This document shows, piece after piece, positions 1 through 64,000 of a DNA stretch of 64,000 nt. Position 1 is the stretch's first letter, and every line of letters begins with the position of its first letter. The DNA is taken from positions 128,001 to 192,000 of the forward strand of contig CAXXNO010000006.1 in the NCBI GenBank assembly GCA_963663235.2. Direction: 5' to 3'. Under the pieces are notes generated by a model. The model did no database searches. It worked only from the letters and a program-made list of their open reading frames with translations, and was not told the DNA's origin. The translations under genes were made by a program, and so were the position numbers. Origin of the DNA: Dehalococcoidia bacterium. Its GTDB lineage: Bacteria; Chloroflexota; Dehalococcoidia; Bin125.

Positions 1-127
1 CCTCGACCTCGACGAAGAGGTCGTAGTTGTGGCCGTGGATGGGCTCGATCTCATCGGCGAAGGTGGCGAAGTGGCCCGCGGCGAAGCGCAGGCGGTTGCG
101 CTCGATGGTGACGCGGTGGGGGCTCAG
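1..127 (-). CDS. 6-pyruvoyl-tetrahydropterin synthase / QueD family protein, 5' part (truncated by window edge)
   Basis: Manual translation (L/M)SPHRVTIERNRLRFAAGHFATFADEIEPIHGHNYDLFVEVE contains the F-x-A-x-H and HGHNY motifs of PTPS/QueD; SD AAGGAGG lies 6 nt upstream of a CTG at 127. Confidence 0.85.
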   Translation of the reverse strand, partial: MSPHRVTIERNRLRFAAGHFATFADEIEPIHGHNYDLFVEVE

Positions 128-189
128 GGGTCGCCTCCTTTGGCTGCCCGCTCAGGCTAGAGAGGGGTCGGGGGCCGGACAACCTCAGG

Positions 190-520
190 GGAGGGAGGGG
201 GAACCTCACCCTTCCGCTGTGCGAAGGGCGCAAGCGCCCCCGCCCCTCCTTCGGCACGGCTCAGGACAGGCCCGCTCCATCGCAAGCGATGGAGCGGGGG
301 AGGAGAAGGGAAGGGAAGGGGCGACCTCACCCTTCCGCTGTGCGAAGGGCGCAAGCGCCCCCGGCCCACCTTCGAAACGACTCAGGACAGGCCTTCTCCA
401 TCGGCAAGCGGTGGAGAAGGGAAGGGAAGGAGACAGCACTCACCTCTGCCCCCTTCGACTTGCTCGCGGCTCGCTGGGGGGAGGCCCTTCGACTCGCCTG
501 CGGCTCGCTCAGGACAGGAA
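190..520. repeat. REP/BIME-like mosaic palindromic repeat cluster
   Basis: Modules CCTCACCCTTCCGCTGTGCGAAGGGCGCAAGCGCCCC (x2), CTTCGACTCGCCTGCGGCTCGCTCAGGACAGG and CTCCATCG(G)CAAGCGATGGAG recur at many other intergenic sites. Confidence 0.9.
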
Positions 521-576
521 ACTGACGCTGGTGGCGACCTCGGGGCTGGGAGCGGGGTCGTGTGGTTGGGGACGGG

Positions 577-607
577 TCGACAAATACATCGGATACAGAT
601 GTATAAG
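577..607 (+). promoter_or_regulatory. Probable promoter and palindromic operator upstream of the PadR gene
   Basis: Perfect inverted repeat ATACATC-N7-GATGTAT (584-604) in an AT-rich island, overlapping TCGACA...TATAAG promoter-like hexamers. Confidence 0.65.
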
Positions 608-641
608 TATGTGATGATTCGAATGGGAACGGAAAGGTGAG

Positions 642-1088
642 GTGATGTCGATGGCGGACTTGCGGGACCCGGAGCACTGGGAGACCGCAATCGCGCGGGC
701 GGCGGGGCGGATGTTCCTGCTGGCGGCGCTAGTGGACGAGCCCGGCCATGGGTACGGCATTGCGGGGCGGATCCGGGAGATGTGCGACGGCTGCTGTGAC
801 CCTTCGGACGCCATGATCTACCCGGGGCTTCATGACTTGGAGGCGGCGGGGCTTATCGCCTGCCAGCGGGAGACAAATGGTGCGCGGGTGCGAAATGTCT
901 GTATGCTCACAGGCAAGGGCCACGAGGCGCTGCACACAGCAGCGCACGCCTGGGCGCGGCATCTGCCGGCGATCGAACGGGTAATCGCAATGGCGGGTGT
1001 GCGTGGCTCCGAGGAGGGCGCGGCGTGTTGTGCGGCCGAGAGCGAGATGGCTGGAGCACGCGAAGGAGGACCGAGATGGGCAAGATGA
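642..1088 (+). CDS. PadR family transcriptional regulator (Cys-rich variant)
   Basis: LLAAL..EPGHGYGIA..I, IYPGLHDLEAAGLI and LTGKG PadR signature; extra CDGCC and CC motifs. Confidence 0.9.
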   Translation: MMSMADLRDPEHWETAIARAAGRMFLLAALVDEPGHGYGIAGRIREMCDGCCDPSDAMIYPGLHDLEAAGLIACQRETNGARVRNVCMLTGKGHEALHTAAHAWARHLPAIERVIAMAGVRGSEEGAACCAAESEMAGAREGGPRWAR

Positions 1089-1360
1089 CGAAGGTATTCG
1101 CCGGCAGCAAGATCAGCCAGCGGTCGCGGGAGCGGTACGGCGAGGACGCGTCCGAGAAATCGGACGAGGAGAAGAAGGCCGAGAAGGAGCGCGACGCCAG
1201 CGCGGGCGGCGGGATGACCACGCTGGACATCATGGTGCGCCGGGCCCAAGAGCGGGAGGCGAGAAGCGGGAATTCGGCGGTGGCTAGCACGTTCGCCGAC
1301 GACGCGGTCAAGGACGCGGTCCGCGACCATCACGGCGCGGAAGCCGGATGGACGCAGTGA
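1076..1360 (+). CDS. Hypothetical small charged protein
   Basis: SD AAGGAGG before ATG 1076; overlaps the PadR stop, and its TGA overlaps the GTG of the next gene. Confidence 0.7.
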   Translation: MGKMTKVFAGSKISQRSRERYGEDASEKSDEEKKAEKERDASAGGGMTTLDIMVRRAQEREARSGNSAVASTFADDAVKDAVRDHHGAEAGWTQ

Positions 1361-2061
1361 CCAGCGGCAGCGACGTCCAAGCGACGCTCGAACTGCGGAA
1401 GCCGCCGGTGGCGATTGGGTACTTCGCCGAGCCGCCGGCGGGAGTGGCGAAGTACGGCGCGGGGCCGACGCCGGCGGGCTGCGTGTACTGGCAAATCGCG
1501 CAAGAAGGAGAGTCGTTCTACACGGAGCCGTCGGACCACTACGGCTGCGCCGTGGGGGCGTACACGCATGGCATCGATCTGCCGACGGCACGGGCGGAGG
1601 AGCTGCCCGAGACAATCGCGTTCATGATTGAACAGAAGTACCTGGCGCCGGCGGATGTCGAGTCGATCCCAGTGCTGCCGGAGACGCCACGGTACGTGGC
1701 GTACGGACCGGCGGACGCGGGAGCGTTTGAGCCGAGCGTGGTGATGGTGGCGGCGGAGCCGGCGCAGGCGATGCTGCTGTACGAGGCGGCGCTGCGGGCG
1801 GGCGCGGGCGCGATGGTGGCGAGCATCGCGGGGCGGCCGGGGTGCGCGATCGAGCCGCTGACGGTGCGATCCGGGAAGGTGACGCTCTCGCTGGGATGCA
1901 AGGGGAACCGGACGTTCACGGGGCTGCCGGACGGGGAGCTGTACGTGAGCGTGCCGGGTGAGCAGTGGGCGGCGGTGGCCGCGGCGCTGGGGGAGATCGT
2001 CGAGGCGAACCGGTCAATGGGGGAGCACTACCAAGGGAAGCTGGAGGAGGGGCGGGGGTAG
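1357..2061 (+). CDS. DUF169 (COG2043) family protein
   Basis: L.LRKPPVAI, GC..W, GCAVGAY..G, RPGCA and SLGCKGNRTFTGL...EL...VP motifs typical of DUF169. Confidence 0.85.
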   Translation: MTSGSDVQATLELRKPPVAIGYFAEPPAGVAKYGAGPTPAGCVYWQIAQEGESFYTEPSDHYGCAVGAYTHGIDLPTARAEELPETIAFMIEQKYLAPADVESIPVLPETPRYVAYGPADAGAFEPSVVMVAAEPAQAMLLYEAALRAGAGAMVASIAGRPGCAIEPLTVRSGKVTLSLGCKGNRTFTGLPDGELYVSVPGEQWAAVAAALGEIVEANRSMGEHYQGKLEEGRG

Positions 2062-2200
2062 GGCCGGGCGCCATTTCGTGGTCGGCGGGGATTTTCTTTT
2101 GTGTCTCGTGCGCGCCCCTTGGGGCGACGCGGCTCCAGATGGCGGCCGCGTCGTTTCGGGTTTCGGCTGAGGTGAGGGCGACAGAAAGGGCATCGAGGGC

Positions 2201-2267
2201 GGGCCGGACAGCCAGGGGCCGGCCAGGGGCCGGACAGCCAGGGGCCGGACAGCCAGGGGCCGGACAG
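2201..2267. repeat. 15-bp tandem repeat (GGGCCGGACAGCCAG)
   Basis: Three full and two partial units read directly. Confidence 0.85.
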
Positions 2268-2338
2268 GAAGCGGCGGCCTCTGGACAGGGGTGGGGCTGG
2301 TTGTTGCTGGGACGTTGCGGGTGTAGGTCTGTCCCTGG

Positions 2339-3580
2339 TGACCTGCCCCCGATCGTTGTACCAGTCGTTAAGTGAGTCCGATCGCCGGGACGCGCGTCAT
2401 GGGACGTTCCCGGGGTTGCTGCGTTTCCGGGGCGGGGGGGCGGGAGCCGAGGGCACGGTGGGGGCGGATCGGGTTGTCCTCCCGCCGCCAGCCCTTGATG
2501 AGGATCTGGGCTTCCAGCAGGGTGTCGAAGCGCTCGCGATTGAGGCACGCGTCGCGCAGCTTGCCGTTGAACGATTCCCCAGAGCCGTTCGCCCAAGGCC
2601 TGCCCGGTTCGATGAAGCGGGTCGTGCCCCCGACCCGGTGCAGCCAGTCCCGCACCGCGGTGGCGGTGCACGCCGGGCCGTTGGCGGACCGCAGAAACGT
2701 CGGCGGCCCGCGCTCGACGAACAGCTGGGCCAACCGCGCCAGGCCGACGTCGCGGCGCCGTCGGCGGGCGACGTCGAGACGCAGGCCCTCGCGGGTGGTC
2801 CTCATCCACGAGGGCGAGGATCCGCACCGGGCGCCCATCGGCGGTGCGGTCGAAGACGAAGGCGTCGGACCAGACGTGGGACGGCCGCTCGGCCCGCCGC
2901 CGCACCAGCGAGCCGGCCGCGAGCCAGCGGCGGCCCCGTTGGGGGTGCTTCCCGGGGACCCGCCAGCCTTCCTGACGCCAGCGCCGCTCGACCCGCTTGG
3001 GGTTCACCCGCCAGCCCGCCTGGCGCAGCCGGGCCGTGATGCGACGGGAGCCGTAGCGGCCGCAGCGGGTGGCCAGCGCGACGCTGCGCGCGATCAGCGC
3101 CGGCGCATCCGGGGACGGCCGGGGCACGTCGCGCTGTGTCGCCCGCGCCTGGCCGGTGACCGGGCAGGCCCGCCGCTCCGCCACCGCGTACGGGTCCGTG
3201 CGGTAGGATGTCACCCGGCGCCGCTTGGCCGGGCTCAGAAGTTTCCCGCTGCGACGTCCCGCACCATCGCGTTGGCCAGCGCCTGATCGGCCACCACCCG
3301 CTTCAGCCGACTGTTCTCGCGCTCCCGTTCTTTCAGCCGCTTGGCCTGGTCGACCCGCAACCCCCCGTCCTCCCGCCGCCAGCGGTAATACGTTGGCTCG
3401 GCCGCGCCGAGGCGGCGCGCGACCGGCGCGACCGATTCCCCCTGCGCGAGCACCACCTCCGCCTCCCGCAGGTTGCCGATGATCTCCTCGGCCGCGTACC
3501 GCTTGCGTGCCATGCCGACTCCCTTCGCACCGGCCCGAATCCTCGCACAGGATCTGGACCGGTTCTGGGGGGGCAGGTCA
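2339..3580 (-). mobile_element. IS3 family (IS407-like group) insertion sequence, degenerate copy 1
   Basis: 1242 bp; terminal IRs TGACCTGCCCCC...GGGGGCAGGTCA; orfA MARKRYAAEEII...AAGNF at 3235-3513; integrase-core orfB remnants (ESFNGKLRD, RPH.ALG). Confidence 0.95.
2368..3238 (-). pseudogene. IS3 OrfB DDE transposase, frameshifted with catalytic Asp residues lost
   Basis: WSDAF and RSANGPAC replace the conserved WSYDF and RSDNGPEF; +1 frameshift near 2797. Confidence 0.9.
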
Positions 3581-3745
3581 TCTTCTCCCCCCTCTCCATC
3601 GCTTGTCGATGGAGAGGGGGCCAGGGGGTGAGGTTCCATCGCTCGCCGATGGAGAGAGCCTGTCCTGAGCGAGCCGCAGGCGAGTCGAAGGAGGGCCAAG
3701 GGGCGCTTGCGCCCTTCGCACAGCGCAAGGGTGAGGTCATCCCTC
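3581..3745. repeat. REP-like composite unit (~160 bp)
   Basis: Reverse complement is near-identical to 21055-21215. Confidence 0.9.
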
Positions 3746-3809
3746 GCTCCCGTTGACCCCTCCCCACCCCCCACCTAGCCTGACACCGACCCCACGATGG
3801 GAGACGCAC

Positions 3810-4490
3810 ATGATCAAGACCGCCGCCTTCTTCAAGCGCACGCCCGGCATATCCGTCGAGGCCTTCGCCGACTACTGGCTCAACACCCACGCCGGCATCG
3901 TCGTGCGCATGCCCGGCATCCGCCGCTACGTCCAGTCCCACACCCTGCGCTCCGGCTACCGCAAGGGCGAGCCCGTCTACGACGGCGTCGCCGAGCTCTG
4001 GTTCGATGACATGGCGGCCGTCCGCGCCATGTCCAACACCCCCGAGTACGCCGCCGTCAAAGCCGACGAGCCCAACTTCATCGACCCCGCCACCATCGAC
4101 ACCATCATCACCGAAGAGCACATCATCAAGGACGGCCCCATCCCGCCCGACGGCGTCAAGAACATCGAGTTCGTCACCCACAAGCCGGACATGCCCATCG
4201 ACGCCTTCCAGCGCCACTGGCGCGAAGTGCACGGCCCCCTCGGCGCCGCCATCCCCGTCGTCCGCCGCTACGTCCAGAGCCACACCCGACTCGGCATCTA
4301 CGACAGCGGCCGCACCCCCGCCTACGACGGCCTGGCCATCACCTGGTTCGACGACACCCAGGCCATGCGCGTCTCCGCCACCACCCCCGAGTACGATCGC
4401 ACCCGCGCCGACGAGTCCAACTTCCTCGCCGGCGAGCTCTCCTTCATCATCACCAAGGAGCACGTCATCGTCGACGACGGCGAACGCTGA
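3810..4490 (+). CDS. EthD domain protein (two tandem EthD domains)
   Basis: Twice-repeated PG/DM..EAF..YW...H...RRYVQSH...YDG.A..WFDD...DE.NF pattern. Confidence 0.92.
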   Translation: MIKTAAFFKRTPGISVEAFADYWLNTHAGIVVRMPGIRRYVQSHTLRSGYRKGEPVYDGVAELWFDDMAAVRAMSNTPEYAAVKADEPNFIDPATIDTIITEEHIIKDGPIPPDGVKNIEFVTHKPDMPIDAFQRHWREVHGPLGAAIPVVRRYVQSHTRLGIYDSGRTPAYDGLAITWFDDTQAMRVSATTPEYDRTRADESNFLAGELSFIITKEHVIVDDGER

Positions 4491-4521
4491 CGAACCCCCT
4501 CGCCCTGAGTTTGTCGACGCA

Positions 4522-5280
4522 TCAACCCCCACCCGCCAGCCCGGGGGCGAGCCCCGGTTCCCAGATCACCGCGATCGCCAAGGCGAAAGCCGCGACCGCG
4601 ACGCCTCGCCCGAACTGCTCCCCTCGCGACCAATGCTTCTCGACTGCCACCACCGCCGCCAGCCCCACCATGGCCCACAGGTTCATCACGCCGAACGCGG
4701 CCATCAACGCCATCAACGACCAGCAACACGCCAGGCAGAACCATCCGTTGTGCGCGCCCGCGCGCAGATCGCGCAGCGCGCCTCGATACGATGCCACTTC
4801 GAAGATCTGCCCGATCGGTGAGCGGCAGTGTTGCAAGCATCGGGACTTCAGCGGTGTGAGCTGATAGACGCCGCACGCAGCGAAGATGCCGGCTGCGGCG
4901 ACCGTGCCGATGGCGGGCGCTGCAGCCGCGGCCTCGCCCGCCGCCCAGGCGATTCCAAACGCGGGTACGCCCGTCGCCCCCCACACCAGCAGGTACCCGA
5001 TGGCGAAGAGCAGCAGGCGTGGGGTCCGATTCGACACCACCGTCCGCGAGTACATCGACGCAAACGGCGCCGCCGACGGCAGCATCATCGCCGTCATCAT
5101 CAGCCCCCACATCACCGCAAAGGCGATGAAGTCCATGCCCATGGTGCCCGGCATGACGCCCATGTCGCGCGCCTGATCCACCGTCCACAGCCAGGCCAGC
5201 CCCGCGACTAGCAGCAGGGCCAGGACCTGCGGACGCAGCCACCGCCCGCCACGTGTCGAGGAGGTGGCTACGCGCTCCAT
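4522..5280 (-). CDS. DUF2182 predicted metal-binding integral membrane protein
   Basis: MW.LMMTAMMLPSAAP, YQLTPLK..CL.HCRSP, CLACCWSLM and GVMNL motifs. Confidence 0.92.
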   Translation of the reverse strand: MERVATSSTRGGRWLRPQVLALLLVAGLAWLWTVDQARDMGVMPGTMGMDFIAFAVMWGLMMTAMMLPSAAPFASMYSRTVVSNRTPRLLLFAIGYLLVWGATGVPAFGIAWAAGEAAAAAPAIGTVAAAGIFAACGVYQLTPLKSRCLQHCRSPIGQIFEVASYRGALRDLRAGAHNGWFCLACCWSLMALMAAFGVMNLWAMVGLAAVVAVEKHWSRGEQFGRGVAVAAFALAIAVIWEPGLAPGLAGGG

Positions 5281-5881
5281 GAGAAGGGGGCCCAATGCCC
5301 GTTCTTGCCGCTGTTGTCCCACTCCATGCCGAACGCTTTCACTCGGGACCGCTCGGCCCTGGCGATCGTCAACGTTGAGTTCGCCTGGTGGAACAGGTAC
5401 ACGCCCGTCACCTTGGAAACCTCGCCACCCGGCGTCTGCGGCGGGACGAAATCCTCGATCTCAATATCGATTGCATCCCCCACTTTGACGCGATGCCGGC
5501 GGCCTTCGTTCGTGTACTCGATTCGGGCCTGCTCCACTCCCAGTATCTCGCCGACCAGCGGATGCACCGCTGCCATCGGCCCGCCCAACTGACCCCCGAA
5601 CACGCGCCCCAGCGCCTCCGCCTGCTCCGAGGAGGCCCCGTCGTCCAGGATCAGCCCCACGCGCCAGTCACCGTCCGCCATCACCTTGGGCGTATCGGCA
5701 ACGATGACCACGCTGCGGTCGCTCACGTCCACCCTTCCACCTCGCCGGAGTCGACGTGAAACGCGAGCAGGACATGGCACCGCTCGTTGTCGGCGGGCGC
5801 CGTCAGCGCTGATGTGGTGCAAGGACACACGACGTCGCAGTTACAGTTCTCGAAGTAACTGCCATCCAGTTTCCACGTCAC
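5268..5881 (-). pseudogene. DUF1326 family protein, copy with a -1 frameshift (possible sequencing error)
   Basis: Paralogue of 6134-6742; GAAGGGTGGAC versus GAAGGGGTGGAC at about 5733. Confidence 0.8.
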
Positions 5882-5964
5882 GGTCTCACCGCCTTTCGTC
5901 GGGGTGGAAGGTTATTGATCTCGTTCGAGTGCTGTCAAACGATCCGGATCTCTGGGGCCAGGAG

Positions 5965-6088
5965 GCGAGGTCACTCCCTTCTCCTCCCCCTCTCCATCCT
6001 TCCCACCGGGGAAGGATGGAGAGGGCCTGTCCTGAGCGAGCCGCAGGCGAGTCGAAGAGCCTGTCCTGAGCTTGTCGAAGGGAGGGCC
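5965..6088. repeat. REP-like cluster between the duplicated DUF1326 units
   Basis: CTCTCCATCCTTCCC..GGGAAGGATGGAGAG hairpin plus CCTGTCCTGAGC...GTCGAAG modules. Confidence 0.9.
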
Positions 6089-6133
6089 GGACCTGCGGAC
6101 GCAGCCACAGTCCGCCGCGTACCGAGGAGGCGG

Positions 6134-6742
6134 CTACGCGCTCCATGAGAAGGGGGCCGAATGTCCGTTCTTCCCGCTGTTGTCCCACTCCATGCCGAAC
6201 GCCTTCACGCGGGACCGCTCGGCTTTAGCGATCGTCAGAGTCGAGTTCGCCATATGGACCATGCCTGTCAACTTGGAAACCTCGCCTCCGGGCGTCTGCG
6301 GCGGTACGAAATCCTCGATCTCGATGTCGATGGCATCCCCCACTTTGATGCGATGCCGGCGGCCTTCGTTTGCGTACTCGATTCGGGCCTGCTCCACTCC
6401 CAGCATCTCGCCGACCAACGGATGCACCGCTGCCATCGGCCCGCCCAACTGGCCCCCGAACACGCGCCCGAGCGCCTCCGCCTGCTCCGAGGAGGCGCCG
6501 TCGTCCAGGATCAGCCCCACGCGCCAGCCACCGTCCGCCATCACCTTGGGCGTATCGGCAACGATGACCACGGTGCGATCGCTCACGTCCACCCCTTCCA
6601 CCTCGCCGGCGTCGACGTGAAACGCGAGCAGGACCTGGCACCGCTCGTTGTCGGCGGGCGCCGTCAGCCCCGATGTCACACAGGGACACACCACGTCGCA
6701 GTTACAGTTCTCGAAGTAACTGCCATCCAGTTTCCACGTCAC
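6134..6742 (-). CDS. DUF1326 family protein
   Basis: W.L.G.YFENCNCDVVCPC, C...LAFHVD.G, and C-terminal GKNGHSAPFSWS; family neighbour of DUF2182. Confidence 0.92.
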   Translation of the reverse strand: MTWKLDGSYFENCNCDVVCPCVTSGLTAPADNERCQVLLAFHVDAGEVEGVDVSDRTVVIVADTPKVMADGGWRVGLILDDGASSEQAEALGRVFGGQLGGPMAAVHPLVGEMLGVEQARIEYANEGRRHRIKVGDAIDIEIEDFVPPQTPGGEVSKLTGMVHMANSTLTIAKAERSRVKAFGMEWDNSGKNGHSAPFSWSA

Positions 6743-6826
6743 GGGCTCACCGCCTTTCGTCGAGGTGGAAGGGTATCGATCTCATTCAAGTGCTGTCAAA
6801 CGATCCGCATCTCCGGGCACCCGCCC

Positions 6827-8014
6827 CTACTCCCGCGGCAGCCCCAGCCCTCGCTGCGCGATGATGTTCCGCTGGATCTCGCTCGTCCCCGCCGCGATCG
6901 CGTACGTCGTCGTCCCCATGTAGCCCAGCGGCAGCGCCCCGTACAGCGGCGGGTCCGCCGCCGACCCCCGCAGCAGCGCCCCGCCCAACCCCAGCATGTT
7001 CGTCCCGAATCCCGTGATCGCGCACGCCAGCTCCGACCCGAACACCTTCGCCATCGACGCCTCTGCGTTCGGCACCTGCCCCTGCGACTGCATCCACCCC
7101 ACCCGATACGCCAGCAGCCGCGACGCCTCCACTCCAATCCACAACTCCGCCAGTCGTTCCCGCACGATCGCGCGGTTCATCCCGCTCGGCTTCTCGCGTG
7201 CGTACCCGATCATCTCCTCCAGGATCCGCTTGCTCCACGCCACCCGCGAGATCCCGCTGCGCTCATAGTCCAGCGTCGTCGCCGCCACGTACCAGCCCCG
7301 GTTCTCCTCCCCCACCAGGTTCCGCACTGGTACCCGCACATCCTCCATCCACACCTCGTTGAAGGCGTGCGCCTCCAGCATGTTGATGATCGGCTTCACC
7401 GTGATCCCCGGTGAGCGCATGTCCATCAAGAGGTAGGAAATCCCTTTGTGCTTGGGCGCTTCTGGATCGGTGCGAACCAACAGCATGCACCAGTCCGCCC
7501 GATGCGCCCCGCTGGTCCAGATCTTCTGGCCGTTCACCACGTAGTCGTCTCCGTCGCGCACCGCCCGCGTCTGCAACGACGCCAGGTCCGACCCGCTCCC
7601 CGGCTCCGAGAACCCCTGGCACCAGACCTCATCGCCCGCCGCGATCGCGGGCAGATGCTCCTGCTTCAGCTCTTCGCTCCCCCAGTGCATCAGCGTCGGC
7701 CCCGCCATCGACACCGCCATCAGCGTCCCCACGCCCGTCGGCGCCGCGTGGTACCCCGTCTCCTCGTTGTAGATCACCTGCTGCATCACGCTGACCCCGC
7801 GGCCCCCGTACTCCTCCGGCCAGTGCATCGTCAGCCAGCCGCGGGCCGCCAGCTTCTTCACGAACCGCCGCGACGCATCCGCGTACTGGGATCCCTCCGT
7901 CTCCCGGTCGCTCTGCAGCTGCCAATGATCGGCCGGCAGCTCCTCCCGCAAGAACTCCCGGATCTCCTCCCGGAACGCCTCTTCCTCTGGGGTGAACTTG
8001 AACTCAATCGTCAT
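6827..8014 (-). CDS. Acyl-CoA dehydrogenase family protein
   Basis: WCQGFSEPGSGSDLASL, VNGQKIWTS and IAAGTSEIQRNIIA; SD GGAGG before ATG 8014. Confidence 0.96.
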   Translation of the reverse strand: MTIEFKFTPEEEAFREEIREFLREELPADHWQLQSDRETEGSQYADASRRFVKKLAARGWLTMHWPEEYGGRGVSVMQQVIYNEETGYHAAPTGVGTLMAVSMAGPTLMHWGSEELKQEHLPAIAAGDEVWCQGFSEPGSGSDLASLQTRAVRDGDDYVVNGQKIWTSGAHRADWCMLLVRTDPEAPKHKGISYLLMDMRSPGITVKPIINMLEAHAFNEVWMEDVRVPVRNLVGEENRGWYVAATTLDYERSGISRVAWSKRILEEMIGYAREKPSGMNRAIVRERLAELWIGVEASRLLAYRVGWMQSQGQVPNAEASMAKVFGSELACAITGFGTNMLGLGGALLRGSAADPPLYGALPLGYMGTTTYAIAAGTSEIQRNIIAQRGLGLPRE

Positions 8015-8942
8015 GTTGGACCTCCGTCTCGGCCGCTGCGTCCCTAGGACCACCGAGCCCATAGGCGACGTGCGCTCTCTCGAACAACCGCCTCAGGAGC
8101 GGTAGATGTTCGCTGAATTCATTCGTGTGTATTTGGAATCTGACCCTCGCCTTGTCTCTCGAATAGTGCAGAAGCACAAAGCCAACTTCCTCGATCTCCC
8201 TCTCGGCCTTCTCTTTGTCGGTCGTCCGAGCGGTCACTTCCAGCCATCTCTTCTTTGGTCTGAACCTCACGAAATGAGCGGGACGATTGTTCACCGTCAG
8301 GCCGATGAAGTGTCGGTTGTAACGCAAGGATGCTCCTGGCTCGATCTCGTGCACCAACTCAAGACATCGATCGGTCAGTTTGAGTGTGGCGACACTCCCG
8401 AGCTTTTCCCAGTACGCACGATCGGCGGGCTGCTCGGGCTCCTCATCTTCGGTTGGCCCAATCTCAAATTCATCCAAGACCTTCGTGAAGGTCAGAAGGA
8501 TCTGGCTATCAACCTTCAACGCTTTCATCTGGATCGCGATCAGCGGCACGGTGCGATTGAACAACTGGATCACATTGATGAATCGGCTCGTGATCTCTTC
8601 GGCGACGATCACCGCACAGTGGTCGTAGTGCGGGAACCGTCGTCGCTCGACGTCCCAATATTCCAGCGTGCGGATGATGTGGCTCTCGTCAACGGCCCCG
8701 AGCATCAGCTCCATTTCGTATCGCCGATTGCCTTCATCGTCGATCAGGAGCAGATCCAGGCGCCCACCACCCGGGATCGGTTTCTCCGTCGCCACCAACC
8801 GCAACTCACCCAGCCCGAGGATCTGCGGTTCCTCGGCGATTTGCTCCTGCACCCACTTCTCGTTGAACTGCGTGTGCCCCTTGAGTGAGACGACCTCGTG
8901 CTTCGTATAGGTCAGCTGCTCTGGAAACGGCCCGCTCGTCAT
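8004..8942 (-). CDS. PD-(D/E)xK nuclease-like protein (NucS/restriction endonuclease-like N-terminal domain)
   Basis: E..VQE.IAE.P.ILGLG, GRLDLLLID, YEMELMLG..DESHIIR.LEYW and AVIVAE; visibly lower GC than neighbours. Confidence 0.7.
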   Translation of the reverse strand: MTSGPFPEQLTYTKHEVVSLKGHTQFNEKWVQEQIAEEPQILGLGELRLVATEKPIPGGGRLDLLLIDDEGNRRYEMELMLGAVDESHIIRTLEYWDVERRRFPHYDHCAVIVAEEITSRFINVIQLFNRTVPLIAIQMKALKVDSQILLTFTKVLDEFEIGPTEDEEPEQPADRAYWEKLGSVATLKLTDRCLELVHEIEPGASLRYNRHFIGLTVNNRPAHFVRFRPKKRWLEVTARTTDKEKAEREIEEVGFVLLHYSRDKARVRFQIHTNEFSEHLPLLRRLFERAHVAYGLGGPRDAAAETEVQHDD

Positions 8943-8944
8943 CC

Positions 8945-9751
8945 CTACCGACCCTTAAACTCCGGCGCCCGCTTCTCCCGGAACGCCGCCGGCCCCTCTT
9001 TCGCGTCCTCCGACGCCCGCGCGATCGTGATCGCCTGCTCCGCCATCTCCAGCGCTTCGTGCATCCCCACCATCTGCGACCGGTACGCTAGCCGCTTCGT
9101 CAGCTGGATCGCCACCGCCGCCCCCCGCGCGATCTCCTGCGCGAACTTCATCGTTTCCGGTAGCAGATCCTCGGCCGGGACCACCCGCTGCACGTAGCCC
9201 ATCGCCAGCGCCTCTTCCGCCTGGAAGATTCGCCCCGTCCACATCAGCTCCAGCGCCCGCGACATGCCCACGATCTTCGGCAGGAAGTAGGCCCCGCCGT
9301 CGCCCGGCGTCAGCCCCACCCGCACGTAGCCCATCCCGAACTTCGCCTTGTCCGACGCGATGCGGATGTCCGCCATCGACGCCATATCCATCCCCGCCCC
9401 CACCGCCGCCCCGTTCACCGCCGCGATGTACGGCTTCTCCAGGTTCAGCAGCGCCCGCGGCACAGCGTGCACGCTGTGCCGCAGGTTGTTCCGGCCCGCG
9501 ACCACGCTCTCGCTCCCGCCGTACAGGTCGCCCCCCGCCCGCCCGCTCGACATGTCCCCGCCCGAGCAGAAGCCGCGCCCCGACCCCGTCACTACGATCG
9601 CCCGCACGTCCTCGTCCCGCGACGACCGCGCGATCGCGTCCGTCCACAACTCCAGCATCTCGGGGCTGAAGGCGTTCATCTTCTCCGGCTGGTTCAGGGT
9701 GATCACCGCGACGTGATCCTCCACCTCGTACAGCAACGGCGCATCCGGCAT
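8945..9751 (-). CDS. Enoyl-CoA hydratase/isomerase family protein
   Basis: ITLNQPEKMNA, GRGFCSGGD, IAAVNGAAVGAG and AFREKRAPEFKG. Confidence 0.95.
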   Translation of the reverse strand: MPDAPLLYEVEDHVAVITLNQPEKMNAFSPEMLELWTDAIARSSRDEDVRAIVVTGSGRGFCSGGDMSSGRAGGDLYGGSESVVAGRNNLRHSVHAVPRALLNLEKPYIAAVNGAAVGAGMDMASMADIRIASDKAKFGMGYVRVGLTPGDGGAYFLPKIVGMSRALELMWTGRIFQAEEALAMGYVQRVVPAEDLLPETMKFAQEIARGAAVAIQLTKRLAYRSQMVGMHEALEMAEQAITIARASEDAKEGPAAFREKRAPEFKGR

Positions 9752-9790
9752 CCGGCTTCCTCCCTGCCCGGCGACCCACGCAGGCCGCCG

Positions 9791-10585
9791 CTAGTCCATC
9801 TCGATCCCACCGTCGACGTTCAGCGACTGGCCCGTGATGTTGCGCGCGTCGTCCGACGCCAGGAACGCCACGGCCTTGCCGATGTCTTCCGGCGTCTGCT
9901 CCCGCCCCAGCCGCGAGAGACCCTGCACCATTTGGTGGAAGAACTTCCGCTCTTCCACCACTTCGGCGCTGGGCTCGCCCTGGTACAACCCTTCCATCTG
10001 CCGCCACATGTCGGTCCACAACAGGCCCGGACAGACGGCGTTGACGTTGATGTTACTCCGCGCCAATTCTAGGGCCAGCGCCTGCGTCAGGTTGATAGCC
10101 GCCGCCTTCGACGCGCTGTAGTTCGGGAACCGCGACACGCCCTTCCGCCCCGCCACCGAGGCGATGTTGACGATCTTCCCCTCGCCGCGCTCCTGGAAGT
10201 GTGGGATCACCGCCCGCGACATGATCCACACGCCCTTGACGTTCACCTCGTAGCACAGGTCCCAGTCCTCGATCTCGATCTCCTCCGGCCGGATGTGCTG
10301 GCCGAAGACGCCCGCGTTGTTCACTAGCACGTCGACCCGCCCGTACTCTTCGATCGCCTTCGCGACGCAGCCTTCCGCCGATGCGACGTTCGTCACGTCC
10401 AGCTCCACCACCGCTGCCCGCCGCCCCGCGGCTTGCACCGCCGCCACCGTCTCGTCTGCCTGCGACGTGTCGATGTCCCCCACCACGATGTCCGCGCCCT
10501 CGTGCGCCAGCGCCACGGCGATGCCCCGCCCGATCCCGCGCGCGCTGCCCGTCACGATCGCGACACTGCCTTCGAGTCGCCCCAT
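9791..10585 (-). CDS. Short-chain dehydrogenase/reductase
   Basis: TGSARGIG, NNAG, YSASK and ITGQSLNVDGG. Confidence 0.96.
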   Translation of the reverse strand: MGRLEGSVAIVTGSARGIGRGIAVALAHEGADIVVGDIDTSQADETVAAVQAAGRRAAVVELDVTNVASAEGCVAKAIEEYGRVDVLVNNAGVFGQHIRPEEIEIEDWDLCYEVNVKGVWIMSRAVIPHFQERGEGKIVNIASVAGRKGVSRFPNYSASKAAAINLTQALALELARSNINVNAVCPGLLWTDMWRQMEGLYQGEPSAEVVEERKFFHQMVQGLSRLGREQTPEDIGKAVAFLASDDARNITGQSLNVDGGIEMD

Positions 10586-10669
10586 GGCCCGCTCCTCTCG
10601 CCGCCGGAGGATAGCAGGGCCCGCGAGTCGCAGCGCCCCCTGGGATCCACGAGTCGGCCGATGGAACCA

Positions 10670-10730
10670 GGCCAATACAAACGGGCCAATGAGAAACGGG
10701 CCAATGAGAAACGGGCCAATGAGAAACGGG
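10670..10730. repeat. 15-bp tandem repeat (AAACGGGCCAATGAG) x3 plus partials
   Basis: Read directly; intergenic, upstream of the SDR gene. Confidence 0.9.
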
Positions 10731-10785
10731 AAAGTCGCGCGGGCAGTCGCCGCTCTCGGCGCCTGACCCACGCACAGGCCTGGCG

Positions 10786-13301
10786 TCAGGGGAGGCAGTC
10801 CCCGAACACTCGCAGCTCCGCCACGCTGATGAAGTCCGCCGTGCCGCCCGGCGCGCCGATGATCCGGATGCCGTCTCCGCTGATCGGGTCGAATGTCAGG
10901 TTGAACGCTTCGTAGGAGACCCCGTTGTCGGCCGCCGGGTAAGCCGGTGTGATCGTCAGCCCTGTCACTTCCACCCAGACGCCGCCCTGACGCACCTCCA
11001 CCGTCAGCGTGTTGAACCAGCCACCATTGATGAAGTGCAGCCCTTCTTGGAAGAACACCTCGCTCCACTCGTGCGCTGAATCGAACGCGTAGCCGATCCA
11101 GCCCTCGCTGGCGGCGTTGACGCCATCGAACGTGTCGTACCCCAGCAGCAGCTCCAGGCTGCCGGCCGGCGGCAGCACGCCGTCGCGGATGACGTTGATG
11201 TCCGGGTTCGACACCCCTGTGGGCGCCGTCACCTGCGCGATGATCTCCCCGCCGGTCGCGCTCAGGTCGACCCCGCAGCTGATCGGCGTCAGTGCCTGGG
11301 GGAGCGGCAGCGGCGGTGGAGGCGGCGGTGGGAGCGGGGGCGGCTCCTCGCAGTCCCCAAAGACCCGTAGTTCCCCCACCGTGATGAAGTCCGTCGTGCC
11401 GCCCGGCGCGCCGATGATCCGGATGCCGTCTCCGCTGATCCGGTCGAACGTCAGGTTGAACGCCTCGTAGGAGACCCCGTTGTCGCTGAACGGGTAGGCC
11501 GCAGTCTCCGAAGACCCGCAGCTCCCCCCGGAGATGAAGTCGGCCGACCCCCCGGGCGCGCCGATGATCCGGATCCCATCCCCGGCGTGAGGCGGCGGCG
11601 GGGGCAACTCCCCGCAGTCTCCGAAGACCCGCAGCTCGGAGATGAAGTCGGCCGACCCCCCGGGCGCGCCGATGATCCGGATCCCATCCCCGCTGATCGG
11701 CTCGAACGCCAGCAGGAACGCTTCGTGACCGTCAAGCCTGTCACCGCCACCCAGACCCCGCCCTGGCGCACCTGCACCGTCAGCGTGTCGAACCATCCCC
11801 CGTCGCCAAAGTGCAGCCCTTCTTGGAACAGCACTTCCTCCCACTCGTGCTCCGACCCGAACTCGTACCCGATCCAGTCCTCGCTGGACACGTTGACGCC
11901 GTCGAACGTGTCGTAGTTCCGCAGCGGGTCCAAGTTGCCCGTGGGCGGCAGGTCGCCGTCCCGGATCACGCCGATGCCCGGGCTGGACACGCCCGTCGGC
12001 GCCGTCACCAACGCGATGATCCCGCCCTCGGTGGTCAGGTCGGTGTCGCAACTCGCTGTCGGCGGCGGCACGATCGGCGGCGGCAAAAGAGGCTCTTCCG
12101 GATCGGAAGGCGGATCGGGATCGGGAGGATCGGGAGGATCGGGCGGGCTGTCGCAGTCCCCAAAGACCAGCAACTCCCCCACGGAGATGAAGTCGGCCGA
12201 CCCCCCGGGCTCGCCGAACAGCCGGATCCCATCCCCGACGATCGGATCGAACGTCAGCACGAACGCTTCGTAGGAGATGAAGCCGTTGTTCTCTGAGTGG
12301 TACCGCGGCGTGATTGCGAAGTCGCCGACGTCCACCCAGACCCCGCCCTGGCGCACCTCCACCGTCAGCTTGGTGAACCAGCCGCCGTTGGGGAAATGCT
12401 TCCCCTCCTGGAACAGCACCGCCTCCCACGAATACGCCGACGAATAGACGTACCCGATCCAGTCTTCGCCGGATCGATTGCTGCCGTCGAAGGTGTCGTA
12501 GTGGCGCGACGCGTCCCGGTTCCCGACCAGCGGCATGTCCCCGTCGCGGATCACTCCCAGGTCGCGGCTTCCGGCGCCCGTCGGGTCCGTCACCCGCGCG
12601 ATGATGTCCCCGCGGCCGCTGAGATCGCGGCACTCCGGAAGCGCGGGCAGGCGCGGCATCCGGCAGTCCGCGTATACCCACAACTCCGCCACCGAGATGA
12701 ACGCGGCTGAGCCGCCCGGCCGCCCCACCAGTCGGATGCCGCTGCCGTCGATCGGGTCGAACCGCAGCGTGTAGCGATCGAAGGAGCGGCCGTCGTTGCG
12801 AAACGGGTACTCCGGCGTGATCGAGAGCCCCGTCACGTCCACCCAGTCGTCGCCCTGGCGCACCTCCACGATCAGCGATTCGAACCACCCGCCGTTGCCG
12901 TAGTGCCGCCCTTCTTGGAAGAGGATCATCTCCCAGGTAGGCGAGAAGTCGAACGCGTAACCGATCCAGTCGAAATCGACACCGTTGACGCCGTCGTACG
13001 TGTCGTACTGCCGCAGCGGGTCCGTGCTCCCGGGCGACGGCCGCCTCCCGTCGCGGATCACTTCGATGTCCGGGTTGCCGATCCCCGTCGGCGACATCAC
13101 TCGCGCGATCGGCTCGCCGCTACGCGTCAGGTGCTCGCACACCCGGCCCTGCTCGGGGGCCGCGTACACCGGCTCCGCCCTCGATAGAACGGCCGCCATG
13201 ACGAGCGCGAGCCCGATGAGCGCCAGCAGTGGCAGCGCCGGCGGTGGCAGCGCCGGCGCTGCGTCGCCTATCCGTCGCGGAGGACGGCAACGTGCACGCA
13301 T
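10786..13301 (-). pseudogene. Secreted repeat protein with about 150-aa beta-sandwich (discoidin/CBM-like) domains; internally scrambled and frameshifted
   Basis: Signal-peptide-like N-terminus; repeated IIA.V..PTG..IRDG..YDTFDG..DWIGY.F..FQEG.H..GGWF..G.PGG.ADFIS..EL.VFGDC; Pro linkers; split over ORFs 11451-13340 and 10786-12888. Confidence 0.75.
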
Positions 13302-13510
13302 CCCGTGCAGCGCCCAAGACACGCCTTGTTGCACGCGCATTTCCTAAAACTCGCCGAGGAAACATCGTACCAGCGCGCCGTAGGCCGTCAATCGTCACTC
13401 ACTCTCGCTGCGTGTTGGCGACTGGCGGACGCGCATCTCCGCGACGAATTACAGGCGATGGTCTGCCGACTTTCGTCGCACGGCCTCGTTAACTTTTCTC
13501 AATGCCCGAC

Positions 13511-13747
13511 CCCGTTGTCGACGCACCACCCTCTTGCGCGGCGCAGCCGCGCCAAACGACACCATGACCTCCAACGCCCTACGCCCCCGTCAGCCGCACC
13601 CGATCCCCCACCCCGGCGCCGTTGTCGGCGAACCACCCTCCTGCGCGGCGCAGCCGCGCCAAACGACACCGTCACCTCCAACGCCCTACGCCCCGGTCAG
13701 CCGCACCCGATCCCCCACCTCGACGCCGTTGTCGACGAACCATCCTT
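13511..13747. repeat. 107-bp tandem repeat (about 2.2 copies) containing the 3' end of the DUF192 gene
   Basis: GTTGTCG..G.ACCA at 13514, 13621 and 13728; stop-codon context repeated at 13579 and 13686. Confidence 0.9.
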
Positions 13748-14405
13748 GGTTAACCTCTAACGCCCAGCGATACGCCGCGCCTGGGCTGTGCAGCTCTCTC
13801 GTCAACGGCTCCATGTCCTGGATGTCGATGATCACGCCGTCTCGGTCGATGAACGCGATCGACAGCGGCACCAGCGTGTTCTCCATCCAGAACCCGCCCC
13901 TCGTGTCCGCCGCGAACAGGAACAGCATCCCCGCGTCCGCCCCCAGCGACTCCCGGAACATCAGCCCCCGCGCCCGCTCCCCCGCCGTGTCCGCCAGCTC
14001 GACTCGCACGATCCGCACCGCGCCCGACGCCGTCTCCACCGCCAGCAGCGCCTCGGCCTCGGCCCGCGCGGGCTGCGCCCACGTCACCTCTCGATCGGCT
14101 CGCAGCCAGTACGCTTCGCCGGGCTCAAGTTCCTCCAGCGTCGCGAGCGACGGCGCCGCGCGGAACCAGCTCTCCCACCCCTGCGACGCCGCCTCCCAGT
14201 GCCACACCGCGTCCACCGCCTCCGCCGCCGCCCCCAGCGCCTCCTCGACCGGCAACCGCTCGCCCGCGTACACCACGTTGTTCCACCCCGCGCGGAGCGT
14301 CACGTCGGCCGATTGCGCCTCCGCCTGCGGCGCGAGCAATCCCGCCCCCACGAGCAGGCTCGCCAGCACACCCAGCACCCCAGCCGCCGGCAGATTCATA
14401 AGCAC
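13686..14405 (-). CDS. Secreted DUF192 family protein with an N-terminal GWN-type module
   Basis: VELADT..ERARGLMFRESL, GMLFLF, FWMENTLVPLSIAFID and ALEVNQGWF; signal peptide ending AEA/Q. Confidence 0.92.
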   Translation of the reverse strand: MLMNLPAAGVLGVLASLLVGAGLLAPQAEAQSADVTLRAGWNNVVYAGERLPVEEALGAAAEAVDAVWHWEAASQGWESWFRAAPSLATLEELEPGEAYWLRADREVTWAQPARAEAEALLAVETASGAVRIVRVELADTAGERARGLMFRESLGADAGMLFLFAADTRGGFWMENTLVPLSIAFIDRDGVIIDIQDMEPLTRELHSPGAAYRWALEVNQGWFVDNGVEVGDRVRLTGA

Positions 14406-14434
14406 AGCCTACGGCAGGCCACCGCCCGCCACCC

Positions 14435-14885
14435 CCGTTCGCTCTGCCTGCCCTGAGCCTGCCGAAGGGCCAAAGGTGGGGCGGGGGAGTGAGGCCCCTT
14501 CTCCCGCCCCGTTCGTCCTGAGCGAAGCCTGTCCTGAGCTTGTCGGAGGGTCGAAGGAGAACGGGGCAGCCCTGTGATCCTTCCCCCTCTTCCCCCTCTT
14601 CCCCCTCTTCCCCCTCTTCCCCCTCTCCATCCTTCCCTCCCGGGAAGGATGGAGAGGGCCTGTCCTGAGCGAGCCGCAGGCGAGTCGAAGGGGGCCGCGG
14701 TCAGGTCTACCCCCACACCCTCCGCCGCGCACAATTGCCGCTGCCCACCCCCGACGCCCCACTCGCGATGGAATAAAAACCCCCTCGCCATCGCTTGCCG
14801 ATGGAGAGGGGGCCAGGGGGTGAGGTTTCCCCTTCCCTGCCCTGAGCCTCCCCTGAGCCAGCCGCGGGCGAGTCGAAGGGGGCCG
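14435..14885. repeat. REP/BIME-like mosaic cluster including a (CTTCCCCCT)n tract
   Basis: Same modules as elsewhere plus CCCGTTCGTCCTGAGCGAAG and GGGCCGCGGTCAGGTCTACCCC...CGCGATGGAATAAAACCCCC. Confidence 0.9.
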
Positions 14886-14905
14886 GGACTGAGGTCAGCG
14901 CCGGA

Positions 14906-16297
14906 TCAATTCGCCGGCTGGAAGAGCGGGTTTCCGCCCACGACGAACGCCTGCTCTGCCGAGATGTCGGTGGCGTCCGTGTCGTGGAACATGAAGTTCA
15001 TGCCGTCGGGGCACTCGTCCGCTTCCACGATGCCATCGCCGTTGGTGTCGAAATCGATAGAGCACTCCGGCGTGTCGCCGATGACGTCGAATGCCCCACC
15101 GTCGGACTCGCTGGTGTGGAACAACCCCAGCAGATGCCCTGCCTCGTGCCAGGCGGTCGTCGCGTTCTGGGCCAGGGTGAAATCCTCCGCGTTCGCCGTG
15201 ACGACGACACACGAGGTGCTGCTGTCCTCCAGGACGGTGGCGCCGGGAATCCCGGCCGCGTTGCCGAGCGTCGTGCCGAACGGGTCGTCGGGATCGACCA
15301 CGCGATCGATGATCACGAAGTGCAGGCTGCGGTCTTGTCCGAACGTGTCCGACATCGCCTGGCAGAGCTGGCGTTGTGACGTGTCGATGCCGTTCGTCGG
15401 CAGCTGGAGGTCCCCGAACTCGGCGGTGATTTCCGCGGGCGCATCAATGAAGCGCACGGTCCCGATGCCGAGATCGAAGGGACCGAAAATATCGTCGGCG
15501 CGCTCGCGGAAGATCGTTTCGATGTTCGCGCGGCCCGCCTCGTCGGCGACTTCGTCGCTTGAGGTGGCCACCCAGAACGTGACATCCAGGACCTGCGCGG
15601 CCCCGGCCGCATCCCCCTTAACGATGGCCTGCGCCGTCGTCGCGACGTCGGCTTCCACCGTGACCGTGTACTCGCCGGGCGTGAGCGCCGCTTCGCCGTT
15701 CAACGGCGCCAGGACGGAGCCCTCACCGAAGTTCTGCAGCGGCTCAATGAGCGCATCCAGCAGGGAGCCGCCGTCCGGTCCAGTGACGTCCACGATGGTG
15801 ACCAAATCGTCGATGCCCGGCGCCTGCGCGACGAAGAGGAACGACGTTTCGCCTTCCTGCACCGTGACGGTCACCGTGCCGCCGCCGGCAGGGATGGCGC
15901 CGAGGTCGGCGAAGCGCAGGTCACCGCCGTCCGCTTCTGGCGGCGGCGGTGCTTTCCCGTCCAGGGCGATCTCCTGCGAACCCTCGGAGACGACCCAGAG
16001 CACGTCGCCGTCCGACAGTGCAAAGTCCACGACACCAAGGAGGGGGACGAAAGACGTCCAGTTGACGGCCAAGGGGTCGAACAGCCAGGCGATCTTCACC
16101 GTGCCGAACACGTCACTGGCGCTGAAGCCGGGACCGAAGGTCCAGAAGAGGAACTGTCCACCGTCGCTAAGAGAGATGGTGTCGCCGGGCTCCTGCGCCT
16201 CGACGTCGGATCGGGCAGGCAGGGCCCCGAGGAGGGAGATCGTGAGGATGAGGAGGACGAGGAGTTGGACGGCGCGGGCGCGGCGGATCCTGGGCAT
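14906..16297 (-). CDS. Secreted metzincin zinc metalloprotease (M43/pappalysin-like) with an N-terminal DGGQF-type module
   Basis: HEAGHLLGLFH zinc motif, D.IGDTP and Met-turn NFMF; Ca-loop-like DTNGDGIV; signal peptide. Confidence 0.82.
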   Translation of the reverse strand: MPRIRRARAVQLLVLLILTISLLGALPARSDVEAQEPGDTISLSDGGQFLFWTFGPGFSASDVFGTVKIAWLFDPLAVNWTSFVPLLGVVDFALSDGDVLWVVSEGSQEIALDGKAPPPPEADGGDLRFADLGAIPAGGGTVTVTVQEGETSFLFVAQAPGIDDLVTIVDVTGPDGGSLLDALIEPLQNFGEGSVLAPLNGEAALTPGEYTVTVEADVATTAQAIVKGDAAGAAQVLDVTFWVATSSDEVADEAGRANIETIFRERADDIFGPFDLGIGTVRFIDAPAEITAEFGDLQLPTNGIDTSQRQLCQAMSDTFGQDRSLHFVIIDRVVDPDDPFGTTLGNAAGIPGATVLEDSSTSCVVVTANAEDFTLAQNATTAWHEAGHLLGLFHTSESDGGAFDVIGDTPECSIDFDTNGDGIVEADECPDGMNFMFHDTDATDISAEQAFVVGGNPLFQPAN

Positions 16298-16399
16298 GGA
16301 CGACTCCGTCTGTTGGGCTGGCCTTGAGCGATCGGCGGTCAGTCTAGTAGGGCGGGGCCATCGACAACACCGACGCCGAGCGCACCACCTGTACCGGCC

Positions 16400-17120
16400 C
16401 AGAACGGGCCGCGGTCAGGTCTACCCTCCCGCACCCTCCGCCGCGCACAACTGCCGCTGCGCCGTCCCCCACGCCCCACTCGCGATGGAATAAAACCCCC
16501 TCGCCGTCGCTTGCCGATGGAGAGAGCCTGTCCTGAGCGAGCCGCAGGCGAGTCGAAGGGAGCCTGCCGCCCTGAGCCTGTCGAAGGGTCAAAGGTGGGA
16601 CGGGGGAGTGAGGCCCCCTCTCCCGCCCCGTTCGTCCTGAGCGAAGTCGAAGGAGAACGGGGCAGCCCTGTGATCCTTCCCCCTCTCCTCCCGCTCTCCA
16701 TCCTTCCCAGGAGGGAAGGATGGAGAGCGCCTGCCAGGAGCGAGCCACAGGCGAGTCGAAGGAGGGCCAGGGGGCGCTTGCGCCCTTCGCACAGCGGAAG
16801 GGTGAGGTCTCCCCTCCCCGTCCTGTGCTCATCGAACGGGCCGCGGTCAGGTCTACCCCCCCCCCACCTTCCGCCGCGCACAACTGCCGCTGCGCCGCCC
16901 CCCACGCCCCGCTCGCGATGGAATAAAACCCCCTCGCCATCGCTTGCCGATGGAGAGAGCCTGTCCTGAGCGAGCCGCAGGCGAGTCGAAGGAAGGCCAG
17001 GGGGCGCTTCCGCCCTTCGCACAGCGGAAGGGTGAGGTCTCCCCTTTCCCTCTCGTTCCTCCCCTCTCCATCCTTCCCAGGAGGGAAGGATGGAGAGGGG
17101 GCCAGGGGGTGAGGTTCCCT
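16400..17120. repeat. Largest REP/BIME-like mosaic cluster (~720 bp)
   Basis: Multiple copies of all modules; 16404-16560 is repeated at 16835-16992. Confidence 0.92.
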
Positions 17121-17182
17121 CGCCTTGCGACGCTCGACTCCCAGCGCTACCTTCCGCCCGCAGTCTCCAGGAGTGCCACCCC

Positions 17183-18235
17183 ATGAAATTTGGCGTCCTC
17201 TTCGACTTCCGCAACCCCGCCCCGCCGCTCGGCTCCGGCCGCTCGACCCCGGATCTCTACGCCACCATCCTCGACCAGGTGCAGCAGGCCGAAGACCTCG
17301 GCTACGACGACGTCTGGCTCACCGAGCACCACTTCCTCGACGACGGCTACCTCCCCTCTCTCGCTCCGATGGCCGCCGCCATCGCCGCTCGCACTTCGCG
17401 CGTCACGATCGGCTTCTTCGTGCTGCTGATGCCCTTCCACCACCCCATCCGCCTCGCCGAAGACCTCGCCGTCGTCGACAACCTCAGCAACGGCCGCCTC
17501 CTCTTCGGCCTCGGCGTGGGCTATCGCTACCCGGAGTTCACGGCCTTCGGCATCGACCGCAAGTTCCGCGGCTCCATTACCGATGAAGCCGTCCAGATCA
17601 TGATCAAGTGCTGGGAGGAAGAGGAGTTCTCCTTCCACGGCAAGCACTTCAACTTCGAGGGCGTCCGCTGCACCCCCAAGCCCGTCCAGAAGCCCCACAT
17701 CCCCGTCTGGTTCGGCGCGACGCAAGGCGAGGCCCTCAAACGCGCCGCCCGTCTCGGCGACGGCCTCCTCCACACCATCGCCGCCCCCACCGATGCCCCC
17801 CTCAAGTTCGCCCAGCACCTCAAGGAGTACGGCAAGGACTGGCGCAACCCCCACGTCCTCTCCATGGCCTTCCTCCACACCACCAACGACCCCCAGTGCG
17901 ACTGGGACGCCCTCAAGCCCCACGCCCTCTACCACGCCCAGGGCTACGCCACCTGGTACGCCCAGGACGAGAACTGGCAGGAGGGCACCAGCGCCGCCAA
18001 CTTCGGCGGCGACTACCCCCGCGACTACGCCACCCTCGAGCGCCTTGGCCACTACACCGTCGGCACGCCCGACCAGATCATCGCCAAAGTCAAAGAGGTC
18101 TACGCCCAAGCGCCCTTCGAGCGCTTCCTCTTCCCCGCCCTGCTTCCCGGCGCCGATCCCGCCCTCTCCGCCCGCTCCCTGGAGCTCTTCGCCACGGAGT
18201 GCATCCCCGCTCTCCGCGACCTCGACGCCAAGTAG
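17183..18235 (+). CDS. LLM-class flavin-dependent oxidoreductase (luciferase-like monooxygenase)
   Basis: AEDLGYDDVWLTEHH, HPIRLAED.A.VD.LSNGR, PKPVQKPH.P.W and VGTPD. Confidence 0.95.
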   Translation: MKFGVLFDFRNPAPPLGSGRSTPDLYATILDQVQQAEDLGYDDVWLTEHHFLDDGYLPSLAPMAAAIAARTSRVTIGFFVLLMPFHHPIRLAEDLAVVDNLSNGRLLFGLGVGYRYPEFTAFGIDRKFRGSITDEAVQIMIKCWEEEEFSFHGKHFNFEGVRCTPKPVQKPHIPVWFGATQGEALKRAARLGDGLLHTIAAPTDAPLKFAQHLKEYGKDWRNPHVLSMAFLHTTNDPQCDWDALKPHALYHAQGYATWYAQDENWQEGTSAANFGGDYPRDYATLERLGHYTVGTPDQIIAKVKEVYAQAPFERFLFPALLPGADPALSARSLELFATECIPALRDLDAK

Positions 18236-18239
18236 CCTT

Positions 18240-18320
18240 CTTCTCCCCCTCTCCATCGCTTGTGACGGAGAGGGGGCCAGGGGGCGCTTGCGCCCTTCGC
18301 ACAGCAGAAGGGTGAGGTTT
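18240..18320. repeat. REP-like cluster between convergent genes
   Basis: GGGGCGCTTGCGCCCTTCGCACAGC.GAAGGGTGAGG module. Confidence 0.85.
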
Positions 18321-18323
18321 CCT

Positions 18324-18680
18324 TTACTCCTCCACTCCGTAAACGCTGGCCTCCAGCCGTTCCTCCGACGCATGCCCTACGAACTCCACCCGACTCTCGA
18401 TCCGCCGCACCCACCGCACGCTGTCGTCCGGCCAGAACCCCTCCGCCGTCAGCGCGTCCAACACCCGCTTGATGCGAAAGTTGTCCAGGTCGCGCGGGTA
18501 CTGCGTCGGCAGCGCGAACCACCCCGCCTCGATCTCGTACCACTCGTACGACTTCCGCGGCAGCCGGCGCACCAGCTCCGCCTGCACGCACCCGCGCACC
18601 TTCTCGTCCCACGGCTGGTTCGCCGCACCCAGCTTCTCCGTGTGCACTCCCGGCACGACGATCCGCAGCACTTCCTCCAC
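18324..18680 (-). CDS. RusA-like endonuclease/resolvase family protein
   Basis: RDLDN...K..LDAL...G.W.DDS..V matches the RusA DxDN-K-DAL-DD catalytic signature. Confidence 0.6.
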   Translation of the reverse strand: MEEVLRIVVPGVHTEKLGAANQPWDEKVRGCVQAELVRRLPRKSYEWYEIEAGWFALPTQYPRDLDNFRIKRVLDALTAEGFWPDDSVRWVRRIESRVEFVGHASEERLEASVYGVEE

Positions 18681-18687
18681 GCCGCCC

Positions 18688-19080
18688 TCACGCCTCCGCG
18701 ATGCAATCGATCTCGATGTCGAACTCCCACGGCCACGACCCCACCGTCACGAACGTCCGCGCCGGCGGCTGCTCGCCGAAGTACCGCTCGTACACCGCGT
18801 TCACCGTCGGGTAGTACGCCGAGTTCGAGATGTACACCGTCGCCTTCACCACCTTCTCCAGCGACGATCCTGCCGCCTCCAGCGCCGCCTTCACGTTCTC
18901 CAGCGCCAGCTCCGTCTGCCTCACGATGTCCGCCAGCGGGATCTTCCCCGACGCCGGATCGATCGGCGGCATCCCCGACACGAACACAAAGCCACCCGCC
19001 TTCACCACCGGCGACAGCGGCACCTTCGCCGCCTCGATCGCCTCCGACACCCCCGCCACCCGGAACGTCTCCTTCGTCAT
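18688..19080 (-). CDS. RidA/YjgF family protein
   Basis: FVFVSG..PIDP, L.AAGSSL..VVK.TVY, N.VY..YF...PPART and IEIDCIA. Confidence 0.95.
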   Translation of the reverse strand: MTKETFRVAGVSEAIEAAKVPLSPVVKAGGFVFVSGMPPIDPASGKIPLADIVRQTELALENVKAALEAAGSSLEKVVKATVYISNSAYYPTVNAVYERYFGEQPPARTFVTVGSWPWEFDIEIDCIAEA

Positions 19081-19115
19081 CGTCCTGCCTTTCTCTTCTC
19101 CCGCGCGCGCGACCC

Positions 19116-19595
19116 CTACGCGATGAACGGCTCCTTGACCCACCCACTCTCGTACGGCGTCATGTAGAAGATCTCGGTCCGTACGTGCCGGAACCGCCAG
19201 CGACCGTCCCGCTTCATGTAGTCGTCGTCGTACGTCGCCGCCAGCCACACCGCGCGACCGTCCACCGTCAGCGTCTCGAACGTGTACCAGTGCCCCGTCG
19301 CCTCCTCGCCCGAGGCCCCGATCTCGATCGTCGGCCCCATCAGGTAGTGCAGACTGAACGTCACCGACTCCGACACTTGCGCGAAGAACTGCCGGATCGC
19401 CTCCTTGCCTTCCATCCGCCCGTGGTAGTTCGCCTCCCACACCGCGTCGTCCGTGAACTGCGCCAGCAGCCCCGCCTGCGGGAACGGCCGCTCGCCCCCG
19501 ATCCCCGCGTCGATGTACCGCCCGTACCCGTTCTTCAGCGCACAGATCGCCTCGATCTCCTCCAGCCGCCGCACCCGCTCCCTCAGCGTCGCCAT
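19116..19595 (-). CDS. SnoaL-like/NTF2 family protein (BaiE/LinA-like fold)
   Basis: LEEIEAI.ALK..Y...D, FTDDAVW, H....P.IEI, ATG.WY and Y.DDY...DGRWRF. Confidence 0.9.
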   Translation of the reverse strand: MATLRERVRRLEEIEAICALKNGYGRYIDAGIGGERPFPQAGLLAQFTDDAVWEANYHGRMEGKEAIRQFFAQVSESVTFSLHYLMGPTIEIGASGEEATGHWYTFETLTVDGRAVWLAATYDDDYMKRDGRWRFRHVRTEIFYMTPYESGWVKEPFIA

Positions 19596-19808
19596 CATTC
19601 CCTCCTAGCCGAGCACTCCGCGCCGTCACCTACTCGATCGCCTCTAGCTGCGCTCGCTGGCTAGCCCGATCAAGGTAGGATCCCTCTAAAGTTCAACTCG
19701 ACCAACTCTGCTCCACTCGGAGATCAGATGACCTATCCCAGAGATTTCATTTCACCTTCTAACTTCGACCTTGCATTAACCCGCTTGCTCCGAGGGCAAA
19801 ACTCCGAC

Positions 19809-21050
19809 TGACCTGCCCCCCCAGAACCGGTCCAGATCCTGTGCGAGGATTCGGGCCGGTGCGAAGGGAGTCGGCATGGCACGCAAGCGGTACGCGGCCG
19901 AGGAGATCATCGGCCACCTGCGGGAGGCGGAGGGGGTGCTCGCGCAGGGGGAATCGGTCGCGCCGGTCGCGCGCCGCCTCGGCGTGGCCGAGCCAACGTA
20001 TTACCGCTGGCGGCGGGAGGACGGGGGGCTGCGGGTCGACCCGGCCAAGCGGCTGAAAGAACGGGAGCGCGAGAACAGTCGGCTGAAGCGGGTGGTGGCC
20101 GATCAGGCGCGGGCCAACGCGATGGTGCGGGACGTCGCAGCGGGAAACTTCTGAGCCCGGCCACGCGGCGCCGGGCGACATCCTACCGCACGGACCCGTA
20201 CGCGGTGGCGGAGCGGCGGGCCTGCCCGGTCACCGGCCAGGCGCGGGCGACCCAGCGCGACGTGCCCCGGCCGTCCCCGGATGCGCCGGCGCTGATCGCG
20301 CGCAGCGTCGCGCTGGCCCCCCGCTGCGGCCGCTACGGCTCCCGTCGCATCCCGGCCCGGCTGCGCCAGGCGGGCTGGCGGGTGAACCCCAAGCGGGTCG
20401 AGCGGCGCTGGCGTCAGGAAGGCTGGCGGGTCCCCGGGAAGCACCCCCAACGGGGCCGCCGCTGGCTCGCGGCCGGCTCGCGGGTGCGGCGGCGGGCCGA
20501 GCGGCCGTCCCACGTCTGGTCCTCCGCCTTCGTCTTCGACCGCACCGCCGAGGGGCGCCCGGTGCGGATCCTCGCCCTCGTGGATGAGGACCACCCGCGA
20601 GGGCCTGCGTCTCGACGTCGCCCGCCGACGGCGCCGCGACGACGGCCTGGCGCGGTTGGCCCAGCTGTTCGTCGAGCGCGGGCCGCCGACGTTTCTGCGG
20701 TCCGCCAACGGCCCGGCGTGCACCGCCACCGCGGTGCGGGACTGGCTGCACCGGGTCGGGGGCACGACCCGCTTCATCGAACCGGGCAGGCCTTGGGCGA
20801 ACGGCTCTGGGGAATCGTTCAACGGCAAGCTGCGCGACGCGTGCCTCAATCGCGAGCGCTTCGACACCCTGCTGGAAGCCCAGATCCTCATCGCGGGCTG
20901 GCGGCGGGAGGACAACCCGATCCGCCCCCACCGTGCCCTCGGCTCCCGCCCCCCCGCCCCGGAAACGCAGCAACCCCGGGAACGTCCCATGACGCGCGTC
21001 CCGGCGATCGGACTCACTTAACGACTGGTACAACGATCGGGGGCAGGTCA
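19809..21050 (+). mobile_element. IS3 family (IS407-like group) insertion sequence, degenerate copy 2 (inverted relative to copy 1)
   Basis: 1242 bp, same IRs; orfA at 19876-20154; orfB dead with the same frameshift; 18 substitutions versus copy 1 by manual comparison. Confidence 0.95.
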
Positions 21051-21054
21051 AAGA

Positions 21055-21215
21055 GGGAACCTCACCCTTCCGCTGTGCGAAGGGCGCAAGCGCCCCCTGG
21101 CTCTCCTTCGACTCGCCTGCGGCTCGCTCAGGACAGGCCCTCTCCATCGGCGAGCGATGGAACCTCACCCCCTGGCCCCCTCTCCATCGGCAAGCGATGG
21201 AGAGGGGGAGGAGAC
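21055..21215. repeat. REP-like composite unit (~160 bp)
   Basis: Near-identical to the reverse complement of 3581-3745. Confidence 0.9.
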
Positions 21216-21217
21216 GA

Positions 21218-21595
21218 CTAGTCGTCGGAGACGAGGACGCGGCCGTCGACGACGCGGGTGCGGAAGGTGCGGATGCGCTTGGGATTGAGCCACTTTTCGA
21301 GGAAGGGTGGGAGCGGGGGCGCTTTCTGGTCGAGGACGTGCCAGAGACCGCGGGGGAGCCACTTTTTGGTCTCGCCGGTGCGGAGGTCGAACTCGGAGTC
21401 GTGCCAGGGGCAGACGATGTTGGAGTGGTCGAGATGGCCCACCGAGAGGGGGGCTGCGAGGTGGGGGCAGCGATCCTGGACGGCGAAGAGTTCACCATCG
21501 AGGTTGGCGACGCAGACGCGTTGCCCGTCCACCTCCCCGGCCGTGACGGAGCCGGGCGGCAGGTCGGCCAGGGCGCAGATATCGGCTTCGGGCAC
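21218..21595 (-). CDS. Rieske 2Fe-2S ferredoxin
   Basis: CPHL...CPWH..EFDL.TG. Confidence 0.95.
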   Translation of the reverse strand: MPEADICALADLPPGSVTAGEVDGQRVCVANLDGELFAVQDRCPHLAAPLSVGHLDHSNIVCPWHDSEFDLRTGETKKWLPRGLWHVLDQKAPPLPPFLEKWLNPKRIRTFRTRVVDGRVLVSDD

Positions 21596-21704
21596 CGGGT
21601 TTTCCTCGTCGCGGATCGGGGCCTAGGATGGCGGGCGGGCGGCGCTGGGTCAATTATGGCGTCGAAGCGCGTTCGCTGTGGGAGCGTGAGGGAGGTACGC
21701 GGCT

Positions 21705-22508
21705 GTGGATATCAACGAGCTGTTGCCGCCGCGGGTAGCGGTGGTTGAACTGAGCGGGGTGATCGGGCTGCGGTTGCACTCGCGGGAGTTCAACAAGTTG
21801 CTGACGGGGGTGCGGGAGAATCGCCGGATCAAGGCGGTAGTGCTGGACATCGACTCGCCGGGCGGGATCGCGCATTCCTCCGAGGACATCTACCTGGCGG
21901 CGCAGCAGCTGGGGCAAGCGAAGCCGCTGGTGGCGTCGATCCGGGGGGTAGGCGCGTCGGGGGCGTACATGGTGGCGTGCGCGGCGGAGCGGATATTCGC
22001 CATCCCCAGCGCGATCGTGGGGTCGATCGGGGTGATCAGCGCGCGGCCGATGGTGGCGCAGTTGCTGGACAAGGTCGGCGTCGAGATGGTGGTGTCGAAG
22101 AGCGGGCGGTTCAAGGACATGGGGTCGTTGTTCCGCGAGCCCACCGAGGAAGAGCGGGCCAAGGAGCAGAAACTTATCGATGCGATCCACGGGCGGTTCC
22201 TGGAGATCGTGAGCGCCGGGCGGGCCGAGGTGCCGCCGGAGCGCGTGCGAGAGATGGCCACGGGCGAGGTGTACACGGGGACGCAGGCGCTGGAGGTGGG
22301 GCTGATCGACGAAGTGGGCAACCTGGACAACGCCGTGCGTTGGGCGGCGCGTCGCGCGGGGATCCCGGCCAAGACGATCATCGTGCGGCCGCGTCGCGGG
22401 CTGGCGCAGATGCTGCTGCAGCGCGGGGCCGAGAGCCTGGTGGACGATATCAGCGCGGCGATGCTGGAGCGGCTCTACGCGGGCGCGCTGGGTGTCCCGC
22501 TGCACTGA
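21705..22508 (+). CDS. sppA: Signal peptide peptidase, S49 family
   Basis: IDSPGG, GASGAY..AC.A..I.A, GSIGV, KSGRFKD and GEVYTG.QA...GLID. Confidence 0.92.
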   Translation: MDINELLPPRVAVVELSGVIGLRLHSREFNKLLTGVRENRRIKAVVLDIDSPGGIAHSSEDIYLAAQQLGQAKPLVASIRGVGASGAYMVACAAERIFAIPSAIVGSIGVISARPMVAQLLDKVGVEMVVSKSGRFKDMGSLFREPTEEERAKEQKLIDAIHGRFLEIVSAGRAEVPPERVREMATGEVYTGTQALEVGLIDEVGNLDNAVRWAARRAGIPAKTIIVRPRRGLAQMLLQRGAESLVDDISAAMLERLYAGALGVPLH

Positions 22509-22514
22509 CGGTTT

Positions 22515-22800
22515 TCTCTCTCCATCCTTCCCAGGAGGGAAGGATGGAGAGACCTCACCCCCTGGCCCCCTCTCCATCGGCAAGCGATGGAGAGGGGGTT
22601 TTATTCCATCGCGAGCGAGGCGTGGGGAGCGGCGCGGCGGGGTCGTGCGCGGCGGAGGGTGCGGGCTGCCGCGAGGGTAGGGGAACCTCACCCTTCCGCT
22701 GTGCGAAGGGCGCAAGCGCCCCCTGGCGCCCTTCGACTCGCCTGCGGCTCGCTCAGGACAGGCTCTCTCCATCGGCAAGCGATGGAGAGGGGGAGGAGGA
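22515..22800. repeat. REP/BIME-like mosaic cluster between convergent genes
   Basis: Same module set as the other clusters. Confidence 0.9.
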
Positions 22801-22806
22801 GCAGCG

Positions 22807-23301
22807 TTACTTGGAGACCATGCGGCGATAGCCGCCCTCGAAGAAGAGGAGGGGGTCTGCGCCGGGATCGCATTCGCAGGCCTTGACCTGGCCGATGTAG
22901 ATGTCGTGGTCGCCGCCGGGGACGATGCTGTGGACGGTGCAGTCCATGTAGGCGATGGCGTCGTCGAGGCGGGGCGCGCCGGTCTCCCCGACGGAGTACT
23001 TGATCTCGGCGAACTCCTCGGGCCCGTAGACTCGCTTGCTGCTGGCGAAGTAGGAGGAGAGAGCTTCCTGATCCGCGCGCAGGATATTCACCGTGAAGGC
23101 GGGCGTTTCTTGGAGGACCTCCAGCATGTGCGTGTCCTTGTCGACGCAGATCAGGATCAGGGGCGGCTCCAAGGAGACCGAGCTGAAGGCGTTGGCGGTC
23201 ATGCCGTGGTAGGCAGGGGGGCGCCCCGCCGTCACCACGGTGACCCCGGTGGCGAACTCGCCGCAGACGTCGCGGAAGTATCTGGTGTCGAAGCCCGGCA
23301 T
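22807..23301 (-). CDS. Flavin reductase family protein
   Basis: FATGVTVVT, GMTANAFSSVSLEPPL and GGDH.I.IG.V. Confidence 0.95.
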   Translation of the reverse strand: MPGFDTRYFRDVCGEFATGVTVVTAGRPPAYHGMTANAFSSVSLEPPLILICVDKDTHMLEVLQETPAFTVNILRADQEALSSYFASSKRVYGPEEFAEIKYSVGETGAPRLDDAIAYMDCTVHSIVPGGDHDIYIGQVKACECDPGADPLLFFEGGYRRMVSK

Positions 23302-23455
23302 GGAGCGTCGCCATCCTCTCTGCAAAGCACCGGCGGGTTAGGCTAGCGGGAACCGCCGCCATCGTACAAGGCATCGCGCTCGCTGCCGCCGGCCTCCGAA
23401 TAGCGCCGTGCTTTGCTACCCTGCGGCGCAGCGAGCAGCAAGAATGGAGCAGCGT

Positions 23456-24250
23456 ATGACGACGGAGCACCTGTTAGTCGAGACCAACAGCGACGGCGTG
23501 GCGACGCTGACGCTGAACCGGCCGGAGAGCCTGAACTCACTCAGCATGGAGCTGGAGTTCGGCCTCCGCGACACCATTGCGGCGTTGAGCAAGGACCGGA
23601 GCGTGCGCGTGGTGGTGATCACGGGCAGCGGCCGGGCGTTCTGCGCCGGAGGTGACGTCAAGTCGATGGGAGCGGGCGGACCGTGGGACTTGCCGCTCGA
23701 AGGGCGGGTCGATCGGCTGAAGCAGCTGCACAAGGTGGGGACGTCGCTGCAAGCGATGCCGCAGCCGACCATCGCGATGGTGAACGGAGTCGCAGCGGGG
23801 GCGGGCTGCAACCTGGCTCTGGCCTGCGACCTGCGAATCGCGTCGGAGGGGGCGAAGTTCACGCTGGCGTTTCGCAACGTCGGGCTGGCGGATGACCTGG
23901 GCGGGGCGTGGTTCCTGCCGCGACTGGCCGGGGTCAGCAAGGCGCTGGAGTTGTTCTTCACGGGAGAGGTTATCGACGCGGAGGAGGCGCTGCGGATCGG
24001 GATGGTGAACCGCGTGGTCCCGGCGGAGCGGCTGACGGCGGAGACGTACGCGCTGGCCGGGCGGCTGGCGCACGGCCCGGCCGAGGCGCTGGCGCTGGTG
24101 AAGCGGGAGGTCTACGGGGGGCTGGGGCAATCGCTGCAGGAGCTGCTGGACATTGAGGCCGAGGAGCAGGCGAAGTTGATGGATGCAGCGGACCACTCGG
24201 AAGGGATCTCCGCGTTCGTGGAGAAGCGGGAGGCGCGCTTCCAGCGCTAG
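23456..24250 (+). CDS. Enoyl-CoA hydratase/isomerase family protein (PaaG-like)
   Basis: LTLNRPE.LN, GRAFCAGGD, VNGVAAGAG..LALACD and AFVEKR. Confidence 0.95.
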   Translation: MTTEHLLVETNSDGVATLTLNRPESLNSLSMELEFGLRDTIAALSKDRSVRVVVITGSGRAFCAGGDVKSMGAGGPWDLPLEGRVDRLKQLHKVGTSLQAMPQPTIAMVNGVAAGAGCNLALACDLRIASEGAKFTLAFRNVGLADDLGGAWFLPRLAGVSKALELFFTGEVIDAEEALRIGMVNRVVPAERLTAETYALAGRLAHGPAEALALVKREVYGGLGQSLQELLDIEAEEQAKLMDAADHSEGISAFVEKREARFQR

Positions 24251-24283
24251 CCCCGGCGCAGAGCCGTTATCGATGCGAAGATC

Positions 24284-24334
24284 ACAGCGCGCCGCCCCGC
24301 CCCGCCGCATTGACGGGGCAGGGCGGGGCGCTGT
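24284..24334. terminator. GC-rich hairpin between convergent genes (possible terminator)
   Basis: CAGCGC..CGCCC.GCCCCG...CGGGGC.GGGCG..GCGCTG inverted repeat. Confidence 0.45.
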
Positions 24335-24357
24335 GAGTGGTGGCGTTGGCCGAGCGG

Positions 24358-27300
24358 CTAGGGCGCGGCGCCGATTTGCTCCCAATCCAGCGCGTGGTCG
24401 CTGACGGTCTGGTTGAAGATGAAGAGGCCACCGAAGCGGTTCGCCGTCGTGAAGGTGCTGAGGAAGAGCGCCTGCCCGCGGCGGAAGATCTCGTACTCCT
24501 GCACGGGCGCAGCGAAGCGGAAGGCCGCGCTCACACCGGGCGGCAGGCCGGCCAAGAGGTCGGCGAGGGCGGCATCGCTTGCGCCGGTGTAGCCGACGAA
24601 GGTGAAGCCGGGCTCGATCACCACGCCGACGGGGCCAGCCGTGAGGACGTTGGGAAGCGTCACGGTGGCGGTCACGTTGGCGGGGAGACGGATGAAGAGG
24701 ACGTCGCGCTGGTTGACGGTGACGAACGTGTTCAGGCCGGGGACGCTGACGTCCGGGCGGTGCACGAGCCAGATCTGGGTGCTGGCGCGGAAGTTGAAGA
24801 CGCTGTCCATGATGGGGCCCACGGCGTCGACGATGTCCTGAACCGGGGTGCCGTTGGGGCCGGTGAAGACGATGGCGTTGAAGCCGCCGACGAGGGTGAA
24901 GGTGATGTCCGCGCCGCCGGGCTGCTCTTCCGTTGCATCGACGCCGTCGCAGTCCTGATCGATGCCGTCGCCGACGATCTCCGGGGCGCTGGGGAAGGTG
25001 TCGGGGTCGGTGTCATCGCAGTCGGGCGTCCCGCCTGTGGCCTGGCCGGCGGCGAACCCGTCGCCGTCCACGTCGTTTAGGACGCTGCCGTCGCAGTCTT
25101 GGTCGATGCCGTCGTAGAGGATCTCGGCGGCGCCGGGGAAGATGTTGGGGTCGGTATCGTCGCAGTCGGTCCCGCCGGCCGCGATGTCATCAAAGCCATC
25201 GCCGTCGGCGTCGGCGCCGGAGAACTCGACGGCACCGATGTCGGTCGTGCCGAGGCGGGGAACGCCGCGCTGGTCCGCGGGGGTCGCCCCCACGTCGTCG
25301 CCCGCGTCGATGGCGGGGCTGCCTGGGAGCAGTGCGTGCGTGAAGGTGGGGCCGCCGTTGTTGGCCAGCGGGCCGAGGAGGGGGTCGACGCCGGGCAGGT
25401 CATCGAGCGCCGTCAGATTGCAGGTGCCGTCGAGATCGATGTTGTTGTTGAGGGAGACGACGGGGCCGACGCAGTCGCCGCCGCTGTTGCCGGCGACGAT
25501 CGTGTTCTTGAGCGAAATGGGGCCGCCAGCGTGAGCGACCCCCCCGCCCGAGGCGCCGGCGAGGTTGTCCGTGATGGTGGTGTTCGTCAGCGTCGCGCTG
25601 GCGGGACCTTCGTTGAGGATGCCGCCACCGACGCCGAGCGTCGTGTTGCCGCTCAGTGTGCTGTTCGTGAGCGTCAATGCTGCGGTTGATCCATTCTCGA
25701 TCCCGCCGGCCTTGGCGGTGCCCGTGTTTCCGCTGATCGTGGTATCGCTGAGCGTTGCGCTTCCCTCTCTGATGGTGAGGCCGCCGCCGCCCGCCGCCGT
25801 GTTCCCGCTCACCGTCGTGCGGGTCACGGTGACCATCGCGCCGGCGCCGGTGCTGCGGAGCCCGCCGCCGTTCCCCCCCCGCTACGTTGGCGGTGATTGC
25901 GCTCTCCACGACGGTGAGGGCGCCGACATTTTGATGAACGCCCCCCCCGAAAGCCGCTGCGGTGTTGTTGCCGATCGTACTGAGCGTCAGCGTGACCGAG
26001 CCGCCGAGGTTAACGATGCCGCCGCCGCTGGTGCCGGCGATGTTGCCGGTCACGAATGAACTGGTCAGGTCCAGTGTTGCAGCGTTGTTGTTGACGATGC
26101 CGCCGCCGAGGCCGTTGGTGGTGTTGTCGCTGACCGTGCTGTCGATCAGCGTGGCCGTTGCGCCGGGGCCGTTCCAGATCCCGCCGCTGTCCAGGTCGCC
26201 GAAGTTGGCGGTGACGGTGGTGGCCGGCAGCGTCAAGAGGTTGCGGTTCGCGATTCCTCCGGCCCCGAAGGGGCTGGCGCTGTTGCCGCTGATCGTGCAA
26301 CCCGTCAAACTCAGCACGCCAGCGTCCATATTGGAGATGCCACCGCCGCCGAAGTTCCCGTTCCCCGCGTTGTTGCTGACGATGCAGGTATCCAAGGTCG
26401 CGGCGCCGTCGTTCCAGAGGCCGCCGCCGAAGGCCGCCACATTGTTATCGAGAGTGGTGCCAGAGAGCGTCAGCGTCCCTACATTCCAGAGGCCGCCGCC
26501 ATCGGTCACCGCTGAGTTGTCGCTGACAATGGAGTCGGAGAGCGTCAAGGTCGCGCCGACGTTGTTGATGATGCCGCCGCCGGGGCCGTTGGTGAGGTTG
26601 TTGGAGACGGTGGTGCCCGTCAGCGTGGCCGTAGCGCCGGGGCCGTTCCAGATCCCGCCGGCGTCCGCATTGCCCAAGTTGCTGGTGATGATGCCGGCGG
26701 TGATCGTCAACGTGCCGCGGTTGGCGATGGCGCCGGAGCCGGAGGGGGTGGCGGTGTTGCCGTTGAGCGTGCAGCCATTCAGATCCATCACACCGCCGGA
26801 GGCGTTGGAGATGGCGGCGGCGCCGAAGGGGCCGGTGGCCAAGTTCCCGGTGAGGGAGCAGGCTGTCAAATTGGCGACGCCGCTGCTGAAGAGGCCGCCA
26901 CCGGTGGATGCGAAGTTGCTGTCGATGATATCGCCCGTCGAAGTGAGAGAGCCGGCGTTGAAGATGCCGCCGCCCTCATCGCTGGCGACGTTGCCGCTGA
27001 TGGTGCTAGTCGAGATGGTCGCCGACCCGGCGGGCAGGAAGAAGGGAAAGCCAATGGCGGCGGAGGTCGCGATCGCGCCACCGTTCGTGGCGGTGTTGCC
27101 GATCAGGGTGGAGTCGGTCAGCGTCAGGGAGCCGGCCGCGACGTTAATGGCACCGCCAGAGCCGCCGCCGGCGTTGCTGCCTGTGATCGTTACGCCCGAG
27201 ATGTTGAGGGATTCGCCGACGAGCACGTGGAAGACGCGATCGATGCCGGCGCCGTCGATCGTGGTGGCCGCGAGGCCTGCGCCGATGATGGTGACGGCGC

Positions 27301-27688
27301 CGCCGCCGCCGGCGATGTCGAGGTCGCCGGTCATGGCGGCGTCCTCGTTGGCCCCGGCGATGGTGAGGGTGAAGGTGCCGGCGATCAGGGTGATGGTGTC
27401 ATCGCCCGCGAGGGCGTTGGCTTCCATGATCGCGGCGCGCAGCGTGCAGGCAATAAAGCCGCCGGCTGAGCAAATGCCGTCGCCCGGGTTGATGTCCACC
27501 GCGTCAGTCCCCGTCGTGACCGTGAAGTTTGCGCCGTGGGCGGTATCCGAGGTGAGTAAGAGCGTGAGCGAGGCGGTGAGCGTCGCTACGACGACGACGA
27601 TAGCGGCCAAGAAGGAGGCCGCGGGGAGGGGGCGACGGCCCCGGGCGGCAGCGCGGATGAGGTTCAGGGGGCGAGCGTCGAGGTGCAT
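24358..27688 (-). CDS. Large secreted CSLREA / right-handed beta-helix (choice-of-anchor Q-like) adhesin with DCDD metal-binding repeats and two C-terminal GWN-type modules; +1 frameshift in the C8 tract at 25873-25880
   Basis: [11 protein letters not shown], many GGGI.N/GGAI repeats, [29 protein letters not shown] and DCDD.DP...[14 protein letters not shown]; split into ORFs 25400-27706 and 24358-25836. Confidence 0.85.
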
Positions 27689-27875
27689 GGGGCGTTCCTC
27701 TCGCAAAGGCGCGGCGCGGCTGTGTCGTTGGCGGGGCGTCGCAGGTGAAGTCGAAGGCTACGACGCGAGGGAGGGGGGGCAACGACGCGAGCGGGCGCCG
27801 CTTAGGCCGGGAGCGGGCGGAGGGGAAGGTCGAAGACGGTGTCGCCGACGGGGGTGAAGCCGGGTCTCAGCGCTC

Positions 27876-29839
27876 TCAGCCCACGGCGATGGTCCGCTGC
27901 CCCACCGACACGACCCAGAGGAAGTCCCCCGGCGCGAGCGCGAAGTTCACCGTGCCCAGGGGGGGATGAACGCCGTCCAGCTCAGTCCGAAGGGGTCCCA
28001 CAGCCAGGCGATCTTCACCGTCGCGAACACATCCGCAGCCAGCGCCGTACCGAACTGCCAGAACACGAACTGGCCGCCGTCCCTGAGCATCAACTCACCA
28101 ACGGGAGGCTCCTCCTCCTCGGGCATCATCTCGTCGTCGGCCTTGCCGAGCAGGTCGCTGCCGTCGCAGTCCTGATCGATGCCGTCGTCCGCCACCTCGG
28201 GCGCGCCGGGGAAGATGGTGGGGTCGGTGTCGTCGCAGTCCGTGCCGCCCGCGGCGATGGAGTCGAAGCCGTCGCCGTCGGCGGCCGCGACATCATCGAA
28301 GCCGTCGCCGTCTGCGTCCGCGTCCTGGAACTCGACGGCACCGATGTCGGTCAGGCCGACGCGGGGGAGGCCGCGCTGGTCGGTGGGGGGCGCGCCCACG
28401 TCGTCGCCGGCGTTGATGGCGGGGCTGCCTGGGAGCAGCGCGTGCGTCTGGGTGGGGCCGCCGTTGGCGGCCAGCAGGCCGAGGAGCGGGTCGGTTGCGG
28501 GCAGGTCACCGCCAGCTCCCAGGTTGCAAGTGCCATCGGAATCGATGTTGTTGCCGAGGGAGACGAGGGGGCCGTCGCAGTCATCGGGACCGTTGGCCGC
28601 CACGATGGTGTTCTTCAGGGTGGCGCTGTTGCCGCTGTGCCGGATGCCGCCGGCTACAGCGGCGTTGTTGCCGGCGATGGTGCTGTTGACGACCGTTAGC
28701 GCGCCGCCGCCGGTGTTGAAGATGCCGCCGACGCCGACCACCGCGGTGTTGCCACTCACCGTGCTGCTGGTGAGCGTCAGCATGCCTCCAGCATTGGAGA
28801 CGCCGGCGCCGACAACGGCAGCGGTATTGCCGCTCACGGTGCTGTTGGTGAGCGTGGCGATGCCGTCGTCGTTGAAGACGCCGCCACCATCGGAGCCCGC
28901 ATTGTTGTTGCCGACTGTGCTGTTGGTGAGTGTGGCGATGCCGTCAACGTTCCAGATGCCCCCGCCATCGGAGGGTGTCGCCGTGTTGAAGCCGACCGTG
29001 CTGTTGGTGAGCGTCAGCGAGGCAGCGCCGCCGGTGCTGGCGATGCCGCCTCCGGCGTTGGCTGTGTTGTTCGTGACGCTGGTGTCTGTCAGCGTCAACG
29101 CGCCGGCGTTGAAGATGCCACCGCCCTCATCGGTGGCGGTGTTTCCGCTGATGGTACTGGCCGCCAGGGCCGCCGACGCGGCGGGCAAGAAGAAGGGGAA
29201 ACCGGTGGCGGCGGAGATGGCGATTGCGCCGCCGTCCATGGCGGTGTTTCCGCTCAGCGTCGAGCGGGTCAGCGACAGGGAGCCGCCCGCGACGTTAATG
29301 GCGCCGCCAGAGCTTCCGGCGGCGTTGCCGTCGACGATGGTGACGCCCGAGATGTTGAGCGTTGCGCTGAAGAGCACGTGGAAGACACGGTCGATGCCGC
29401 CGCCGTCGATGACGGCGGGAGAGTCGAGGAAGTCGGCGGTGATGGTGAGGCTGTTGCCGGCGTCGGTGATGTCGAGGTCGCCGGTCATGGCGGCGTTCTC
29501 GTTGGCCCCGGCGAGGGTGAGGATGTAGTTACCGGGGGGCAGAGTGATGGTGTCGTCGCCGTCGAGGGCGTTGGCCTCCATGATCGCGGCGCGCAGCGTG
29601 CAGCCCGGCAGGCCGGCCGAGCAGATGCCGTCGCCCGGGCTAAAGTCCACCCCGTCAGACCCCGTCGTGACCGTGAAGTTTGCGCCGTGGGCGGTATCCG
29701 AGGTGAGCAGGAGGGTGAGCGAGGCCGCGAGCGTCGCCACGACGACGACGATAGCGACCAAGAAGGAGGACGCGGGGAGGGGGCGACGGCGCCGAGCGGC
29801 AGTGCGGATGAGGTTCAGCAGGTGAGCGTCGAGGCGCAT
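27876..29839 (-). CDS. Paralogous CSLREA / beta-helix secreted protein with one C-terminal DGGQF-type module; -1 frameshift in the G7 tract at 27959-27965
   Basis: N-terminus nearly identical to the neighbour; adding one base restores PLGTVNFALAPGDFLWVVSVGQRTIAVG*, homologous to the M43 protein module. Confidence 0.85.
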
Positions 29840-29935
29840 GGGGGCGCTCCTCTGGAAAGGACGCGGCGGCGTCGCGGGCGAAGTCGGAGGCTATGGGCTG
29901 GCTGGTAGGTGGTCAACGGCATGGGCGGGCGCCGC

Positions 29936-30922
29936 TTAGGCCGGGAGCGGGCGGAGGGGGAGATCGAGGACGGTGAGGAGACCACGGGGGGCGGACGGGA
30001 CGACGCGAGCAGCGCCGAGAATGGTGGCGGCGGTGGCGTCGTCGCCGAAGACGCCGCCCTCGATGCGAAGGCGCAGGGGCGGGGTGCCGTCGACGTCGAT
30101 GAGGTCGTAGTCGGCGTCGACGCCGGCGTGGGCCTCGAAGTGGAAGCGCACGCTGCGGCCGTCGGACGTGGCACCGCTGAGGGTCTGGCGGGTGCCGAGC
30201 ACGGGGCCGATGGGGTCGTCGGGCGGCACGGGCTCGAGCGTTTCGCGCCAGTCGTCGATGCGCCAGTCGAGAGCGGCGGCGATCAAGCGGGCGCTCTCCT
30301 GGAGGCCCACGTGGCCGAAGGCGCCGCTCTCGGCGAGGCGGTCGTACTCATCGCGGGGGAGGTTCATGCCCACCTTGCGTTGAAACTGCACGCGGCGGGT
30401 TTTGGGGTTCTGCACGCGCTCCACGGTGACCGAGCGGATGGAGTGCGCGGCCTGCGCCAGCATGACCGCCAGCCGGTCCATGACGAAGCCGGGGTTGACG
30501 CCCGTGCCGACAAGCGTGCGCTCCGCCGATCGCGCTGTGTCGTGGAGGCGACTGCTGAGCTCCGGGTGGCGGGCGAAGGGGTAGGCGAGCTCCTCACAGG
30601 TGGAGACGACGTGGAGGCGGAGTCGCAGGGCCTGATCGAGTTGCGGGGCGACGCGATCGAGGTAGGAGCCGGTCGCGTGGAGGAGGACGGGGGAGGCGGA
30701 ATCGGGGAGGGCGGCCGCATCAAGCGCTTCGGCTAGGGTGTCGCGCACGGTGATGCCGCCTGTCGCGCCAGAGACGACCTGGGCGAGATCACGGCCGACG
30801 ATGGAACCGGCGACATCGACTGCGCCCACGAGGCGGAAGGCGGGGTGTGCCTGGGCGGCGAGGAGGATCTTTGCGCCGATGGGGCCGAGGCCCTGTACGA
30901 GCGTGGGAATCGGGTCCGGCAT
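29936..30922 (-). CDS. NAD(P)-dependent amine dehydrogenase / dihydrodipicolinate reductase-like (2,4-diaminopentanoate dehydrogenase family)
   Basis: GLGPIG, VVSTCEELAYP, GTGVNPGFVMD, GHVGL.ES and GG..GD.AT. Confidence 0.85.
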   Translation of the reverse strand: MPDPIPTLVQGLGPIGAKILLAAQAHPAFRLVGAVDVAGSIVGRDLAQVVSGATGGITVRDTLAEALDAAALPDSASPVLLHATGSYLDRVAPQLDQALRLRLHVVSTCEELAYPFARHPELSSRLHDTARSAERTLVGTGVNPGFVMDRLAVMLAQAAHSIRSVTVERVQNPKTRRVQFQRKVGMNLPRDEYDRLAESGAFGHVGLQESARLIAAALDWRIDDWRETLEPVPPDDPIGPVLGTRQTLSGATSDGRSVRFHFEAHAGVDADYDLIDVDGTPPLRLRIEGGVFGDDATAATILGAARVVPSAPRGLLTVLDLPLRPLPA

Positions 30923-30925
30923 GGC

Positions 30926-31252
30926 CTACTTGAGCGGCGAGAAGTCGGTGGGCTTGAGGAAGCGGTTGGTGATGACGCTCGTGAGCAGACCATCGACCTC
31001 GGATTGGGCCTTGGCGCGCTGCCAGTCCGGGTCGGCCAAGAAGGCGGCGAAGGCGCGGTCGCGGTGGGCGGCGTCGTCGAAGACGAGCATGTAGACGAGC
31101 TCGTCGCTGCGGCCGCCGACGTGGTTGAGCCAGTAGCCGACTTCGGTGATGCCGTGCTTCTTGAAGAGGGCGGAGGTGTGGTCGCGGAAGCGGGCGAGGA
31201 GGGCGTCGAGCTTGCCGGGTGCGGCTTGGTAGATGCGGAGTTCGTAGATCAT
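30926..31252 (-). CDS. NIPSNAP family protein
   Basis: IYELRIY...PGK, LF.KHGI..VGYW, F.ADPDW and L.PTDFSPLK. Confidence 0.95.
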   Translation of the reverse strand: MIYELRIYQAAPGKLDALLARFRDHTSALFKKHGITEVGYWLNHVGGRSDELVYMLVFDDAAHRDRAFAAFLADPDWQRAKAQSEVDGLLTSVITNRFLKPTDFSPLK

Positions 31253-31324
31253 CGGGATGCGCAGGCCCCTTCCCATGCGGCGTCGAACGGGATGCGTCGT
31301 CGAGACGACGAGTCGCCGGGCATG

Positions 31325-32716
31325 TTAGCGCACGGCGGAGCCAACGGGTGCGGGGGCGTCCGCGTAGGCGTCGCCTTCGGCGAGGGCGTAGGAGGCATCG
31401 AGGAGCTGGATGGCGTGGAGGGAGCGGCGGGGCTCACCGTCCGCGTCGTCCGCCGGAGGTGCGCCGAAGAGGCGGAGGCCGGCGTCCAGTTGGACCATGC
31501 AGCCCGGGTTGGCGGTGCAGACGAGGTCGGCGCCGGTGGCGTTGACATCGTCCATCTTGGTGCGGAGGAGGCGCCGGGCGAGGTCACGCTGGACCACGGA
31601 ATAGATGCCGGCGCTGCCACAGCATCGGTCGGGGTTTGCCATCTCCCGCAACTCGAGGCCGGGGATGCGGCGCAGGATCTCGCGCGGCGCGTCCGTGACC
31701 TGCTGGGCGTGCACCAAGTGGCAGGAGTCTTGGTAGGTGACCGAGCAGTGAAGCGCGCCCTGGGGCGAGTCGAAGCCGATCTCGACCAGGTACTCGTGCA
31801 CGTCCTTGACCAGCGCGGCGAAGCGCTCCGCCTTCTCGGCGTAGGCGGCGTCGTTGCGGAGGAGGTGGGCGTACTCCTTCATGTGCGAGCCGCAGCCGGC
31901 GGAGTTGATGATGATGGCGTCCGGGTTCAAGGGGAGGAAGCGGTCGATGTCGACGCGGGCGAGACGGCGGGCGGCTTCGGCGTCGCCGCTGTGGGCGTGA
32001 AGCGCGCCGCAGCAGACCTGGTCCTTTGGAGCCAGCACCTGCACGCCGTTGCGGGCCAAGACGCGGACCGTGGCGTGATGGGTCTCGCCGAAGGTGAGAG
32101 GCATCACGCAGCCGGTGAGCAGGGCGACGCGAGCACGCGGCTGCCCGCGCGGAGCGTAGCGCTCGACATCGGCGGGCATGAAGAAGGGCCGGGTGAAGTC
32201 CGGGGAGAGGTCATCCAGGCCGGCGAGCGCAGGGGCGAAGCGCCGCAGCAGGCCGGAGTTGCGGAGCGCGTCGCGGAGGCCGCTGCGCTGGACCACGCGC
32301 ATACCGATCGCCAGGGCGCGGAGCCGTTCCGGGTAAGGGAACACGCCGTGCATGATGAGGCGCCAGAGGAAGCTCTGCGCGGGTGCGCTTCGATCCTGCT
32401 GGAAGAGGTCGGCGCGCGTGCTCTCCATGAGGCGGCCGAAGGGCACGTGCGAAGGGCAAGCGGTCTCGCAAGCGCGACACTGAAGGCAGCGGTCGAAGTG
32501 GAGCTGGACGCGGGGGGTGAGGTCGACGCGGCCCTCGTCGAGGGCGCGCATGAGGTAGAGGCGGCCTCGGGGGGACTCGGTCTCGACGCCGAGCTCCAAG
32601 TAGGTCGGGCACTCGTTGAGGCAGAAGCCACAGTGGACGCAGAGAGCCAGCTCGCCGCTGTCGGGCTTATCCGGCCCGACGAAGCGGCTGAGCGCCTCGG
32701 TTCGGGTCGCATCCAT
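31325..32716 (-). CDS. glcF: Glycolate oxidase iron-sulfur subunit
   Basis: CVHCGFCL..CPTY, CLQCRACETACPS and two CCG domains. Confidence 0.92.
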   Translation of the reverse strand: MDATRTEALSRFVGPDKPDSGELALCVHCGFCLNECPTYLELGVETESPRGRLYLMRALDEGRVDLTPRVQLHFDRCLQCRACETACPSHVPFGRLMESTRADLFQQDRSAPAQSFLWRLIMHGVFPYPERLRALAIGMRVVQRSGLRDALRNSGLLRRFAPALAGLDDLSPDFTRPFFMPADVERYAPRGQPRARVALLTGCVMPLTFGETHHATVRVLARNGVQVLAPKDQVCCGALHAHSGDAEAARRLARVDIDRFLPLNPDAIIINSAGCGSHMKEYAHLLRNDAAYAEKAERFAALVKDVHEYLVEIGFDSPQGALHCSVTYQDSCHLVHAQQVTDAPREILRRIPGLELREMANPDRCCGSAGIYSVVQRDLARRLLRTKMDDVNATGADLVCTANPGCMVQLDAGLRLFGAPPADDADGEPRRSLHAIQLLDASYALAEGDAYADAPAPVGSAVR

Positions 32717-32718
32717 CT

Positions 32719-34047
32719 TCAGATGCCCCCCACGAAGCGGCCGGGGCTGAGCGTGCGTTTGGGGTCGAACTCGTGCTTGAGGCGGCGCATGATGGCGAGG
32801 CCATCACCGGCCGGTCCCCAGACGTCGATCGCCGCCTTTTGCGGAAGCGGCGCCCACTCGACCACCAGGGAGCCGCCCAAGGCCTCGATCCCGTTGCGCG
32901 CCGTGTCCACGATGGGGGCGAGGAGCGAGGGCGTGGGGGCAGCGAGGTGGGCGAAGAGCAGGCCAGAGTCGGCGTAGGCCCAGAGGCGCGCCTGGTCCGT
33001 GGCGCTGCGGAGAGCGGCCACGGCGTCCGGGAGTCGCGCGGGCAGGACGGCGCAGCGGACCAGCAGCGCGCTTCCCCGCGGCGGCATGGCTTCGAGGTCG
33101 GTGACGCTCTGCCAGAACCCAGGCCACGAGGGCTCGGGCTGAACCGTAGCGGCGGCGAGGTCGCGGGCCTGCCCCAGCACCGCCTCTACGGCGCGCTCGA
33201 CCCCTGCACTGCGCAGGAGGAGGAGCGGGCCCTCCCGGCCGAGTGCGCGCGCGGATTCGGCATCGAGGACAACGACGGCGTGCAGGCCGTCGACGCCGGA
33301 GGCGAGGCGCCGGGCCAATCGCAGGGCGTCGTCGAAATCGGAGACGGGCAGGGCCAGAGTCGCGTCCGCGTGCGGCAGGGGACGCAGCTTGAACGTGGCC
33401 TCCACGATGCAGCCCAGCGAGCCGAAGGAGCCCGCGAAGAGCTTGCAGAGGTCGTAGCCGCTGACGTTCTTCACCACGCGGCCGCCCGCGTGGATCAGCG
33501 TCCCGTCAGCCAAGACGACGGCGCAGCCGATCAGCCAGTCGCGGCCGGTCCCGTACGTCGCGCGGCGGGGGCCCGAGCGGGCGGCGGCCAGCGCGCCGCC
33601 GACGGTGGCATCGTCAGCGCGGGGGACATCGAAGGGCACGAACTGGCCGCTCTCGGCGAGCATCGCCTGCAGGCGGCCGAAGCCGACGCCGCTCTGGACG
33701 GTGACGGTGAGATCATCGGGGACGTAGTCAAGCACCTGGTCGAGGCGGCGGGTGTCGATGGCGACGTCGTAGCGCTCGGGTGCGGCGCCGATGTCGATGC
33801 TGGTGCCGCCGCCGCGCAAGACGACCGCCCGTCCGTTCTCATCGGCCTCGCGCAGGGCGGCCGCGAGCGCCTCCGTGGTGGCGGGATGGACGACGGTCTC
33901 AGGAGTGAGGCCGGCCAGCCGGCAGGCGGCGCGCGCGTCAGGGCCGGCCGCGGTCGCATCGCGGGCCGCGGTCGCATCTCTGGCTGCGGCGGCATCGCGG
34001 GCCGCGGCGGCGATCGCGTAGACATCGGGAGCGCCAGGGTTAGACAT
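32719..34047 (-). CDS. glcE: Glycolate oxidase FAD-binding subunit
   Basis: GGRVVKNVSGYDL.KLF.GSFGSLG and FDP...L.PGRF; lies between glcD and glcF. Confidence 0.9.
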   Translation of the reverse strand: MSNPGAPDVYAIAAAARDAAAARDATAARDATAAGPDARAACRLAGLTPETVVHPATTEALAAALREADENGRAVVLRGGGTSIDIGAAPERYDVAIDTRRLDQVLDYVPDDLTVTVQSGVGFGRLQAMLAESGQFVPFDVPRADDATVGGALAAARSGPRRATYGTGRDWLIGCAVVLADGTLIHAGGRVVKNVSGYDLCKLFAGSFGSLGCIVEATFKLRPLPHADATLALPVSDFDDALRLARRLASGVDGLHAVVVLDAESARALGREGPLLLLRSAGVERAVEAVLGQARDLAAATVQPEPSWPGFWQSVTDLEAMPPRGSALLVRCAVLPARLPDAVAALRSATDQARLWAYADSGLLFAHLAAPTPSLLAPIVDTARNGIEALGGSLVVEWAPLPQKAAIDVWGPAGDGLAIMRRLKHEFDPKRTLSPGRFVGGI

Positions 34048-35491
34048 ACGCGTCCGAGCCGAAGCGCGCGATGATCTTCTGCGCCTGCGGCCCCGCCTCG
34101 CCGCAGCCGTGGCCGGTGGCGAAGATCTTGCAGGGGTTGAAGTTCTCATCGGAGGCGAATGCGCCCTTGAGCTTCATCATGGCGGCGATGTCGTCGTCGC
34201 TGAAGATCCAGGGCAGGTAGGAGCGCTTCTCCAGTCCGACGCCGTGCTCGCCGGTGATGGCGCCGCCGGCATCGACGCAGAGGCGCATGATCTCGCCGCC
34301 GGCGTCGAGGACGCGTTCGCCCATGCCGGGGATGCGCTCGTCGAAGAGGATGCAGGGGTGAAGGTTGCCGTCGCCGGCGTGGAAGACGTTGGCCACCTGG
34401 AGGTCGTAGCGATCGATGATGCGGTAGACCTCGTCCAGGACGTCGGGGAGTTTCGTGCGGGGCACGACGCCATCCAGGATGTAGTAGTTGGGCTGAATGT
34501 GGCCGAGGGCGCTGATTGCGCCCTTGCGCCCGGCCCAGAGCTTCTCCCGCTCCGCAGTCTCCGTGGCGACGCGGATCTCGCGGGGCTCGAAGCTGCGGAG
34601 AATCTGCTCGACGGTGTCGCCCTCGGCCTCGACCTGGAGCGCGGGGCCGTCGACTTCGACGATCAGGACCGCCTCGGCATCGAGGGGGAAGCCGGTGTGG
34701 AGCACGGGCTCGACCGCGGCGATGGTGAGGCGGTCGATCATCTCCAGCGCGGCCGGGATGATGCCCGCCTTGACGATGGCGCTGACGGTGGAGCTGGCCT
34801 GGCGCACGGAATCGAAGATGGCCAGGAATGTGCGCACGGCCTGCGGCTCGGGCATCAACCTGACGCGGACCTTGGTCACCACGCCCAGCGTTCCCTCGCT
34901 GCCGACGACACAGCCGACCAAGTCGTAGCCGGGGCGCTCGCGGTCGGCGCCGCCGATCCACTGCACTGCGCCGTCCGGCGTGACCACCTCCAGTCCCAGC
35001 ACGTGGTTGGTGGTAGCGCCGTAGGCCAAGCAGTGCGGGCCGCCGGCGTTTTCCGCGACGTTGCCGCCGATGGTGCAGACCTTCTGACTGCTGGGGTCCG
35101 GCATGTAGACCAAGCCGTGCGGGAGAGCAGCGACCGTGAGGTCCATGTTGACGACCCCCGGCTCCACCAAAGCGGTGCGATTCTCCGGATCGATCTCGAG
35201 GATGCGGCGCATGCGGTTGAGCGAGAGCAGCACCCCGCCCTTGACCGCCAGCGCGCCGCCGCTCAGACCCGTGCCCGCGCCGCGCGGCGTGATGGGAACG
35301 CCGTAGCGGTTGGCGATGCGGATCGTCTCGGCGACCTGGTCTACGCCATCCGGGAAAGCGACCGCGTCCGGGTAGCCGCGGTCGAAGGTGCCGTCGTACT
35401 CGTAGACCAGGAGGTCCTCAGGGGCCCAGACGACGGCGTCGTGTCCCAGCGCCTGCTCCAAGTCGCGAACGAGGGGCGTCCGGGTAGGCAT
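34040..35491 (-). CDS. glcD: Glycolate oxidase FAD-linked subunit
   Basis: PRGAGTGLSGG, PDPSSQ..CTIGGNVAENAGG.HC, HAGDGNLHP and GEHGVG.EK. Confidence 0.93.
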   Translation of the reverse strand: MPTRTPLVRDLEQALGHDAVVWAPEDLLVYEYDGTFDRGYPDAVAFPDGVDQVAETIRIANRYGVPITPRGAGTGLSGGALAVKGGVLLSLNRMRRILEIDPENRTALVEPGVVNMDLTVAALPHGLVYMPDPSSQKVCTIGGNVAENAGGPHCLAYGATTNHVLGLEVVTPDGAVQWIGGADRERPGYDLVGCVVGSEGTLGVVTKVRVRLMPEPQAVRTFLAIFDSVRQASSTVSAIVKAGIIPAALEMIDRLTIAAVEPVLHTGFPLDAEAVLIVEVDGPALQVEAEGDTVEQILRSFEPREIRVATETAEREKLWAGRKGAISALGHIQPNYYILDGVVPRTKLPDVLDEVYRIIDRYDLQVANVFHAGDGNLHPCILFDERIPGMGERVLDAGGEIMRLCVDAGGAITGEHGVGLEKRSYLPWIFSDDDIAAMMKLKGAFASDENFNPCKIFATGHGCGEAGPQAQKIIARFGSDAYV

Positions 35492-35562
35492 CGGTGGTTG
35501 ATCCCCTTGCATGAGGGTGACGGTCAGGGCGACCGTCGCGACTGGGGGCATGATAGCAACTG

Positions 35563-35590
35563 TTGAAAGTAGCGCCGCTGCTCATATACT
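35563..35590 (+). promoter_or_regulatory. Sigma70-like promoter of bioY
   Basis: TTGAAA-N16-TATACT. Confidence 0.55.
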
Positions 35591-35697
35591 CGCGCGGTGC
35601 TCTCGTTTGTGAGCGAGGGCCCTGCGTTCGTCGTTCAACAGGCGTAGGACGAACGGGACGGGACCGTGGGCGCACGGGTCTTCCGAGAGGAATCACC

Positions 35698-36360
35698 TTG
35701 ACTGTTATCGCACTCCCCCGAGCAGGCAATTGGCGCGCGCTGATCCCGCCGAAGCAGCCCGTACTCGCGGACCTGGCGCCGGCGTACCCGAACGCGCTGG
35801 TGCGGGACGTGGTGCTGATGGTGGCAGCGAGCCTGCTGATGGCGGCGGTGTCGCAGGCGTCGTTCGCCGTGCCGTTCTCCGCGGACCGCACGGGCCAGCT
35901 GGTCCCGATCACGGGCCAGACGTTCGGCGTGCTGGTGATCGGGGTGTCGCTGGGGAGCCGGCGGGCGGCAGGGGGCGTCCTGCTCTACCTGGCGTGGGGC
36001 TGGGCGAATGCCCCGTTCTTCGCGGGGGGCGGATCGGGGCTCACGGCCCTGTACCTGGGAGCCTCGTCCGGCTACTTGTGGGGATTCGTCGTCGGAGCGT
36101 TCGCCGTGGGGTGGCTGTCGGAGCACGGCTTCGACCGGGGGCCGTGGCTGGTGACAGCGATGCTGGTGGGGAACGCGCTGATCTACGTGGGGGGGCTGCC
36201 GGTGCTGGCGCTGTGGATCGGCAACAGCGGTCTGGATCTGAGCGTGTGGGACGCGGGTCTCTGGCCGTTCATCCCCGGGGACATGACGAAATTGATTGCG
36301 GCGGCGATGGTGGTGCCGCTCGTCTGGACAGCAGTGCGCCGATTCCGGCCCGGCGACTAG
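35698..36360 (+). CDS. bioY: Biotin ECF transporter S component
   Basis: VPITGQTFGVL..G..LG, YL..G...PFFAGG, GYLWGF and PFIPGD..K; TTG start after a GAGAGG SD. Confidence 0.92.
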   Translation: MTVIALPRAGNWRALIPPKQPVLADLAPAYPNALVRDVVLMVAASLLMAAVSQASFAVPFSADRTGQLVPITGQTFGVLVIGVSLGSRRAAGGVLLYLAWGWANAPFFAGGGSGLTALYLGASSGYLWGFVVGAFAVGWLSEHGFDRGPWLVTAMLVGNALIYVGGLPVLALWIGNSGLDLSVWDAGLWPFIPGDMTKLIAAAMVVPLVWTAVRRFRPGD

Positions 36361-36848
36361 CCCCGCCGGGCCGCCTGGGCCGCCTCCTGGATCAACACAA
36401 AGGCCCGCTCCACGGTGCGGCGCTTGTTGCCCTCGCGATCGCCGTCCCAGACGTGGCGCTCGGCGACGGAGCGGTCGCCGGGGCCGACGCAGGCGATCCA
36501 GACGGTACCGACGGGATGGTCCGTCGATCCGCCGGTGGGGCCGGTGATGCCGGTCTCGGCGAGGGCGATATCGCTCTGGAGGGCGTCGCGGGCGCCGCGG
36601 GCCATGGCGAGGGCGGCCTCTTCGCTGACGGAGCCGTGCCGTTCGAGGGTGGCGGCGGGAACGTGGAGGAGCCGCCGCTTGGGCGCGTTGTGATAGGGCG
36701 TTGCGCCGCCGAGGAAGACGCGGCTGCAGCCGGGGACATCCGTGAACCAACTGCCGATGAGGCCGCCGGTGTCGGTCTCGGCGAGGGCCAGCGTCAGGCC
36801 TCGCGCCGCCAGGAGATCGACGGTGGCGGCGGCGAGATCGTGCGGCAC
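36357..36848 (-). CDS. CinA C-terminal domain / NMN deamidase (PncC-like)
   Basis: LALAETDTGGLI, GSVSEE.A.AMA.GA, TGITGPTGG...PVGTVW; the usual AESCTGG reads AETDTGG here. Confidence 0.9.
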   Translation of the reverse strand: MPHDLAAATVDLLAARGLTLALAETDTGGLIGSWFTDVPGCSRVFLGGATPYHNAPKRRLLHVPAATLERHGSVSEEAALAMARGARDALQSDIALAETGITGPTGGSTDHPVGTVWIACVGPGDRSVAERHVWDGDREGNKRRTVERAFVLIQEAAQAARRG

Positions 36849-36857
36849 GGGCCGTCG

Positions 36858-37163
36858 TTACTCGCGGCCCTCGGAGCGGTCGATGCGGAAGACGATCAAG
36901 AGCAGGCCGGTCATCAGCACGATAACGGGGCCGAGGAGGATGGCGAAGAGCATCCAGTCTTCGCTCTTCGCGTTCATCAGGCCGCCGCCGCCTTCGTCCG
37001 GGGGCGTGTTGGGGCTGACCACCTCACGGGCGACGGGCTCCGCCTCGGCGGCGGCCTCGGCGCCGGGGGTGAAGGCCACAGCGCCGCCGAGCGCGATGGC
37101 CGCGAACAGCGCCAGCGCCAGCAGTGAACGAATCAACTGTTGTCTCGATGACGTCCGGCTCAT
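36858..37163 (-). CDS. Small membrane protein (signal peptide plus C-terminal TM helix)
   Basis: Two hydrophobic segments; GGAGG SD; operon position. Confidence 0.7.
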   Translation of the reverse strand: MSRTSSRQQLIRSLLALALFAAIALGGAVAFTPGAEAAAEAEPVAREVVSPNTPPDEGGGGLMNAKSEDWMLFAILLGPVIVLMTGLLLIVFRIDRSEGRE

Positions 37164-37230
37164 GGGCGCCTCCCCGTGCTGTTGTGCCGCACCGTTCGGT
37201 CAGCGTCAAGCCCCCCCGGCGCGGGCGGGA

Positions 37231-37719
37231 TCAGGACCGGTCCTCGGCGATCAACAGAACCGGGCCGTGGAAGCGGCGCACCACCTCGCCGACGCAGCCG
37301 CCCAGAGGGGCACGTCGCAGACCGCGGCGGCCGTGTCCAGCCATGGCGATGAGGTCAACCTGGATCTCCGCGGCCAGGCGGAGGATGGTGTCGCCGGGCC
37401 GACCGGCGACGACACGGGTGTCGATCTCCAAGGGGTGCGCGTCGTCGCAGCCGGCGAGGAGGCGCGCGCGGAGATCGCTGAGGTACTCGGTGGCCGCCTC
37501 GGAGGCTCTGGCGGCGACGCGGGTGGCACCGCCCGCACGGGCCAGCAGCTCCCCCGGAGCCGAGATGCCCGCCGCCTCCGTTATGCGCTCCTCGGCGGTG
37601 GGGACGACGGTCAGAAGGGTCAGGCGCGTGTTCGCGCCGCGAGCGACCTCGATGGCGTGCGGCAGGATCGCTTCGGCCGAAGTGCTCATGTTGAGGGGGA
37701 GCAGGATGTGGCGGATCAT
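37231..37719 (-). CDS. Universal stress protein
   Basis: IRHILLPL, DLIAMAGHGRRGLRR..LG.V...VVR...PVLLI. Confidence 0.9.
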   Translation of the reverse strand: MIRHILLPLNMSTSAEAILPHAIEVARGANTRLTLLTVVPTAEERITEAAGISAPGELLARAGGATRVAARASEAATEYLSDLRARLLAGCDDAHPLEIDTRVVAGRPGDTILRLAAEIQVDLIAMAGHGRRGLRRAPLGGCVGEVVRRFHGPVLLIAEDRS

Positions 37720-37780
37720 GGCACCTGGATCCAGTTTAGTGCGTTCGCGCAGACAACGGTGATCCGAGCGGCCGTGCCGG

Positions 37781-39106
37781 TCAGCGCGGGGTGCGGGTGG
37801 CCGGCGGCGGCGGCGCTCCGGGGTGGCGCGGCGGCTTCGCGAACGCAATCAAGACGGCGGCGAGCAGGTAGGCGCCCACGAAGGCGAGAAAGGCCAGGTC
37901 GTAGGAGCCACGGCTGTCGAACACGACGCCCGCGAGCACCGGCCCGGCGGCGTTGAAGCCGAACTGTACGGGGGCCATTGCCCCGCGGATCGCCCCGACC
38001 GACCAGCGGCCGAAGTAGTCGGGGAAGATGACCTGGGTAAGGGGAAGCATCGCCCCGAAGGCCAGGCCGTGCCAGATAGCGAAGAGGTAGGCCATCCAGG
38101 CGTTCTCGATGAGGACGAGCCAGCCGATGGCGATCGCGATCACGACCATGCTCGCCGGTAAGGCCGCGCGAACCGGCAGGCGCTGCCGGAGCTCGCCGCC
38201 GAAGATGCCGCCGACCACGCCCATGGCGGCCCAGACAGTGATGACGGTGATGGCGGTGGTCTGGCCCAAGCCGTTGTCCTGCAGATGCGGGACGATGCTC
38301 AGGTTGACCGCACCGCCGACAAGGAAGATCTGGCTGGTCCCGAACAGGAGCAGCCAGAAAGCGCGGGTGTGCACCGCCTGACGGACGCTCCAGCGCGGGT
38401 CGGCGTCGGCAGAATCTGGGACGGCCCCTCCGTCGGCGGGGGGGAGGGGAGCGGGGTCGCCATCGGGCCGGAGGCCCAAGTCCTCGGGGCGGCGTCGCAC
38501 GAACAGCCAAGGCGGGACCACACCTAGGACCAGCACCAGCACGCCGAGAGCAAGGAAGGCGGCGCGCCAGTCCGCCAGCGACAAGAAGAGGAGCACGATC
38601 AGAGGCATCAGCACGCCAGCGCCGCGAACGCCCACCAAGGTGACACCGGTGGCGCGCCCACGATTGCGGATGAACCAATTCGCGATCACCACCGTGATGG
38701 CCAAGTTGGTGAGGCCGATCACGACCGCGCGCCCGATGGAGAAGAGCACGTAGAACTGCCAGATCTCTTGCACGGCGCTGAGCAGGAGGAGGCAGATCCC
38801 GATCAGCAGGACGGCCACCGTGAGGAAGGCGCGTGCGCCGTGGCGGTCGATGCGGGAGCCGATCAGCGGCGCCAAGACGGCGCCGCACAAGGTTCCGATG
38901 GAGAGCGCGACACCGATCTCGGTGCGGCTCCACCCGAAATCCTCCTGGAGCGGGCCGATGAAGACGCCGAGGACGGGATTGAAGAACGCCACCTGGGAGA
39001 AGGCGACCAGGGTTACGGCGCCCACGACCCACCAGCCGCGGTAGGTCTCGGAGCGGCGCTGCGTGAAGCGGGTGGGGATGAGCGACCGGCCGGAGCTGCT
39101 CGGCAT
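37781..39106 (-). CDS. MFS transporter
   Basis: About 12 TM segments; GS.IDRHGAR, WF.R.RGRA.G and DYFGR motifs. Confidence 0.93.
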   Translation of the reverse strand: MPSSSGRSLIPTRFTQRRSETYRGWWVVGAVTLVAFSQVAFFNPVLGVFIGPLQEDFGWSRTEIGVALSIGTLCGAVLAPLIGSRIDRHGARAFLTVAVLLIGICLLLLSAVQEIWQFYVLFSIGRAVVIGLTNLAITVVIANWFIRNRGRATGVTLVGVRGAGVLMPLIVLLFLSLADWRAAFLALGVLVLVLGVVPPWLFVRRRPEDLGLRPDGDPAPLPPADGGAVPDSADADPRWSVRQAVHTRAFWLLLFGTSQIFLVGGAVNLSIVPHLQDNGLGQTTAITVITVWAAMGVVGGIFGGELRQRLPVRAALPASMVVIAIAIGWLVLIENAWMAYLFAIWHGLAFGAMLPLTQVIFPDYFGRWSVGAIRGAMAPVQFGFNAAGPVLAGVVFDSRGSYDLAFLAFVGAYLLAAVLIAFAKPPRHPGAPPPPATRTPR

Positions 39107-39254
39107 AGACCCTCGACGTGCAGTGGCCCCACCTTAGCCAGAGGCCCTCGCAGCCACCAGGCAGTTGCCGTTGTCAGGAGGAGGCCCGGATAATGGCAAC
39201 GCAACCCCCACGAGGCTCGCTGGGTCCAACGAGCGCAGCAAGAAAGATCCCGCA

Positions 39255-40178
39255 ATGCGATGCCGGCCGTTGTCGCTGTTTGCCATCGCCGTGGTGGGGG
39301 GCGCGTTGATCATGGCGTGCGGCGGCGGAGACGACGAGGGCGAGCAGGCAGAGAGCGATCAAGCGACAGCGCCACTGCAGGACGGGGCAGAGGCTGCGGC
39401 GCGCGACGTCGAGAGCGTGTCCGATGCGGGCGTCGTGGAGGCGGACGAGCCAGACGGCACATCGAATCCCCAAGCACAGGAGCCGCCGGAGCCGCCACCG
39501 CTGGAGGTTTTCGAGGAGATCGACTTCGACAGCCTCTTCGGTGAAGGCTTGCAGGTCGTGCCACTGGGGAACCTGGAGAGCTACCGGTATACGTTTGCGT
39601 TCACGAGCGTGGGTACGGATCCGAGATTCCCGGGGCTGGTCGAGCTCACGATCAACTCGGAGGGTAAATCGGTGGGGGCCCGCCTGCATGCAACGTGCAC
39701 CGGGTCGCTGTTCGGGCTGGCGATCGACGAAGAGGTGATCATCATCGGAGAGCAGGCCTGGATTCGGAGCGGCTTGAACGGCGGCGGATTCATGATGGGG
39801 CGTCCCCGGCTCTGCACGCCCGATCGCACGCCGGCCGGGTTCGGCACCGCCAACCTCCTCGACACGTACGAGCAGCTACCGGGTGAGGGAACAGCGGAGA
39901 CGGTCAACGGCGTGGACACCGTTCACTTCACGCTGGACGAAACCGCCCTAGCGGAGCTGGGCGGGATCGGTGATGCGTTGGGTGACTTCGACTCGGATGA
40001 TATCCTCGAGGACCTGATGTTCACGCTCGACGCTTGGCTGGCCGAGGACGGGGGCTGGCTGGTGAAGATCGAGATAGCGGGGGAGAGCAGCAACGCGGAA
40101 GGCGGGTTCTTCAGCACCGTCATGTCGTTGGAGGTGTTCGACATAAACTCGGGCGACATCCGAATCGAAGCGCCGTAG
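39255..40178 (+). CDS. Lipoprotein (LppX/LprAFG-like fold)
   Basis: Lipobox LIMA-CGGG; L.SYRY, ETVNGVDTVHF and FDINS..I.IEAP patterns. Confidence 0.75.
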   Translation: MRCRPLSLFAIAVVGGALIMACGGGDDEGEQAESDQATAPLQDGAEAAARDVESVSDAGVVEADEPDGTSNPQAQEPPEPPPLEVFEEIDFDSLFGEGLQVVPLGNLESYRYTFAFTSVGTDPRFPGLVELTINSEGKSVGARLHATCTGSLFGLAIDEEVIIIGEQAWIRSGLNGGGFMMGRPRLCTPDRTPAGFGTANLLDTYEQLPGEGTAETVNGVDTVHFTLDETALAELGGIGDALGDFDSDDILEDLMFTLDAWLAEDGGWLVKIEIAGESSNAEGGFFSTVMSLEVFDINSGDIRIEAP

Positions 40179-40187
40179 GAGGTCGCG

Positions 40188-41423
40188 ATGGCGGGTCCGC
40201 TTTTGGGAGTGCGGGTGCTGGACCTGACCTGGGTGCTGGCGGGGCCGTACGCGTCCATGATCCTCTGCGACCTCGGGGCCGACGTCGTGAAGATCGAGCG
40301 GCCGCCGGACGGCGACGTGGCGCGGACGACGGGGCCGTTCATCAACAACGAGAGCGCGTACTTCCAGAGCATCAACCGGGGCAAGCGCAGCATGGCGATC
40401 GATCTGCGGAGCGAACGGGGCAAGGCGCTGTTCCTCGACCTGGCCGAGCGCGCAGACGTGGTGATGGAGAACTTCAGGCCGGGCGCGATGGAGCGGTTGG
40501 GGCTGGGGTACGAGGCGCTCGCGCAGCGGAACCCTCGCCTGATCTATGCGGCGACGTCCGGGTTCGGCTACACAGGGCCGCTGAAGGAGAAGCCGGCGCT
40601 GGACATCATCGTGCAGGGGATGGGCGGCGTGATGAGCATCACGGGCTATCCCGACGGGCCGCCGGCGCGGCCGGGGACGTCGATCGGGGACATCAGCGCG
40701 GGGCTGTACACAGCCGTGGGAGTGCTGGCGGCGTTGCGCGAGCGTGAGCAGAGCGGGCAGGGGCAGATGGTGGACGTGAGCATGCTGGATTGCCAGATCG
40801 CCATCCTGGAGAACGCCGTCGTGCGCTACTTCGCCACAGGCGAAGAGCCGCAGCGGCTGGGGACGCGGCATCCGTCGGCCACGCCGTTTCAAGCGTTCCC
40901 GACGGCCGATGGCTGGATCGTGCTGGCGCTGGCGTGGGGGGTGGAGAACCAGTGGGCGCTGTTGTGCTCGGCGCTGGAGCGGGTGGACCTGATCGACGAT
41001 CCGCGCTTCGACACGTCGTACAAGCGCACGCAGAACCACGCGGAGCTGGAACCGCTGCTGTTCGAGGCGATGCAGAAGAAGAAGAGCGCGGAATGGCTGG
41101 CGATCTTCGAGAAGTATGACATGCCATCAGGGCCGTTGAACACGATCGGACAGGCGGTGGAGCAGGAGCAGATCCGGCATCGGGAGATGATCACCGAAGT
41201 CGAACACCCAGTGATGGGACGGCTGAAGATGGCGAACTCGCCGCTGAAGCTATCGCGGACGCCGGGCGGCGTGCGCGGGGCGGGGCCCCTTTACGGGCAG
41301 GACACCACAGCGGTCCTGCAAGAGTGGCTGGAAATGAGCGAGGCCGGTGTGCAGCAGTTGGTGGAAGACGACGTGGTGCAGACCAAGGGCGGCCCGGACA
41401 TCGCCGCGTACCTGCGGGCGTAG
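40188..41423 (+). CDS. CoA transferase family III (CaiB/BaiF)
   Basis: GVRVLDLT.VLAGP, LGADVVKIE, NRGKRS and ENFRPG. Confidence 0.96.
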   Translation: MAGPLLGVRVLDLTWVLAGPYASMILCDLGADVVKIERPPDGDVARTTGPFINNESAYFQSINRGKRSMAIDLRSERGKALFLDLAERADVVMENFRPGAMERLGLGYEALAQRNPRLIYAATSGFGYTGPLKEKPALDIIVQGMGGVMSITGYPDGPPARPGTSIGDISAGLYTAVGVLAALREREQSGQGQMVDVSMLDCQIAILENAVVRYFATGEEPQRLGTRHPSATPFQAFPTADGWIVLALAWGVENQWALLCSALERVDLIDDPRFDTSYKRTQNHAELEPLLFEAMQKKKSAEWLAIFEKYDMPSGPLNTIGQAVEQEQIRHREMITEVEHPVMGRLKMANSPLKLSRTPGGVRGAGPLYGQDTTAVLQEWLEMSEAGVQQLVEDDVVQTKGGPDIAAYLRA

Positions 41424-41426
41424 CCC

Positions 41427-42413
41427 GTGAGCGAATGGGACGACGCCCGCGCACGGGCAAGCGAGATCTACCAAATCACGACGCCCCTCCCGTTCCGCCT
41501 TAACCACGTGCACGCGTACGTGCTGCCGACGGACGAGGGGCTGATCCTGATCGACTCCGGCTTTCCGTCGAAGGAGGGGCGGGAAGGGCTGGCCCGCGGA
41601 TTGCAGGAACGATTCGGCGGAGTGGAGCGGGTGCGGGCGGTGATCGTGACGCACTACCACTCGGACCACATCGGCCAAGCGGGATGGATCCAGCAACAAT
41701 CGGGCGCGGCGGTCTACGTGCACGCCCGGGACTGGAGGCCGCTGCCGGATGTCGGGCGCGACGATGCAGCGGACGAGCCGGAGGAGTTCGGCGGGGATCT
41801 AGCAGCGCACCTCACGCCGGAGTTGCGCGCCTCCTCGCGGGAGCTGCGCGCGCGGTATCAGGGCAAGATCCTGCCGGTGGAGCGGCCCACGCTCGTCCAG
41901 GGCGGCGAGCGGCTGGAGATCGGCGGGAGGCGGTTGGAGCTGGTGTGGACGCCGGGTCACACGCAAGGGCACCTCTGCGTGCGGGAGCTGGACCAGGACA
42001 TCCTGTTCACCGGCGACCACATGCTGGAGCGGATCACGCCGCACGTGGGGACCTGGAGCGCGGGCGAGGGCAACGCGCTGCATCGCTACGAGGAGTCGCT
42101 GGAGCTCGTGGCGCGGCTGAACCCGAAGCTGGCGCTGGGGGCGCATCAAGCCGTCATCGAGCAGCCAGCGGAGCGGGTCCAGGAAATCCGAGCGCACCAC
42201 CAGAAGCGACGCGAGACAGCGCTGAGCGCAATCCAGGATGAAGGGAAGCCGGCGCTGGAAGTGATGGCGGCGATGTTCGGCGAGCTGGAGGACGCGATGC
42301 AGACGTTGCTCGCCGTGTCCGAGACGCACGTGCACCTGGAAGCGCTGATCCTGGAGGAGCGGGCCCGGCGCGAGGACGGCGGCGAGCCACCGCGCTACCA
42401 CGCCATGCAATGA
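41427..42413 (+). CDS. Metallo-beta-lactamase fold hydrolase
   Basis: THYHSDHIG, TPGHTQGH and FTGDH. Confidence 0.93.
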   Translation: MSEWDDARARASEIYQITTPLPFRLNHVHAYVLPTDEGLILIDSGFPSKEGREGLARGLQERFGGVERVRAVIVTHYHSDHIGQAGWIQQQSGAAVYVHARDWRPLPDVGRDDAADEPEEFGGDLAAHLTPELRASSRELRARYQGKILPVERPTLVQGGERLEIGGRRLELVWTPGHTQGHLCVRELDQDILFTGDHMLERITPHVGTWSAGEGNALHRYEESLELVARLNPKLALGAHQAVIEQPAERVQEIRAHHQKRRETALSAIQDEGKPALEVMAAMFGELEDAMQTLLAVSETHVHLEALILEERARREDGGEPPRYHAMQ

Positions 42414-42425
42414 CCGCATGAGCGC

Positions 42426-44078
42426 ATGAGCGCCGCGGAATCCGCCGCAGGCCAAGCCGCCCAGGCCGCGGATCCCAACGAGATCCCCGCCGGGATGCTG
42501 TTGCCTCCGCGGCAGAAGGCGCTCGTGATGGTGGGCGTGATGCTGTCGCTGTTCCTGGCAGCGCTGGACTTCACGATCATGGGTGTGGCGATGCCGCGGG
42601 TCGTGGCGGACTTCGGGCGACTGGACCTATTCGCCTGGCCGATCACCGCGTACATGCTGGCGTCCACCGTGATCGTGCCGGTGGGGGGCAAGCTGTCCGA
42701 CGTCTACGGGCGGCGGCCGCTGTTGCTCATCGGCGTGCTGATCTTCCTGCTGGGATCGGTGTTGGCGGGCGCATCGACGAGCATGTTCCAGCTGATCGGA
42801 TTTCGCGCCGTGCAAGGGATCGGCGGGGGGCTGATCATGGCGAACGCGTTCACCGTGATCGGGGATCTGTTCGCTCCCCAGGAGCGGGGGCGCTGGACGG
42901 GGATCATCAGCGGGACGTTCGCCATCGCCAGCGTCGTGGGGCCGCTGCTGGGTGGCACCCTGACGGATCACCTCTCGTGGCGGTGGGTCTTCTTCATCAA
43001 CATCCCGTTCGGCCTGCTGGCGCTGGCGGTGGTGTACCGCTGGATGCCGTCGTTCCGGCGGGGCCGCGCGGAGGCGGTCGACTATCGAGGAGCGATCGCG
43101 CTCATGCTGGCGGTGGGGACGCTGCTGCTGGGGATCTCCTGGGCCGGAAACCAGTACCCGTGGACGGATGTGCACGTGATCCTGCCGCTGACGCTGGCGG
43201 CGGTGTTCGGAGTGACGTTCGTAGTGCTGGAGCGAGGAGCCGTGAACGCGGTGCTGCCGCTGGGGCTGTTCCGCAACCGCGTGTTCGCGGTGTCGGTGGG
43301 AGTGGGGGCGATCGTGGGCGTGGGGATGTTCGGGGCGATCCAGTTCCTGCCGCTGTTCGTGCAGGGAGCGCAGGGCGCCTCGGCGACGGCCTCGGGCACG
43401 GTAACGATGCCGATGATGGGCGGCGTGGTGATCGGGTCGATCACGACGGGGCAGCTGCTGAGCCGCTACGGGCGCTACCGGCTGCTCGCGCTCATTGGGG
43501 GCGCGGTCATGGTGTTGGGCGCGGGAGCGCTCTCGACGCTGGACGCGGACTCGTCGAAGTCGCTGACGCGCGGGTACATGGCGCTGCTAGGGCTGGGGAT
43601 CGGGACGGCGATGCCGCTGTACAACCTGGCGGTGCAGAACACCCTGTCCTACAGGCAGCTGGGGGTGGGGACGGCCTCGCTGCAGTTCTTCCGGCAGTTG
43701 GGCGGGACCATCGGCGTGGCGGTGTTCGGGTCGCTGTTGGCGTCGGGGTTTGCGCGGGAGTTGAGCAAAGCGTTTCCCGTCGGGTTCGATGATCTGAAGG
43801 AGCGGCCGCAGATCTTGCTGGAGCCGGAGTCGCTGGCGGCGTTCCGGGAATCGGTGGAGGTGGACGCGCCGGGGACATCGACGGTGGTGATCGAGACGGC
43901 GCGCGCGGCGCTGGCCTTCTCGATCACGGATCTGTTCTTCATCGCGGCCGTGGCGATGTTGATCGGGCTGGGGGTGGCGTTCTTCCTGCCGCGGATCCGG
44001 GAGCGGCGGCGGGAGGAGTTGCTGGCGGAGACGCCGGGCCCTCCGCCGCCGCTCGGCGGCATCGGAGGGCCCGGCTAG
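42426..44078 (+). CDS. DHA2/MDR family MFS efflux transporter
   Basis: [27 protein letters not shown] and [12 protein letters not shown]. Confidence 0.95.
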
Positions 44079-44121
44079 CACGTCGCGCGAGGGCGCGTCG
44101 AGCCGACGGAGGCGCAAGAGC

Positions 44122-44451
44122 ATGGCTTACAGCGAGAAGCTCGCAGAGCGCGTTCACGCGATCCTGGACGACGAGCCGCGGCTGGTGGAGCGGAAGATGT
44201 TCGGCGGGATCGCGTTCATGCTGCGCGGGAATATGTGCTGCGGGGTGGTGGGCGAGGACCTGATGGTGCGCGTGGGGCCGGAGGGGTACGAGGCCGCCCT
44301 GGCGCGGCCACAGGCGCGGGAGATGGACTTCACCGGGCGGCCGATGCGGGGCATGGTGTACGTCGCCGCGGCGGGGCTGCAGAGCAAGCGGGCGCTCAAG
44401 AGCTGGGTGGATCGGGGAGCGGCGTACGCGCTGTCGTTGCCGGCGAAGTAG
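44122..44451 (+). CDS. TfoX/Sxy N-terminal domain protein
   Basis: MAY.E.LA.R, ERKMFGG.AFM..GNM and MDFTGRPMRG. Confidence 0.9.
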   Translation: MAYSEKLAERVHAILDDEPRLVERKMFGGIAFMLRGNMCCGVVGEDLMVRVGPEGYEAALARPQAREMDFTGRPMRGMVYVAAAGLQSKRALKSWVDRGAAYALSLPAK

Positions 44452-44467
44452 GGGAGGGGGAGGCGCT

Positions 44468-44500
44468 CCGTTCGTGGTTCGACAGGCTCACCACGAACGG
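44468..44500. repeat. Single REP-like hairpin between convergent genes
   Basis: CCGTTCGTGG-TTCGACAGGCTCA-CCACGAACGG; shares the TTCGAC..GCTCA core with the mosaic family. Confidence 0.8.
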
Positions 44501-44531
44501 AGCGGTGCCTCTCGACGAACGGAGCGTGATT

Positions 44532-45980
44532 CTACGTGCGGACGTAGGGGAGGGTGGTGCGGCCCATGAGGAACTTGTCGATGCCGTGGGCGGCGGCGCG
44601 GCCCTCGGCGATGGCCCAGACGACGAGCGACTGACCGCGGGCCATGTCGCCGGCGGCGAAGACGCCGGGGCGGCTGGTCATCTTCATGCGGTCGACCTTG
44701 ACGTTGCCGCGCCCATCGAGTTCGAGGCCCAGCTGGCCCACGGGGCCATCGTGGTCGGGATGGAGGAAGCCCATCGCCAGGAGGACCAGGTCGCACTCGA
44801 CCGTGAATTCGGCCCCCGGCCGTGGCTCCATGGTCATGCGGCCGTTCTCGTCCGTGGCCCAATCCAGCCGCGCGGCGTGGAGCGCCTGCACGCGGCCATC
44901 GCCGCCGGAGAAGGCGGTGGTGGAGATCGCGTAGTCGCTCTCGCCGCCCTCCTCGTGGGCGGCGGAGGGGTGGAGGACGCGTGACCACTGGGGCCAGGGG
45001 TTGTCCTCGGCGCGATCGAGCGGCGGCTCCGGCAGCAACTCGAACTGCTGGACCGAGAGAGCGCCCTGCCGATGGGCCGTGCCGAGGCAGTCGGCGCCGG
45101 TATCGCCGCCGCCGAGGATGATCACGCGTTTGCCCTGGGCGGTGATGCTGGTCTCGGGGTCGACGCAGAGGCCCTCGCCGCGCAGGTTCTGCTGGGGGAG
45201 GTACTCCATGGCGAAGTAGACGCCGTCCAGGTCGCGGCCGGGGACGGGGAGGTCCCGTGAGACGGTGGAGCCGCCGCAGAGGCAGAGGGCGTCGTACTTG
45301 TCGAGGAGATCCTGGACGGGGAGGTTGTGGCCGACGTGGGCATCCGTCACGAACTGGATGCCTTCTTCGGCCATGATGTCGACGCGCCGCTGGACCAGGG
45401 GCTTGGGGAGCTTGAAGTCGGGGATGCCAAGGCGGAGCAGGCCGCCGATGAGCGGATCGCGCTCGTAGACCGTCACCCGGTGGCCGGCGCGATTGAGCTG
45501 CTGCGCGGCGGCCAAGCCGGCGGGGCCGGAGCCGACGACGGCCACCGACTTGCCGGTGCGCGACGAGGGCGGCTCGGGCTTGATCCAGCCCTCCGCGAAG
45601 CCGCGCTCGGAGATGGCCTTTTCGATGAACTCGATGGTGACGGGGTCATCGTTGATGGCGAGCGTGCAGGAAACCTCGCAGGGGGCGGGACAGATGCGGC
45701 CGGTGAACTCGGGGAAGTTGTTGGTGGCGAGGAGCCGGTGGAGCGCGTCTTCCCAGCGGCCGCGATAGACGAGATCGTTCCACTCCGGGATGAGGTTGCC
45801 CAGGGGGCAGCCCTGATGGCAGAAGGGCACGCCGCAGTCCATGCATCGAGCGCCCTGTTGCTGGACCTGCTCAAGGGGCCATTTCTCGTAGACCTCGAGG
45901 TAGTCGTGGATGCGGTCCTGTACGGGCCGCCTGGACGGGAGCCCCCGCTCGAACTCCATGAAGCCGGTGGTCTTGCCCAT
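44532..45980 (-). CDS. gltD: Glutamate synthase small subunit
   Basis: MGKTTGF.E, RCMDCGVPFC..GCP, NNFPEFTGR.CPAPCE and GGGDTGADC. Confidence 0.98.
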   Translation of the reverse strand: MGKTTGFMEFERGLPSRRPVQDRIHDYLEVYEKWPLEQVQQQGARCMDCGVPFCHQGCPLGNLIPEWNDLVYRGRWEDALHRLLATNNFPEFTGRICPAPCEVSCTLAINDDPVTIEFIEKAISERGFAEGWIKPEPPSSRTGKSVAVVGSGPAGLAAAQQLNRAGHRVTVYERDPLIGGLLRLGIPDFKLPKPLVQRRVDIMAEEGIQFVTDAHVGHNLPVQDLLDKYDALCLCGGSTVSRDLPVPGRDLDGVYFAMEYLPQQNLRGEGLCVDPETSITAQGKRVIILGGGDTGADCLGTAHRQGALSVQQFELLPEPPLDRAEDNPWPQWSRVLHPSAAHEEGGESDYAISTTAFSGGDGRVQALHAARLDWATDENGRMTMEPRPGAEFTVECDLVLLAMGFLHPDHDGPVGQLGLELDGRGNVKVDRMKMTSRPGVFAAGDMARGQSLVVWAIAEGRAAAHGIDKFLMGRTTLPYVRT

Positions 45981-45982
45981 CG

Positions 45983-48900
45983 TCAGGCGGAGGCCGCCGT
46001 CTGTTCCCGGCGAGTGGCGCGCTCCTGGAGCACGCGGCGGTAGTCGCGCGGGAAGACCTTGACGAACTTGGGGCGCAGCGTGTCCCAGCGATCGAGGAGG
46101 CCTTGGGCGTAGCGGCTGCCGGTGTAGCGGACGTGGGTCGCGACCATGTCGCGGAGGATCTCGCGGTCCTCCGGCTCCGCGACCGACTCCAGGGCCACCA
46201 TGTCCAGATTGCAGCGGAGGCGGAAGTCACCGGCCTCATCGAGGACGTAGGCGATGCCGCCGCTCATGCCGGCGGCGAAGTTGCGGCCGGTTGGGCCGAG
46301 GACGACCACGAAGCCGGCGGTCATGTACTCGCAGCCGTGGTCGCCCACACCCTCCACCACCGCGCGTGCGCCGCTGTTGCGGACGGCGAAGCGCTCTCCG
46401 GCGAGGCCGTGGACGTAGATCTCGCCGTCGGTTGCGCCATAGAGCGCGACGTTGCCGATGACGATGTTTTCCTGCGGCACGAAGGTGGCCTCGCGGGGCG
46501 GGGTCACGACGATGCGGCCGCCGGAGAGGCCCTTGGCGATGTAGTCATTGGAATCGCCCTCAAGGTTGAAGACGACCCCGCGGGCGAGCCAAGCGCCGAA
46601 GGACTGGCCAGCGGAGCCACGGAAGTTGACCTGAATCGTGTCGGGCGGGAGGCCCTCCTCGCCGTAGCGCTTGGAGATCTCCGAGCTGAGGATGCCGCCC
46701 ACAGCGCGGTTGTGGTTGCGGATGGGGATATCAAACGTGACGGGGCGCTTCTCATCGATGGCGAGGCGCGCTTGTGCGACGAGTTGGTGGTCCAGAGCCT
46801 TGTCCAAGCCGTGATCCTGGGGCTCACAGCAGTAGGTGGCGACATCGGGCAGAACGTCGGGTCGGTGCAGGAGAGCCGAGAAGTCCAGGCCCGCGCCTTT
46901 CCAGTGGTCGATCGCCTGGCGCGGCTCGAGCCGGTCCACGCGGCCCACCATCTCGTTGACAGTGCGGAAGCCGAGCGCGGCCATGATGGAGCGGAAGTGG
47001 TCAGCGACGAAGAGCATGTAGTTGATCACGTACTCCGGCTTGCCGGCAAAGCGGCGGCGGAGCTCGGGGTCCTGCGTCGCGATGCCGACCGAACAAGCGT
47101 TGAGATGGCACTTGCGCAGCATGATGCAGCCGAGCGTGACGAGCGGAAGGGTGGCGAAGCCGAACTCCTCCGCGCCCAGCAGACAGGCGATGGCGACATC
47201 GCGGCCGGTCTTGAGCTGGCCGTCGGTCTGCACCACGATGCGGCCGCGGAGCCCGTTCATCACGAGGACCTGCTGAGTCTCCGCGACGCCCAACTCCCAG
47301 GGCAGCCCCCCGTGCTTGATGGAGGTCTGCGGCGAAGCGCCGGTGCCACCGGAATCGCCGCTGATCAGGACCACATCGCCGTGGCCCTTGGAGACGCCGG
47401 CGGCGATGGTGCCAACGCCGACCTCGGAGACGAGCTTGACGTGGATGCGCGCGTCGGGGTTGCTGTTCTTGAGGTCGTGGATCAGCTCGGCCAGGTCTTC
47501 GATGGAGTAGATGTCGTGGTGGGGCGGCGGCGAGATCAGCTCGACCCCGGGCATGGAGTGCCGGACGCGGGCGATGGTTTCGTCGACCTTGTAGCCGGGG
47601 AGCTGGCCCCCTTCTCCAGGCTTTGCGCCCTGGGCCATCTTGATCTGGAGGTCGGTTGCGTTGATCAGGTAGTTGCTGTTGACGCCGAAGCGGCCGGAGG
47701 CGACCTGCTTAACGGCGCTCTTGCGGGAATCGCCGTTGGGGTCCAGGACGTAGCGGGCGGGATCCTCGCCGCCCTCGCCGGTGTTGCTCTTGGCACCGAT
47801 GCGGTTCATGGCGATGGCGAGCGTCTCGTGCGCCTCTTTGCTGATGGAGCCGAAGGAAGCGGCGCCGGTGGCGAAGCGCTTGACGATCTCGGAGGCGGGC
47901 TCCACCTCATCGATGGAGAGCGGGCGGGCGGCCTGCTTGAACTCCAGCAGGCCGCGGATGGTGGCGAGCTGTTCCGCGTCGCGGTCGACCATCTCAGCGA
48001 ACTGGAGGTAGAGGTCGTAGCGGTTGCGCTGAGCGGCCTCCTGGATCTTGGCGATGGCGTCCGGATGGAGCATGTGGTGCTCGCCATCGCGCCGCCAGTG
48101 ATAGACGCCGCCCGCGTGGAGATCGAGCGCCTCGGAGATGGCGCGCTCCGGGTAGGCGTGGTCGTGGCGGGCGAGGGCCTCTGTCTCGATCACATCGAGG
48201 CCGATGCCGCCGACGCGGGTGGGCGTCTTGGTGAAGTATTCGTCGACGAGTTCCTGGCCGAGCCCGACGGCCTCGAAGATCTGCGCGCCGCGGTAGCAGG
48301 AGACCGTGGAGATGCCCATCTTGGACATGACCTTGACGATGCCCTTGTCCACGGCAGCGATGTAGCGCCCCTCGGTGATGGCTTGGTCCACGTCGTCGGG
48401 GAGGGCGCCTTGGAGGCGGAGGTCCGCGAGGGTCTCCAAGGCGAGGTAAGGGTTGACGGCTCCCGCGCCGTAGCCGATCAACAGGGCGAAGTGATGCACC
48501 TCGCGCGGCTCGCCGGACTCCATGATCAGATCCACGCTGGTGCGACGTCCTTCGCGGATCAGGTGGTGATGGACGGCGGAGAGCGCGAGGAGGCTGGGGA
48601 TGGGGGCATGGGTGGCGTCGATGCCGCGGTCGGAGAGCACGAGGAGGGTGTAGCCCTGGTCCACGGCGGCGGAGGCGGAGGCGCGGAGGGCGTCCAAGGC
48701 GATCTTGAGCGCGCCGGGGCCGGCCTTGGCATCGAAGAGGGTGGGCAAAGTGGCGCAGCGCAGGCCGGGGTGATCCATCTCCTTGATCTGGGCCAGCTGC
48801 GCGTTGGTGATCACCGGCTGCTTGATCTTGAGCTGTCGGCAATGCTCCGGCGTCTCGTCGAAGAGGTTGCGGCGCGCGCCCAGCAGCGTCTCTGTGGACG

Positions 48901-50527
48901 TGACTAACTTCTCCCACTGGGCGTCGAGGGGGGGGTTGCTGACCTGGGCGAAGAGTTGCTTGAAGTAGTTGAAGAGGGACTGCGGCTGGTCCGAGAGCAC
49001 GGCCAGCGGCGTGTCGTTGCCCATAGAGCCGACGGGCTCCTTGGCGTTGAGCGCCATGGCCGTCACGATCATCGCCAGCTCTTCGCTGGTGTAGCCTTGG
49101 GCGCGCTGGCGTTCGCGGAGGGTGGTCAGGTCAGCGGAGGGGATGGAGGCGGGCGGCGGCAGATCGTCGATGTGGAGGCGGTGCTGCCGCAACCAATCGC
49201 CGTAGGGCCGGCGCACGCTGAGGTCCGGCTTGAGCTCATCGTCCGGGACGATGCGGCCCTGATCCATGTCGATGAGGAAGACGCGGCCGGGCCGGACGCG
49301 GGACTTGAGCAGGATGCGGTCCGGGGGGATATCGAGGACGCCGGTCTCGGAGCCCATGACGACGAGGCCGTCCTTGGTGACCAGATAGCGCAAGGGGCGG
49401 AGGCCGTTGCGGTCCAGCACGACGGCGATCTGGTGGCCGTCGGTGGCGGCGATCATGGCGGGGCCGTCCCAGGGCTCCATGAGGGCGGCGTGGTAGTCGT
49501 AGAAGTCGCGGGTCTCCTGCGACATCGACGCGTGGTTCTCGAAGGCCTCCGGGATCATCATCATCAAGCAGTGCGGCAGGGGCCGTCCGGTGTGGAGGAG
49601 CAGTTCGAGGGTGTTATCGAAGGAGGCGGTATCGCTCTGGCCGGGCTGGGCGATCACGGGGAAGAGCGATTGCATTTCCTCGTCGGTGAAGCGGGGCGAG
49701 CGGAGATCCGTCTGTCGCGCGGTCATCCAGTTGATGTTGCCGCGGAGGGTGTTGATCTCGCCGTTGTGTGCGACAAAGCGGTAGGGGTGCGCCAGCCGCC
49801 AGGAGCCGAGCGTGTTGGTGCTGAAGCGCGAATGGACGATGGCGAAGGCGCTGACGACGTCGGGCTCGTGCAGGTCTTGGTAGAACGGCTCGACCTGGGT
49901 GCTGATCAGCAACCCTTTGTAGATCACGCGGTCCGTGAACATGCTGGGGATGTAGAAGTCCTCGGCGTTCTCGATGCCGGCGTCGTCGACGGCGTTCTCG
50001 ATGGAGCGTCGGGCGACGTAGAGTAGGCGGTTGAGATCTGCGCCGTCCGCCAGCTGCGGCCCCGCGCCGATGAAGAGATGCTCGATGCGGGGCATCACGC
50101 TGCGGGCGCCTGCGCCGATGGCATCGGGGTCGATAGGCACCCGGCGCCAGGCGAGGCAAGTGAGGCCGCGCGCGCGGACCTCGCGCTCGACGATGGCGCG
50201 GCAAGCATCGCGCTCCTCGGGATCCTGGGGAAAGAAGACGACGGCGAGGCCGTAGCGGCCGAGCGGGGGCAAGGAGAAGCCGAGCCGCTCCGCCTCGGCG
50301 CGAAAGAAGGCGTCCGGCATCTGGATGAGGACGCCGGCGCCGTCGCCGGTCTCGGGGTCCGAGCCGAGAGCGCCCCGATGTTCGAGGTTCTCGACGATCT
50401 CGATGGCCTGCTGGATGATGCGGTGCGTTTTTCTGCCGCTTAGGTTTGCCACGACGCCGACGCCGCAGGCGTCGTGCTCGAAGGCGGGGTCGTAGAGGCC
50501 CTGCTTAACGAGTCGTCTTGGCGTCAT
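45983..50527 (-). CDS. gltB: Glutamate synthase large subunit
   Basis: EHDACGVG, HSRFSTNT, HNGEINT, QIKMAQGAKPGEGGQLPG and GXGXG domain; 1514 aa. Confidence 0.99.
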   Translation of the reverse strand: MTPRRLVKQGLYDPAFEHDACGVGVVANLSGRKTHRIIQQAIEIVENLEHRGALGSDPETGDGAGVLIQMPDAFFRAEAERLGFSLPPLGRYGLAVVFFPQDPEERDACRAIVEREVRARGLTCLAWRRVPIDPDAIGAGARSVMPRIEHLFIGAGPQLADGADLNRLLYVARRSIENAVDDAGIENAEDFYIPSMFTDRVIYKGLLISTQVEPFYQDLHEPDVVSAFAIVHSRFSTNTLGSWRLAHPYRFVAHNGEINTLRGNINWMTARQTDLRSPRFTDEEMQSLFPVIAQPGQSDTASFDNTLELLLHTGRPLPHCLMMMIPEAFENHASMSQETRDFYDYHAALMEPWDGPAMIAATDGHQIAVVLDRNGLRPLRYLVTKDGLVVMGSETGVLDIPPDRILLKSRVRPGRVFLIDMDQGRIVPDDELKPDLSVRRPYGDWLRQHRLHIDDLPPPASIPSADLTTLRERQRAQGYTSEELAMIVTAMALNAKEPVGSMGNDTPLAVLSDQPQSLFNYFKQLFAQVSNPPLDAQWEKLVTSTETLLGARRNLFDETPEHCRQLKIKQPVITNAQLAQIKEMDHPGLRCATLPTLFDAKAGPGALKIALDALRASASAAVDQGYTLLVLSDRGIDATHAPIPSLLALSAVHHHLIREGRRTSVDLIMESGEPREVHHFALLIGYGAGAVNPYLALETLADLRLQGALPDDVDQAITEGRYIAAVDKGIVKVMSKMGISTVSCYRGAQIFEAVGLGQELVDEYFTKTPTRVGGIGLDVIETEALARHDHAYPERAISEALDLHAGGVYHWRRDGEHHMLHPDAIAKIQEAAQRNRYDLYLQFAEMVDRDAEQLATIRGLLEFKQAARPLSIDEVEPASEIVKRFATGAASFGSISKEAHETLAIAMNRIGAKSNTGEGGEDPARYVLDPNGDSRKSAVKQVASGRFGVNSNYLINATDLQIKMAQGAKPGEGGQLPGYKVDETIARVRHSMPGVELISPPPHHDIYSIEDLAELIHDLKNSNPDARIHVKLVSEVGVGTIAAGVSKGHGDVVLISGDSGGTGASPQTSIKHGGLPWELGVAETQQVLVMNGLRGRIVVQTDGQLKTGRDVAIACLLGAEEFGFATLPLVTLGCIMLRKCHLNACSVGIATQDPELRRRFAGKPEYVINYMLFVADHFRSIMAALGFRTVNEMVGRVDRLEPRQAIDHWKGAGLDFSALLHRPDVLPDVATYCCEPQDHGLDKALDHQLVAQARLAIDEKRPVTFDIPIRNHNRAVGGILSSEISKRYGEEGLPPDTIQVNFRGSAGQSFGAWLARGVVFNLEGDSNDYIAKGLSGGRIVVTPPREATFVPQENIVIGNVALYGATDGEIYVHGLAGERFAVRNSGARAVVEGVGDHGCEYMTAGFVVVLGPTGRNFAAGMSGGIAYVLDEAGDFRLRCNLDMVALESVAEPEDREILRDMVATHVRYTGSRYAQGLLDRWDTLRPKFVKVFPRDYRRVLQERATRREQTAASA

Positions 50528-50684
50528 CGCCCCACCCCACTACGCAGCGTGCTAGTGCGATCTTGCGGAGGCGCATCCGGCCCCGGCACGCAGCAACCAG
50601 CCCGGATACCTGCTCCCGATCCGAAACGGCGAAAGCCGCTGCGCCCGCAGCGGTTGCGGGAGCATAGCAGCGACCGTCGGAATG

Positions 50685-50700
50685 TGTGAAGATTTTCTCA
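50685..50700. promoter_or_regulatory. CRP-like binding site upstream of gltB
   Basis: TGTGA-AGATTT-TCTCA, one mismatch to TGTGA-N6-TCACA, in an AT-rich promoter island. Confidence 0.4.
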
Positions 50701-50800
50701 TACTACTGCTGTTAGTGTCGAGGGGCCTATAGAAAGCCTCTATAACACACGATCCGGCACACCGCCAAGGAGGGGCGGGCCCCGCGGGCAGCGAGCGGAG

Positions 50801-50860
50801 GGGCCTCTGTAGGGCCTCTGTAGGGCCTCTGTAGGGCCTCTGTAGGGCCTCTGTAGGGCC
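50801..50860. repeat. 11-bp perfect tandem repeat (GGGCCTCTGTA) x5
   Basis: Read directly; abuts the aminotransferase stop codon. Confidence 0.95.
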
Positions 50861-50862
50861 CT

Positions 50863-52224
50863 CTACAAGATCTGGGCGGCGCGGAGATCGGCGAGGGCAC
50901 CCTCGAAGGCGTCGACGGTGGCGTCGATGTCGGTGTCGGTGTGGACGCAGGAAACGAGCGCGCCCATGCCGATCAAGTCGACGCCGCGGTTGAGGAGGCT
51001 TCGCCGGAACGGCCAGACGACCGCGGCGGGCGTGGTGGGGACCGTGGCCTGCGGGGCAGCGCCGTCCCAATTCCAGGTGAAGTCATCGATGGGTGGGGGG
51101 ACATCGCGGCCGAGGACGATATGCAGCATGGAGGCGTCGCCGTAGACGGCACCCGGCACCTCAGCGCGCCGGATGGCGGCGTTGAGATCGCCTGCCAAGC
51201 GACGGGCGCGCTCGTTGGCGATGCGGACCGGCTCGCCGGTGGCGACCTCGGCCAGAGTGGCGACGCCGGCCGCGGCGCTCAGGGGGTTGGCGTTGAAGGT
51301 GCCGGGATGGCTGACGCGGCCGGTATTACGCTCGTCGCCTTCGCGGATGGCGATCTGGTCGATGAGGTCGGCGCGCCCGACCACGGCCCCGCCGGGCAGA
51401 CCGCCGGCCAGGACCTTGGCGAGGGTCGTGAGGTCGGGCGTGATTCCGAGACGCTCCTGGAAGCCGCCCGAGGAGGCGCGGAAGCCGGTCACTACCTCGT
51501 CGAAGATGAGAATCGTGCCGGTGGCGCGGGTGCGCTCGCGCATGAGCTCCAGAACAGACGGGTCCAAGGGCCCGCCGCCAAAGTGGTAGCCCCCGGGCTC
51601 ACAGATGGCGGCGGCGATGGTACCGGTGTCGAGGGCGGCGGCGATGGCGTCGGTGTCGTTTTGGTCGACGGTGGTCACGGTGGCCTGCCACTCGGGCGGG
51701 AGGCCAGCGGTGCTGAGCAGCCCCGCGGACATCCGCGCACCGCCCGCCGTGACGCTGTCGTTCCAGCCGTGGAAGTGGTGGCGGAGCTTGAGCAAGCCGG
51801 TGCGGCCGGTGGCGGCGCGGGCCAAGCGGACGGCCATCATGGTGGCCTCGGTTCCCGAGGCCGTGAAGCGGACTCGCTCCGCGCTGGGAAACAAGGCCTG
51901 GACGGCCCGTGCCCAGCGAATCTCCAGATCGTGTGATGCGCCGTAGTGGGTGCCGCGCTCCACCTGGCGCTGCACGGCCTGTACCAACGAGGGGTGCGCG
52001 TGGCCCAGCAGCAGCGCCCCGTGGCCCATCACGTAGTCGATGATCTCATTGCCGTCGGCGTCCCACTTGCGCGCGCCGGCGGCGCGGTCGATGTAGGGCC
52101 CGAAGGGAGGGAAGTAGCGGACGTCATGGGTGACGCCGCCGGGGAAAAAGGTCTCCGCCTCCTCGTGCAGCTCGGCGGAGCGCGGGTGCAGGGCGGTGTA
52201 GCGATCATCGATCGTCGAGGTCAT
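50863..52224 (-). CDS. Class III aminotransferase, glutamate-1-semialdehyde aminomutase-like
   Basis: PGGV, SGTEATM.A.R.ARA.TGR, IFDEVVTGFR, AKVLAGGLP and GTFNANP. Confidence 0.93.
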   Translation of the reverse strand: MTSTIDDRYTALHPRSAELHEEAETFFPGGVTHDVRYFPPFGPYIDRAAGARKWDADGNEIIDYVMGHGALLLGHAHPSLVQAVQRQVERGTHYGASHDLEIRWARAVQALFPSAERVRFTASGTEATMMAVRLARAATGRTGLLKLRHHFHGWNDSVTAGGARMSAGLLSTAGLPPEWQATVTTVDQNDTDAIAAALDTGTIAAAICEPGGYHFGGGPLDPSVLELMRERTRATGTILIFDEVVTGFRASSGGFQERLGITPDLTTLAKVLAGGLPGGAVVGRADLIDQIAIREGDERNTGRVSHPGTFNANPLSAAAGVATLAEVATGEPVRIANERARRLAGDLNAAIRRAEVPGAVYGDASMLHIVLGRDVPPPIDDFTWNWDGAAPQATVPTTPAAVVWPFRRSLLNRGVDLIGMGALVSCVHTDTDIDATVDAFEGALADLRAAQIL

Positions 52225-52369
52225 GGGGCCACCTTTCCGCAGGACCGCAGGCGCCGCGGCTCATGGATCGCGTCAAGCCTAGCGGCTGGCGCGGTCCCCC
52301 ACACGGCCGAAACCCCAGCGAAAGCGGCGGGGTCCGGCGGGGGCGCCAAGCGCGGCGAAACAGGCGGGC

Positions 52370-52584
52370 TCAGGCGGCGTAGGACATCACCCGCTCCCAG
52401 GGACCGAACAGGGCGAAGCCGCCGCAGCGCCCGCAGACCAGCCCCCCCGGCGGGTCTGCGCCACCGGAGCGGCGCTGGGCCGGTCGGGCGCGGGAAGCAG
52501 CCGGGTGTGGCCGTCCTTGCGCTGGACGCTTCCCAAGTTGCGTCCACAAGACAGGCAGGTGATCTCGGCGACCTCAGCGGGCAT
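52370..52584 (-). CDS. Small zinc-ribbon protein (CxxC...CxxC), -1 frameshift in the C7 tract at 52442-52448
   Basis: MPAEVAEITCLSCGR...; adding one G gives ...TRRGGLVCGRCGGFALFGPWERVMSYAA*; SD GGAGG upstream. Confidence 0.65.
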
Positions 52585-52726
52585 CGTCGCCCTCCCTCCG
52601 CGCATGCCGATCACGCCATAGGGCGATTCTTCACGGGTCGCTTAATCTACGCATCAGGTGCGGACCCGGTTTCGCGGCCGGGAAGCGCCGATCCGGCGGC
52701 CGGTGGGACCGTAGGGGGAAGGGTTT

Positions 52727-53038
52727 TCAAGAGGCGGGCGGGGCGGCAGCCTGGCGGACGATCGCCGCCATCTGGTAGGCCAGATCGGAGGTCGCCAAGG
52801 AGACGTAGACCTGCCCGCGGCGCCGTTCGACGCGAATCAGATCGGCGTGCTCGATGACGCGGAGGTGGCTGGAGACCGCCGGCGGCGTGATGCCGAGTTG
52901 ATCGATGAGCTCGCGGCAGGCGTGGGCCGATCGGTCCGCGGCGAGGGTGCGTATGATCTCGTACCGGGCCTCGCTGGAGAGGGCACGGAAGGCGTTGAGC
53001 CTGCGCCGGTCGGCTGTAGGTCCTCTGCGATCGTTCAT
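52727..53038 (-). CDS. ArsR/SmtB family transcriptional regulator
   Basis: FRALS...R..II..L, C.EL...LGIT.PAVS.HL.V and RRGQ. Confidence 0.9.
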   Translation of the reverse strand: MNDRRGPTADRRRLNAFRALSSEARYEIIRTLAADRSAHACRELIDQLGITPPAVSSHLRVIEHADLIRVERRRGQVYVSLATSDLAYQMAAIVRQAAAPPAS

Positions 53039-53136
53039 CGATTCACTAATAGGTGAACGTCTGTGCTGCGGTCCATCAAGAGACCGCGTGAACGGACAGG
53101 GTGGCCGCGGCGAGGCATCTCGTATGATCGGGCGGC

Positions 53137-53895
53137 ATGGACATCACACGGCGTCAGGCGCTGTTGTTGATCGCGGTCGTCGTGGGCACAATGGCGGCCC
53201 TGGTCATCGCGGATCAGATCGTGGAGCGGTACTCACCGTGGGACTTCGACGACTTCGCCGAGTGGATCGACGGGCTGGGGGCGGCCGGGCCGATCCTCTA
53301 TATCCTCGCGTTCGCGGTCTCGATGGTGATTGCGCCGTTGCCGACGTTCCCAGCGCCGTTCGCGGCGGCGACCGCGTTCGGGAGCGTGGCGGCCTTCTTC
53401 TACACCCTGTTGGGGGGGGCGATCGGGGGGGCGCTGTGCTTCTGGATCGCGCGGCGCTGGGGCCGGCCGGCGCTGCAACGCTTCCTGCCCGAGAAGTTCG
53501 TGAGGGAGATCGACCGAGTCGCGGACCGGATGGGGCTGCGGGTTCTGTTCTTGCTGCGGCTGTTTCCATTGCTGGGCGCGGACGTCGTTTCGTATGGGGC
53601 GGGGCTCACGCCGATCCGCTTTCCGGCCTACCTGGCGATCTCGATCTTGGCGTCGATTCCGGTGTTGCTGTTGATCTCCATCGTTGGGGAAGAGGCGCGG
53701 GAAGACCGCATTGTGGCAGGGATCGCGCTGGCGGCGCTGGCCGCCTTCCTGATCCTGCCGCTTCTGTATGTGGTGGTGCGACGTCGACGGCCGCCGCAGG
53801 CATCGCCGGCCGGAGCGTCGCCGGCTGCCGCGTCGACCGACCCGCCACAGCGCGCGCGTGACTCCGGAGCGGGGGCGGACGGGGAGGGCGGCTAG
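53137..53895 (+). CDS. TVP38/TMEM64 (VTT/DedA-like) membrane protein
   Basis: FWIARRWGR, LLRLFPLL..DVVSYGAGLT.I.F..Y. Confidence 0.93.
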   Translation: MDITRRQALLLIAVVVGTMAALVIADQIVERYSPWDFDDFAEWIDGLGAAGPILYILAFAVSMVIAPLPTFPAPFAAATAFGSVAAFFYTLLGGAIGGALCFWIARRWGRPALQRFLPEKFVREIDRVADRMGLRVLFLLRLFPLLGADVVSYGAGLTPIRFPAYLAISILASIPVLLLISIVGEEAREDRIVAGIALAALAAFLILPLLYVVVRRRRPPQASPAGASPAAASTDPPQRARDSGAGADGEGG

Positions 53896-54671
53896 CGCCC
53901 CTGCCAGACGGGCGCCCGGCCCTCCGCGAAGGCGCGCGGCCCCTCGATGGCGTCCTGCGATTGCCACATCAGGCGCACATTGTGGGAGAGGTGCTCGATG
54001 GCGGTGATCAGCGGCATGTCCTGGCCGCGGTAGGCGGCCTCCTTGCTGGCGCGGATGGAGAGCGGGGCGCAGGCGATGATCTCGTCGGCCCAGCGGCGGG
54101 CGGCGGGGAGCAGATCGTCCGCGGGGACTAGCTCGTTGACGAGGCCCCAGCGCAACGCCTCCTCGGCCGGCATGTAGCGGGCAGTCAGGATGTAGCCCAT
54201 GGCGATGCGGGAGGGGATCTGCCGCGGCAGGCGCTGAACGCCGCCGGCGGCGGCCATGAGGCCGACGGTGGGCTCGGGGAGCCCGAGGCGAGCGCCCTCG
54301 GCGCAGATGATGATATCGCAGGCAAGGGCCATCTCCAGCCCGAGACCCAGCGCGTAGCCGTGCACGGCCGCGATCATCGGTTTCCAGCACTCGAAGTCGC
54401 GGGTGATTGCGCCGCCGCCGCCCTTGAGCAGACCGCTTGCGGAGGTCTCGCCGGTGGCGGCGGTGTGCTTGAGGTCGTTGCCGGCGCTGAAGGCGCGTCC
54501 GGCGCCGGTGAGGATGGCGACCCAGGCATCATCGTCGGCCTTGAAGCGGGCCCAGGCGTCGACGAGCTCGGCGGTGGCCGGGGGGTGGATGGCGTTGAGC
54601 CGCTCGGGGCGGTTGAAGGTGATGGTGACGACGCGATCGGTCTGGTCGTAGGTGATGAACTCGTAATCCAC
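53892..54671 (-). CDS. Enoyl-CoA hydratase/isomerase family protein (CaiD-like)
   Basis: TFNRPERLNA, GRAFSAGNDLK, IAAVHGYALG.GLE and GLPE..VGL.A.AGG. Confidence 0.95.
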   Translation of the reverse strand: MDYEFITYDQTDRVVTITFNRPERLNAIHPPATAELVDAWARFKADDDAWVAILTGAGRAFSAGNDLKHTAATGETSASGLLKGGGGAITRDFECWKPMIAAVHGYALGLGLEMALACDIIICAEGARLGLPEPTVGLMAAAGGVQRLPRQIPSRIAMGYILTARYMPAEEALRWGLVNELVPADDLLPAARRWADEIIACAPLSIRASKEAAYRGQDMPLITAIEHLSHNVRLMWQSQDAIEGPRAFAEGRAPVWQGR

Positions 54672-54782
54672 GGTGGTCCTCCACTCCGGTCGAAATCCAG
54701 CGAGACGCCCGCAGTCTGGGCGGAGCGCGTCCGCGCCGTCAACCGAACGAGGGGAGACGGCAGCCGATATGCTGAGCCGGCC

Positions 54783-55817
54783 GTGGACAGGAATCGAGAC
54801 CTGGATCGCCTGCCGCCCCTGAGCGTCGAAGAAGAGAGCGCGTACGCGGAAGGCCAGGCGCTGCGCGCGCTGGCCCGCGAGCGGCCGCCGGGCTGGATCG
54901 ACCGCTGCGTGGAGGCGGCGCTGCAGGGGGCGCATCCCTTCCCGCGCGGCGAAGCACGGATCGCGTTGCAGTTCGCGCCCGCGGAGGCGGTGGTCGCGGC
55001 GCTGCTGCCAGCGCTGACGTCGGAAAACCGGCGGCTGCGGCGGCGGGCGATGACGTTGCTGCCGCGGCTGGAGGCCGGCGAGGTGGCGCGGCAGATGGAG
55101 CGATGGCTGCCGACGGCGTCGCGGGAGGGGAAACGAGCGGCGTGCGTGGTGCTGGCGGCGCTGGGTGAAGCGGGGTCGGCGCTGCTGCGCGGCCTGCGCG
55201 ACGATCCGGAGCCGGCGGTGGCGCGTCGGGCCGGGCGGGCGCTCCAGGCGCTGCAGGAGCGGACGTCGTCTGCGACGGCGGGAGAGTTACCGGAGTCGGC
55301 GGAGCGCCCGTTCGGGCTGCGGCCGCCCGAGGGATTGCCGCCGCCGCGCCGTCACCCGTTCGCGGTGGCGGCGTTCAACTTCTCCTACGGCGTCAACCTG
55401 GGCGTGCTGATCCGCAGCGCCGAGGCGGCGGGGGCGCAGGCCGTGTGGATCGTGGGGCGCGATTTCTACTACCGGCCGTCGACGAAGGGGAGCGACTGGT
55501 GGCTGCCGGTGGAGGTGATCCCGAGCCCGCGCGCGTGCATCGAGCGGGCGCGGGAGGAGGGCTACGAGATCGTGGCGGTGCAGCAAGGGGCGGAGGCGCG
55601 ATCGGTCTACGACGTGGACTGGCCGGAGCGGCCGCTGATCGTGGTGGGGAACGAAGGGGACGGGCTCCCAACGGCGTTCCTGGCGGCAGCCGCACGGCAG
55701 ATCAGCATCCCAGTGGCCGGGGTGATCGACAGCCTGAACGTGGCCGTGGCGGCGAGCGTGGCGATGTATTTCTACCTGGCCCATGTGGAGAGCCGAAGCG
55801 CGAAGTTCTCGACATAA
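54783..55817 (+). CDS. HEAT-repeat plus SpoU/TrmH family RNA methyltransferase fusion
   Basis: C-terminal NLGVLIRSAEAAG, VVGNEGDGL and IPVAGVIDSLNVAVA; N-terminal LRDDPEPAVARRA..AL HEAT-like repeats; start approximate. Confidence 0.8.
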   Translation: MDRNRDLDRLPPLSVEEESAYAEGQALRALARERPPGWIDRCVEAALQGAHPFPRGEARIALQFAPAEAVVAALLPALTSENRRLRRRAMTLLPRLEAGEVARQMERWLPTASREGKRAACVVLAALGEAGSALLRGLRDDPEPAVARRAGRALQALQERTSSATAGELPESAERPFGLRPPEGLPPPRRHPFAVAAFNFSYGVNLGVLIRSAEAAGAQAVWIVGRDFYYRPSTKGSDWWLPVEVIPSPRACIERAREEGYEIVAVQQGAEARSVYDVDWPERPLIVVGNEGDGLPTAFLAAAARQISIPVAGVIDSLNVAVAASVAMYFYLAHVESRSAKFST

Positions 55818-55917
55818 AGATTCGATGGCCGTGTGGCCCATCGAGAGGCCTGGGACACCGTTAAGCCGACGTAAAGCGAGGCCGACCGCGGGTCGATCCG
55901 GCCCGATCGAGCAGGCT

Positions 55918-56877
55918 ATGTTAAGTCGCGTGCGACGGGGTCGGATCTCTCGAAGGGCGTTGCTGCACCGCGGGCTAAGCACCTCGCTGGGGGCCGCGGC
56001 GCTCGGAATCGGCGTGCCGGTGGCCGCGCGGCGCGCATCGGCGCAGACCTACGTGCCGGGGAGCCAGCAGCCGAGCCTCTACGCAGGGTGGAACGCCGTC
56101 CCGTGGCTGGGACCGGCCGTGGCGGCCGAGGAGGCTTTGCGGGACCTCCCCCTGGTTGTCGCGTACCAGCGGGACAACGACGAAGGCACCTGGCGGTCGT
56201 ACCGGCCGGAGTCGAGCGTCAACGAGCTACGCGAGATCGGCTACACCATGCCGCTCTGGCTGCAGCTCCATCGGGGGGGAGACTGGCAGCAGCAGCCCGA
56301 GCCGCCCGGCCTCCCCGACAACGTGCTGCTGCCGGGCGGTTGGTCATTCGTCAGTTGGACCGGCGACGACGTCCCAGTGTGGACAGTGTTCGGCGAGACT
56401 ACCGCGTCGCCGATCGTGCAGGCGGTGCGATGGAACGCCGCGGAGCAGCGGCACTACGCGTATATCCCTAGTGTCGCGGCCCTGGAAGAGTTCGCCATCC
56501 TGCACGGCGGCGACGCGATCTGGCTGAACATCGACGTCCCGGGCCAAACCTGGAACCCCGCGCTCGGACTGGGGATCGATCCCGTGGAGCCGGGAGTGTT
56601 CCAGGGGCAAGCGACGTTTTTCTGGTCCGGCCTGCAAGGGCAGACGATGTACTGCGGCGGCTCGTACGATCGCCATGACCCGACGATCGCCGCCACGACC
56701 TCGTGGCCGTGCGGGACGCGCCTGCGGATCTGGCGGGGCGAGCGTTCCGTGGACGTGGTGGTGCAGGACCGGGGCGCGCTGGGCCCGTACCACATCGACC
56801 TGTCTGAGGCGGCGTTCCAGCGGATCGCGGATCTGGCCGAGGGGCACATCGACGTGCTGATCGAACCGCTGCTCTGA
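55918..56877 (+). CDS. Tat-exported protein with two GWN-type modules and a C-terminal RlpA-like DPBB domain
   Basis: SRRALL twin-arginine signal; ATF...G..M.CGG.YD, WPCGTRL.I, V.VQDRG and IDLS.AAF..I..L..G. Confidence 0.88.
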   Translation: MLSRVRRGRISRRALLHRGLSTSLGAAALGIGVPVAARRASAQTYVPGSQQPSLYAGWNAVPWLGPAVAAEEALRDLPLVVAYQRDNDEGTWRSYRPESSVNELREIGYTMPLWLQLHRGGDWQQQPEPPGLPDNVLLPGGWSFVSWTGDDVPVWTVFGETTASPIVQAVRWNAAEQRHYAYIPSVAALEEFAILHGGDAIWLNIDVPGQTWNPALGLGIDPVEPGVFQGQATFFWSGLQGQTMYCGGSYDRHDPTIAATTSWPCGTRLRIWRGERSVDVVVQDRGALGPYHIDLSEAAFQRIADLAEGHIDVLIEPLL

Positions 56878-56947
56878 GCCCCCGCGGCGTCCATTCAGTA
56901 GACTTCGCGTGACAACTTGAGGCATCCGAGTACTGAGGAGCGCAGCC

Positions 56948-57859
56948 ATGGAGTTCGGCATCCATCTCCCGCAGCTGGGTTGGCGGGCGAACCGCGAGAG
57001 CGTCAAAGAGGTCGCGCAGCGCGCGGAGGCGCTGGGCTACGAATCGTGCTGGGTGAGCGACCACATCGCCATACCGGAGAAGATCGAGACGGAATACCCG
57101 ATGGGCGGAAAGTTTCCCGTGAGTCCCGACCTGCCCTGGCTCGATCCGCTGGGCACGCTGTGCTACGCAGCGGCTTGCACAGAGCGGGTGCGGCTGGGCA
57201 CGTCCGTGCTGGTGCTGCCGTGGCGGCTGCCCGTGCAGACCGCCAAACTTATCGCCACACTGGACCAGCTCTCGGGGGGACGCACGATCCTCGGCATTGG
57301 GGCGGGCTGGATGCCCGAAGAGTTCGCGGCGGTGGGGATGCCGTGGGACCATCGTGGGGCGCGGACCGACGAGCAGCTAGAAGTGTTCGACGCGCTCTTC
57401 ACCCAAGAGCGGCCCGAGTATCACGGCAAGTACTACGAATTCGAGCGGATCGGCTTCAATCCCAAGCCGTTCACGGGCAACCTGACCATCTGGGTAGGCG
57501 GTTTCTCCCCCGGGGCGTACCGGCGGGCGGGGCGGTGGGGGCAGGGGTTTCACGCCGCCTACGGCACGCCCGATCGGGTGGCCGCCCAATGGGCCGAGGT
57601 GCGGCGGGAGGCCGAAAAACAGGGACGGGATCCCGATTCGCTGACCCTGAGCACGCGCGTGTGGCTGGGCTACGGGATGGAAGAGCAGAGTGACGGATCG
57701 CTGTGGGGCAGCGATGAGCAGATGATCGACCTGCTGGGGCGCTGGGCGGAGATAGGGATGTCGCACGTGGTCATGGACGTGCTCTCGTCAGGGGGGATCC
57801 CCGGCCGGATCGAATCGATCGAGCGGTTCGCCAAGGAGGTCCGCCCGAAGCTGGGCTGA
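56948..57859 (+). CDS. LLM-class (probably F420-dependent) oxidoreductase
   Basis: AEALGYES.WVSDHI..P, DPL..L..AAA.T.RVRLGTSVLVLP and LSGGR.ILG.GAGW..EEF. Confidence 0.95.
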   Translation: MEFGIHLPQLGWRANRESVKEVAQRAEALGYESCWVSDHIAIPEKIETEYPMGGKFPVSPDLPWLDPLGTLCYAAACTERVRLGTSVLVLPWRLPVQTAKLIATLDQLSGGRTILGIGAGWMPEEFAAVGMPWDHRGARTDEQLEVFDALFTQERPEYHGKYYEFERIGFNPKPFTGNLTIWVGGFSPGAYRRAGRWGQGFHAAYGTPDRVAAQWAEVRREAEKQGRDPDSLTLSTRVWLGYGMEEQSDGSLWGSDEQMIDLLGRWAEIGMSHVVMDVLSSGGIPGRIESIERFAKEVRPKLG

Positions 57860-57902
57860 GGCCGCGCGGGCCACGCGCGCCCGTGTAATAGGCTGGGCGG
57901 AG

Positions 57903-58532
57903 ATGAGCAACGACCCCTTCAGCGAGGGTTCGAACGCCGCGCGCGACCGAATCAGCGGCTGGCTGGATTGGCTGCCACAATCGGAGGCGGCGCATCCGGC
58001 CAAGTTGTTGCCGCTGGTATTCCTCACCGTGGGCGGCGTTCTGATCATCATCGGGTCCGTTCTGCCCTGGTTCCAATCGAGCATCCCGATTATCGAGACG
58101 ATCGATGGCATCGATACCGTCACCGCGACGGCCCACACAAGCGAGCTCGGAGTCGAACGGACAAGCGGCCTTGTGGTCCTGGCGTTCGGCTTCGTCTTCA
58201 TCGCGTTCGCGACGGCGGTGTGGCGGTTTGGGCTCAAGGACCTCCTGGGGATCATCGCGCCGGCAATCGCCGGGATCCCGCTTGCCATCGCGCTCTTAGA
58301 GATCGACCGCGTCAGCGATGATGTCGCGACGCTGGAGAGCGTCGGAATCGGCTTGCCGATCCAGATCGACGCGTCGATTGGTGTGGGGATGTATGTTGCG
58401 CCGATCGGCGTGGTTCTGGGGCTGATCGGCGCGGTGCGGATCTTCCTCGCTTCCTACCGACTGCCGAGGCGGCTGGCCGAGCAAGCGCAACGGGACTCCG
58501 CGCAAAGCGGGGGACCGGGCCGACGCCGATAG
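57903..58532 (+). CDS. Hypothetical membrane protein
   Basis: Four hydrophobic segments, IGSVLPW motif, typical codon usage. Confidence 0.75.
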   Translation: MSNDPFSEGSNAARDRISGWLDWLPQSEAAHPAKLLPLVFLTVGGVLIIIGSVLPWFQSSIPIIETIDGIDTVTATAHTSELGVERTSGLVVLAFGFVFIAFATAVWRFGLKDLLGIIAPAIAGIPLAIALLEIDRVSDDVATLESVGIGLPIQIDASIGVGMYVAPIGVVLGLIGAVRIFLASYRLPRRLAEQAQRDSAQSGGPGRRR

Positions 58533-58694
58533 CAGCTGCCCGCCGGCCGGAATGTAAGCCCAGCGTAAGAGGCCGGTAAGCGTTCCGATCATTGCGGAGA
58601 TCGGGAGATCTGCGCGCGGAAGCGCTCCGTTAGCATTAACGAGAGCCTCTTTCAGGGTCCCGCGGGGGGACCACAGGGCGGGGAGGAGCCTCCG

Positions 58695-59789
58695 ATGCGT
58701 ACCGCCGTCATTTCCGTGGGGAGCGGGCTGGTCGCGGCCGTTGCGGCCGCCTTTATCGCACTGGCCATCGACGACGGGGGCACGACCGTCATCGAGCAAG
58801 CGGCGCCTGCGACCGAGGTGGTGGCCGACAGTCCGTTGGTCAGCAACACCTTGGAGCCGGAGCCGGCCGCGACGGAAGTCCCGGCCGCCCGTGTGGACGA
58901 TCCGGTCGTCGTGAACGCCTTTGACCCCGTCCAGATCTTCCAGACGGTCGAGGGTTCCGTGGTGAGCGTGCTCACGCCGGAGGGCGGCGGCAGCGGGTTC
59001 TTCATCGACGACGCGGGGCACGTGATCACGAACTACCACGTGGTGCAAGGGCACGACGAAGTCAGCATCGTGCTGAGCGACGGCACGAGCGTGACCGGGC
59101 GTGTGCTGGGCTTCGACAGCGCGAACGACCTGGCCGTGGTGGAGATCGACGCGACGGGAATGGTAATCACGCCGGTGCGGCTGGGAGACTCCAGCGCGCT
59201 GGTGGTCGGCGAGCCGGTTGTGGCGATCGGCAACCCGTTCGGGCTGGAGCGGACGCTGACGACGGGCGTGGTCTCGGCGGTGGGCCGTGTGCGGCCGCCG
59301 CTGCTCGATGGCGGCCGCGCGCAGCGGGGGCTGATCCAGACCGACGCCTCGGTGAACCCGGGGAACTCCGGCGGACCGCTGATCAACCAGGCCGGTGAGG
59401 TGATCGGGGTCAACGCCAGCGCCCAGAGCCCCATCCGCGGCTCGGTGGGCGTGAACTTCGCCATCCCGATTGCCCTGGTGGAGCGGTTCCTGCCGGACCT
59501 GATCGCGGGCGAAGTGATCCAGCACCCGTGGATCGGGATCGCGGGCGCGGCGGCGGACAGCGAGGCGGGCCTGCCAATCGGCGACGTGGTCGCGGACGGC
59601 CCGGCGGCGCAAGCGGGGCTGCAAGCGGGAGACCGCATCGTCGCGGTGGCCGGGGTGAACCTGGACAGTTTCGACGCGCTGGCGGAGTTGATCGATCAGC
59701 GGTCGGTGGGCGAGACGGTGCCGTTCGCCGTGCAGCGCGGCGCCGAGCGGCTCGACATCGCCGTCACGCTGGCGTCCTGGCCTGCTTGA
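58695..59789 (+). CDS. HtrA/DegP family serine protease (trypsin plus PDZ), copy 1
   Basis: GSGF, TNYHVV, DLAV, IQTDASVNPGNSGGPL and one PDZ domain. Confidence 0.96.
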   Translation: MRTAVISVGSGLVAAVAAAFIALAIDDGGTTVIEQAAPATEVVADSPLVSNTLEPEPAATEVPAARVDDPVVVNAFDPVQIFQTVEGSVVSVLTPEGGGSGFFIDDAGHVITNYHVVQGHDEVSIVLSDGTSVTGRVLGFDSANDLAVVEIDATGMVITPVRLGDSSALVVGEPVVAIGNPFGLERTLTTGVVSAVGRVRPPLLDGGRAQRGLIQTDASVNPGNSGGPLINQAGEVIGVNASAQSPIRGSVGVNFAIPIALVERFLPDLIAGEVIQHPWIGIAGAAADSEAGLPIGDVVADGPAAQAGLQAGDRIVAVAGVNLDSFDALAELIDQRSVGETVPFAVQRGAERLDIAVTLASWPA

Positions 59790-59817
59790 TCAGGCAATGG
59801 CGCGCTAGGCTGAGAGC

Positions 59818-60909
59818 GTGAGAACAGCCGTCATCGCGCTGATCAGCGGAGCGGCCGCGGGGATCGCGGCCGCTTTCATCGCGCTCGCGATCGACGACGG
59901 CGGGACCACGACCATCATCCGGGAAGCGCCGCCGGCAGAGGCGACCGTGGAGCCGGCCTCCACCGTGCAGCGGACCGCCGAGATCGGTGAGCCAGCGCCC
60001 GCGGAACCGGAGCCGCCCCCCGCCATCGCGACGGCGTTCGATCCGGCGGCGATCTTCAAGCAGATCGGGCCAGCCGTCGTCAGCATCGAGACGCAACAGG
60101 GGCTGGTGAGCGGCAGCGGCTTCATCGTGGACGGCGACGGCCACATCGTCACGAACTTCCACGTGGTGCAGGGCAGCAACAGTGTGAGCGTGGTCCTGGA
60201 CGACGAGACACGCGTGTCCGGGCAGGTGCTGGGATTCGATCGGGCGAACGACCTGGCGGTAGTGGCGATCGATCCGATCGGCGTGGAGCTGCGGCCGGCG
60301 CCGCTGGGTGACTCCGATGCGCTGATCGTGGGCGACCCGGTCGTCGCGATCGGCAATCCCTTCGGATTGGAGCGCACCCTGACCACCGGCGTGGTTTCAG
60401 CGCTGGGCCGGCTGCGCCCACCGCTCGAGGCCGGCGGGCGGCCGCAACGGGGGCTGATCCAAACCGACGCCGCGATCAACCCCGGGAACTCCGGGGGGCC
60501 GCTGATCAACGCGGCCGGCGAAGTGATCGGCGTGAACGCAAGCGCGGAGAGCCCGATCGACGGATCAGTAGGGGTCGGCTTTGCGATCCCATCGAGCATC
60601 GTGCAGCGGTTCCTGCCCGAGATGATCGCGGGGGAGGAGATCCTGCACCCCTGGCTGGGGATCAGCAGCGTGGAATCGGACGAGCCAGGACTGTTAATCG
60701 AGAGCGTGTTCGCGGACAGCCCCGCGGACGCGGGGGGGCTCCTGCCGGGCGACCGCTTGATCCGCGCGAACGGCGTCGCCATCGAGGGGTTCGAGGACCT
60801 GGCGGATCTGCTGGACGATCAGCGGGTGGGCGCCGTGGTGACGGTGGGGGTGGATCGGCAGGGCGAGAGCGTCGCGATCGAGATCACGCTGGCCGCCTGG
60901 CCGGGCTAA
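59818..60909 (+). CDS. HtrA/DegP family serine protease (trypsin plus PDZ), copy 2
   Basis: GSGF, TNFHVV and IQTDAAINPGNSGGPL; tandem paralogue. Confidence 0.96.
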   Translation: MRTAVIALISGAAAGIAAAFIALAIDDGGTTTIIREAPPAEATVEPASTVQRTAEIGEPAPAEPEPPPAIATAFDPAAIFKQIGPAVVSIETQQGLVSGSGFIVDGDGHIVTNFHVVQGSNSVSVVLDDETRVSGQVLGFDRANDLAVVAIDPIGVELRPAPLGDSDALIVGDPVVAIGNPFGLERTLTTGVVSALGRLRPPLEAGGRPQRGLIQTDAAINPGNSGGPLINAAGEVIGVNASAESPIDGSVGVGFAIPSSIVQRFLPEMIAGEEILHPWLGISSVESDEPGLLIESVFADSPADAGGLLPGDRLIRANGVAIEGFEDLADLLDDQRVGAVVTVGVDRQGESVAIEITLAAWPG

Positions 60910-62018
60910 GAGGGCGGCAGCGCGGTGGTGGCGGCCTGCACCGGCGGCGGATAGCGCTGTTCGGCGAAGAACTCCCACGTGATCCGCGAGATCTCCGCGA
61001 CCAAGCGCCAGGAGGATTGCTGGTCCAGATTGCGCTGCGTGTAGATGGCGAGGGCGTAGGCAAGCGGCCCGCCGGGTCGCTCGAACTGGACGAGAGCGAT
61101 GTCGTTGACGGCATCGGCGTTGAGCCAGGCGAGATCGGCGTCGGAGGGGATGATCCAGCCGATCTTGCGACGGAGCCGAACGCCGGGGGGAACGCCGGCG
61201 CTGATGCCATAGTCGACCAAGGTCGAATCCATGCGTTCGAGGAAGGCGTGACTGCCTTCGAGATCGAACACGTCGCCGTACCAGAGCGCGGCCAGCGTGT
61301 CCGTGGAGTCGAGCGCGGTCGAGAGGTTGCTGTTGGCGATGAAGCCGGGCGCCTGCTCCGTCAGGTAGCCGGGGTGGTGCGAGAGCACGGTGCGGTGGGC
61401 GCCGAAAGCCGCCGCCTCCTGGTTGATGGCATCGAAGCCGGCCATCTGAGCGAGGATCTCCGCGGCGAAGTTGGACTGCTCGATGAAGACGCCGTGGAGC
61501 AATCGATCCACGATCACGGGATTGAGAGCGCCATCCAAGAGCAAGCGCCAGGCGGCCAGCCCGATCCAAAGCTTGGCCACGCTGCCACTCACGTGGAGGG
61601 CCTGCCCGTTGATGTGGATGAGGTCGCCGGTCTGGAGATCTACCACCGCCACGGAGACATCGCCGAGGTGGTCTTGGACGAGATCATCGATTTGTCCACG
61701 GAGAGGGAGGAGGTCCGGGGCCTGATCACGATCGACGATGGTGGCGGCGCGCACCAGGAGGGGAGGCTGGGACGTGCGGGCGGCGACAGCATCGGCGAGG
61801 CGCGTATCTATCGCTGTGCTCGTCGCGGTTTCCGGTTCGGTTTGCGCTTCGGTTTGGCTAGACGAGAGGTGGACCAGCACGAGCAGCGAGAGCAGCACGG
61901 TCGCCGATATAGCGCCGAAGGCGAGCGCAGAGCGGAGCGGCACGGGCCCTTCCCTCATTCCGAAGGAAACGGTACCACGCAGGCTCGGGCATCGCGGGAG
62001 GTTAGGCGCGGAAGTCAA
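60906..62018 (-). CDS. Serine hydrolase, class A beta-lactamase/PBP-like fold, membrane anchored
   Basis: SVAK (SxxK), QSN in the SDN position, KIG (KTG) and NDIA.V; true start uncertain. Confidence 0.82.
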   Translation of the reverse strand: MTSAPNLPRCPSLRGTVSFGMREGPVPLRSALAFGAISATVLLSLLVLVHLSSSQTEAQTEPETATSTAIDTRLADAVAARTSQPPLLVRAATIVDRDQAPDLLPLRGQIDDLVQDHLGDVSVAVVDLQTGDLIHINGQALHVSGSVAKLWIGLAAWRLLLDGALNPVIVDRLLHGVFIEQSNFAAEILAQMAGFDAINQEAAAFGAHRTVLSHHPGYLTEQAPGFIANSNLSTALDSTDTLAALWYGDVFDLEGSHAFLERMDSTLVDYGISAGVPPGVRLRRKIGWIIPSDADLAWLNADAVNDIALVQFERPGGPLAYALAIYTQRNLDQQSSWRLVAEISRITWEFFAEQRYPPPVQAATTALPPS

Positions 62019-62235
62019 CCAGCGCGCCGAGCATGGTATCGGCGGCGCTGATCACCCAGAGAGAGGCCTGGGCGGTATAGGTGGCGACTTGAAGATCGAT
62101 GAGGGCCAAGGAATCGCTGGGAGCATGGTCAAGCGTGGTGGCGTCCGCGACGACGCGAGCGGCGCGCGACATAATCGTGGAGAGGGAGGACATCGACGGA
62201 CGACTGTACGTGAGGGGCTGAGAGTCGACAAGCAC
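62002..62235 (-). CDS. Small protein resembling the flagellar basal-body rod/hook C-terminal domain
   Basis: LIDLQVATYTAQASLWVISAADTMLGALVDFRA resembles the Flg_bbr_C pattern (..L..A...Y.AN..VI..AD.ML..L.D..). Confidence 0.55.
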   Translation of the reverse strand: MLVDSQPLTYSRPSMSSLSTIMSRAARVVADATTLDHAPSDSLALIDLQVATYTAQASLWVISAADTMLGALVDFRA

Positions 62236-62279
62236 AGCTGATCATCGACCGATTGCTGGGCCGGGGACAAAGCAGGCGC

Positions 62280-63005
62280 TCAGGTGGAGAGCGTGAACTC
62301 CCGCGCGAGCTCCTGGGGCTTCACGACGGTCACGCGCTGGCGGCGCAGATCGATGATGCCGCGCTGCCGCCAGATCTGGAGTTGCTTATTCACGGCGACG
62401 CGGCTGGCCCCGATCATGCTGGCGAGGTCCTGCTGACTGATGCGGAGTCCGATCTCCGTACCCGCCTCGGCCGGGACGCCGTGCTGCTCGACCAAGAGCA
62501 GCAGGCGGCGCGCCAGGCGGCCCGGCACGTCGAGCATGTAGGCGTCCTGAATGGAGAGGTTGGTCTGGCGCAAGCGGCGTACCAGGACGCCCACGAGGGC
62601 GCGGCAGGCGTCCGGGTAGCGCGTGAGGACTTGCTGGAAGTCCTGCCGGCTGAGGCTGAGCATCTCCGTGTCGTCCATGGTGGTGGCGGAGGCCGAGCGG
62701 CGATCGTCATCGAGGAGGGACATCTCGCCGAAGACGTCACCGGAGCGGAGGATGGCGAGCAGCACCTCGCGACCGTCGCGAGCCGGCACGAAGATCTTTA
62801 CCGCGCCCTGGACGACGATGTAGAGCATGGAGCCGACATCGTCGACGTGGAACACGGCGGTGCCAGCGCGGAAGCGGACAGGGCGGAGGCGCCGGGCCAG
62901 ATCCTGGAGCAACTCCGGCGACATCTCGCGGAAGAGCGGGACGCGCAAGAGCAGGTCGGACTTCCCGCCGGCGGAGCGGGCTTCGCCGGCCGCGTCAGAG
63001 AGCAT
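62280..63005 (-). CDS. CRP/FNR family transcriptional regulator
   Basis: VPLF, G.VKI, GDVFGEMSLLD...RSA and SQQDLASMIGASR..VN. Confidence 0.96.
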   Translation of the reverse strand: MLSDAAGEARSAGGKSDLLLRVPLFREMSPELLQDLARRLRPVRFRAGTAVFHVDDVGSMLYIVVQGAVKIFVPARDGREVLLAILRSGDVFGEMSLLDDDRRSASATTMDDTEMLSLSRQDFQQVLTRYPDACRALVGVLVRRLRQTNLSIQDAYMLDVPGRLARRLLLLVEQHGVPAEAGTEIGLRISQQDLASMIGASRVAVNKQLQIWRQRGIIDLRRQRVTVVKPQELAREFTLST

Positions 63006-63093
63006 TGGCTGTGCCGATCACCGTGGCGGCCGCCGGACGTCGACGGCCCCCGGCATGCTAATCGTCAGGCTGAGCCGTGGCGAGCGAACGGGG

Positions 63094-63279
63094 TCAGGCG
63101 GCGCGGCGGCGGGATCGCGGGGTGTAGGTGTCGCGCCGCACGGCGGCCACGGCGGGCAGGCGCTGCGTCTGCGCCCAGGATCTGTGGTCGGCGCCGGCCA
63201 ACAGGCCGCTCCGCCACTGCCAGATGAGCAGGCCCGTCGTGAAGAGCGTTAAGAAGGCAACGAGCACCAGCAAAGCCAT
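63094..63279 (-). CDS. 61-aa single-pass membrane protein, probably LexA-regulated
   Basis: MALLVLVAFLTLFTTGLLIWQW followed by a basic tail; SD GGGGAG upstream; downstream of an SOS promoter. Confidence 0.65.
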   Translation of the reverse strand: MALLVLVAFLTLFTTGLLIWQWRSGLLAGADHRSWAQTQRLPAVAAVRRDTYTPRSRRRAA

Positions 63280-63343
63280 AGAATCTCCCCGTCCGGTTGG
63301 ACACAGCCAGTAGAGGGCACCCCGCCACCACATCGGCCATGTG

Positions 63344-63396
63344 GAACAGGTGTTCGGAACAAACGGACTATAGAACGACCGTTCTGCCGTTGTCAA
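63344..63396 (-). promoter_or_regulatory. Sigma70 promoter with two LexA (SOS) boxes
   Basis: Minus-strand TTGACA (63396-63391)-N18-TATAGT (63372-63367); AGAAC-GACC-GTTCT at 63372-63385 and GAAC-AGGT-GTTC at 63344-63355. Confidence 0.82.
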
Positions 63397-63409
63397 CGAT
63401 CGGGAGGCC

Positions 63410-63913
63410 ATGCGCGAGAGTGGAAGCGTTTCAGAAGGAGAAACGCCCAGCCCCAGTGAACAGGCGCTGCGCGAGGCAAACCTGGAGCCGGAGCGGCTGG
63501 CGACGCTCATCGCGCTGGGCGAGGGGCTGGCGGCGATCGGGCGGCTGCGGAAGGGCCAGCGGGCGGGCCAGTTCGCCCTGCACAACTTTCTCGTCAGGGC
63601 GGCGTACGAGAGCACCGCAGAGGGCGAGCCAGAGGCGTTGGTCATCCTGATGCGAGCCGGGGTCTTTCGACGTCACACCTGGTTCCTGCACGTGCGGGGC
63701 CAGGGCGAAGCGCTGGATCTCGTCCTGCCGCGGGCGGTGGAGCAGGGCTGGGAGTGGTGGCGCGACATCGAGGAGGTCCGGGATCGGCTGGCGGACGGGG
63801 AGGCGTGGAACGAAGCGGTAGGGCGGCCGTTCGTCGAGGCGCAGCGGGAGCAGCGGCGGCGTCTATCGCAGGCGCGAGTGCAGGTGGGCAAGCGCGCCGA
63901 GGGAGCCGGCTGA
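63410..63913 (+). CDS. Hypothetical protein
   Basis: GGGAGG SD, 167-aa ORF with typical codon usage, no recognised motif. Confidence 0.7.
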   Translation: MRESGSVSEGETPSPSEQALREANLEPERLATLIALGEGLAAIGRLRKGQRAGQFALHNFLVRAAYESTAEGEPEALVILMRAGVFRRHTWFLHVRGQGEALDLVLPRAVEQGWEWWRDIEEVRDRLADGEAWNEAVGRPFVEAQREQRRRLSQARVQVGKRAEGAG

Positions 63914-63915
63914 GC

Positions 63916-64000
63916 TCAGTCGAACTGGGCGAGGAAGTCGCGCAACAGGTCGACCATGGAGTCCAAGCGCTCAACGGGCATCATATGGCCGCATCCTTCG
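63916..64000 (-). CDS. Alpha/beta hydrolase, C-terminal fragment (truncated by window edge)
   Basis: EGCGHMMPVERLDSMVDLLRDFLAQFD* matches the G-H..E....FL catalytic-His tail. Confidence 0.7.
   Translation of the reverse strand, partial: EGCGHMMPVERLDSMVDLLRDFLAQFD

Follow-up and report, generated by a model that had tools for sequence, protein, structure and literature searches.

The window, i.e., the whole stretch of 64,000 nucleotides analysed here from a Dehalococcoidia genome (G000), carries two arms (2339-3580 and 19809-21050) of 1242 nt each that are 99% complementary and represent inverted copies of one IS3-family element. The genome holds at least 17 copies of this 1242-bp element, 12 full and 5 contig-truncated, and the genes neighbouring the copies in the window are ordinary metabolic ones. 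The features considered are:

2339..3580, minus strand: IS copy 1, a non-autonomous, A:T>C:G-converted IS3-family element of 1242 bp whose transposase genes read on the minus strand
2339..2350, no strand assigned: right terminal inverted repeat of copy 1
2377..2781, minus strand: orfB C-terminal remnant of copy 1, in a third frame behind a 1-nt insertion, with RSANGPAC, PWANGS, RDACL and REDN
2786..3235, minus strand: orfB N-terminal remnant of copy 1, with HTH_21 and WSDAF, in the -1 frame relative to orfA
3235..3513, minus strand: orfA of copy 1, 92 codons, open, HTH_Tnp_1 (PF01527, 57.8 bits)
3569..3580, no strand assigned: left terminal inverted repeat of copy 1, TGACCTGCCCCC in transposase orientation
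3588..3737, no strand assigned: REP-like modular repeat 8 bp outside copy 1, twin of 21059-21208
5271..5825, minus strand: DUF1326 paralogue 1, a control with an ordinary spectrum
6137..6739, minus strand: DUF1326 paralogue 2, a control with an ordinary spectrum
19809..21050, plus strand: IS copy 2, IS3-family, 1242 bp, inverted relative to copy 1, with 18 differences from it
19876..20154, plus strand: orfA of copy 2, 92 codons, open
21059..21208, no strand assigned: REP-like modular repeat outside copy 2, twin of 3588-3737

The transposase genes and their lost motifs

The element resembles other members of the IS3 family in its OrfA with HTH_Tnp_1, its OrfB with HTH_21, rve and rve_3, the placement of orfB in the -1 frame and its TG...CA ends. 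Pfam matches in the frames of copy 1 reached 40.9 bits for HTH_21, 72.3 bits for rve_3 and 17.1 bits, below the cut-off, for rve. The 12-nt terminal inverted repeats of the window copies are intact, as noticed earlier, and no target-site duplications were seen at the IS copies. Where intact IS3-family elements have the D, D and E motif residues, both window copies have lost them, and their orfB contains one additional inserted nucleotide; an intact relative, G005a, matched NF033516 with 223.9 bits (cut-off 160). Comparison with sister copies confirmed the following motif losses of the original prediction, where REDN was given as EDN. WSYDF became WSDAF in copy 1, where the first D motif now holds A, and WSSAF in copy 2, and in both copies RSDNGPEF was replaced by RSANGPAC, PWENGY by PWANGS, RDECL by RDACL and REYN by REDN. 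We take these orfB motifs to be the seats of the DDE catalytic residues in IS3/integrase enzymes.

Size, direction and limits of the A:T to C:G change

The two window copies differ, without a gap, at 18 positions (13 A/C or G/T, 4 transitions and 1 A/T), in coordinates and counts exactly as first described. Our comparison of the 17 copies with their majority consensus revealed 210 substitutions, 177 of them A/C or G/T and 19 transitions, and polarisation of the variable sites by two sister copies of 85% identity gave 45 A:T>C:G changes, 3 reverse changes and 13 transitions. All 55 sites at which the family consensus differs from G003a, a near-identical copy in another genus, are A/C or G/T, 48 of them towards C:G. 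Of the conserved A/T sites (321), 46 have turned A:T>C:G in the consensus and a single one has changed otherwise (A>G), and at a further 43 the A:T>C:G state is polymorphic among copies. About 14% of the A:T pairs of the element are converted in all copies and about 13% more in some. The signature is genuine and stronger than first described: about a fifth of the A:T pairs of the family have been rewritten one way, from A:T to C:G, and no bacterial precedent for such a one-way change was found in the literature searched. With 44 non-synonymous and 2 synonymous changes, there is no selection on the conversion changes. Both strands are equally affected (23 A>C and 23 T>G at conserved sites) and the two kinds are interleaved (runs test not significant). 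The context is weak, with no sequence motif or guide-like feature found at mutated sites; T at +1 is avoided (2/48 mutated vs 48/308 unmutated sites), and the C 5' of the mutated A, to which the original prediction had drawn attention, is not clearly enriched (20/48 vs 106/308).

The possibility put forward at the outset, a mutT-like mutator of the whole genome or a constant mutation bias that shows only in neutral DNA, would agree with the spectrum itself, with a G+C-rich genome (68-70% per contig) and with the failure to find a MutT equivalog above the cut-off in 5/5 genomes, the last being not diagnostic since only 3/14 control genomes passed. Repeats, paralogues and flanks of the same genome argue against it, their spectra being ordinary and rich in transitions. 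The two 85% sister copies show a single A:T>C:G among 15 polarised in-situ changes and 5 C:G>A:T, and 56 REP-like intergenic modules show 11 A:T>C:G, 10 reverse changes, 60 transitions and 15 C/G. Other repeats of 97-100% identity carry 227 transitions vs 87 A/C-G/T, and no repeat pair with at least 8 differences reaches 40% A/C-G/T, except one at 5/11. In four public runs, the unique flanks differ among strains by 3 transitions and 0 A/C-G/T. The DUF1326 duplicates, already thought to be free of the bias, have 34 transitions, 13 A/C-G/T, 10 C/G and 2 A/T. Even singletons of the IS family are not dominated by A>C (7 A:T>C:G vs 6 transitions). Such a mutator is thus rejected as the least credible of the explanations considered here, and the conversion is a property of this IS family, separate from the mutation spectrum of the genome.

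The change also stops at the boundary of the element, a point that the original prediction had left to be checked. The repeats at 3588-3737 and 21059-21208, the first of them only 8 bp outside an IS copy, differ at 5 positions in 150. By our reading, 4 of these are transitions and the fifth is C/G, and A/C or G/T is absent.

Assemblies err in repeats, and the variants could be an artefact of sequencing or assembly in a repeat of high copy number; moreover, the public runs with this stretch may include the genome's own source sample and are possibly not independent. However, contigs of four runs from two studies carry the variants, with both alleles at 27 IS positions (24 A/C-G/T) at large depth shares, whereas over up to 832 nt the unique flanks differ by 0 to 2 letters. 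Most local contexts recur in the 85% sister copies, where A/T is nevertheless kept, the same signature appears in two other assemblies, and indel columns number 0-2 in most full copies (3, 8 and 10 in three copies). An artefact is hence very improbable.

Distribution of the changes among genomes and copies

The signature recurs in three genomes of three genera. In G003, which belongs to another genus, near-identical copies bear it lightly: G003a and G003b lack the 20 A:T>C:G sites fixed in G000 and have 6 derived A:T>C:G sites found in 0/12 G000 copies, and copy-to-copy differences (A/C-G/T vs other) are 12/1, 7/0 and 4/0. G005b, a solitary copy in the genome G005, is heavily converted, with 59/321 conserved A/T sites changed. 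Converted sites common to G000 and G005b number 15 against 8.5 expected (p = 0.009), about twice chance. Fixed hot spots are excluded by the differing site sets in G000 and G003 and by the limited overlap between G000 and G005b. The occurrence of near-identical IS copies across genera (55/0 differences) indicates that the element moves between hosts.

Within G000, the derived base is present in at least 6/12 copies at 22/43 variable A:T>C:G sites vs 2/12 sites of other classes (Fisher p = 0.049), and 8/8 variable transitions are present in at most 3/12 copies. This skew towards high frequency only in A:T>C:G argues against a steady mutation bias, which would shape both classes alike. Furthermore, the four-gamete test was failed by 41% of 595 site pairs with no distance decay, the mean signed r over the 43 variable sites was about 0.01, and about 40 distinct carrier patterns were counted among 12 copies. 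Such absence of linkage fits single-nucleotide repair, unlike tree-like descent. The original prediction held that shared lesions imply either copying of the dead element in trans or gene conversion; this stands, and the unlinked, reticulate pattern favours gene conversion. None of the 34 A/T sites in the element's first 106 nt (window 3475-3580) shows a fixed A:T>C:G (consensus vs G003a; P = 0.005), as would be expected if conversion requires flanking homology on both sides. The variable sites, too, are missing from the ends of the element.

The earlier suggestion of a repeat-directed process held in so far as the change is confined to the family and stops at its boundary; independent in-place hits in the manner of RIP did not hold, since lesions are mostly shared. 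A bacterial counterpart of RIP, in the form of a so far undescribed system dedicated to editing or repairing adenines on both strands of the IS interior, would account for the family restriction, the sharp boundary (13/18 A/C-G/T inside vs 0/5 outside), the extremely specific chemistry and the recurrence in three genomes of three genera with shared hit sites modestly above chance, and no description of such a system was found in the literature searched. It is nevertheless improbable. With only 7 singletons among 43 variable sites, besides the fixed ones, private hits are few, so the main source is something other than independent in-place hits per copy; neither a motif nor a guide-like feature came to light, no candidate gene lies among the metabolic neighbours in the window, and we know of no enzyme that turns A into C. 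In RIP of fungi, C>T transitions arise within a dinucleotide context, and each copy is struck independently. The present case shares with it a directional, gene-destroying point mutation limited to repeated mobile DNA with a sharp boundary, but differs in that the change is a transversion, the context weak and the lesions mostly shared. Diversity-generating retroelements (DGRs), which depend on a reverse transcriptase, replace A by any base within a short target, on a single strand. Adenine as the altered base and the high fraction changed recall them, whereas here only A>C occurs, on both strands equally and over the whole interior, and a DGR-like route is unlikely given 0 PF00078 (RVT_1) matches in G000 and G003.

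A proposed biased gene conversion and the hypermutation alternative

The explanation that we tentatively place first, at less than even confidence, is a transversion-specific biased gene conversion among the copies, in which a MutY-type adenine glycosylase would attack A·G mismatches. Ectopic recombination between IS copies would repeatedly form heteroduplexes, in which A:T in one copy opposite C:G in the other would give an A·G mismatch to be resolved by the host glycosylase; the enzyme would strip A from either strand, and one-nucleotide base-excision repair would then put in C:G. In E. coli heteroduplexes, MutY corrects A·G to C·G whichever strand bears the A. Excision by MutY of adenine opposite 8-oxoG is described in PMC13511376. 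Our look-up of repair genes, as originally proposed, recovered no MutT equivalog above the cut-off, a non-diagnostic result, but did reveal an encoded MutY catalytic-domain homologue of 248 aa (TIGR01084, 206.6 bits), with catalytic domains of MutY as its closest relatives of solved structure (E = 1e-45); a MutY-like gene is present in 5/5 genomes searched.

The likeness to MutY correction and to GC-biased gene conversion lies in the loss of A:T to C:G, the restriction to the A/C-G/T class, the one-nucleotide repair that leaves sites unlinked and the requirement for recombining homologous copies. The differences are that no IS family brought to about 20% A:T>C:G by such a bias was found in the literature searched, and that the candidate enzyme, which has no C-terminal 8-oxoG-recognition domain, does not reach the MutY equivalog cut-off and also resembles a G-T mismatch enzyme (1kea, E = 1e-38).

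Several further observations weigh against conversion. The MutY-like gene of G003 is split by a frameshift, and the copies there still differ almost purely by A/C-G/T. G005b is solitary, with no partner above 81% identity in its own genome save a 94-nt fragment. Just one further family reaches 4 copies or more; with its 7 copies it is without any sign of the bias, at 6 A/C-G/T vs 14 transitions, a comparison of low power. No direct trace of conversion tracts was detected (permutation p = 0.45), and strand coordination of the changes is weak (p = 0.07 within 150 bp). As to supply, we estimate, from 17 copies among which no transition has become fixed after the divergence from G003a, that A>C would have to arise at least about 5-6 times as often per site as transitions, against an observed ratio of about 1 in REP modules and other repeats and about 4, with a wide error, in family singletons. 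Given this shortfall, a sufficient supply of new A>C mutations would need a larger number of interacting copies, exchange from cell to cell or an additional increase in A>C input.

A possible but less probable alternative is an episodic hypermutation of the 8-oxo-dGTP type in a propagating IS lineage, through a long stay in a MutT-deficient line, on another replicon, or in bursts of synthesis inserting 8-oxo-dGMP opposite A, after which the copies would have entered or spread in the chromosome and been shuffled by ordinary gene conversion. Near-pure A:T>C:G is the classical mark of mutT loss, and at published E. coli mutT rates a 14% conversion would bring fewer than one other change per 1.2 kb, in agreement with the 55 to 0 observed. 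For mutT-deficient strains, an AT-to-GC spectrum is described in PMC3274465. Equal, interleaved hits on both strands in a weak context, transfer of an already mutated copy as the origin of the solitary G005b, the movement of the element between genera and the non-diagnostic MutT result would all be in keeping with it. On the other hand, a mutT mutator affects the whole genome, and the control spectra show that the present chromosome, including sister IS copies and intergenic repeats, never underwent such a phase; hypermutation thus needs a second host or replicon together with many entries or heavy shuffling to reach 43 unlinked sites. By itself it predicts neither the skew towards high frequency nor the absent linkage, nor the sparing of 106 nucleotides at the left end, a stretch longer than the 12-nt perfect terminal repeat. 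In 65 genomes searched for the element itself, no mutator genome came to light.

Under biased gene conversion, any new A>C or T>G arising in any copy would be driven site by site through the family, while transitions and other classes would be left to drift. The G+C of the element has passed from about 70-71% to 74% after conversion, and, as judged from its sequence, the transposase of this IS family is predicted to have been destroyed through A:T to C:G conversion, with the loss of its DDE motif residues.

The insertion sequence and its genomic setting

The element under study is an IS3-family insertion sequence, of which the window carries two mutually inverted copies. These copies and their two sisters, out1 and out2, in the genome of the window (G000) are located as follows.

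Copies of the element referred to in the text
Window 2339-3580, minus strand: element copy 1, 1242 bp
Window 19809-21050, plus strand: element copy 2, 1242 bp
Window 3235-3513, minus strand: orfA of copy 1, match to PF01527 (HTH_Tnp_1) with 57.8 bits
G000:C8:175120-176361: sister copy out1, ~85% identity to the family
G000:C4:40353-41599: sister copy out2, ~85% identity to the family

Copy 1 displays the IS3 feature of an OrfA with HTH_Tnp_1, and orfB, with the domains HTH_21, rve and rve_3, was read in the -1 frame with respect to orfA, no slippery motif being identified. The orfB of G005a, an intact relative from another genus (L005:1816-2700), scored 223.9 bits against the cut-off of 160 of NF033516, the NCBIfam IS3 model, with 62 bits for rve and 94.3 bits for rve_3, which identifies it as an IS3 transposase. 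Between G003a, a copy from a further genus, and orfB of window copy 1, the Pfam scores drop from 36.7 to 17.1 bits for rve (under cut-off), from 99.7 to 72.3 bits for rve_3, which copy 1 retains, and from 60.6 to 40.9 bits for HTH_21. Both window copies read WS(D/S)AF, RSANGPAC and PWANGS where the sister copies read WSYDF, RSDNGPEF and PWENGY, motifs that we take to hold the D, D, E catalytic triad of IS3 transposases. As the catalytic residues are lost, the family constitutes a dead, non-autonomous copy set. The frames of both copies bear out the motif readings of the original prediction (WSDAF against WSSAF, and the others), and its description of the inverted repeats as intact also holds, the terminal repeat being 12 nt long and perfect (TGACCTGCCCCC), with ends TG...CA.

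A 1-nt insertion (GAGGACCAC vs GAGTA-CAC; window ~2781-2800, minus strand; IS nt ~780-800) shifts orfB at IVDE(D/Y). It is carried by the G000 family, both sister copies and G003a, b, d and e, and is missing from G003c, G005a and G005b. Even so, lineages 15% apart retain a protein-like frame downstream, which could be due to a second recoding event, a patch converted repeatedly or a split transposase.

Genome G000 comprises 2.75 Mb in 14 contigs, each with a G+C content of 67-70%. BLAST revealed 12 full-length copies of the family and 5 cut by contig ends, at 97-99% identity. The sister copies retain all conserved motifs (WSYDF, RSDNGPEF, PWENGY, RDECL, REYN, HSALGY); since their flanks are common to both, they represent one insertion in a later segmental duplication. 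The 5-bp sequence 'gactc' stands on both sides of out1 and out2, yet within these common flanks. A target-site duplication of 3-5 bp was found at none of the 12 full G000 copies, nor at G003a, G003b, M035 or M039. Such duplications are missing also at unconverted relatives, the L035 and L039 loci among them, and are therefore uninformative as a record of transposition. The left flank of copy 1 and the right flank of copy 2 both carry 'aaga' where they meet the element, compatible with an inversion having occurred between the window copies. Full-length relatives occur in 3 of the 65 genomes of the order searched, G000 included. Among the matches listed, a metagenome search returned relatives at no more than ~88% identity, and a genome search 7 loci in two named records.

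Both window copies adjoin REP-like intergenic elements, palindromic modules of ~45-58 nt that are often clustered (27, 8 and 21 copies of three modules) and lie at window 3588-3737, 16424-17047, 21050-21208 and at other genomic sites. Direct repeats of several families, ~500-780 bp apart and 62-84% identical, were further noticed at window 10783-13116 (minus strand), inside an ORF (11454-13337; 628 aa; weak F5/8 type C match) whose predicted product looks like a protein with internal repeats.

Extent and confinement of the A:T>C:G conversion

The original prediction had counted 18 differences between the window copies, 13 of them A/C or G/T transversions, 4 transitions and 1 A/T change, and this count proved exact. 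Compared with its majority consensus, the whole family carries 210 substitutions, among them 177 A/C or G/T changes and 19 transitions. When variable sites were polarised by the sister copies, 45 changes were A:T>C:G, 3 the reverse, 13 transitions and 4 other transversions (3 sites were unpolarisable and 35 columns indel or complex). From out1 to the consensus, 57 A:T>C:G changes face 5 in the opposite direction, in addition to ordinary divergence (54 G/C changes, 59 transitions), and the G+C content stands at 69.6% in out1 vs 74.3% in the consensus.

The strongest evidence comes from G003, a genome of another genus, whose copies show 95.5% identity to this consensus. G003a, in which the canonical motifs are preserved, differs from the consensus at 55 positions, each of them A/C or G/T (27 T>G, 21 A>C, 5 C>A and 2 G>T going from G003a to the consensus), with zero transitions and zero G/C changes, against ~27 A/C-G/T changes per 116 others in normally diverged lineages of the element. 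Five unconverted relatives define 321 conserved A/T sites; 46 of these are changed A:T>C:G in the consensus, and one A>G. Of 796 conserved G/C sites, 17 have changed, in ordinary ways. Selection is not what shaped these changes, since 44 are non-synonymous and 2 synonymous and the rates are similar at the three codon positions (11%, 17%, 11%). The strands are equally affected (23 A>C and 23 T>G at conserved sites) and the two types are interleaved (runs test not significant). A comparison of the contexts of mutated sites revealed no sequence motif, and context effects were weak (T avoided and G favoured at +1). Converted sites are spread evenly along the interior and spare the ends: the first 106 nt hold none at 34 A/T sites (P = 0.005), and the last 35 nt a single difference, private to G003a.

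A sequencing or assembly artefact is a very unlikely source of these variants. Logan contigs from four runs of two studies, which possibly include the assembly's own source and are thus not fully independent, gave alternative letters at 27 IS positions in window 1500-4500, 24 of them A/C or G/T and often with a large share of the depth. Unique flanks in the same runs yielded long contigs with 0-2 other letters, and the three differences among runs were all transitions. Sixteen other runs with small shares (0.05-0.15) do not enter this comparison. Moreover, the sister copies have most local contexts in common with the family, yet retain A/T, and the same signature is present in two other assemblies. 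Summed contig depth over the IS at window 2339-3580 reached ~50-300x that of the unique flanks (runs X17, X19, X20, X22), far above the 17 assembled copies; as depths of all organisms are summed, this excess cannot be taken for copy number, and further carriers present in the samples, copies missing from the assembly or an extrachromosomal form may lie behind it.

The conversion is confined to one old, high-copy IS family, and the rest of the chromosome is without it. Other repeat pairs of 97-100% identity differ by 227 transitions vs 87 A/C-G/T changes, family pairs in the same two identity bands by 242 transitions vs 1413 A/C-G/T changes, and with a single exception (5/11), the A/C-G/T share stays below 40% in every non-family pair that has 8 or more differences. 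In line with the original prediction, the DUF1326 paralogues lack the bias (34 transitions, 13 A/C-G/T). The bias stops at the IS boundary: the REP-like repeat 8 bp outside each copy differs from its twin at 5 positions, read by eye as 4 transitions and 1 C/G change. In 56 REP-like intergenic modules, 11 A:T>C:G changes are balanced by 10 in reverse, beside 60 transitions and 15 C/G changes. Out1 and out2, diverging in place in the same chromosome, have accumulated 15 polarised changes, including 1 A:T>C:G and 5 C:G>A:T. Two further IS controls say little: the only other G000 family with at least 4 copies has low power, and the 5 copies of a 78%-related IS family in G003 have zero mismatches.

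These controls bear directly on a genome-wide, mutT-like mutator, the first of the two explanations originally proposed, which the repeats, DUF1326 paralogues, REP modules, sister copies and flanks all fail to support. A constant mutator is excluded by the repeat, REP, DUF1326 and sister-copy controls, and a transient one because older repeat pairs would then hold several percent of extra A/C-G/T divergence, the actual maximum being 2.7%. We therefore regard a mutator acting on the whole genome as extremely unlikely.

Recurrence across genera and distribution among copies

The signature recurs in G003, where pairs of copies differ by A/C-G/T vs other changes at 12/1, 7/0, 4/0, 4/0, 3/0 and 1/0 sites; one copy carries 7 A/C-G/T changes in ~110 bp, 5 of them common to G000 copies. 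Two G003 family copies are interrupted by the 78%-related IS of contig G003:C1 (L062-L066), whose 5 copies show no mismatches over ~1250 bp and which, judged by this identity, is presumably a young, active element. In G005, a genome of a third genus, two elements stand head to tail:

G005:C1:578532-581016 (L005:1501-3985): tandem of the lightly affected G005a and the heavily converted G005b, ~80% identical, with 4 nt (cacg) between them

Such a layout is reminiscent of the tandem-dimer junction of IS3-type transposition. G005b shows 59 A:T>C:G and 6 other changes at the 321 conserved sites, with the motifs WSDAV, NGPAC and RDACL. It was converted independently and belongs to a separate old lineage, differing from every other full-length copy compared by 121-162 changes outside the A/C-G/T class, and apart from a 94-nt fragment no partner of more than 81% identity was found in its genome.

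Among the 12 full G000 copies, the derived base is present in at least 6 copies at 22 of the 43 variable A:T>C:G sites, vs 2 of 12 sites of other classes (p = 0.049); all 8 variable transitions are confined to at most 3 copies. The singletons, 7 A>C changes vs 6 transitions, are not dominated by A>C. Variable sites behave as unlinked: of 595 site pairs, 41% are incompatible under the four-gamete test, without any decay with distance, the mean signed r is ~0.01, and ~40 distinct carrier patterns occur across the 12 copies.

Several other routes were weighed against these data. RIP-like independent hits in place fail, as most changes are fixed or shared and singletons make up just 7 of the 43 variable sites. 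Fixed hot spots struck independently are ruled out by the different sites converted in G003 and G000, G003a and G003b having 6 derived sites found in no G000 copy and lacking the 20 A:T>C:G sites fixed in G000, and by the overlap of G005b with the G000 converted sites, which is just ~two-fold above chance (15 observed, 8.5 expected, p = 0.009). Templated conversion from diverged relatives is rejected for the six more distant ones compared, which show the derived base at just 1-5 of the 46 converted sites, a rate equal to that at unconverted sites (11-26 of ~270). Strand-coordinated clusters were not supported either (p = 0.07 within 150 bp, not significant beyond; runs tests p = 0.88 and 0.11). 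Where sites had the same set of carriers, a post hoc hand count gave 11 of 14 adjacent pairs of like type (binomial p ~0.03).

Candidate mechanisms and their significance

So pure a spectrum leaves two of the known chemistries as candidates, 8-oxo-dGTP incorporated opposite A, the mutT signature, and removal of A from A·G by MutY. A steady mutation bias cannot give two neutral classes different frequency spectra on one genealogy; therefore, either the A>C input was early and has since ceased, or A>C alleles are driven. We favour drive, and tentatively, at somewhat under even confidence, MutY-type biased gene conversion among the copies. In this scheme heteroduplexes would form between IS copies, and A·G mismatches within them would always be repaired to C:G via one-nucleotide excision repair. 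Such repair would account for the purity of the class, its direction, the skew to high frequency, the missing linkage even at short range and the restriction to one old, high-copy family, as well as for the spared ends, because conversion needs homology on both sides. Consistent with it, A/C-G/T heterologies alone are affected and are resolved to C:G, and the driven alleles stand at higher frequency at unlinked sites. Several copies that could recombine within a cell are at hand in G000 (17) and G003 (5); the solitary G005b is a weakness of the scheme. Another is the supply of A>C, which we estimate must be at least ~5-6x that of transitions per site (17 copies, no fixed transition), against an A>C : transition ratio of ~1 in the rest of the genome and ~4 among family singletons.

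The MutY scheme would require an adenine glycosylase active on A·G mismatches. A MutY-like protein consisting of the catalytic domain alone is encoded in 5/5 genomes, as is Fpg. The G000 protein is a homologue of MutY, its best solved relatives being MutY catalytic domains, and would be the candidate for such an activity.

MutY-like genes and a polymerase cassette in the three genomes with the signature
L067:183-926 (G000:C12), minus strand: MutY-like glycosylase, 248 aa, 206.6 bits vs cut-off 286.5
G003:C1:1561400-1562500 (L068): MutY-like gene split by a frameshift
G005:C1:593379-593999: second MutY-like paralogue, ~12 kb from the converted IS tandem, in a region with IS fragments
G000:C12:52900-63600 (L072): integrase-ImuB-DnaE2 block, with a duplicate at G000:C9:139293-148579

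Over these three genomes, an intact gene accompanies a heavy signature in G000, a split gene a light one in G003, and G005 has two copies; the G003 copies differ only by A/C-G/T changes despite the split gene, and three genomes are too small a sample to relate gene status to signature strength. None of the 5 genomes yielded a match to the MutT equivalog TIGR00586 above cut-off; as only 3 of 14 controls passed, this carries little weight, and several Nudix genes are present in the genomes searched.

A rival reading holds that episodic hypermutation of the 8-oxo-dGTP type took place in another host or replicon, before the element was transferred and its copies shuffled; we consider it unlikely.

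The IS copy at C12:52953-54202 directly adjoins three genes, for a tyrosine integrase (L072 2789-3856), a Y-family protein similar to ImuB (4178-5497; IMS, IMS_C) and a DnaE2-like Pol III alpha (5750-9004). Together these form an SOS-mutagenesis cassette on an apparently mobile block of ~10 kb, at least two of which are present in the genome; DinB-like genes occur in 5/5 genomes. Error-prone polymerases are described as yielding mixed spectra, and DnaE2 a diverse one (PMC9346131). On that account, a direct role was rejected despite the neighbouring cassette, as a diverse spectrum cannot yield 55:0. A route through diversity-generating retroelements or reverse transcriptase was likewise rejected: RVT_1 (PF00078) has 0 matches in G000 (91.9% complete) and G003, A>C equals T>G (23 each), and C is the sole product.

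Finally, a dedicated system of some Chloroflexota, as yet undescribed, might recognise one particular insertion sequence and turn A:T to C:G on both strands, leaving the ends untouched. The confinement of the bias to the family, its end at the IS boundary and its recurrence in three genera speak for such a system; we know of no enzymology for IS-directed conversion of A:T to C:G and judge this reading improbable. The remaining probability belongs to something not yet thought of.

In its chemistry the process is akin to mutT mutagenesis, in its logic to MutY-based mismatch correction and GC-biased conversion, and in its outcome to fungal RIP, and it belongs to none of these as described. A search of full-text literature, with subscription journals largely outside it, brought up no account of insertion sequences converted A:T>C:G, or of repeat families under a conversion bias driven by MutY. 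The decay expected of pseudogenes and dead mobile elements in bacteria is transition-rich and AT-biased; in contrast, a whole IS family has here been rewritten by a single transversion class towards G+C, with the surrounding genome spared. In practical terms, converted elements raise local G+C and evade transposase annotation (rve 36.7 bits in G003a, 17.1 in the window copy). If a mutator host were responsible, mobile elements would be recorders of short-lived mutator lineages. A dedicated system would amount to a novel form of genome defence, comparable to fungal RIP but acting through transversions, in which mobile DNA is silenced by being rewritten. If MutY-type conversion is true, the family would offer a rare natural case tying a named repair enzyme to GC-biased drive, and the mechanism of GC-biased gene conversion in bacteria would become testable.

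Follow-up and report, generated by a model that had tools for sequence, protein, structure and literature searches.

The window, a stretch of 64,000 nucleotides from a Dehalococcoidia genome, encodes five exported proteins that together carry seven copies of a module of 75-85 aa (about 80 aa), here termed module A. In a probable docking system of two non-covalently bound parts, module A would be the plug and domain B, a domain carried on an anchored envelope stalk and new in this analysis, the socket. The domains, their spread, the gene order and the motif-defined anchors were read directly from sequences, whilst the fold, the A-B complex and the covariation are predictions.

Module A and its carriers

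The carriers in the window and their module copies were as follows.

13686..14405, minus strand: carrier 1, exported DUF192 protein (signal peptide, module A, DUF192; PF02643, E 1e-31)
14064..14306, minus strand: module A in the DUF192 protein, single, GWN type (aromatic face W/W/W/W; AlphaFold pLDDT 97.8)
14906..16297, minus strand: carrier 2, exported zinc metalloprotease, M43-like below cut-offs (profile matches and HExxH)
15953..16180, minus strand: module A in the protease, single, GGQF type; the copy used in the complex model with domain B
24358..27706, minus strand: carrier 3, adhesin 1 (CSLREA, beta-helix, choice-of-anchor Q, MopE-like repeats), in ORFs 25400-27706 and 24358-25836 with a frameshift between them
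24652..24903, minus strand: module A in adhesin 1, first of a C-terminal pair
24367..24627, minus strand: module A in adhesin 1, second of the pair
25873..25880, minus strand: G8 run at the adhesin 1 frameshift (contigs of several runs compared)
27876..29839, minus strand: carrier 4, adhesin 2 (CSLREA, choice-of-anchor Q), with the final 27 codons in a different frame
27879..28096, minus strand: module A in adhesin 2, single, GGQF type, C-terminal, split by a frameshift at a C7 run (27959-27965)
55918..56877, plus strand: carrier 5, RlpA-like (DPBB_1) protein with Tat-type export; open frame from 55783
56068..56301, plus strand: module A in the RlpA-like protein, first of an N-terminal pair (RlpA a), three of four face aromatics kept
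56320..56568, plus strand: module A in the RlpA-like protein, second of the pair (RlpA b), two of four face aromatics kept

All seven copies lay where the original prediction had placed them, N- or C-terminally and singly or in tandem, although they are longer than the roughly 70 aa first given. Signal peptides of the carriers were assigned by eye and hydropathy, without SignalP, and 55918 is the probable start of the RlpA-like gene, its twin-arginine motif lying at 55948. The proposed cargo types (DUF192, M43-like protease, adhesin, RlpA-like) held: DUF192 and DPBB_1 scored above their profile cut-offs, whereas the protease had matches below cut-offs only (Pfam E 0.007; leptolysin E 5e-6) together with an HExxH zinc motif. 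Both adhesin genes are frameshifted within a homopolymer run. The G8 run was identical in contigs of runs X1 and X2 and one base shorter in X7 and X9 (depth under 3), and the C7 run had one extra base in X9 only; long-read error was rejected as the cause of the frameshifts, as contigs from two studies carry the same ones.

A hidden Markov model (HMM) of the seven copies found 67 domains, distributed over 53 ORFs, in the genome and converged on 80 domains in 59 ORFs, the best match to reversed sequences having an E-value of 0.12. Homology among the copies is established at the level of this sequence profile. Pairwise, significance was confined to five of the 21 pairs (no score reached in 300 shuffles; z 6.8-25.5), namely DUF192 with adhesin 1a, RlpA a and RlpA b, adhesin 1a with 1b, and protease with adhesin 2; pairs crossing the GWN and GGQF subtypes had z of 3.6 at most. 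The strong likeness of the protease and adhesin 2 modules was confirmed, with a recount of 43 of 70 aligned residues (adhesin 2 frames aligned separately) in place of 41 of 64. At E<1e-3 a profile of 55 non-GGQF copies recovered 14 of the 25 GGQF ORFs, rising to 22 at E<0.05 (reversed best 0.056) and including the window protease at E 0.008, whilst the opposite search with a GGQF profile found one of 34 non-GGQF ORFs. Module A was C-terminal in 32 of 60 ORFs and placed elsewhere in 28. The AlphaFold model is globular and mostly beta, with one helix and six strands. A sorting role, as first suggested, is unsupported because the module is globular and occurs at either end of proteins or inside them.

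Homologues of module A fell into 12,325 clusters at 50 % identity, with carriers in ANME-1, ANME-2, Thermoplasmatales, Poribacteria, Neomoorella thermoacetica, Cloacimonadota and Dehalogenimonas. The lineage restriction first supposed is thus not supported, the module occurring in archaea, Bacillota and Cloacimonadota; only its expansion to tens of copies is lineage-specific. None of 41 predicted lipoproteins in the genome carried it, by heuristic gene and signal-peptide classes that missed several clear signals and left 22 carriers classed as 'none'. Among the 150 best library matches, a lipobox was found in 0 of 142 and a helix after the module in 2 of 150.

The view of module A as a portable, undescribed surface-display module was upheld, with no match in Pfam or NCBIfam and a best E-value of 0.11 against PDB sequences. 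ESM Atlas matches were unnamed clusters only, and one query of phage and plasmid records gave no match. Foldseek returned nothing at E<=0.001, and the best VIA-align match had Z 4.0 (rmsd 3.2, 64 aligned), with 0 of 48,161 structures at Z>=5, which does not in itself prove a new fold. No description of module A, domain B or the pair was found in the literature searched as full text, a scope mostly excluding subscription journals and bioRxiv supplements.

Of the 150 best library matches, a score-biased sample, 142 had module A as a tandem pair, as did 116 of 120 others. Because it occurs mostly in such pairs, A could pack on A, and one reading is that it binds other A modules or an S-layer lattice, which would place the cargo within the protein coat, with B one of several partners or a tether for the S-layer only. 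A study of the Tepidiforma S-layer (PMC10284905) describes unexplained complexes on both sides of that layer, which would suit such packing. We regard this reading as quite improbable, given that all 25 GGQF copies in the genome are single, none being paired, and that the one-to-one complex modelled for one such copy with B was confident.

Domain B, its anchors and its genomic neighbours

Domain B is a beta-sandwich of about 90 aa whose proline-rich strand (PPxPP-h-x-F-x-G) directly follows the signal peptide, and it sits at the tip of stalks that, as read from motifs, are sortase- or membrane-anchored. It is most likely the receptor for module A, and is the candidate counterpart of the cohesin-like scaffold and conserved partner gene that had been predicted, as indicated by gene order, co-occurrence, the complex model and covariation. 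One gene in the source genome is a dedicated anchor.

G000:C4:128749-129366: dedicated B anchor, 206 aa, with an LPDTG sortase signal (LPDTG-helix-RR)

Domain B occupies residues 58-149 of this protein, which combines an LPxTG motif, a hydrophobic helix and a basic tail in a genome with sortase; its tail matched the NF058571 GVDTG sorting domain weakly (24.8 bits against a cut-off of 29). The genome encodes two sortases, both above cut-off, and a class A penicillin-binding protein. The S-layer-like Dehalococcoidia envelope initially assumed calls for caution: in these features the genome is unlike Dehalococcoides and resembles Tepidiforma, which has peptidoglycan plus an S-layer. Domain B was absent from the genome's six further LPxTG-type ORFs, and in other lineages the B stalk ends in a C-terminal membrane helix or other tails. 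Six of the seven B copies in the genome share an ORF with module A, the seventh being the dedicated anchor, and two of the seven have a sortase-type tail.

No consistent known family was found for domain B. Its best fold matches were transthyretin/CnaB-like sandwiches (Z up to 6.5, rmsd about 3, 75-84 aligned). The cohesin profile PF00963 matched 0 of 48 B domains at E<=0.1 among the matches listed (25 of 26 families), the cohesin model being 139 positions long against about 90 aa, and no cohesin was among the best 50 fold matches listed for a B-A-A protein. A metagenome scan with the genome's own B found nothing.

Gene order links the two domains. Class-wide B matches were fetched, seed genomes excluded and only B genes with room upstream counted; on this basis 41 of 65 anchored B genes, and 33 of 45 genomes with an anchored B, had B within 900 bp behind a gene ending in A, and 24 of the 65 had no A gene in front. 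The background in the source genome was 26 of 2623 genes, or one of 68 single-anchor exported genes, namely the B gene itself. Across 36 loci rich in Tepidiforma-like records, sortase-type B ORFs had A upstream in 32 cases, lacked it in two and had no room in three. The pair is also carried by the cultured Tepidiforma flava, where L101:1450-5793 encodes the A-ending protein of 1448 aa and L101:5797-6465 the B protein. The large gene in front of the anchor encodes a signal peptide and is 47-60 % identical among five relatives; in the source genome it contains several frameshifts and resembles the Tepidiforma protein in the module only. Among 301 genomes of the class, whose kinship makes them non-independent, 127 had both domains, 10 A only, 49 B only and 115 neither, so that 127 of 137 A-positive genomes had B. 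Genomes with few copies matched in number (two carriers with two B domains in G057, one of each in G069), and three genomes of genus g3 had neither. Among carrier proteins from archaea or Bacillota, 119 of 120 had no B in the same chain.

The gene before the anchored B ended in a GGQF-like module in the source-genome family and a GWN-like one in Tepidiforma and small-genome lineages. Since both types precede anchored B genes, one receptor family appears to serve both; separate receptor families for the two subtypes, as once envisaged, are not supported, though the seven B copies of the source genome may differ in preference.

A-B fusions occur in Chloroflexota and Cloacimonadota, and such proteins raise the idea that A and B form chains, with small B-A or B-A-A proteins joined head-to-tail as filaments or as a mesh from anchored B to cargo, or alternatively that A-B is mostly an intramolecular unit. 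Proteins made only of B and A or A-A exist in the genome (C4:584130, C11:123546, C14:4789) and in relatives (P0011, P0039, P0115, P0125, P0350), multi-B proteins are also found (L096, P0311-P0316), and the B-A-A model had a pTM of 0.77, a value that is silent on B-A contact within the chain. Most A and B domains, however, lie on separate genes. Chain formation, which is an extension of docking and not its opposite, is in our estimation very unlikely to be the principal arrangement.

Predicted complex and covariation

Complex modelling covered one pair, the GGQF module of the window protease and the LPDTG-anchored B, and gave a score of 0.66 against 0.00 for the best of three controls. The calibration mark for this score was reached by 116 of 157 solved pairs and 2 of 215 mismatched pairs, and applies only roughly here as custom alignments were used. 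At least 97 % of contacts were shared between runs, with partner pLDDT of at least 88. Predicted contacts on module A were K29, I30, W32, F34, W41, S43, V45, W62 and V64; across 457 aligned domains, face positions 32, 34, 41 and 62 were aromatic in 77, 93, 94 and 94 %, respectively. No PDB complex resembling A-B was evident by sequence or fold.

Over the 25 listed contacts, 57 cognate pairs gave a mean covariation z of 0.71, a value reached in none of 60 partner shuffles (p 0.0008 against random columns, 0.002 entropy-matched, 0.010 within interface columns). For 38 pairs withheld from the model z was 0.54 (p 0.003, 0.007 and 0.068), the strictest control, within interface columns, being not significant. 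The signal is weak, with 29-46 effective sequences and one predicted contact among the top 15 pairs, and conservation of the interface as a whole did not exceed that of the remaining positions (A p 0.34, B p 0.80).

Exposed Trp/Phe/Tyr faces are typical of sugar-binding modules, and the face of A could instead bind wall glycan or peptidoglycan directly, in the manner of SLH, CWB2 or a carbohydrate-binding module, with B a neighbour for some other reason. The cargo includes wall enzymes of M23, SH3 and RlpA-like type, the genome has 80 A domains against seven B domains, ten genomes carry A without B, and no SLH domain was found in the source genome (92 % complete), all of which would agree with direct binding. 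It nonetheless leaves the A-then-B gene order, the A-B fusions, the complex score and the covariation unexplained, and carriers occur in archaea and in Dehalogenimonas, which is reported to be without peptidoglycan or is unstudied (PMC10284905). We consider direct wall binding unlikely.

A putative docking system and its known parallels

Docking of A on B would proceed as follows. Cargo exported by Sec or Tat, bearing one or two A domains at either end, would be captured by the tip of an anchored B stalk, in the source genome the LPDTG protein, with the aromatic sheet of A (32, 34, 41, 62) gripping B at its last strand and its proline-rich start. The five GWN-type copies of the window would likewise bind the source genome's B. 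The large surface protein whose gene lies directly ahead of the anchor gene was probably the founding client; in Tepidiforma this is probably the S-layer protein. In the source lineage its plug would have been copied by proteases, wall enzymes and adhesin-like proteins, dozens in all. We infer binding in the cell, sortase action on the B tail and the S-layer identity of the founding client. Such docking would explain how dozens of enzymes and adhesins, and probably a surface layer, are hung on the cell.

More tentatively, A-B may be a docking pair that is widely distributed, though unnamed, among bacteria and archaea and whose plug has a new fold. In this wider scheme, which we hold to be possible rather than probable, one sortase-anchored B stalk of Tepidiforma-like Dehalococcoidia would hold the S-layer on the wall, enzymes and adhesins would have copied the S-layer plug, small B-A-A and multi-B proteins would act as branching adaptors, and anchors (sortase tail, membrane helix, SLH or other tails) would have been swapped with envelope changes. 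The docking pair would give names to over 12,000 unnamed protein clusters, place a plug-and-socket pair without a calcium motif beside cohesin-dockerin and, being small and of thermophile origin, be of use in protein engineering. The two halves of a probable surface-display system can now be named for a class that has received little study despite its abundance in sediments, soils and oceans. They offer a possible answer to how the Tepidiforma S-layer is attached to the wall, and a cultured strain with the gene pair makes binding and S-layer anchoring testable.

SLH and CWB2 modules are helical triplets that bind wall polysaccharide. Like A they are portable, sit singly or repeated at either end of unrelated exported proteins and have carriers without lipid or membrane anchors; unlike them, A points to a protein receptor, and 0 of 66 A domains matched PF00395 or PF04122. 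The sortase-anchored cohesin ScaE of Ruminococcus flavefaciens (PMC2930009) offers a parallel: many exported proteins carry a small portable module, the dockerin, and the gene for a receptor of one domain with an LPxTG-type tail lies next to that of the main client. Module A differs from dockerin in being mostly beta and in lacking the duplicated calcium-binding loop (PF00404 matched 0 of 66 A domains at E<=0.5, and 457 aligned domains had no conserved Asp-rich loop of that type); domain B, a transthyretin/CnaB-like sandwich, had no cohesin match; and the predicted A-B contact sets an aromatic sheet on a proline-rich strand, with anchors swappable between lineages. Module A and its partner are unnamed in the main text of both the Tepidiforma S-layer study (PMC10284905) and a preprint predicting a Tepidiformales S-layer protein class (10.1101/2024.05.28.596244); the latter reports 'many novel' anchoring domains in its supplements, where module A may be drawn. 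In SlaA/SlaB of Sulfolobus (PDB 8qox), a gene for a large surface protein is likewise followed by one for a membrane-anchored stalk. Domain B resembled the SlaB fold generically (Z 5.4, rmsd 3.5, 81 aligned), and the A-B link differs in that dozens of other proteins reuse it as a discrete module.

Module A as a family and its carriers

The original prediction placed seven copies of module A, a domain of about 80 residues, in five exported proteins, and all seven were present in the sequence at the positions claimed. Pairwise scores linked the GWN-type copies to one another (z 7–14 in four pairs) and the GGQF copies of the M43-like protease and adhesin 2 (z 25, 43 of 70 residues identical), but did not join the two groups (z ≤3.6). 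The proposed common family was borne out when the 2.75-Mb genome was searched with a profile HMM of the seven copies: 67 domains were found in 53 ORFs, and the search converged at 80 domains in 59 ORFs with a clean noise gap (best reversed-sequence E 0.12). At profile level, the kinship of the two subtypes is settled. With all GGQF copies left out, a profile still recovered 14 of the 25 GGQF ORFs at E<1e-3, rising to 22 at E<0.05; the converse search, with a GGQF profile, matched 1 of 34 other ORFs. All 25 GGQF copies were single, with a mutual likeness of 60 %, whilst the other 55 displayed a mutual likeness of 25 % and were paired in 42 cases. Two stretches of the source genome (G000), C6:567-3800 and C12:49699-52359, lie on different contigs but are nearly identical and contain the same carriers, which means that the total of 80 includes a few duplicates.

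Module A had no sequence match in Pfam, NCBIfam or PDB. Its AlphaFold model (pLDDT 97.8) was compact, combining six strands with a single helix, and fold comparisons of this model gave no clear match. Circularly permuted forms, in which the first strand (L-x-x-GWNLIGW) is the extreme C-terminus, end the genes before domain B, the candidate receptor, at L084, L090, L091 and L092, which is in keeping with an autonomous domain. The family comprised 12,325 clusters at 50 % identity and was found in 137 of 301 genomes of the class, including 20/20 in the source organism's family, and in 24 of 201 across the phylum. Named carriers outside belonged to archaea, Bacillota, Poribacteria and Cloacimonadota, where module A was mostly a C-terminal pair (C-terminal in 111/120).

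A signal-like hydrophobic start or twin-arginine motif, judged by eye, was present in 43 of 65 listed ORFs; the remaining 22 start mid-protein, some being traced to an upstream piece. Cargo in the 52 ORFs scanned included subtilases, trypsin, M23/SH3/RlpA wall enzymes, kelch, FG-GAP, beta-helix, CHRD and amine oxidase. None of the genome's 41 heuristically called lipoproteins carried module A. Among the best 150 library matches, 94 of the 142 with a Met start had a signal-like start, none of the 142 had a lipobox, and a membrane helix followed module A in two of the 150. This scarcity of lipoboxes and later helices indicates that module A accompanies proteins without another anchor. Both sortase genes directly precede a module A carrier at G000:C12:460899-464496.

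Domain B as a candidate receptor for module A

In relatives with few copies, a carrier is immediately followed by a gene whose product starts with a signal peptide, continues with the shared domain B (~90 aa) and a stalk that varies, and is anchored at its C-terminus. Of 58 library matches, 53 had domain B starting no later than residue 70, and its predicted fold is a generic transthyretin/CnaB-like sandwich. A class search gave 523 B matches, of which 150 were listed and 110 loci fetched around them. Among the loci fetched, and excluding six seed genomes, an anchored B followed an A-ending gene in 41 of 65 cases with upstream room (33 of 45 genomes); the other 24 had no A-ending gene in front. 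The background in the source genome was 26 of 2623 genes. Across 301 genomes, 127 contained A and B, 10 A only, 49 B only and 115 neither, with a capped number of candidates scored in the searches and with kin not independent; the unpublished B-only genome G396 was counted in this tally alone. B-anchor matches numbered 14–15 in G345, of the same family as the source, versus 1–7 in relatives. Some B proteins (P0337, P0344, P0311-P0314, L062, L066) have alternative tails, which we take to be SLH, a membrane tail resembling PGF, a dockerin-like terminus preceded by three B repeats and a cohesin, or a short C-terminal F/Y-L-P-L-h motif.

The source genome contained seven B domains, none of them in the window. 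Six share an ORF with module A, and the seventh belongs to a protein of 206 aa that has an LPDTG tail; the gene immediately before it is broken and ends in a GGQF module. That preceding gene (L067, G000:C4:129407-131583) encodes a signal peptide and Ig-like sequence, and has many frameshifts and a short duplicated stretch at its end. The genome encodes what the anchor requires, namely two sortases together with a class A penicillin-binding protein, and has no SLH.

We consider it probable that module A acts as a plug for which anchored B is the socket. The founding client is likely to be the product of the large gene that precedes the anchor. In Tepidiforma flava YIM 72310, that gene encodes an exported protein of 1448 aa with A at its end and is followed by B with a PPATG-helix-RR tail; size, export signal and conservation make the protein a good candidate for the S-layer protein of Tepidiforma. 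Two features of the source genome are problems for the plug–socket reading, namely 80 plugs versus 7 sockets and the broken founding gene. Direct binding of module A to wall glycan is unlikely, and binding of A to A or to the S-layer lattice somewhat more so. Palmer et al. (PMC10284905) describe a membrane, peptidoglycan and a tetragonal S-layer that is flanked on either side by unexplained complexes, and Johnston et al. (10.1101/2024.05.28.596244) a new class of S-layer protein in T. thermophila and 'many novel', unnamed anchoring domains; module A may be among the domains of the latter's supplement. The proposed docking of A on B resembles that of dockerin on ScaE, the single cohesin that Ruminococcus flavefaciens anchors by an LPXTG signal (PMC2930009). 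Module A fails the dockerin tests of sequence match and duplicated calcium-binding motif, and domain B has no cohesin sequence match. The parts of the A–B pair are apparently undescribed.

Predicted contact between A and B

Co-folding of the GGQF-type protease module with the source genome's anchored B scored 0.66 versus 0.00 for the best of three controls; the score mark was attained by 116 of 157 solved pairs and 2 of 215 mismatched pairs, a calibration that is only rough because the alignments were self-built, their first seven rows being paired by locus. Runs shared at least 97 % of contacts, with partner pLDDT of at least 88. In the model, W32, F34, W41 and W62 of A are predicted to pack against the initial PPLPP of B and its residues 82–86. 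Across 457 domains these four positions were aromatic in 77–94 %, and the whole interface was not more conserved than the remainder. From 91 cognate gene pairs, 86 were aligned and 57 remained without near-duplicates. Covariation exceeded chance for 25 listed contacts of 41 (z 0.71; P=0.0008, 0.002 and 0.010 under three column controls) and gave z 0.54 in 38 pairs unseen by the model (P=0.003, 0.007 and 0.068, same controls), a modest signal. The modelled B-A-A fusion (pTM 0.77) hints at packing of B on a GWN pair; that such adaptors build chains is the least probable of the alternatives.

Frameshifted adhesin genes and other window features

The adhesin 1 and adhesin 2 genes each contain a frameshift at a homopolymer run (25873-25880 and 27959-27965). 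Sequencing error was rejected as the cause, as contigs of runs X1 (possibly the source sample) and X2 show the same frameshifts. At depth under 3, contigs of X7 and X9, runs of two other studies, lacked one base at 25873 and that of X9 had one added at 27965. These sequence patterns would fit slipped-strand on/off switching or recent decay. Further features of the window were as follows:

10786-13340, minus strand: exported protein in which F5/8 type C-like domains recur, apparently also split by a frameshift, without module A
13505-13746: tandem array of about three 107-nt copies of the DUF192 gene's 3' end, directly behind that end
14440-14900, 16400-17120, 21050-21330 and 22510-22800: REP-like mosaic intergenic repeats of shared palindromic blocks
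20100-21220: broken IS3-like transposase fragment, with a similar fragment at G000:C6:341496
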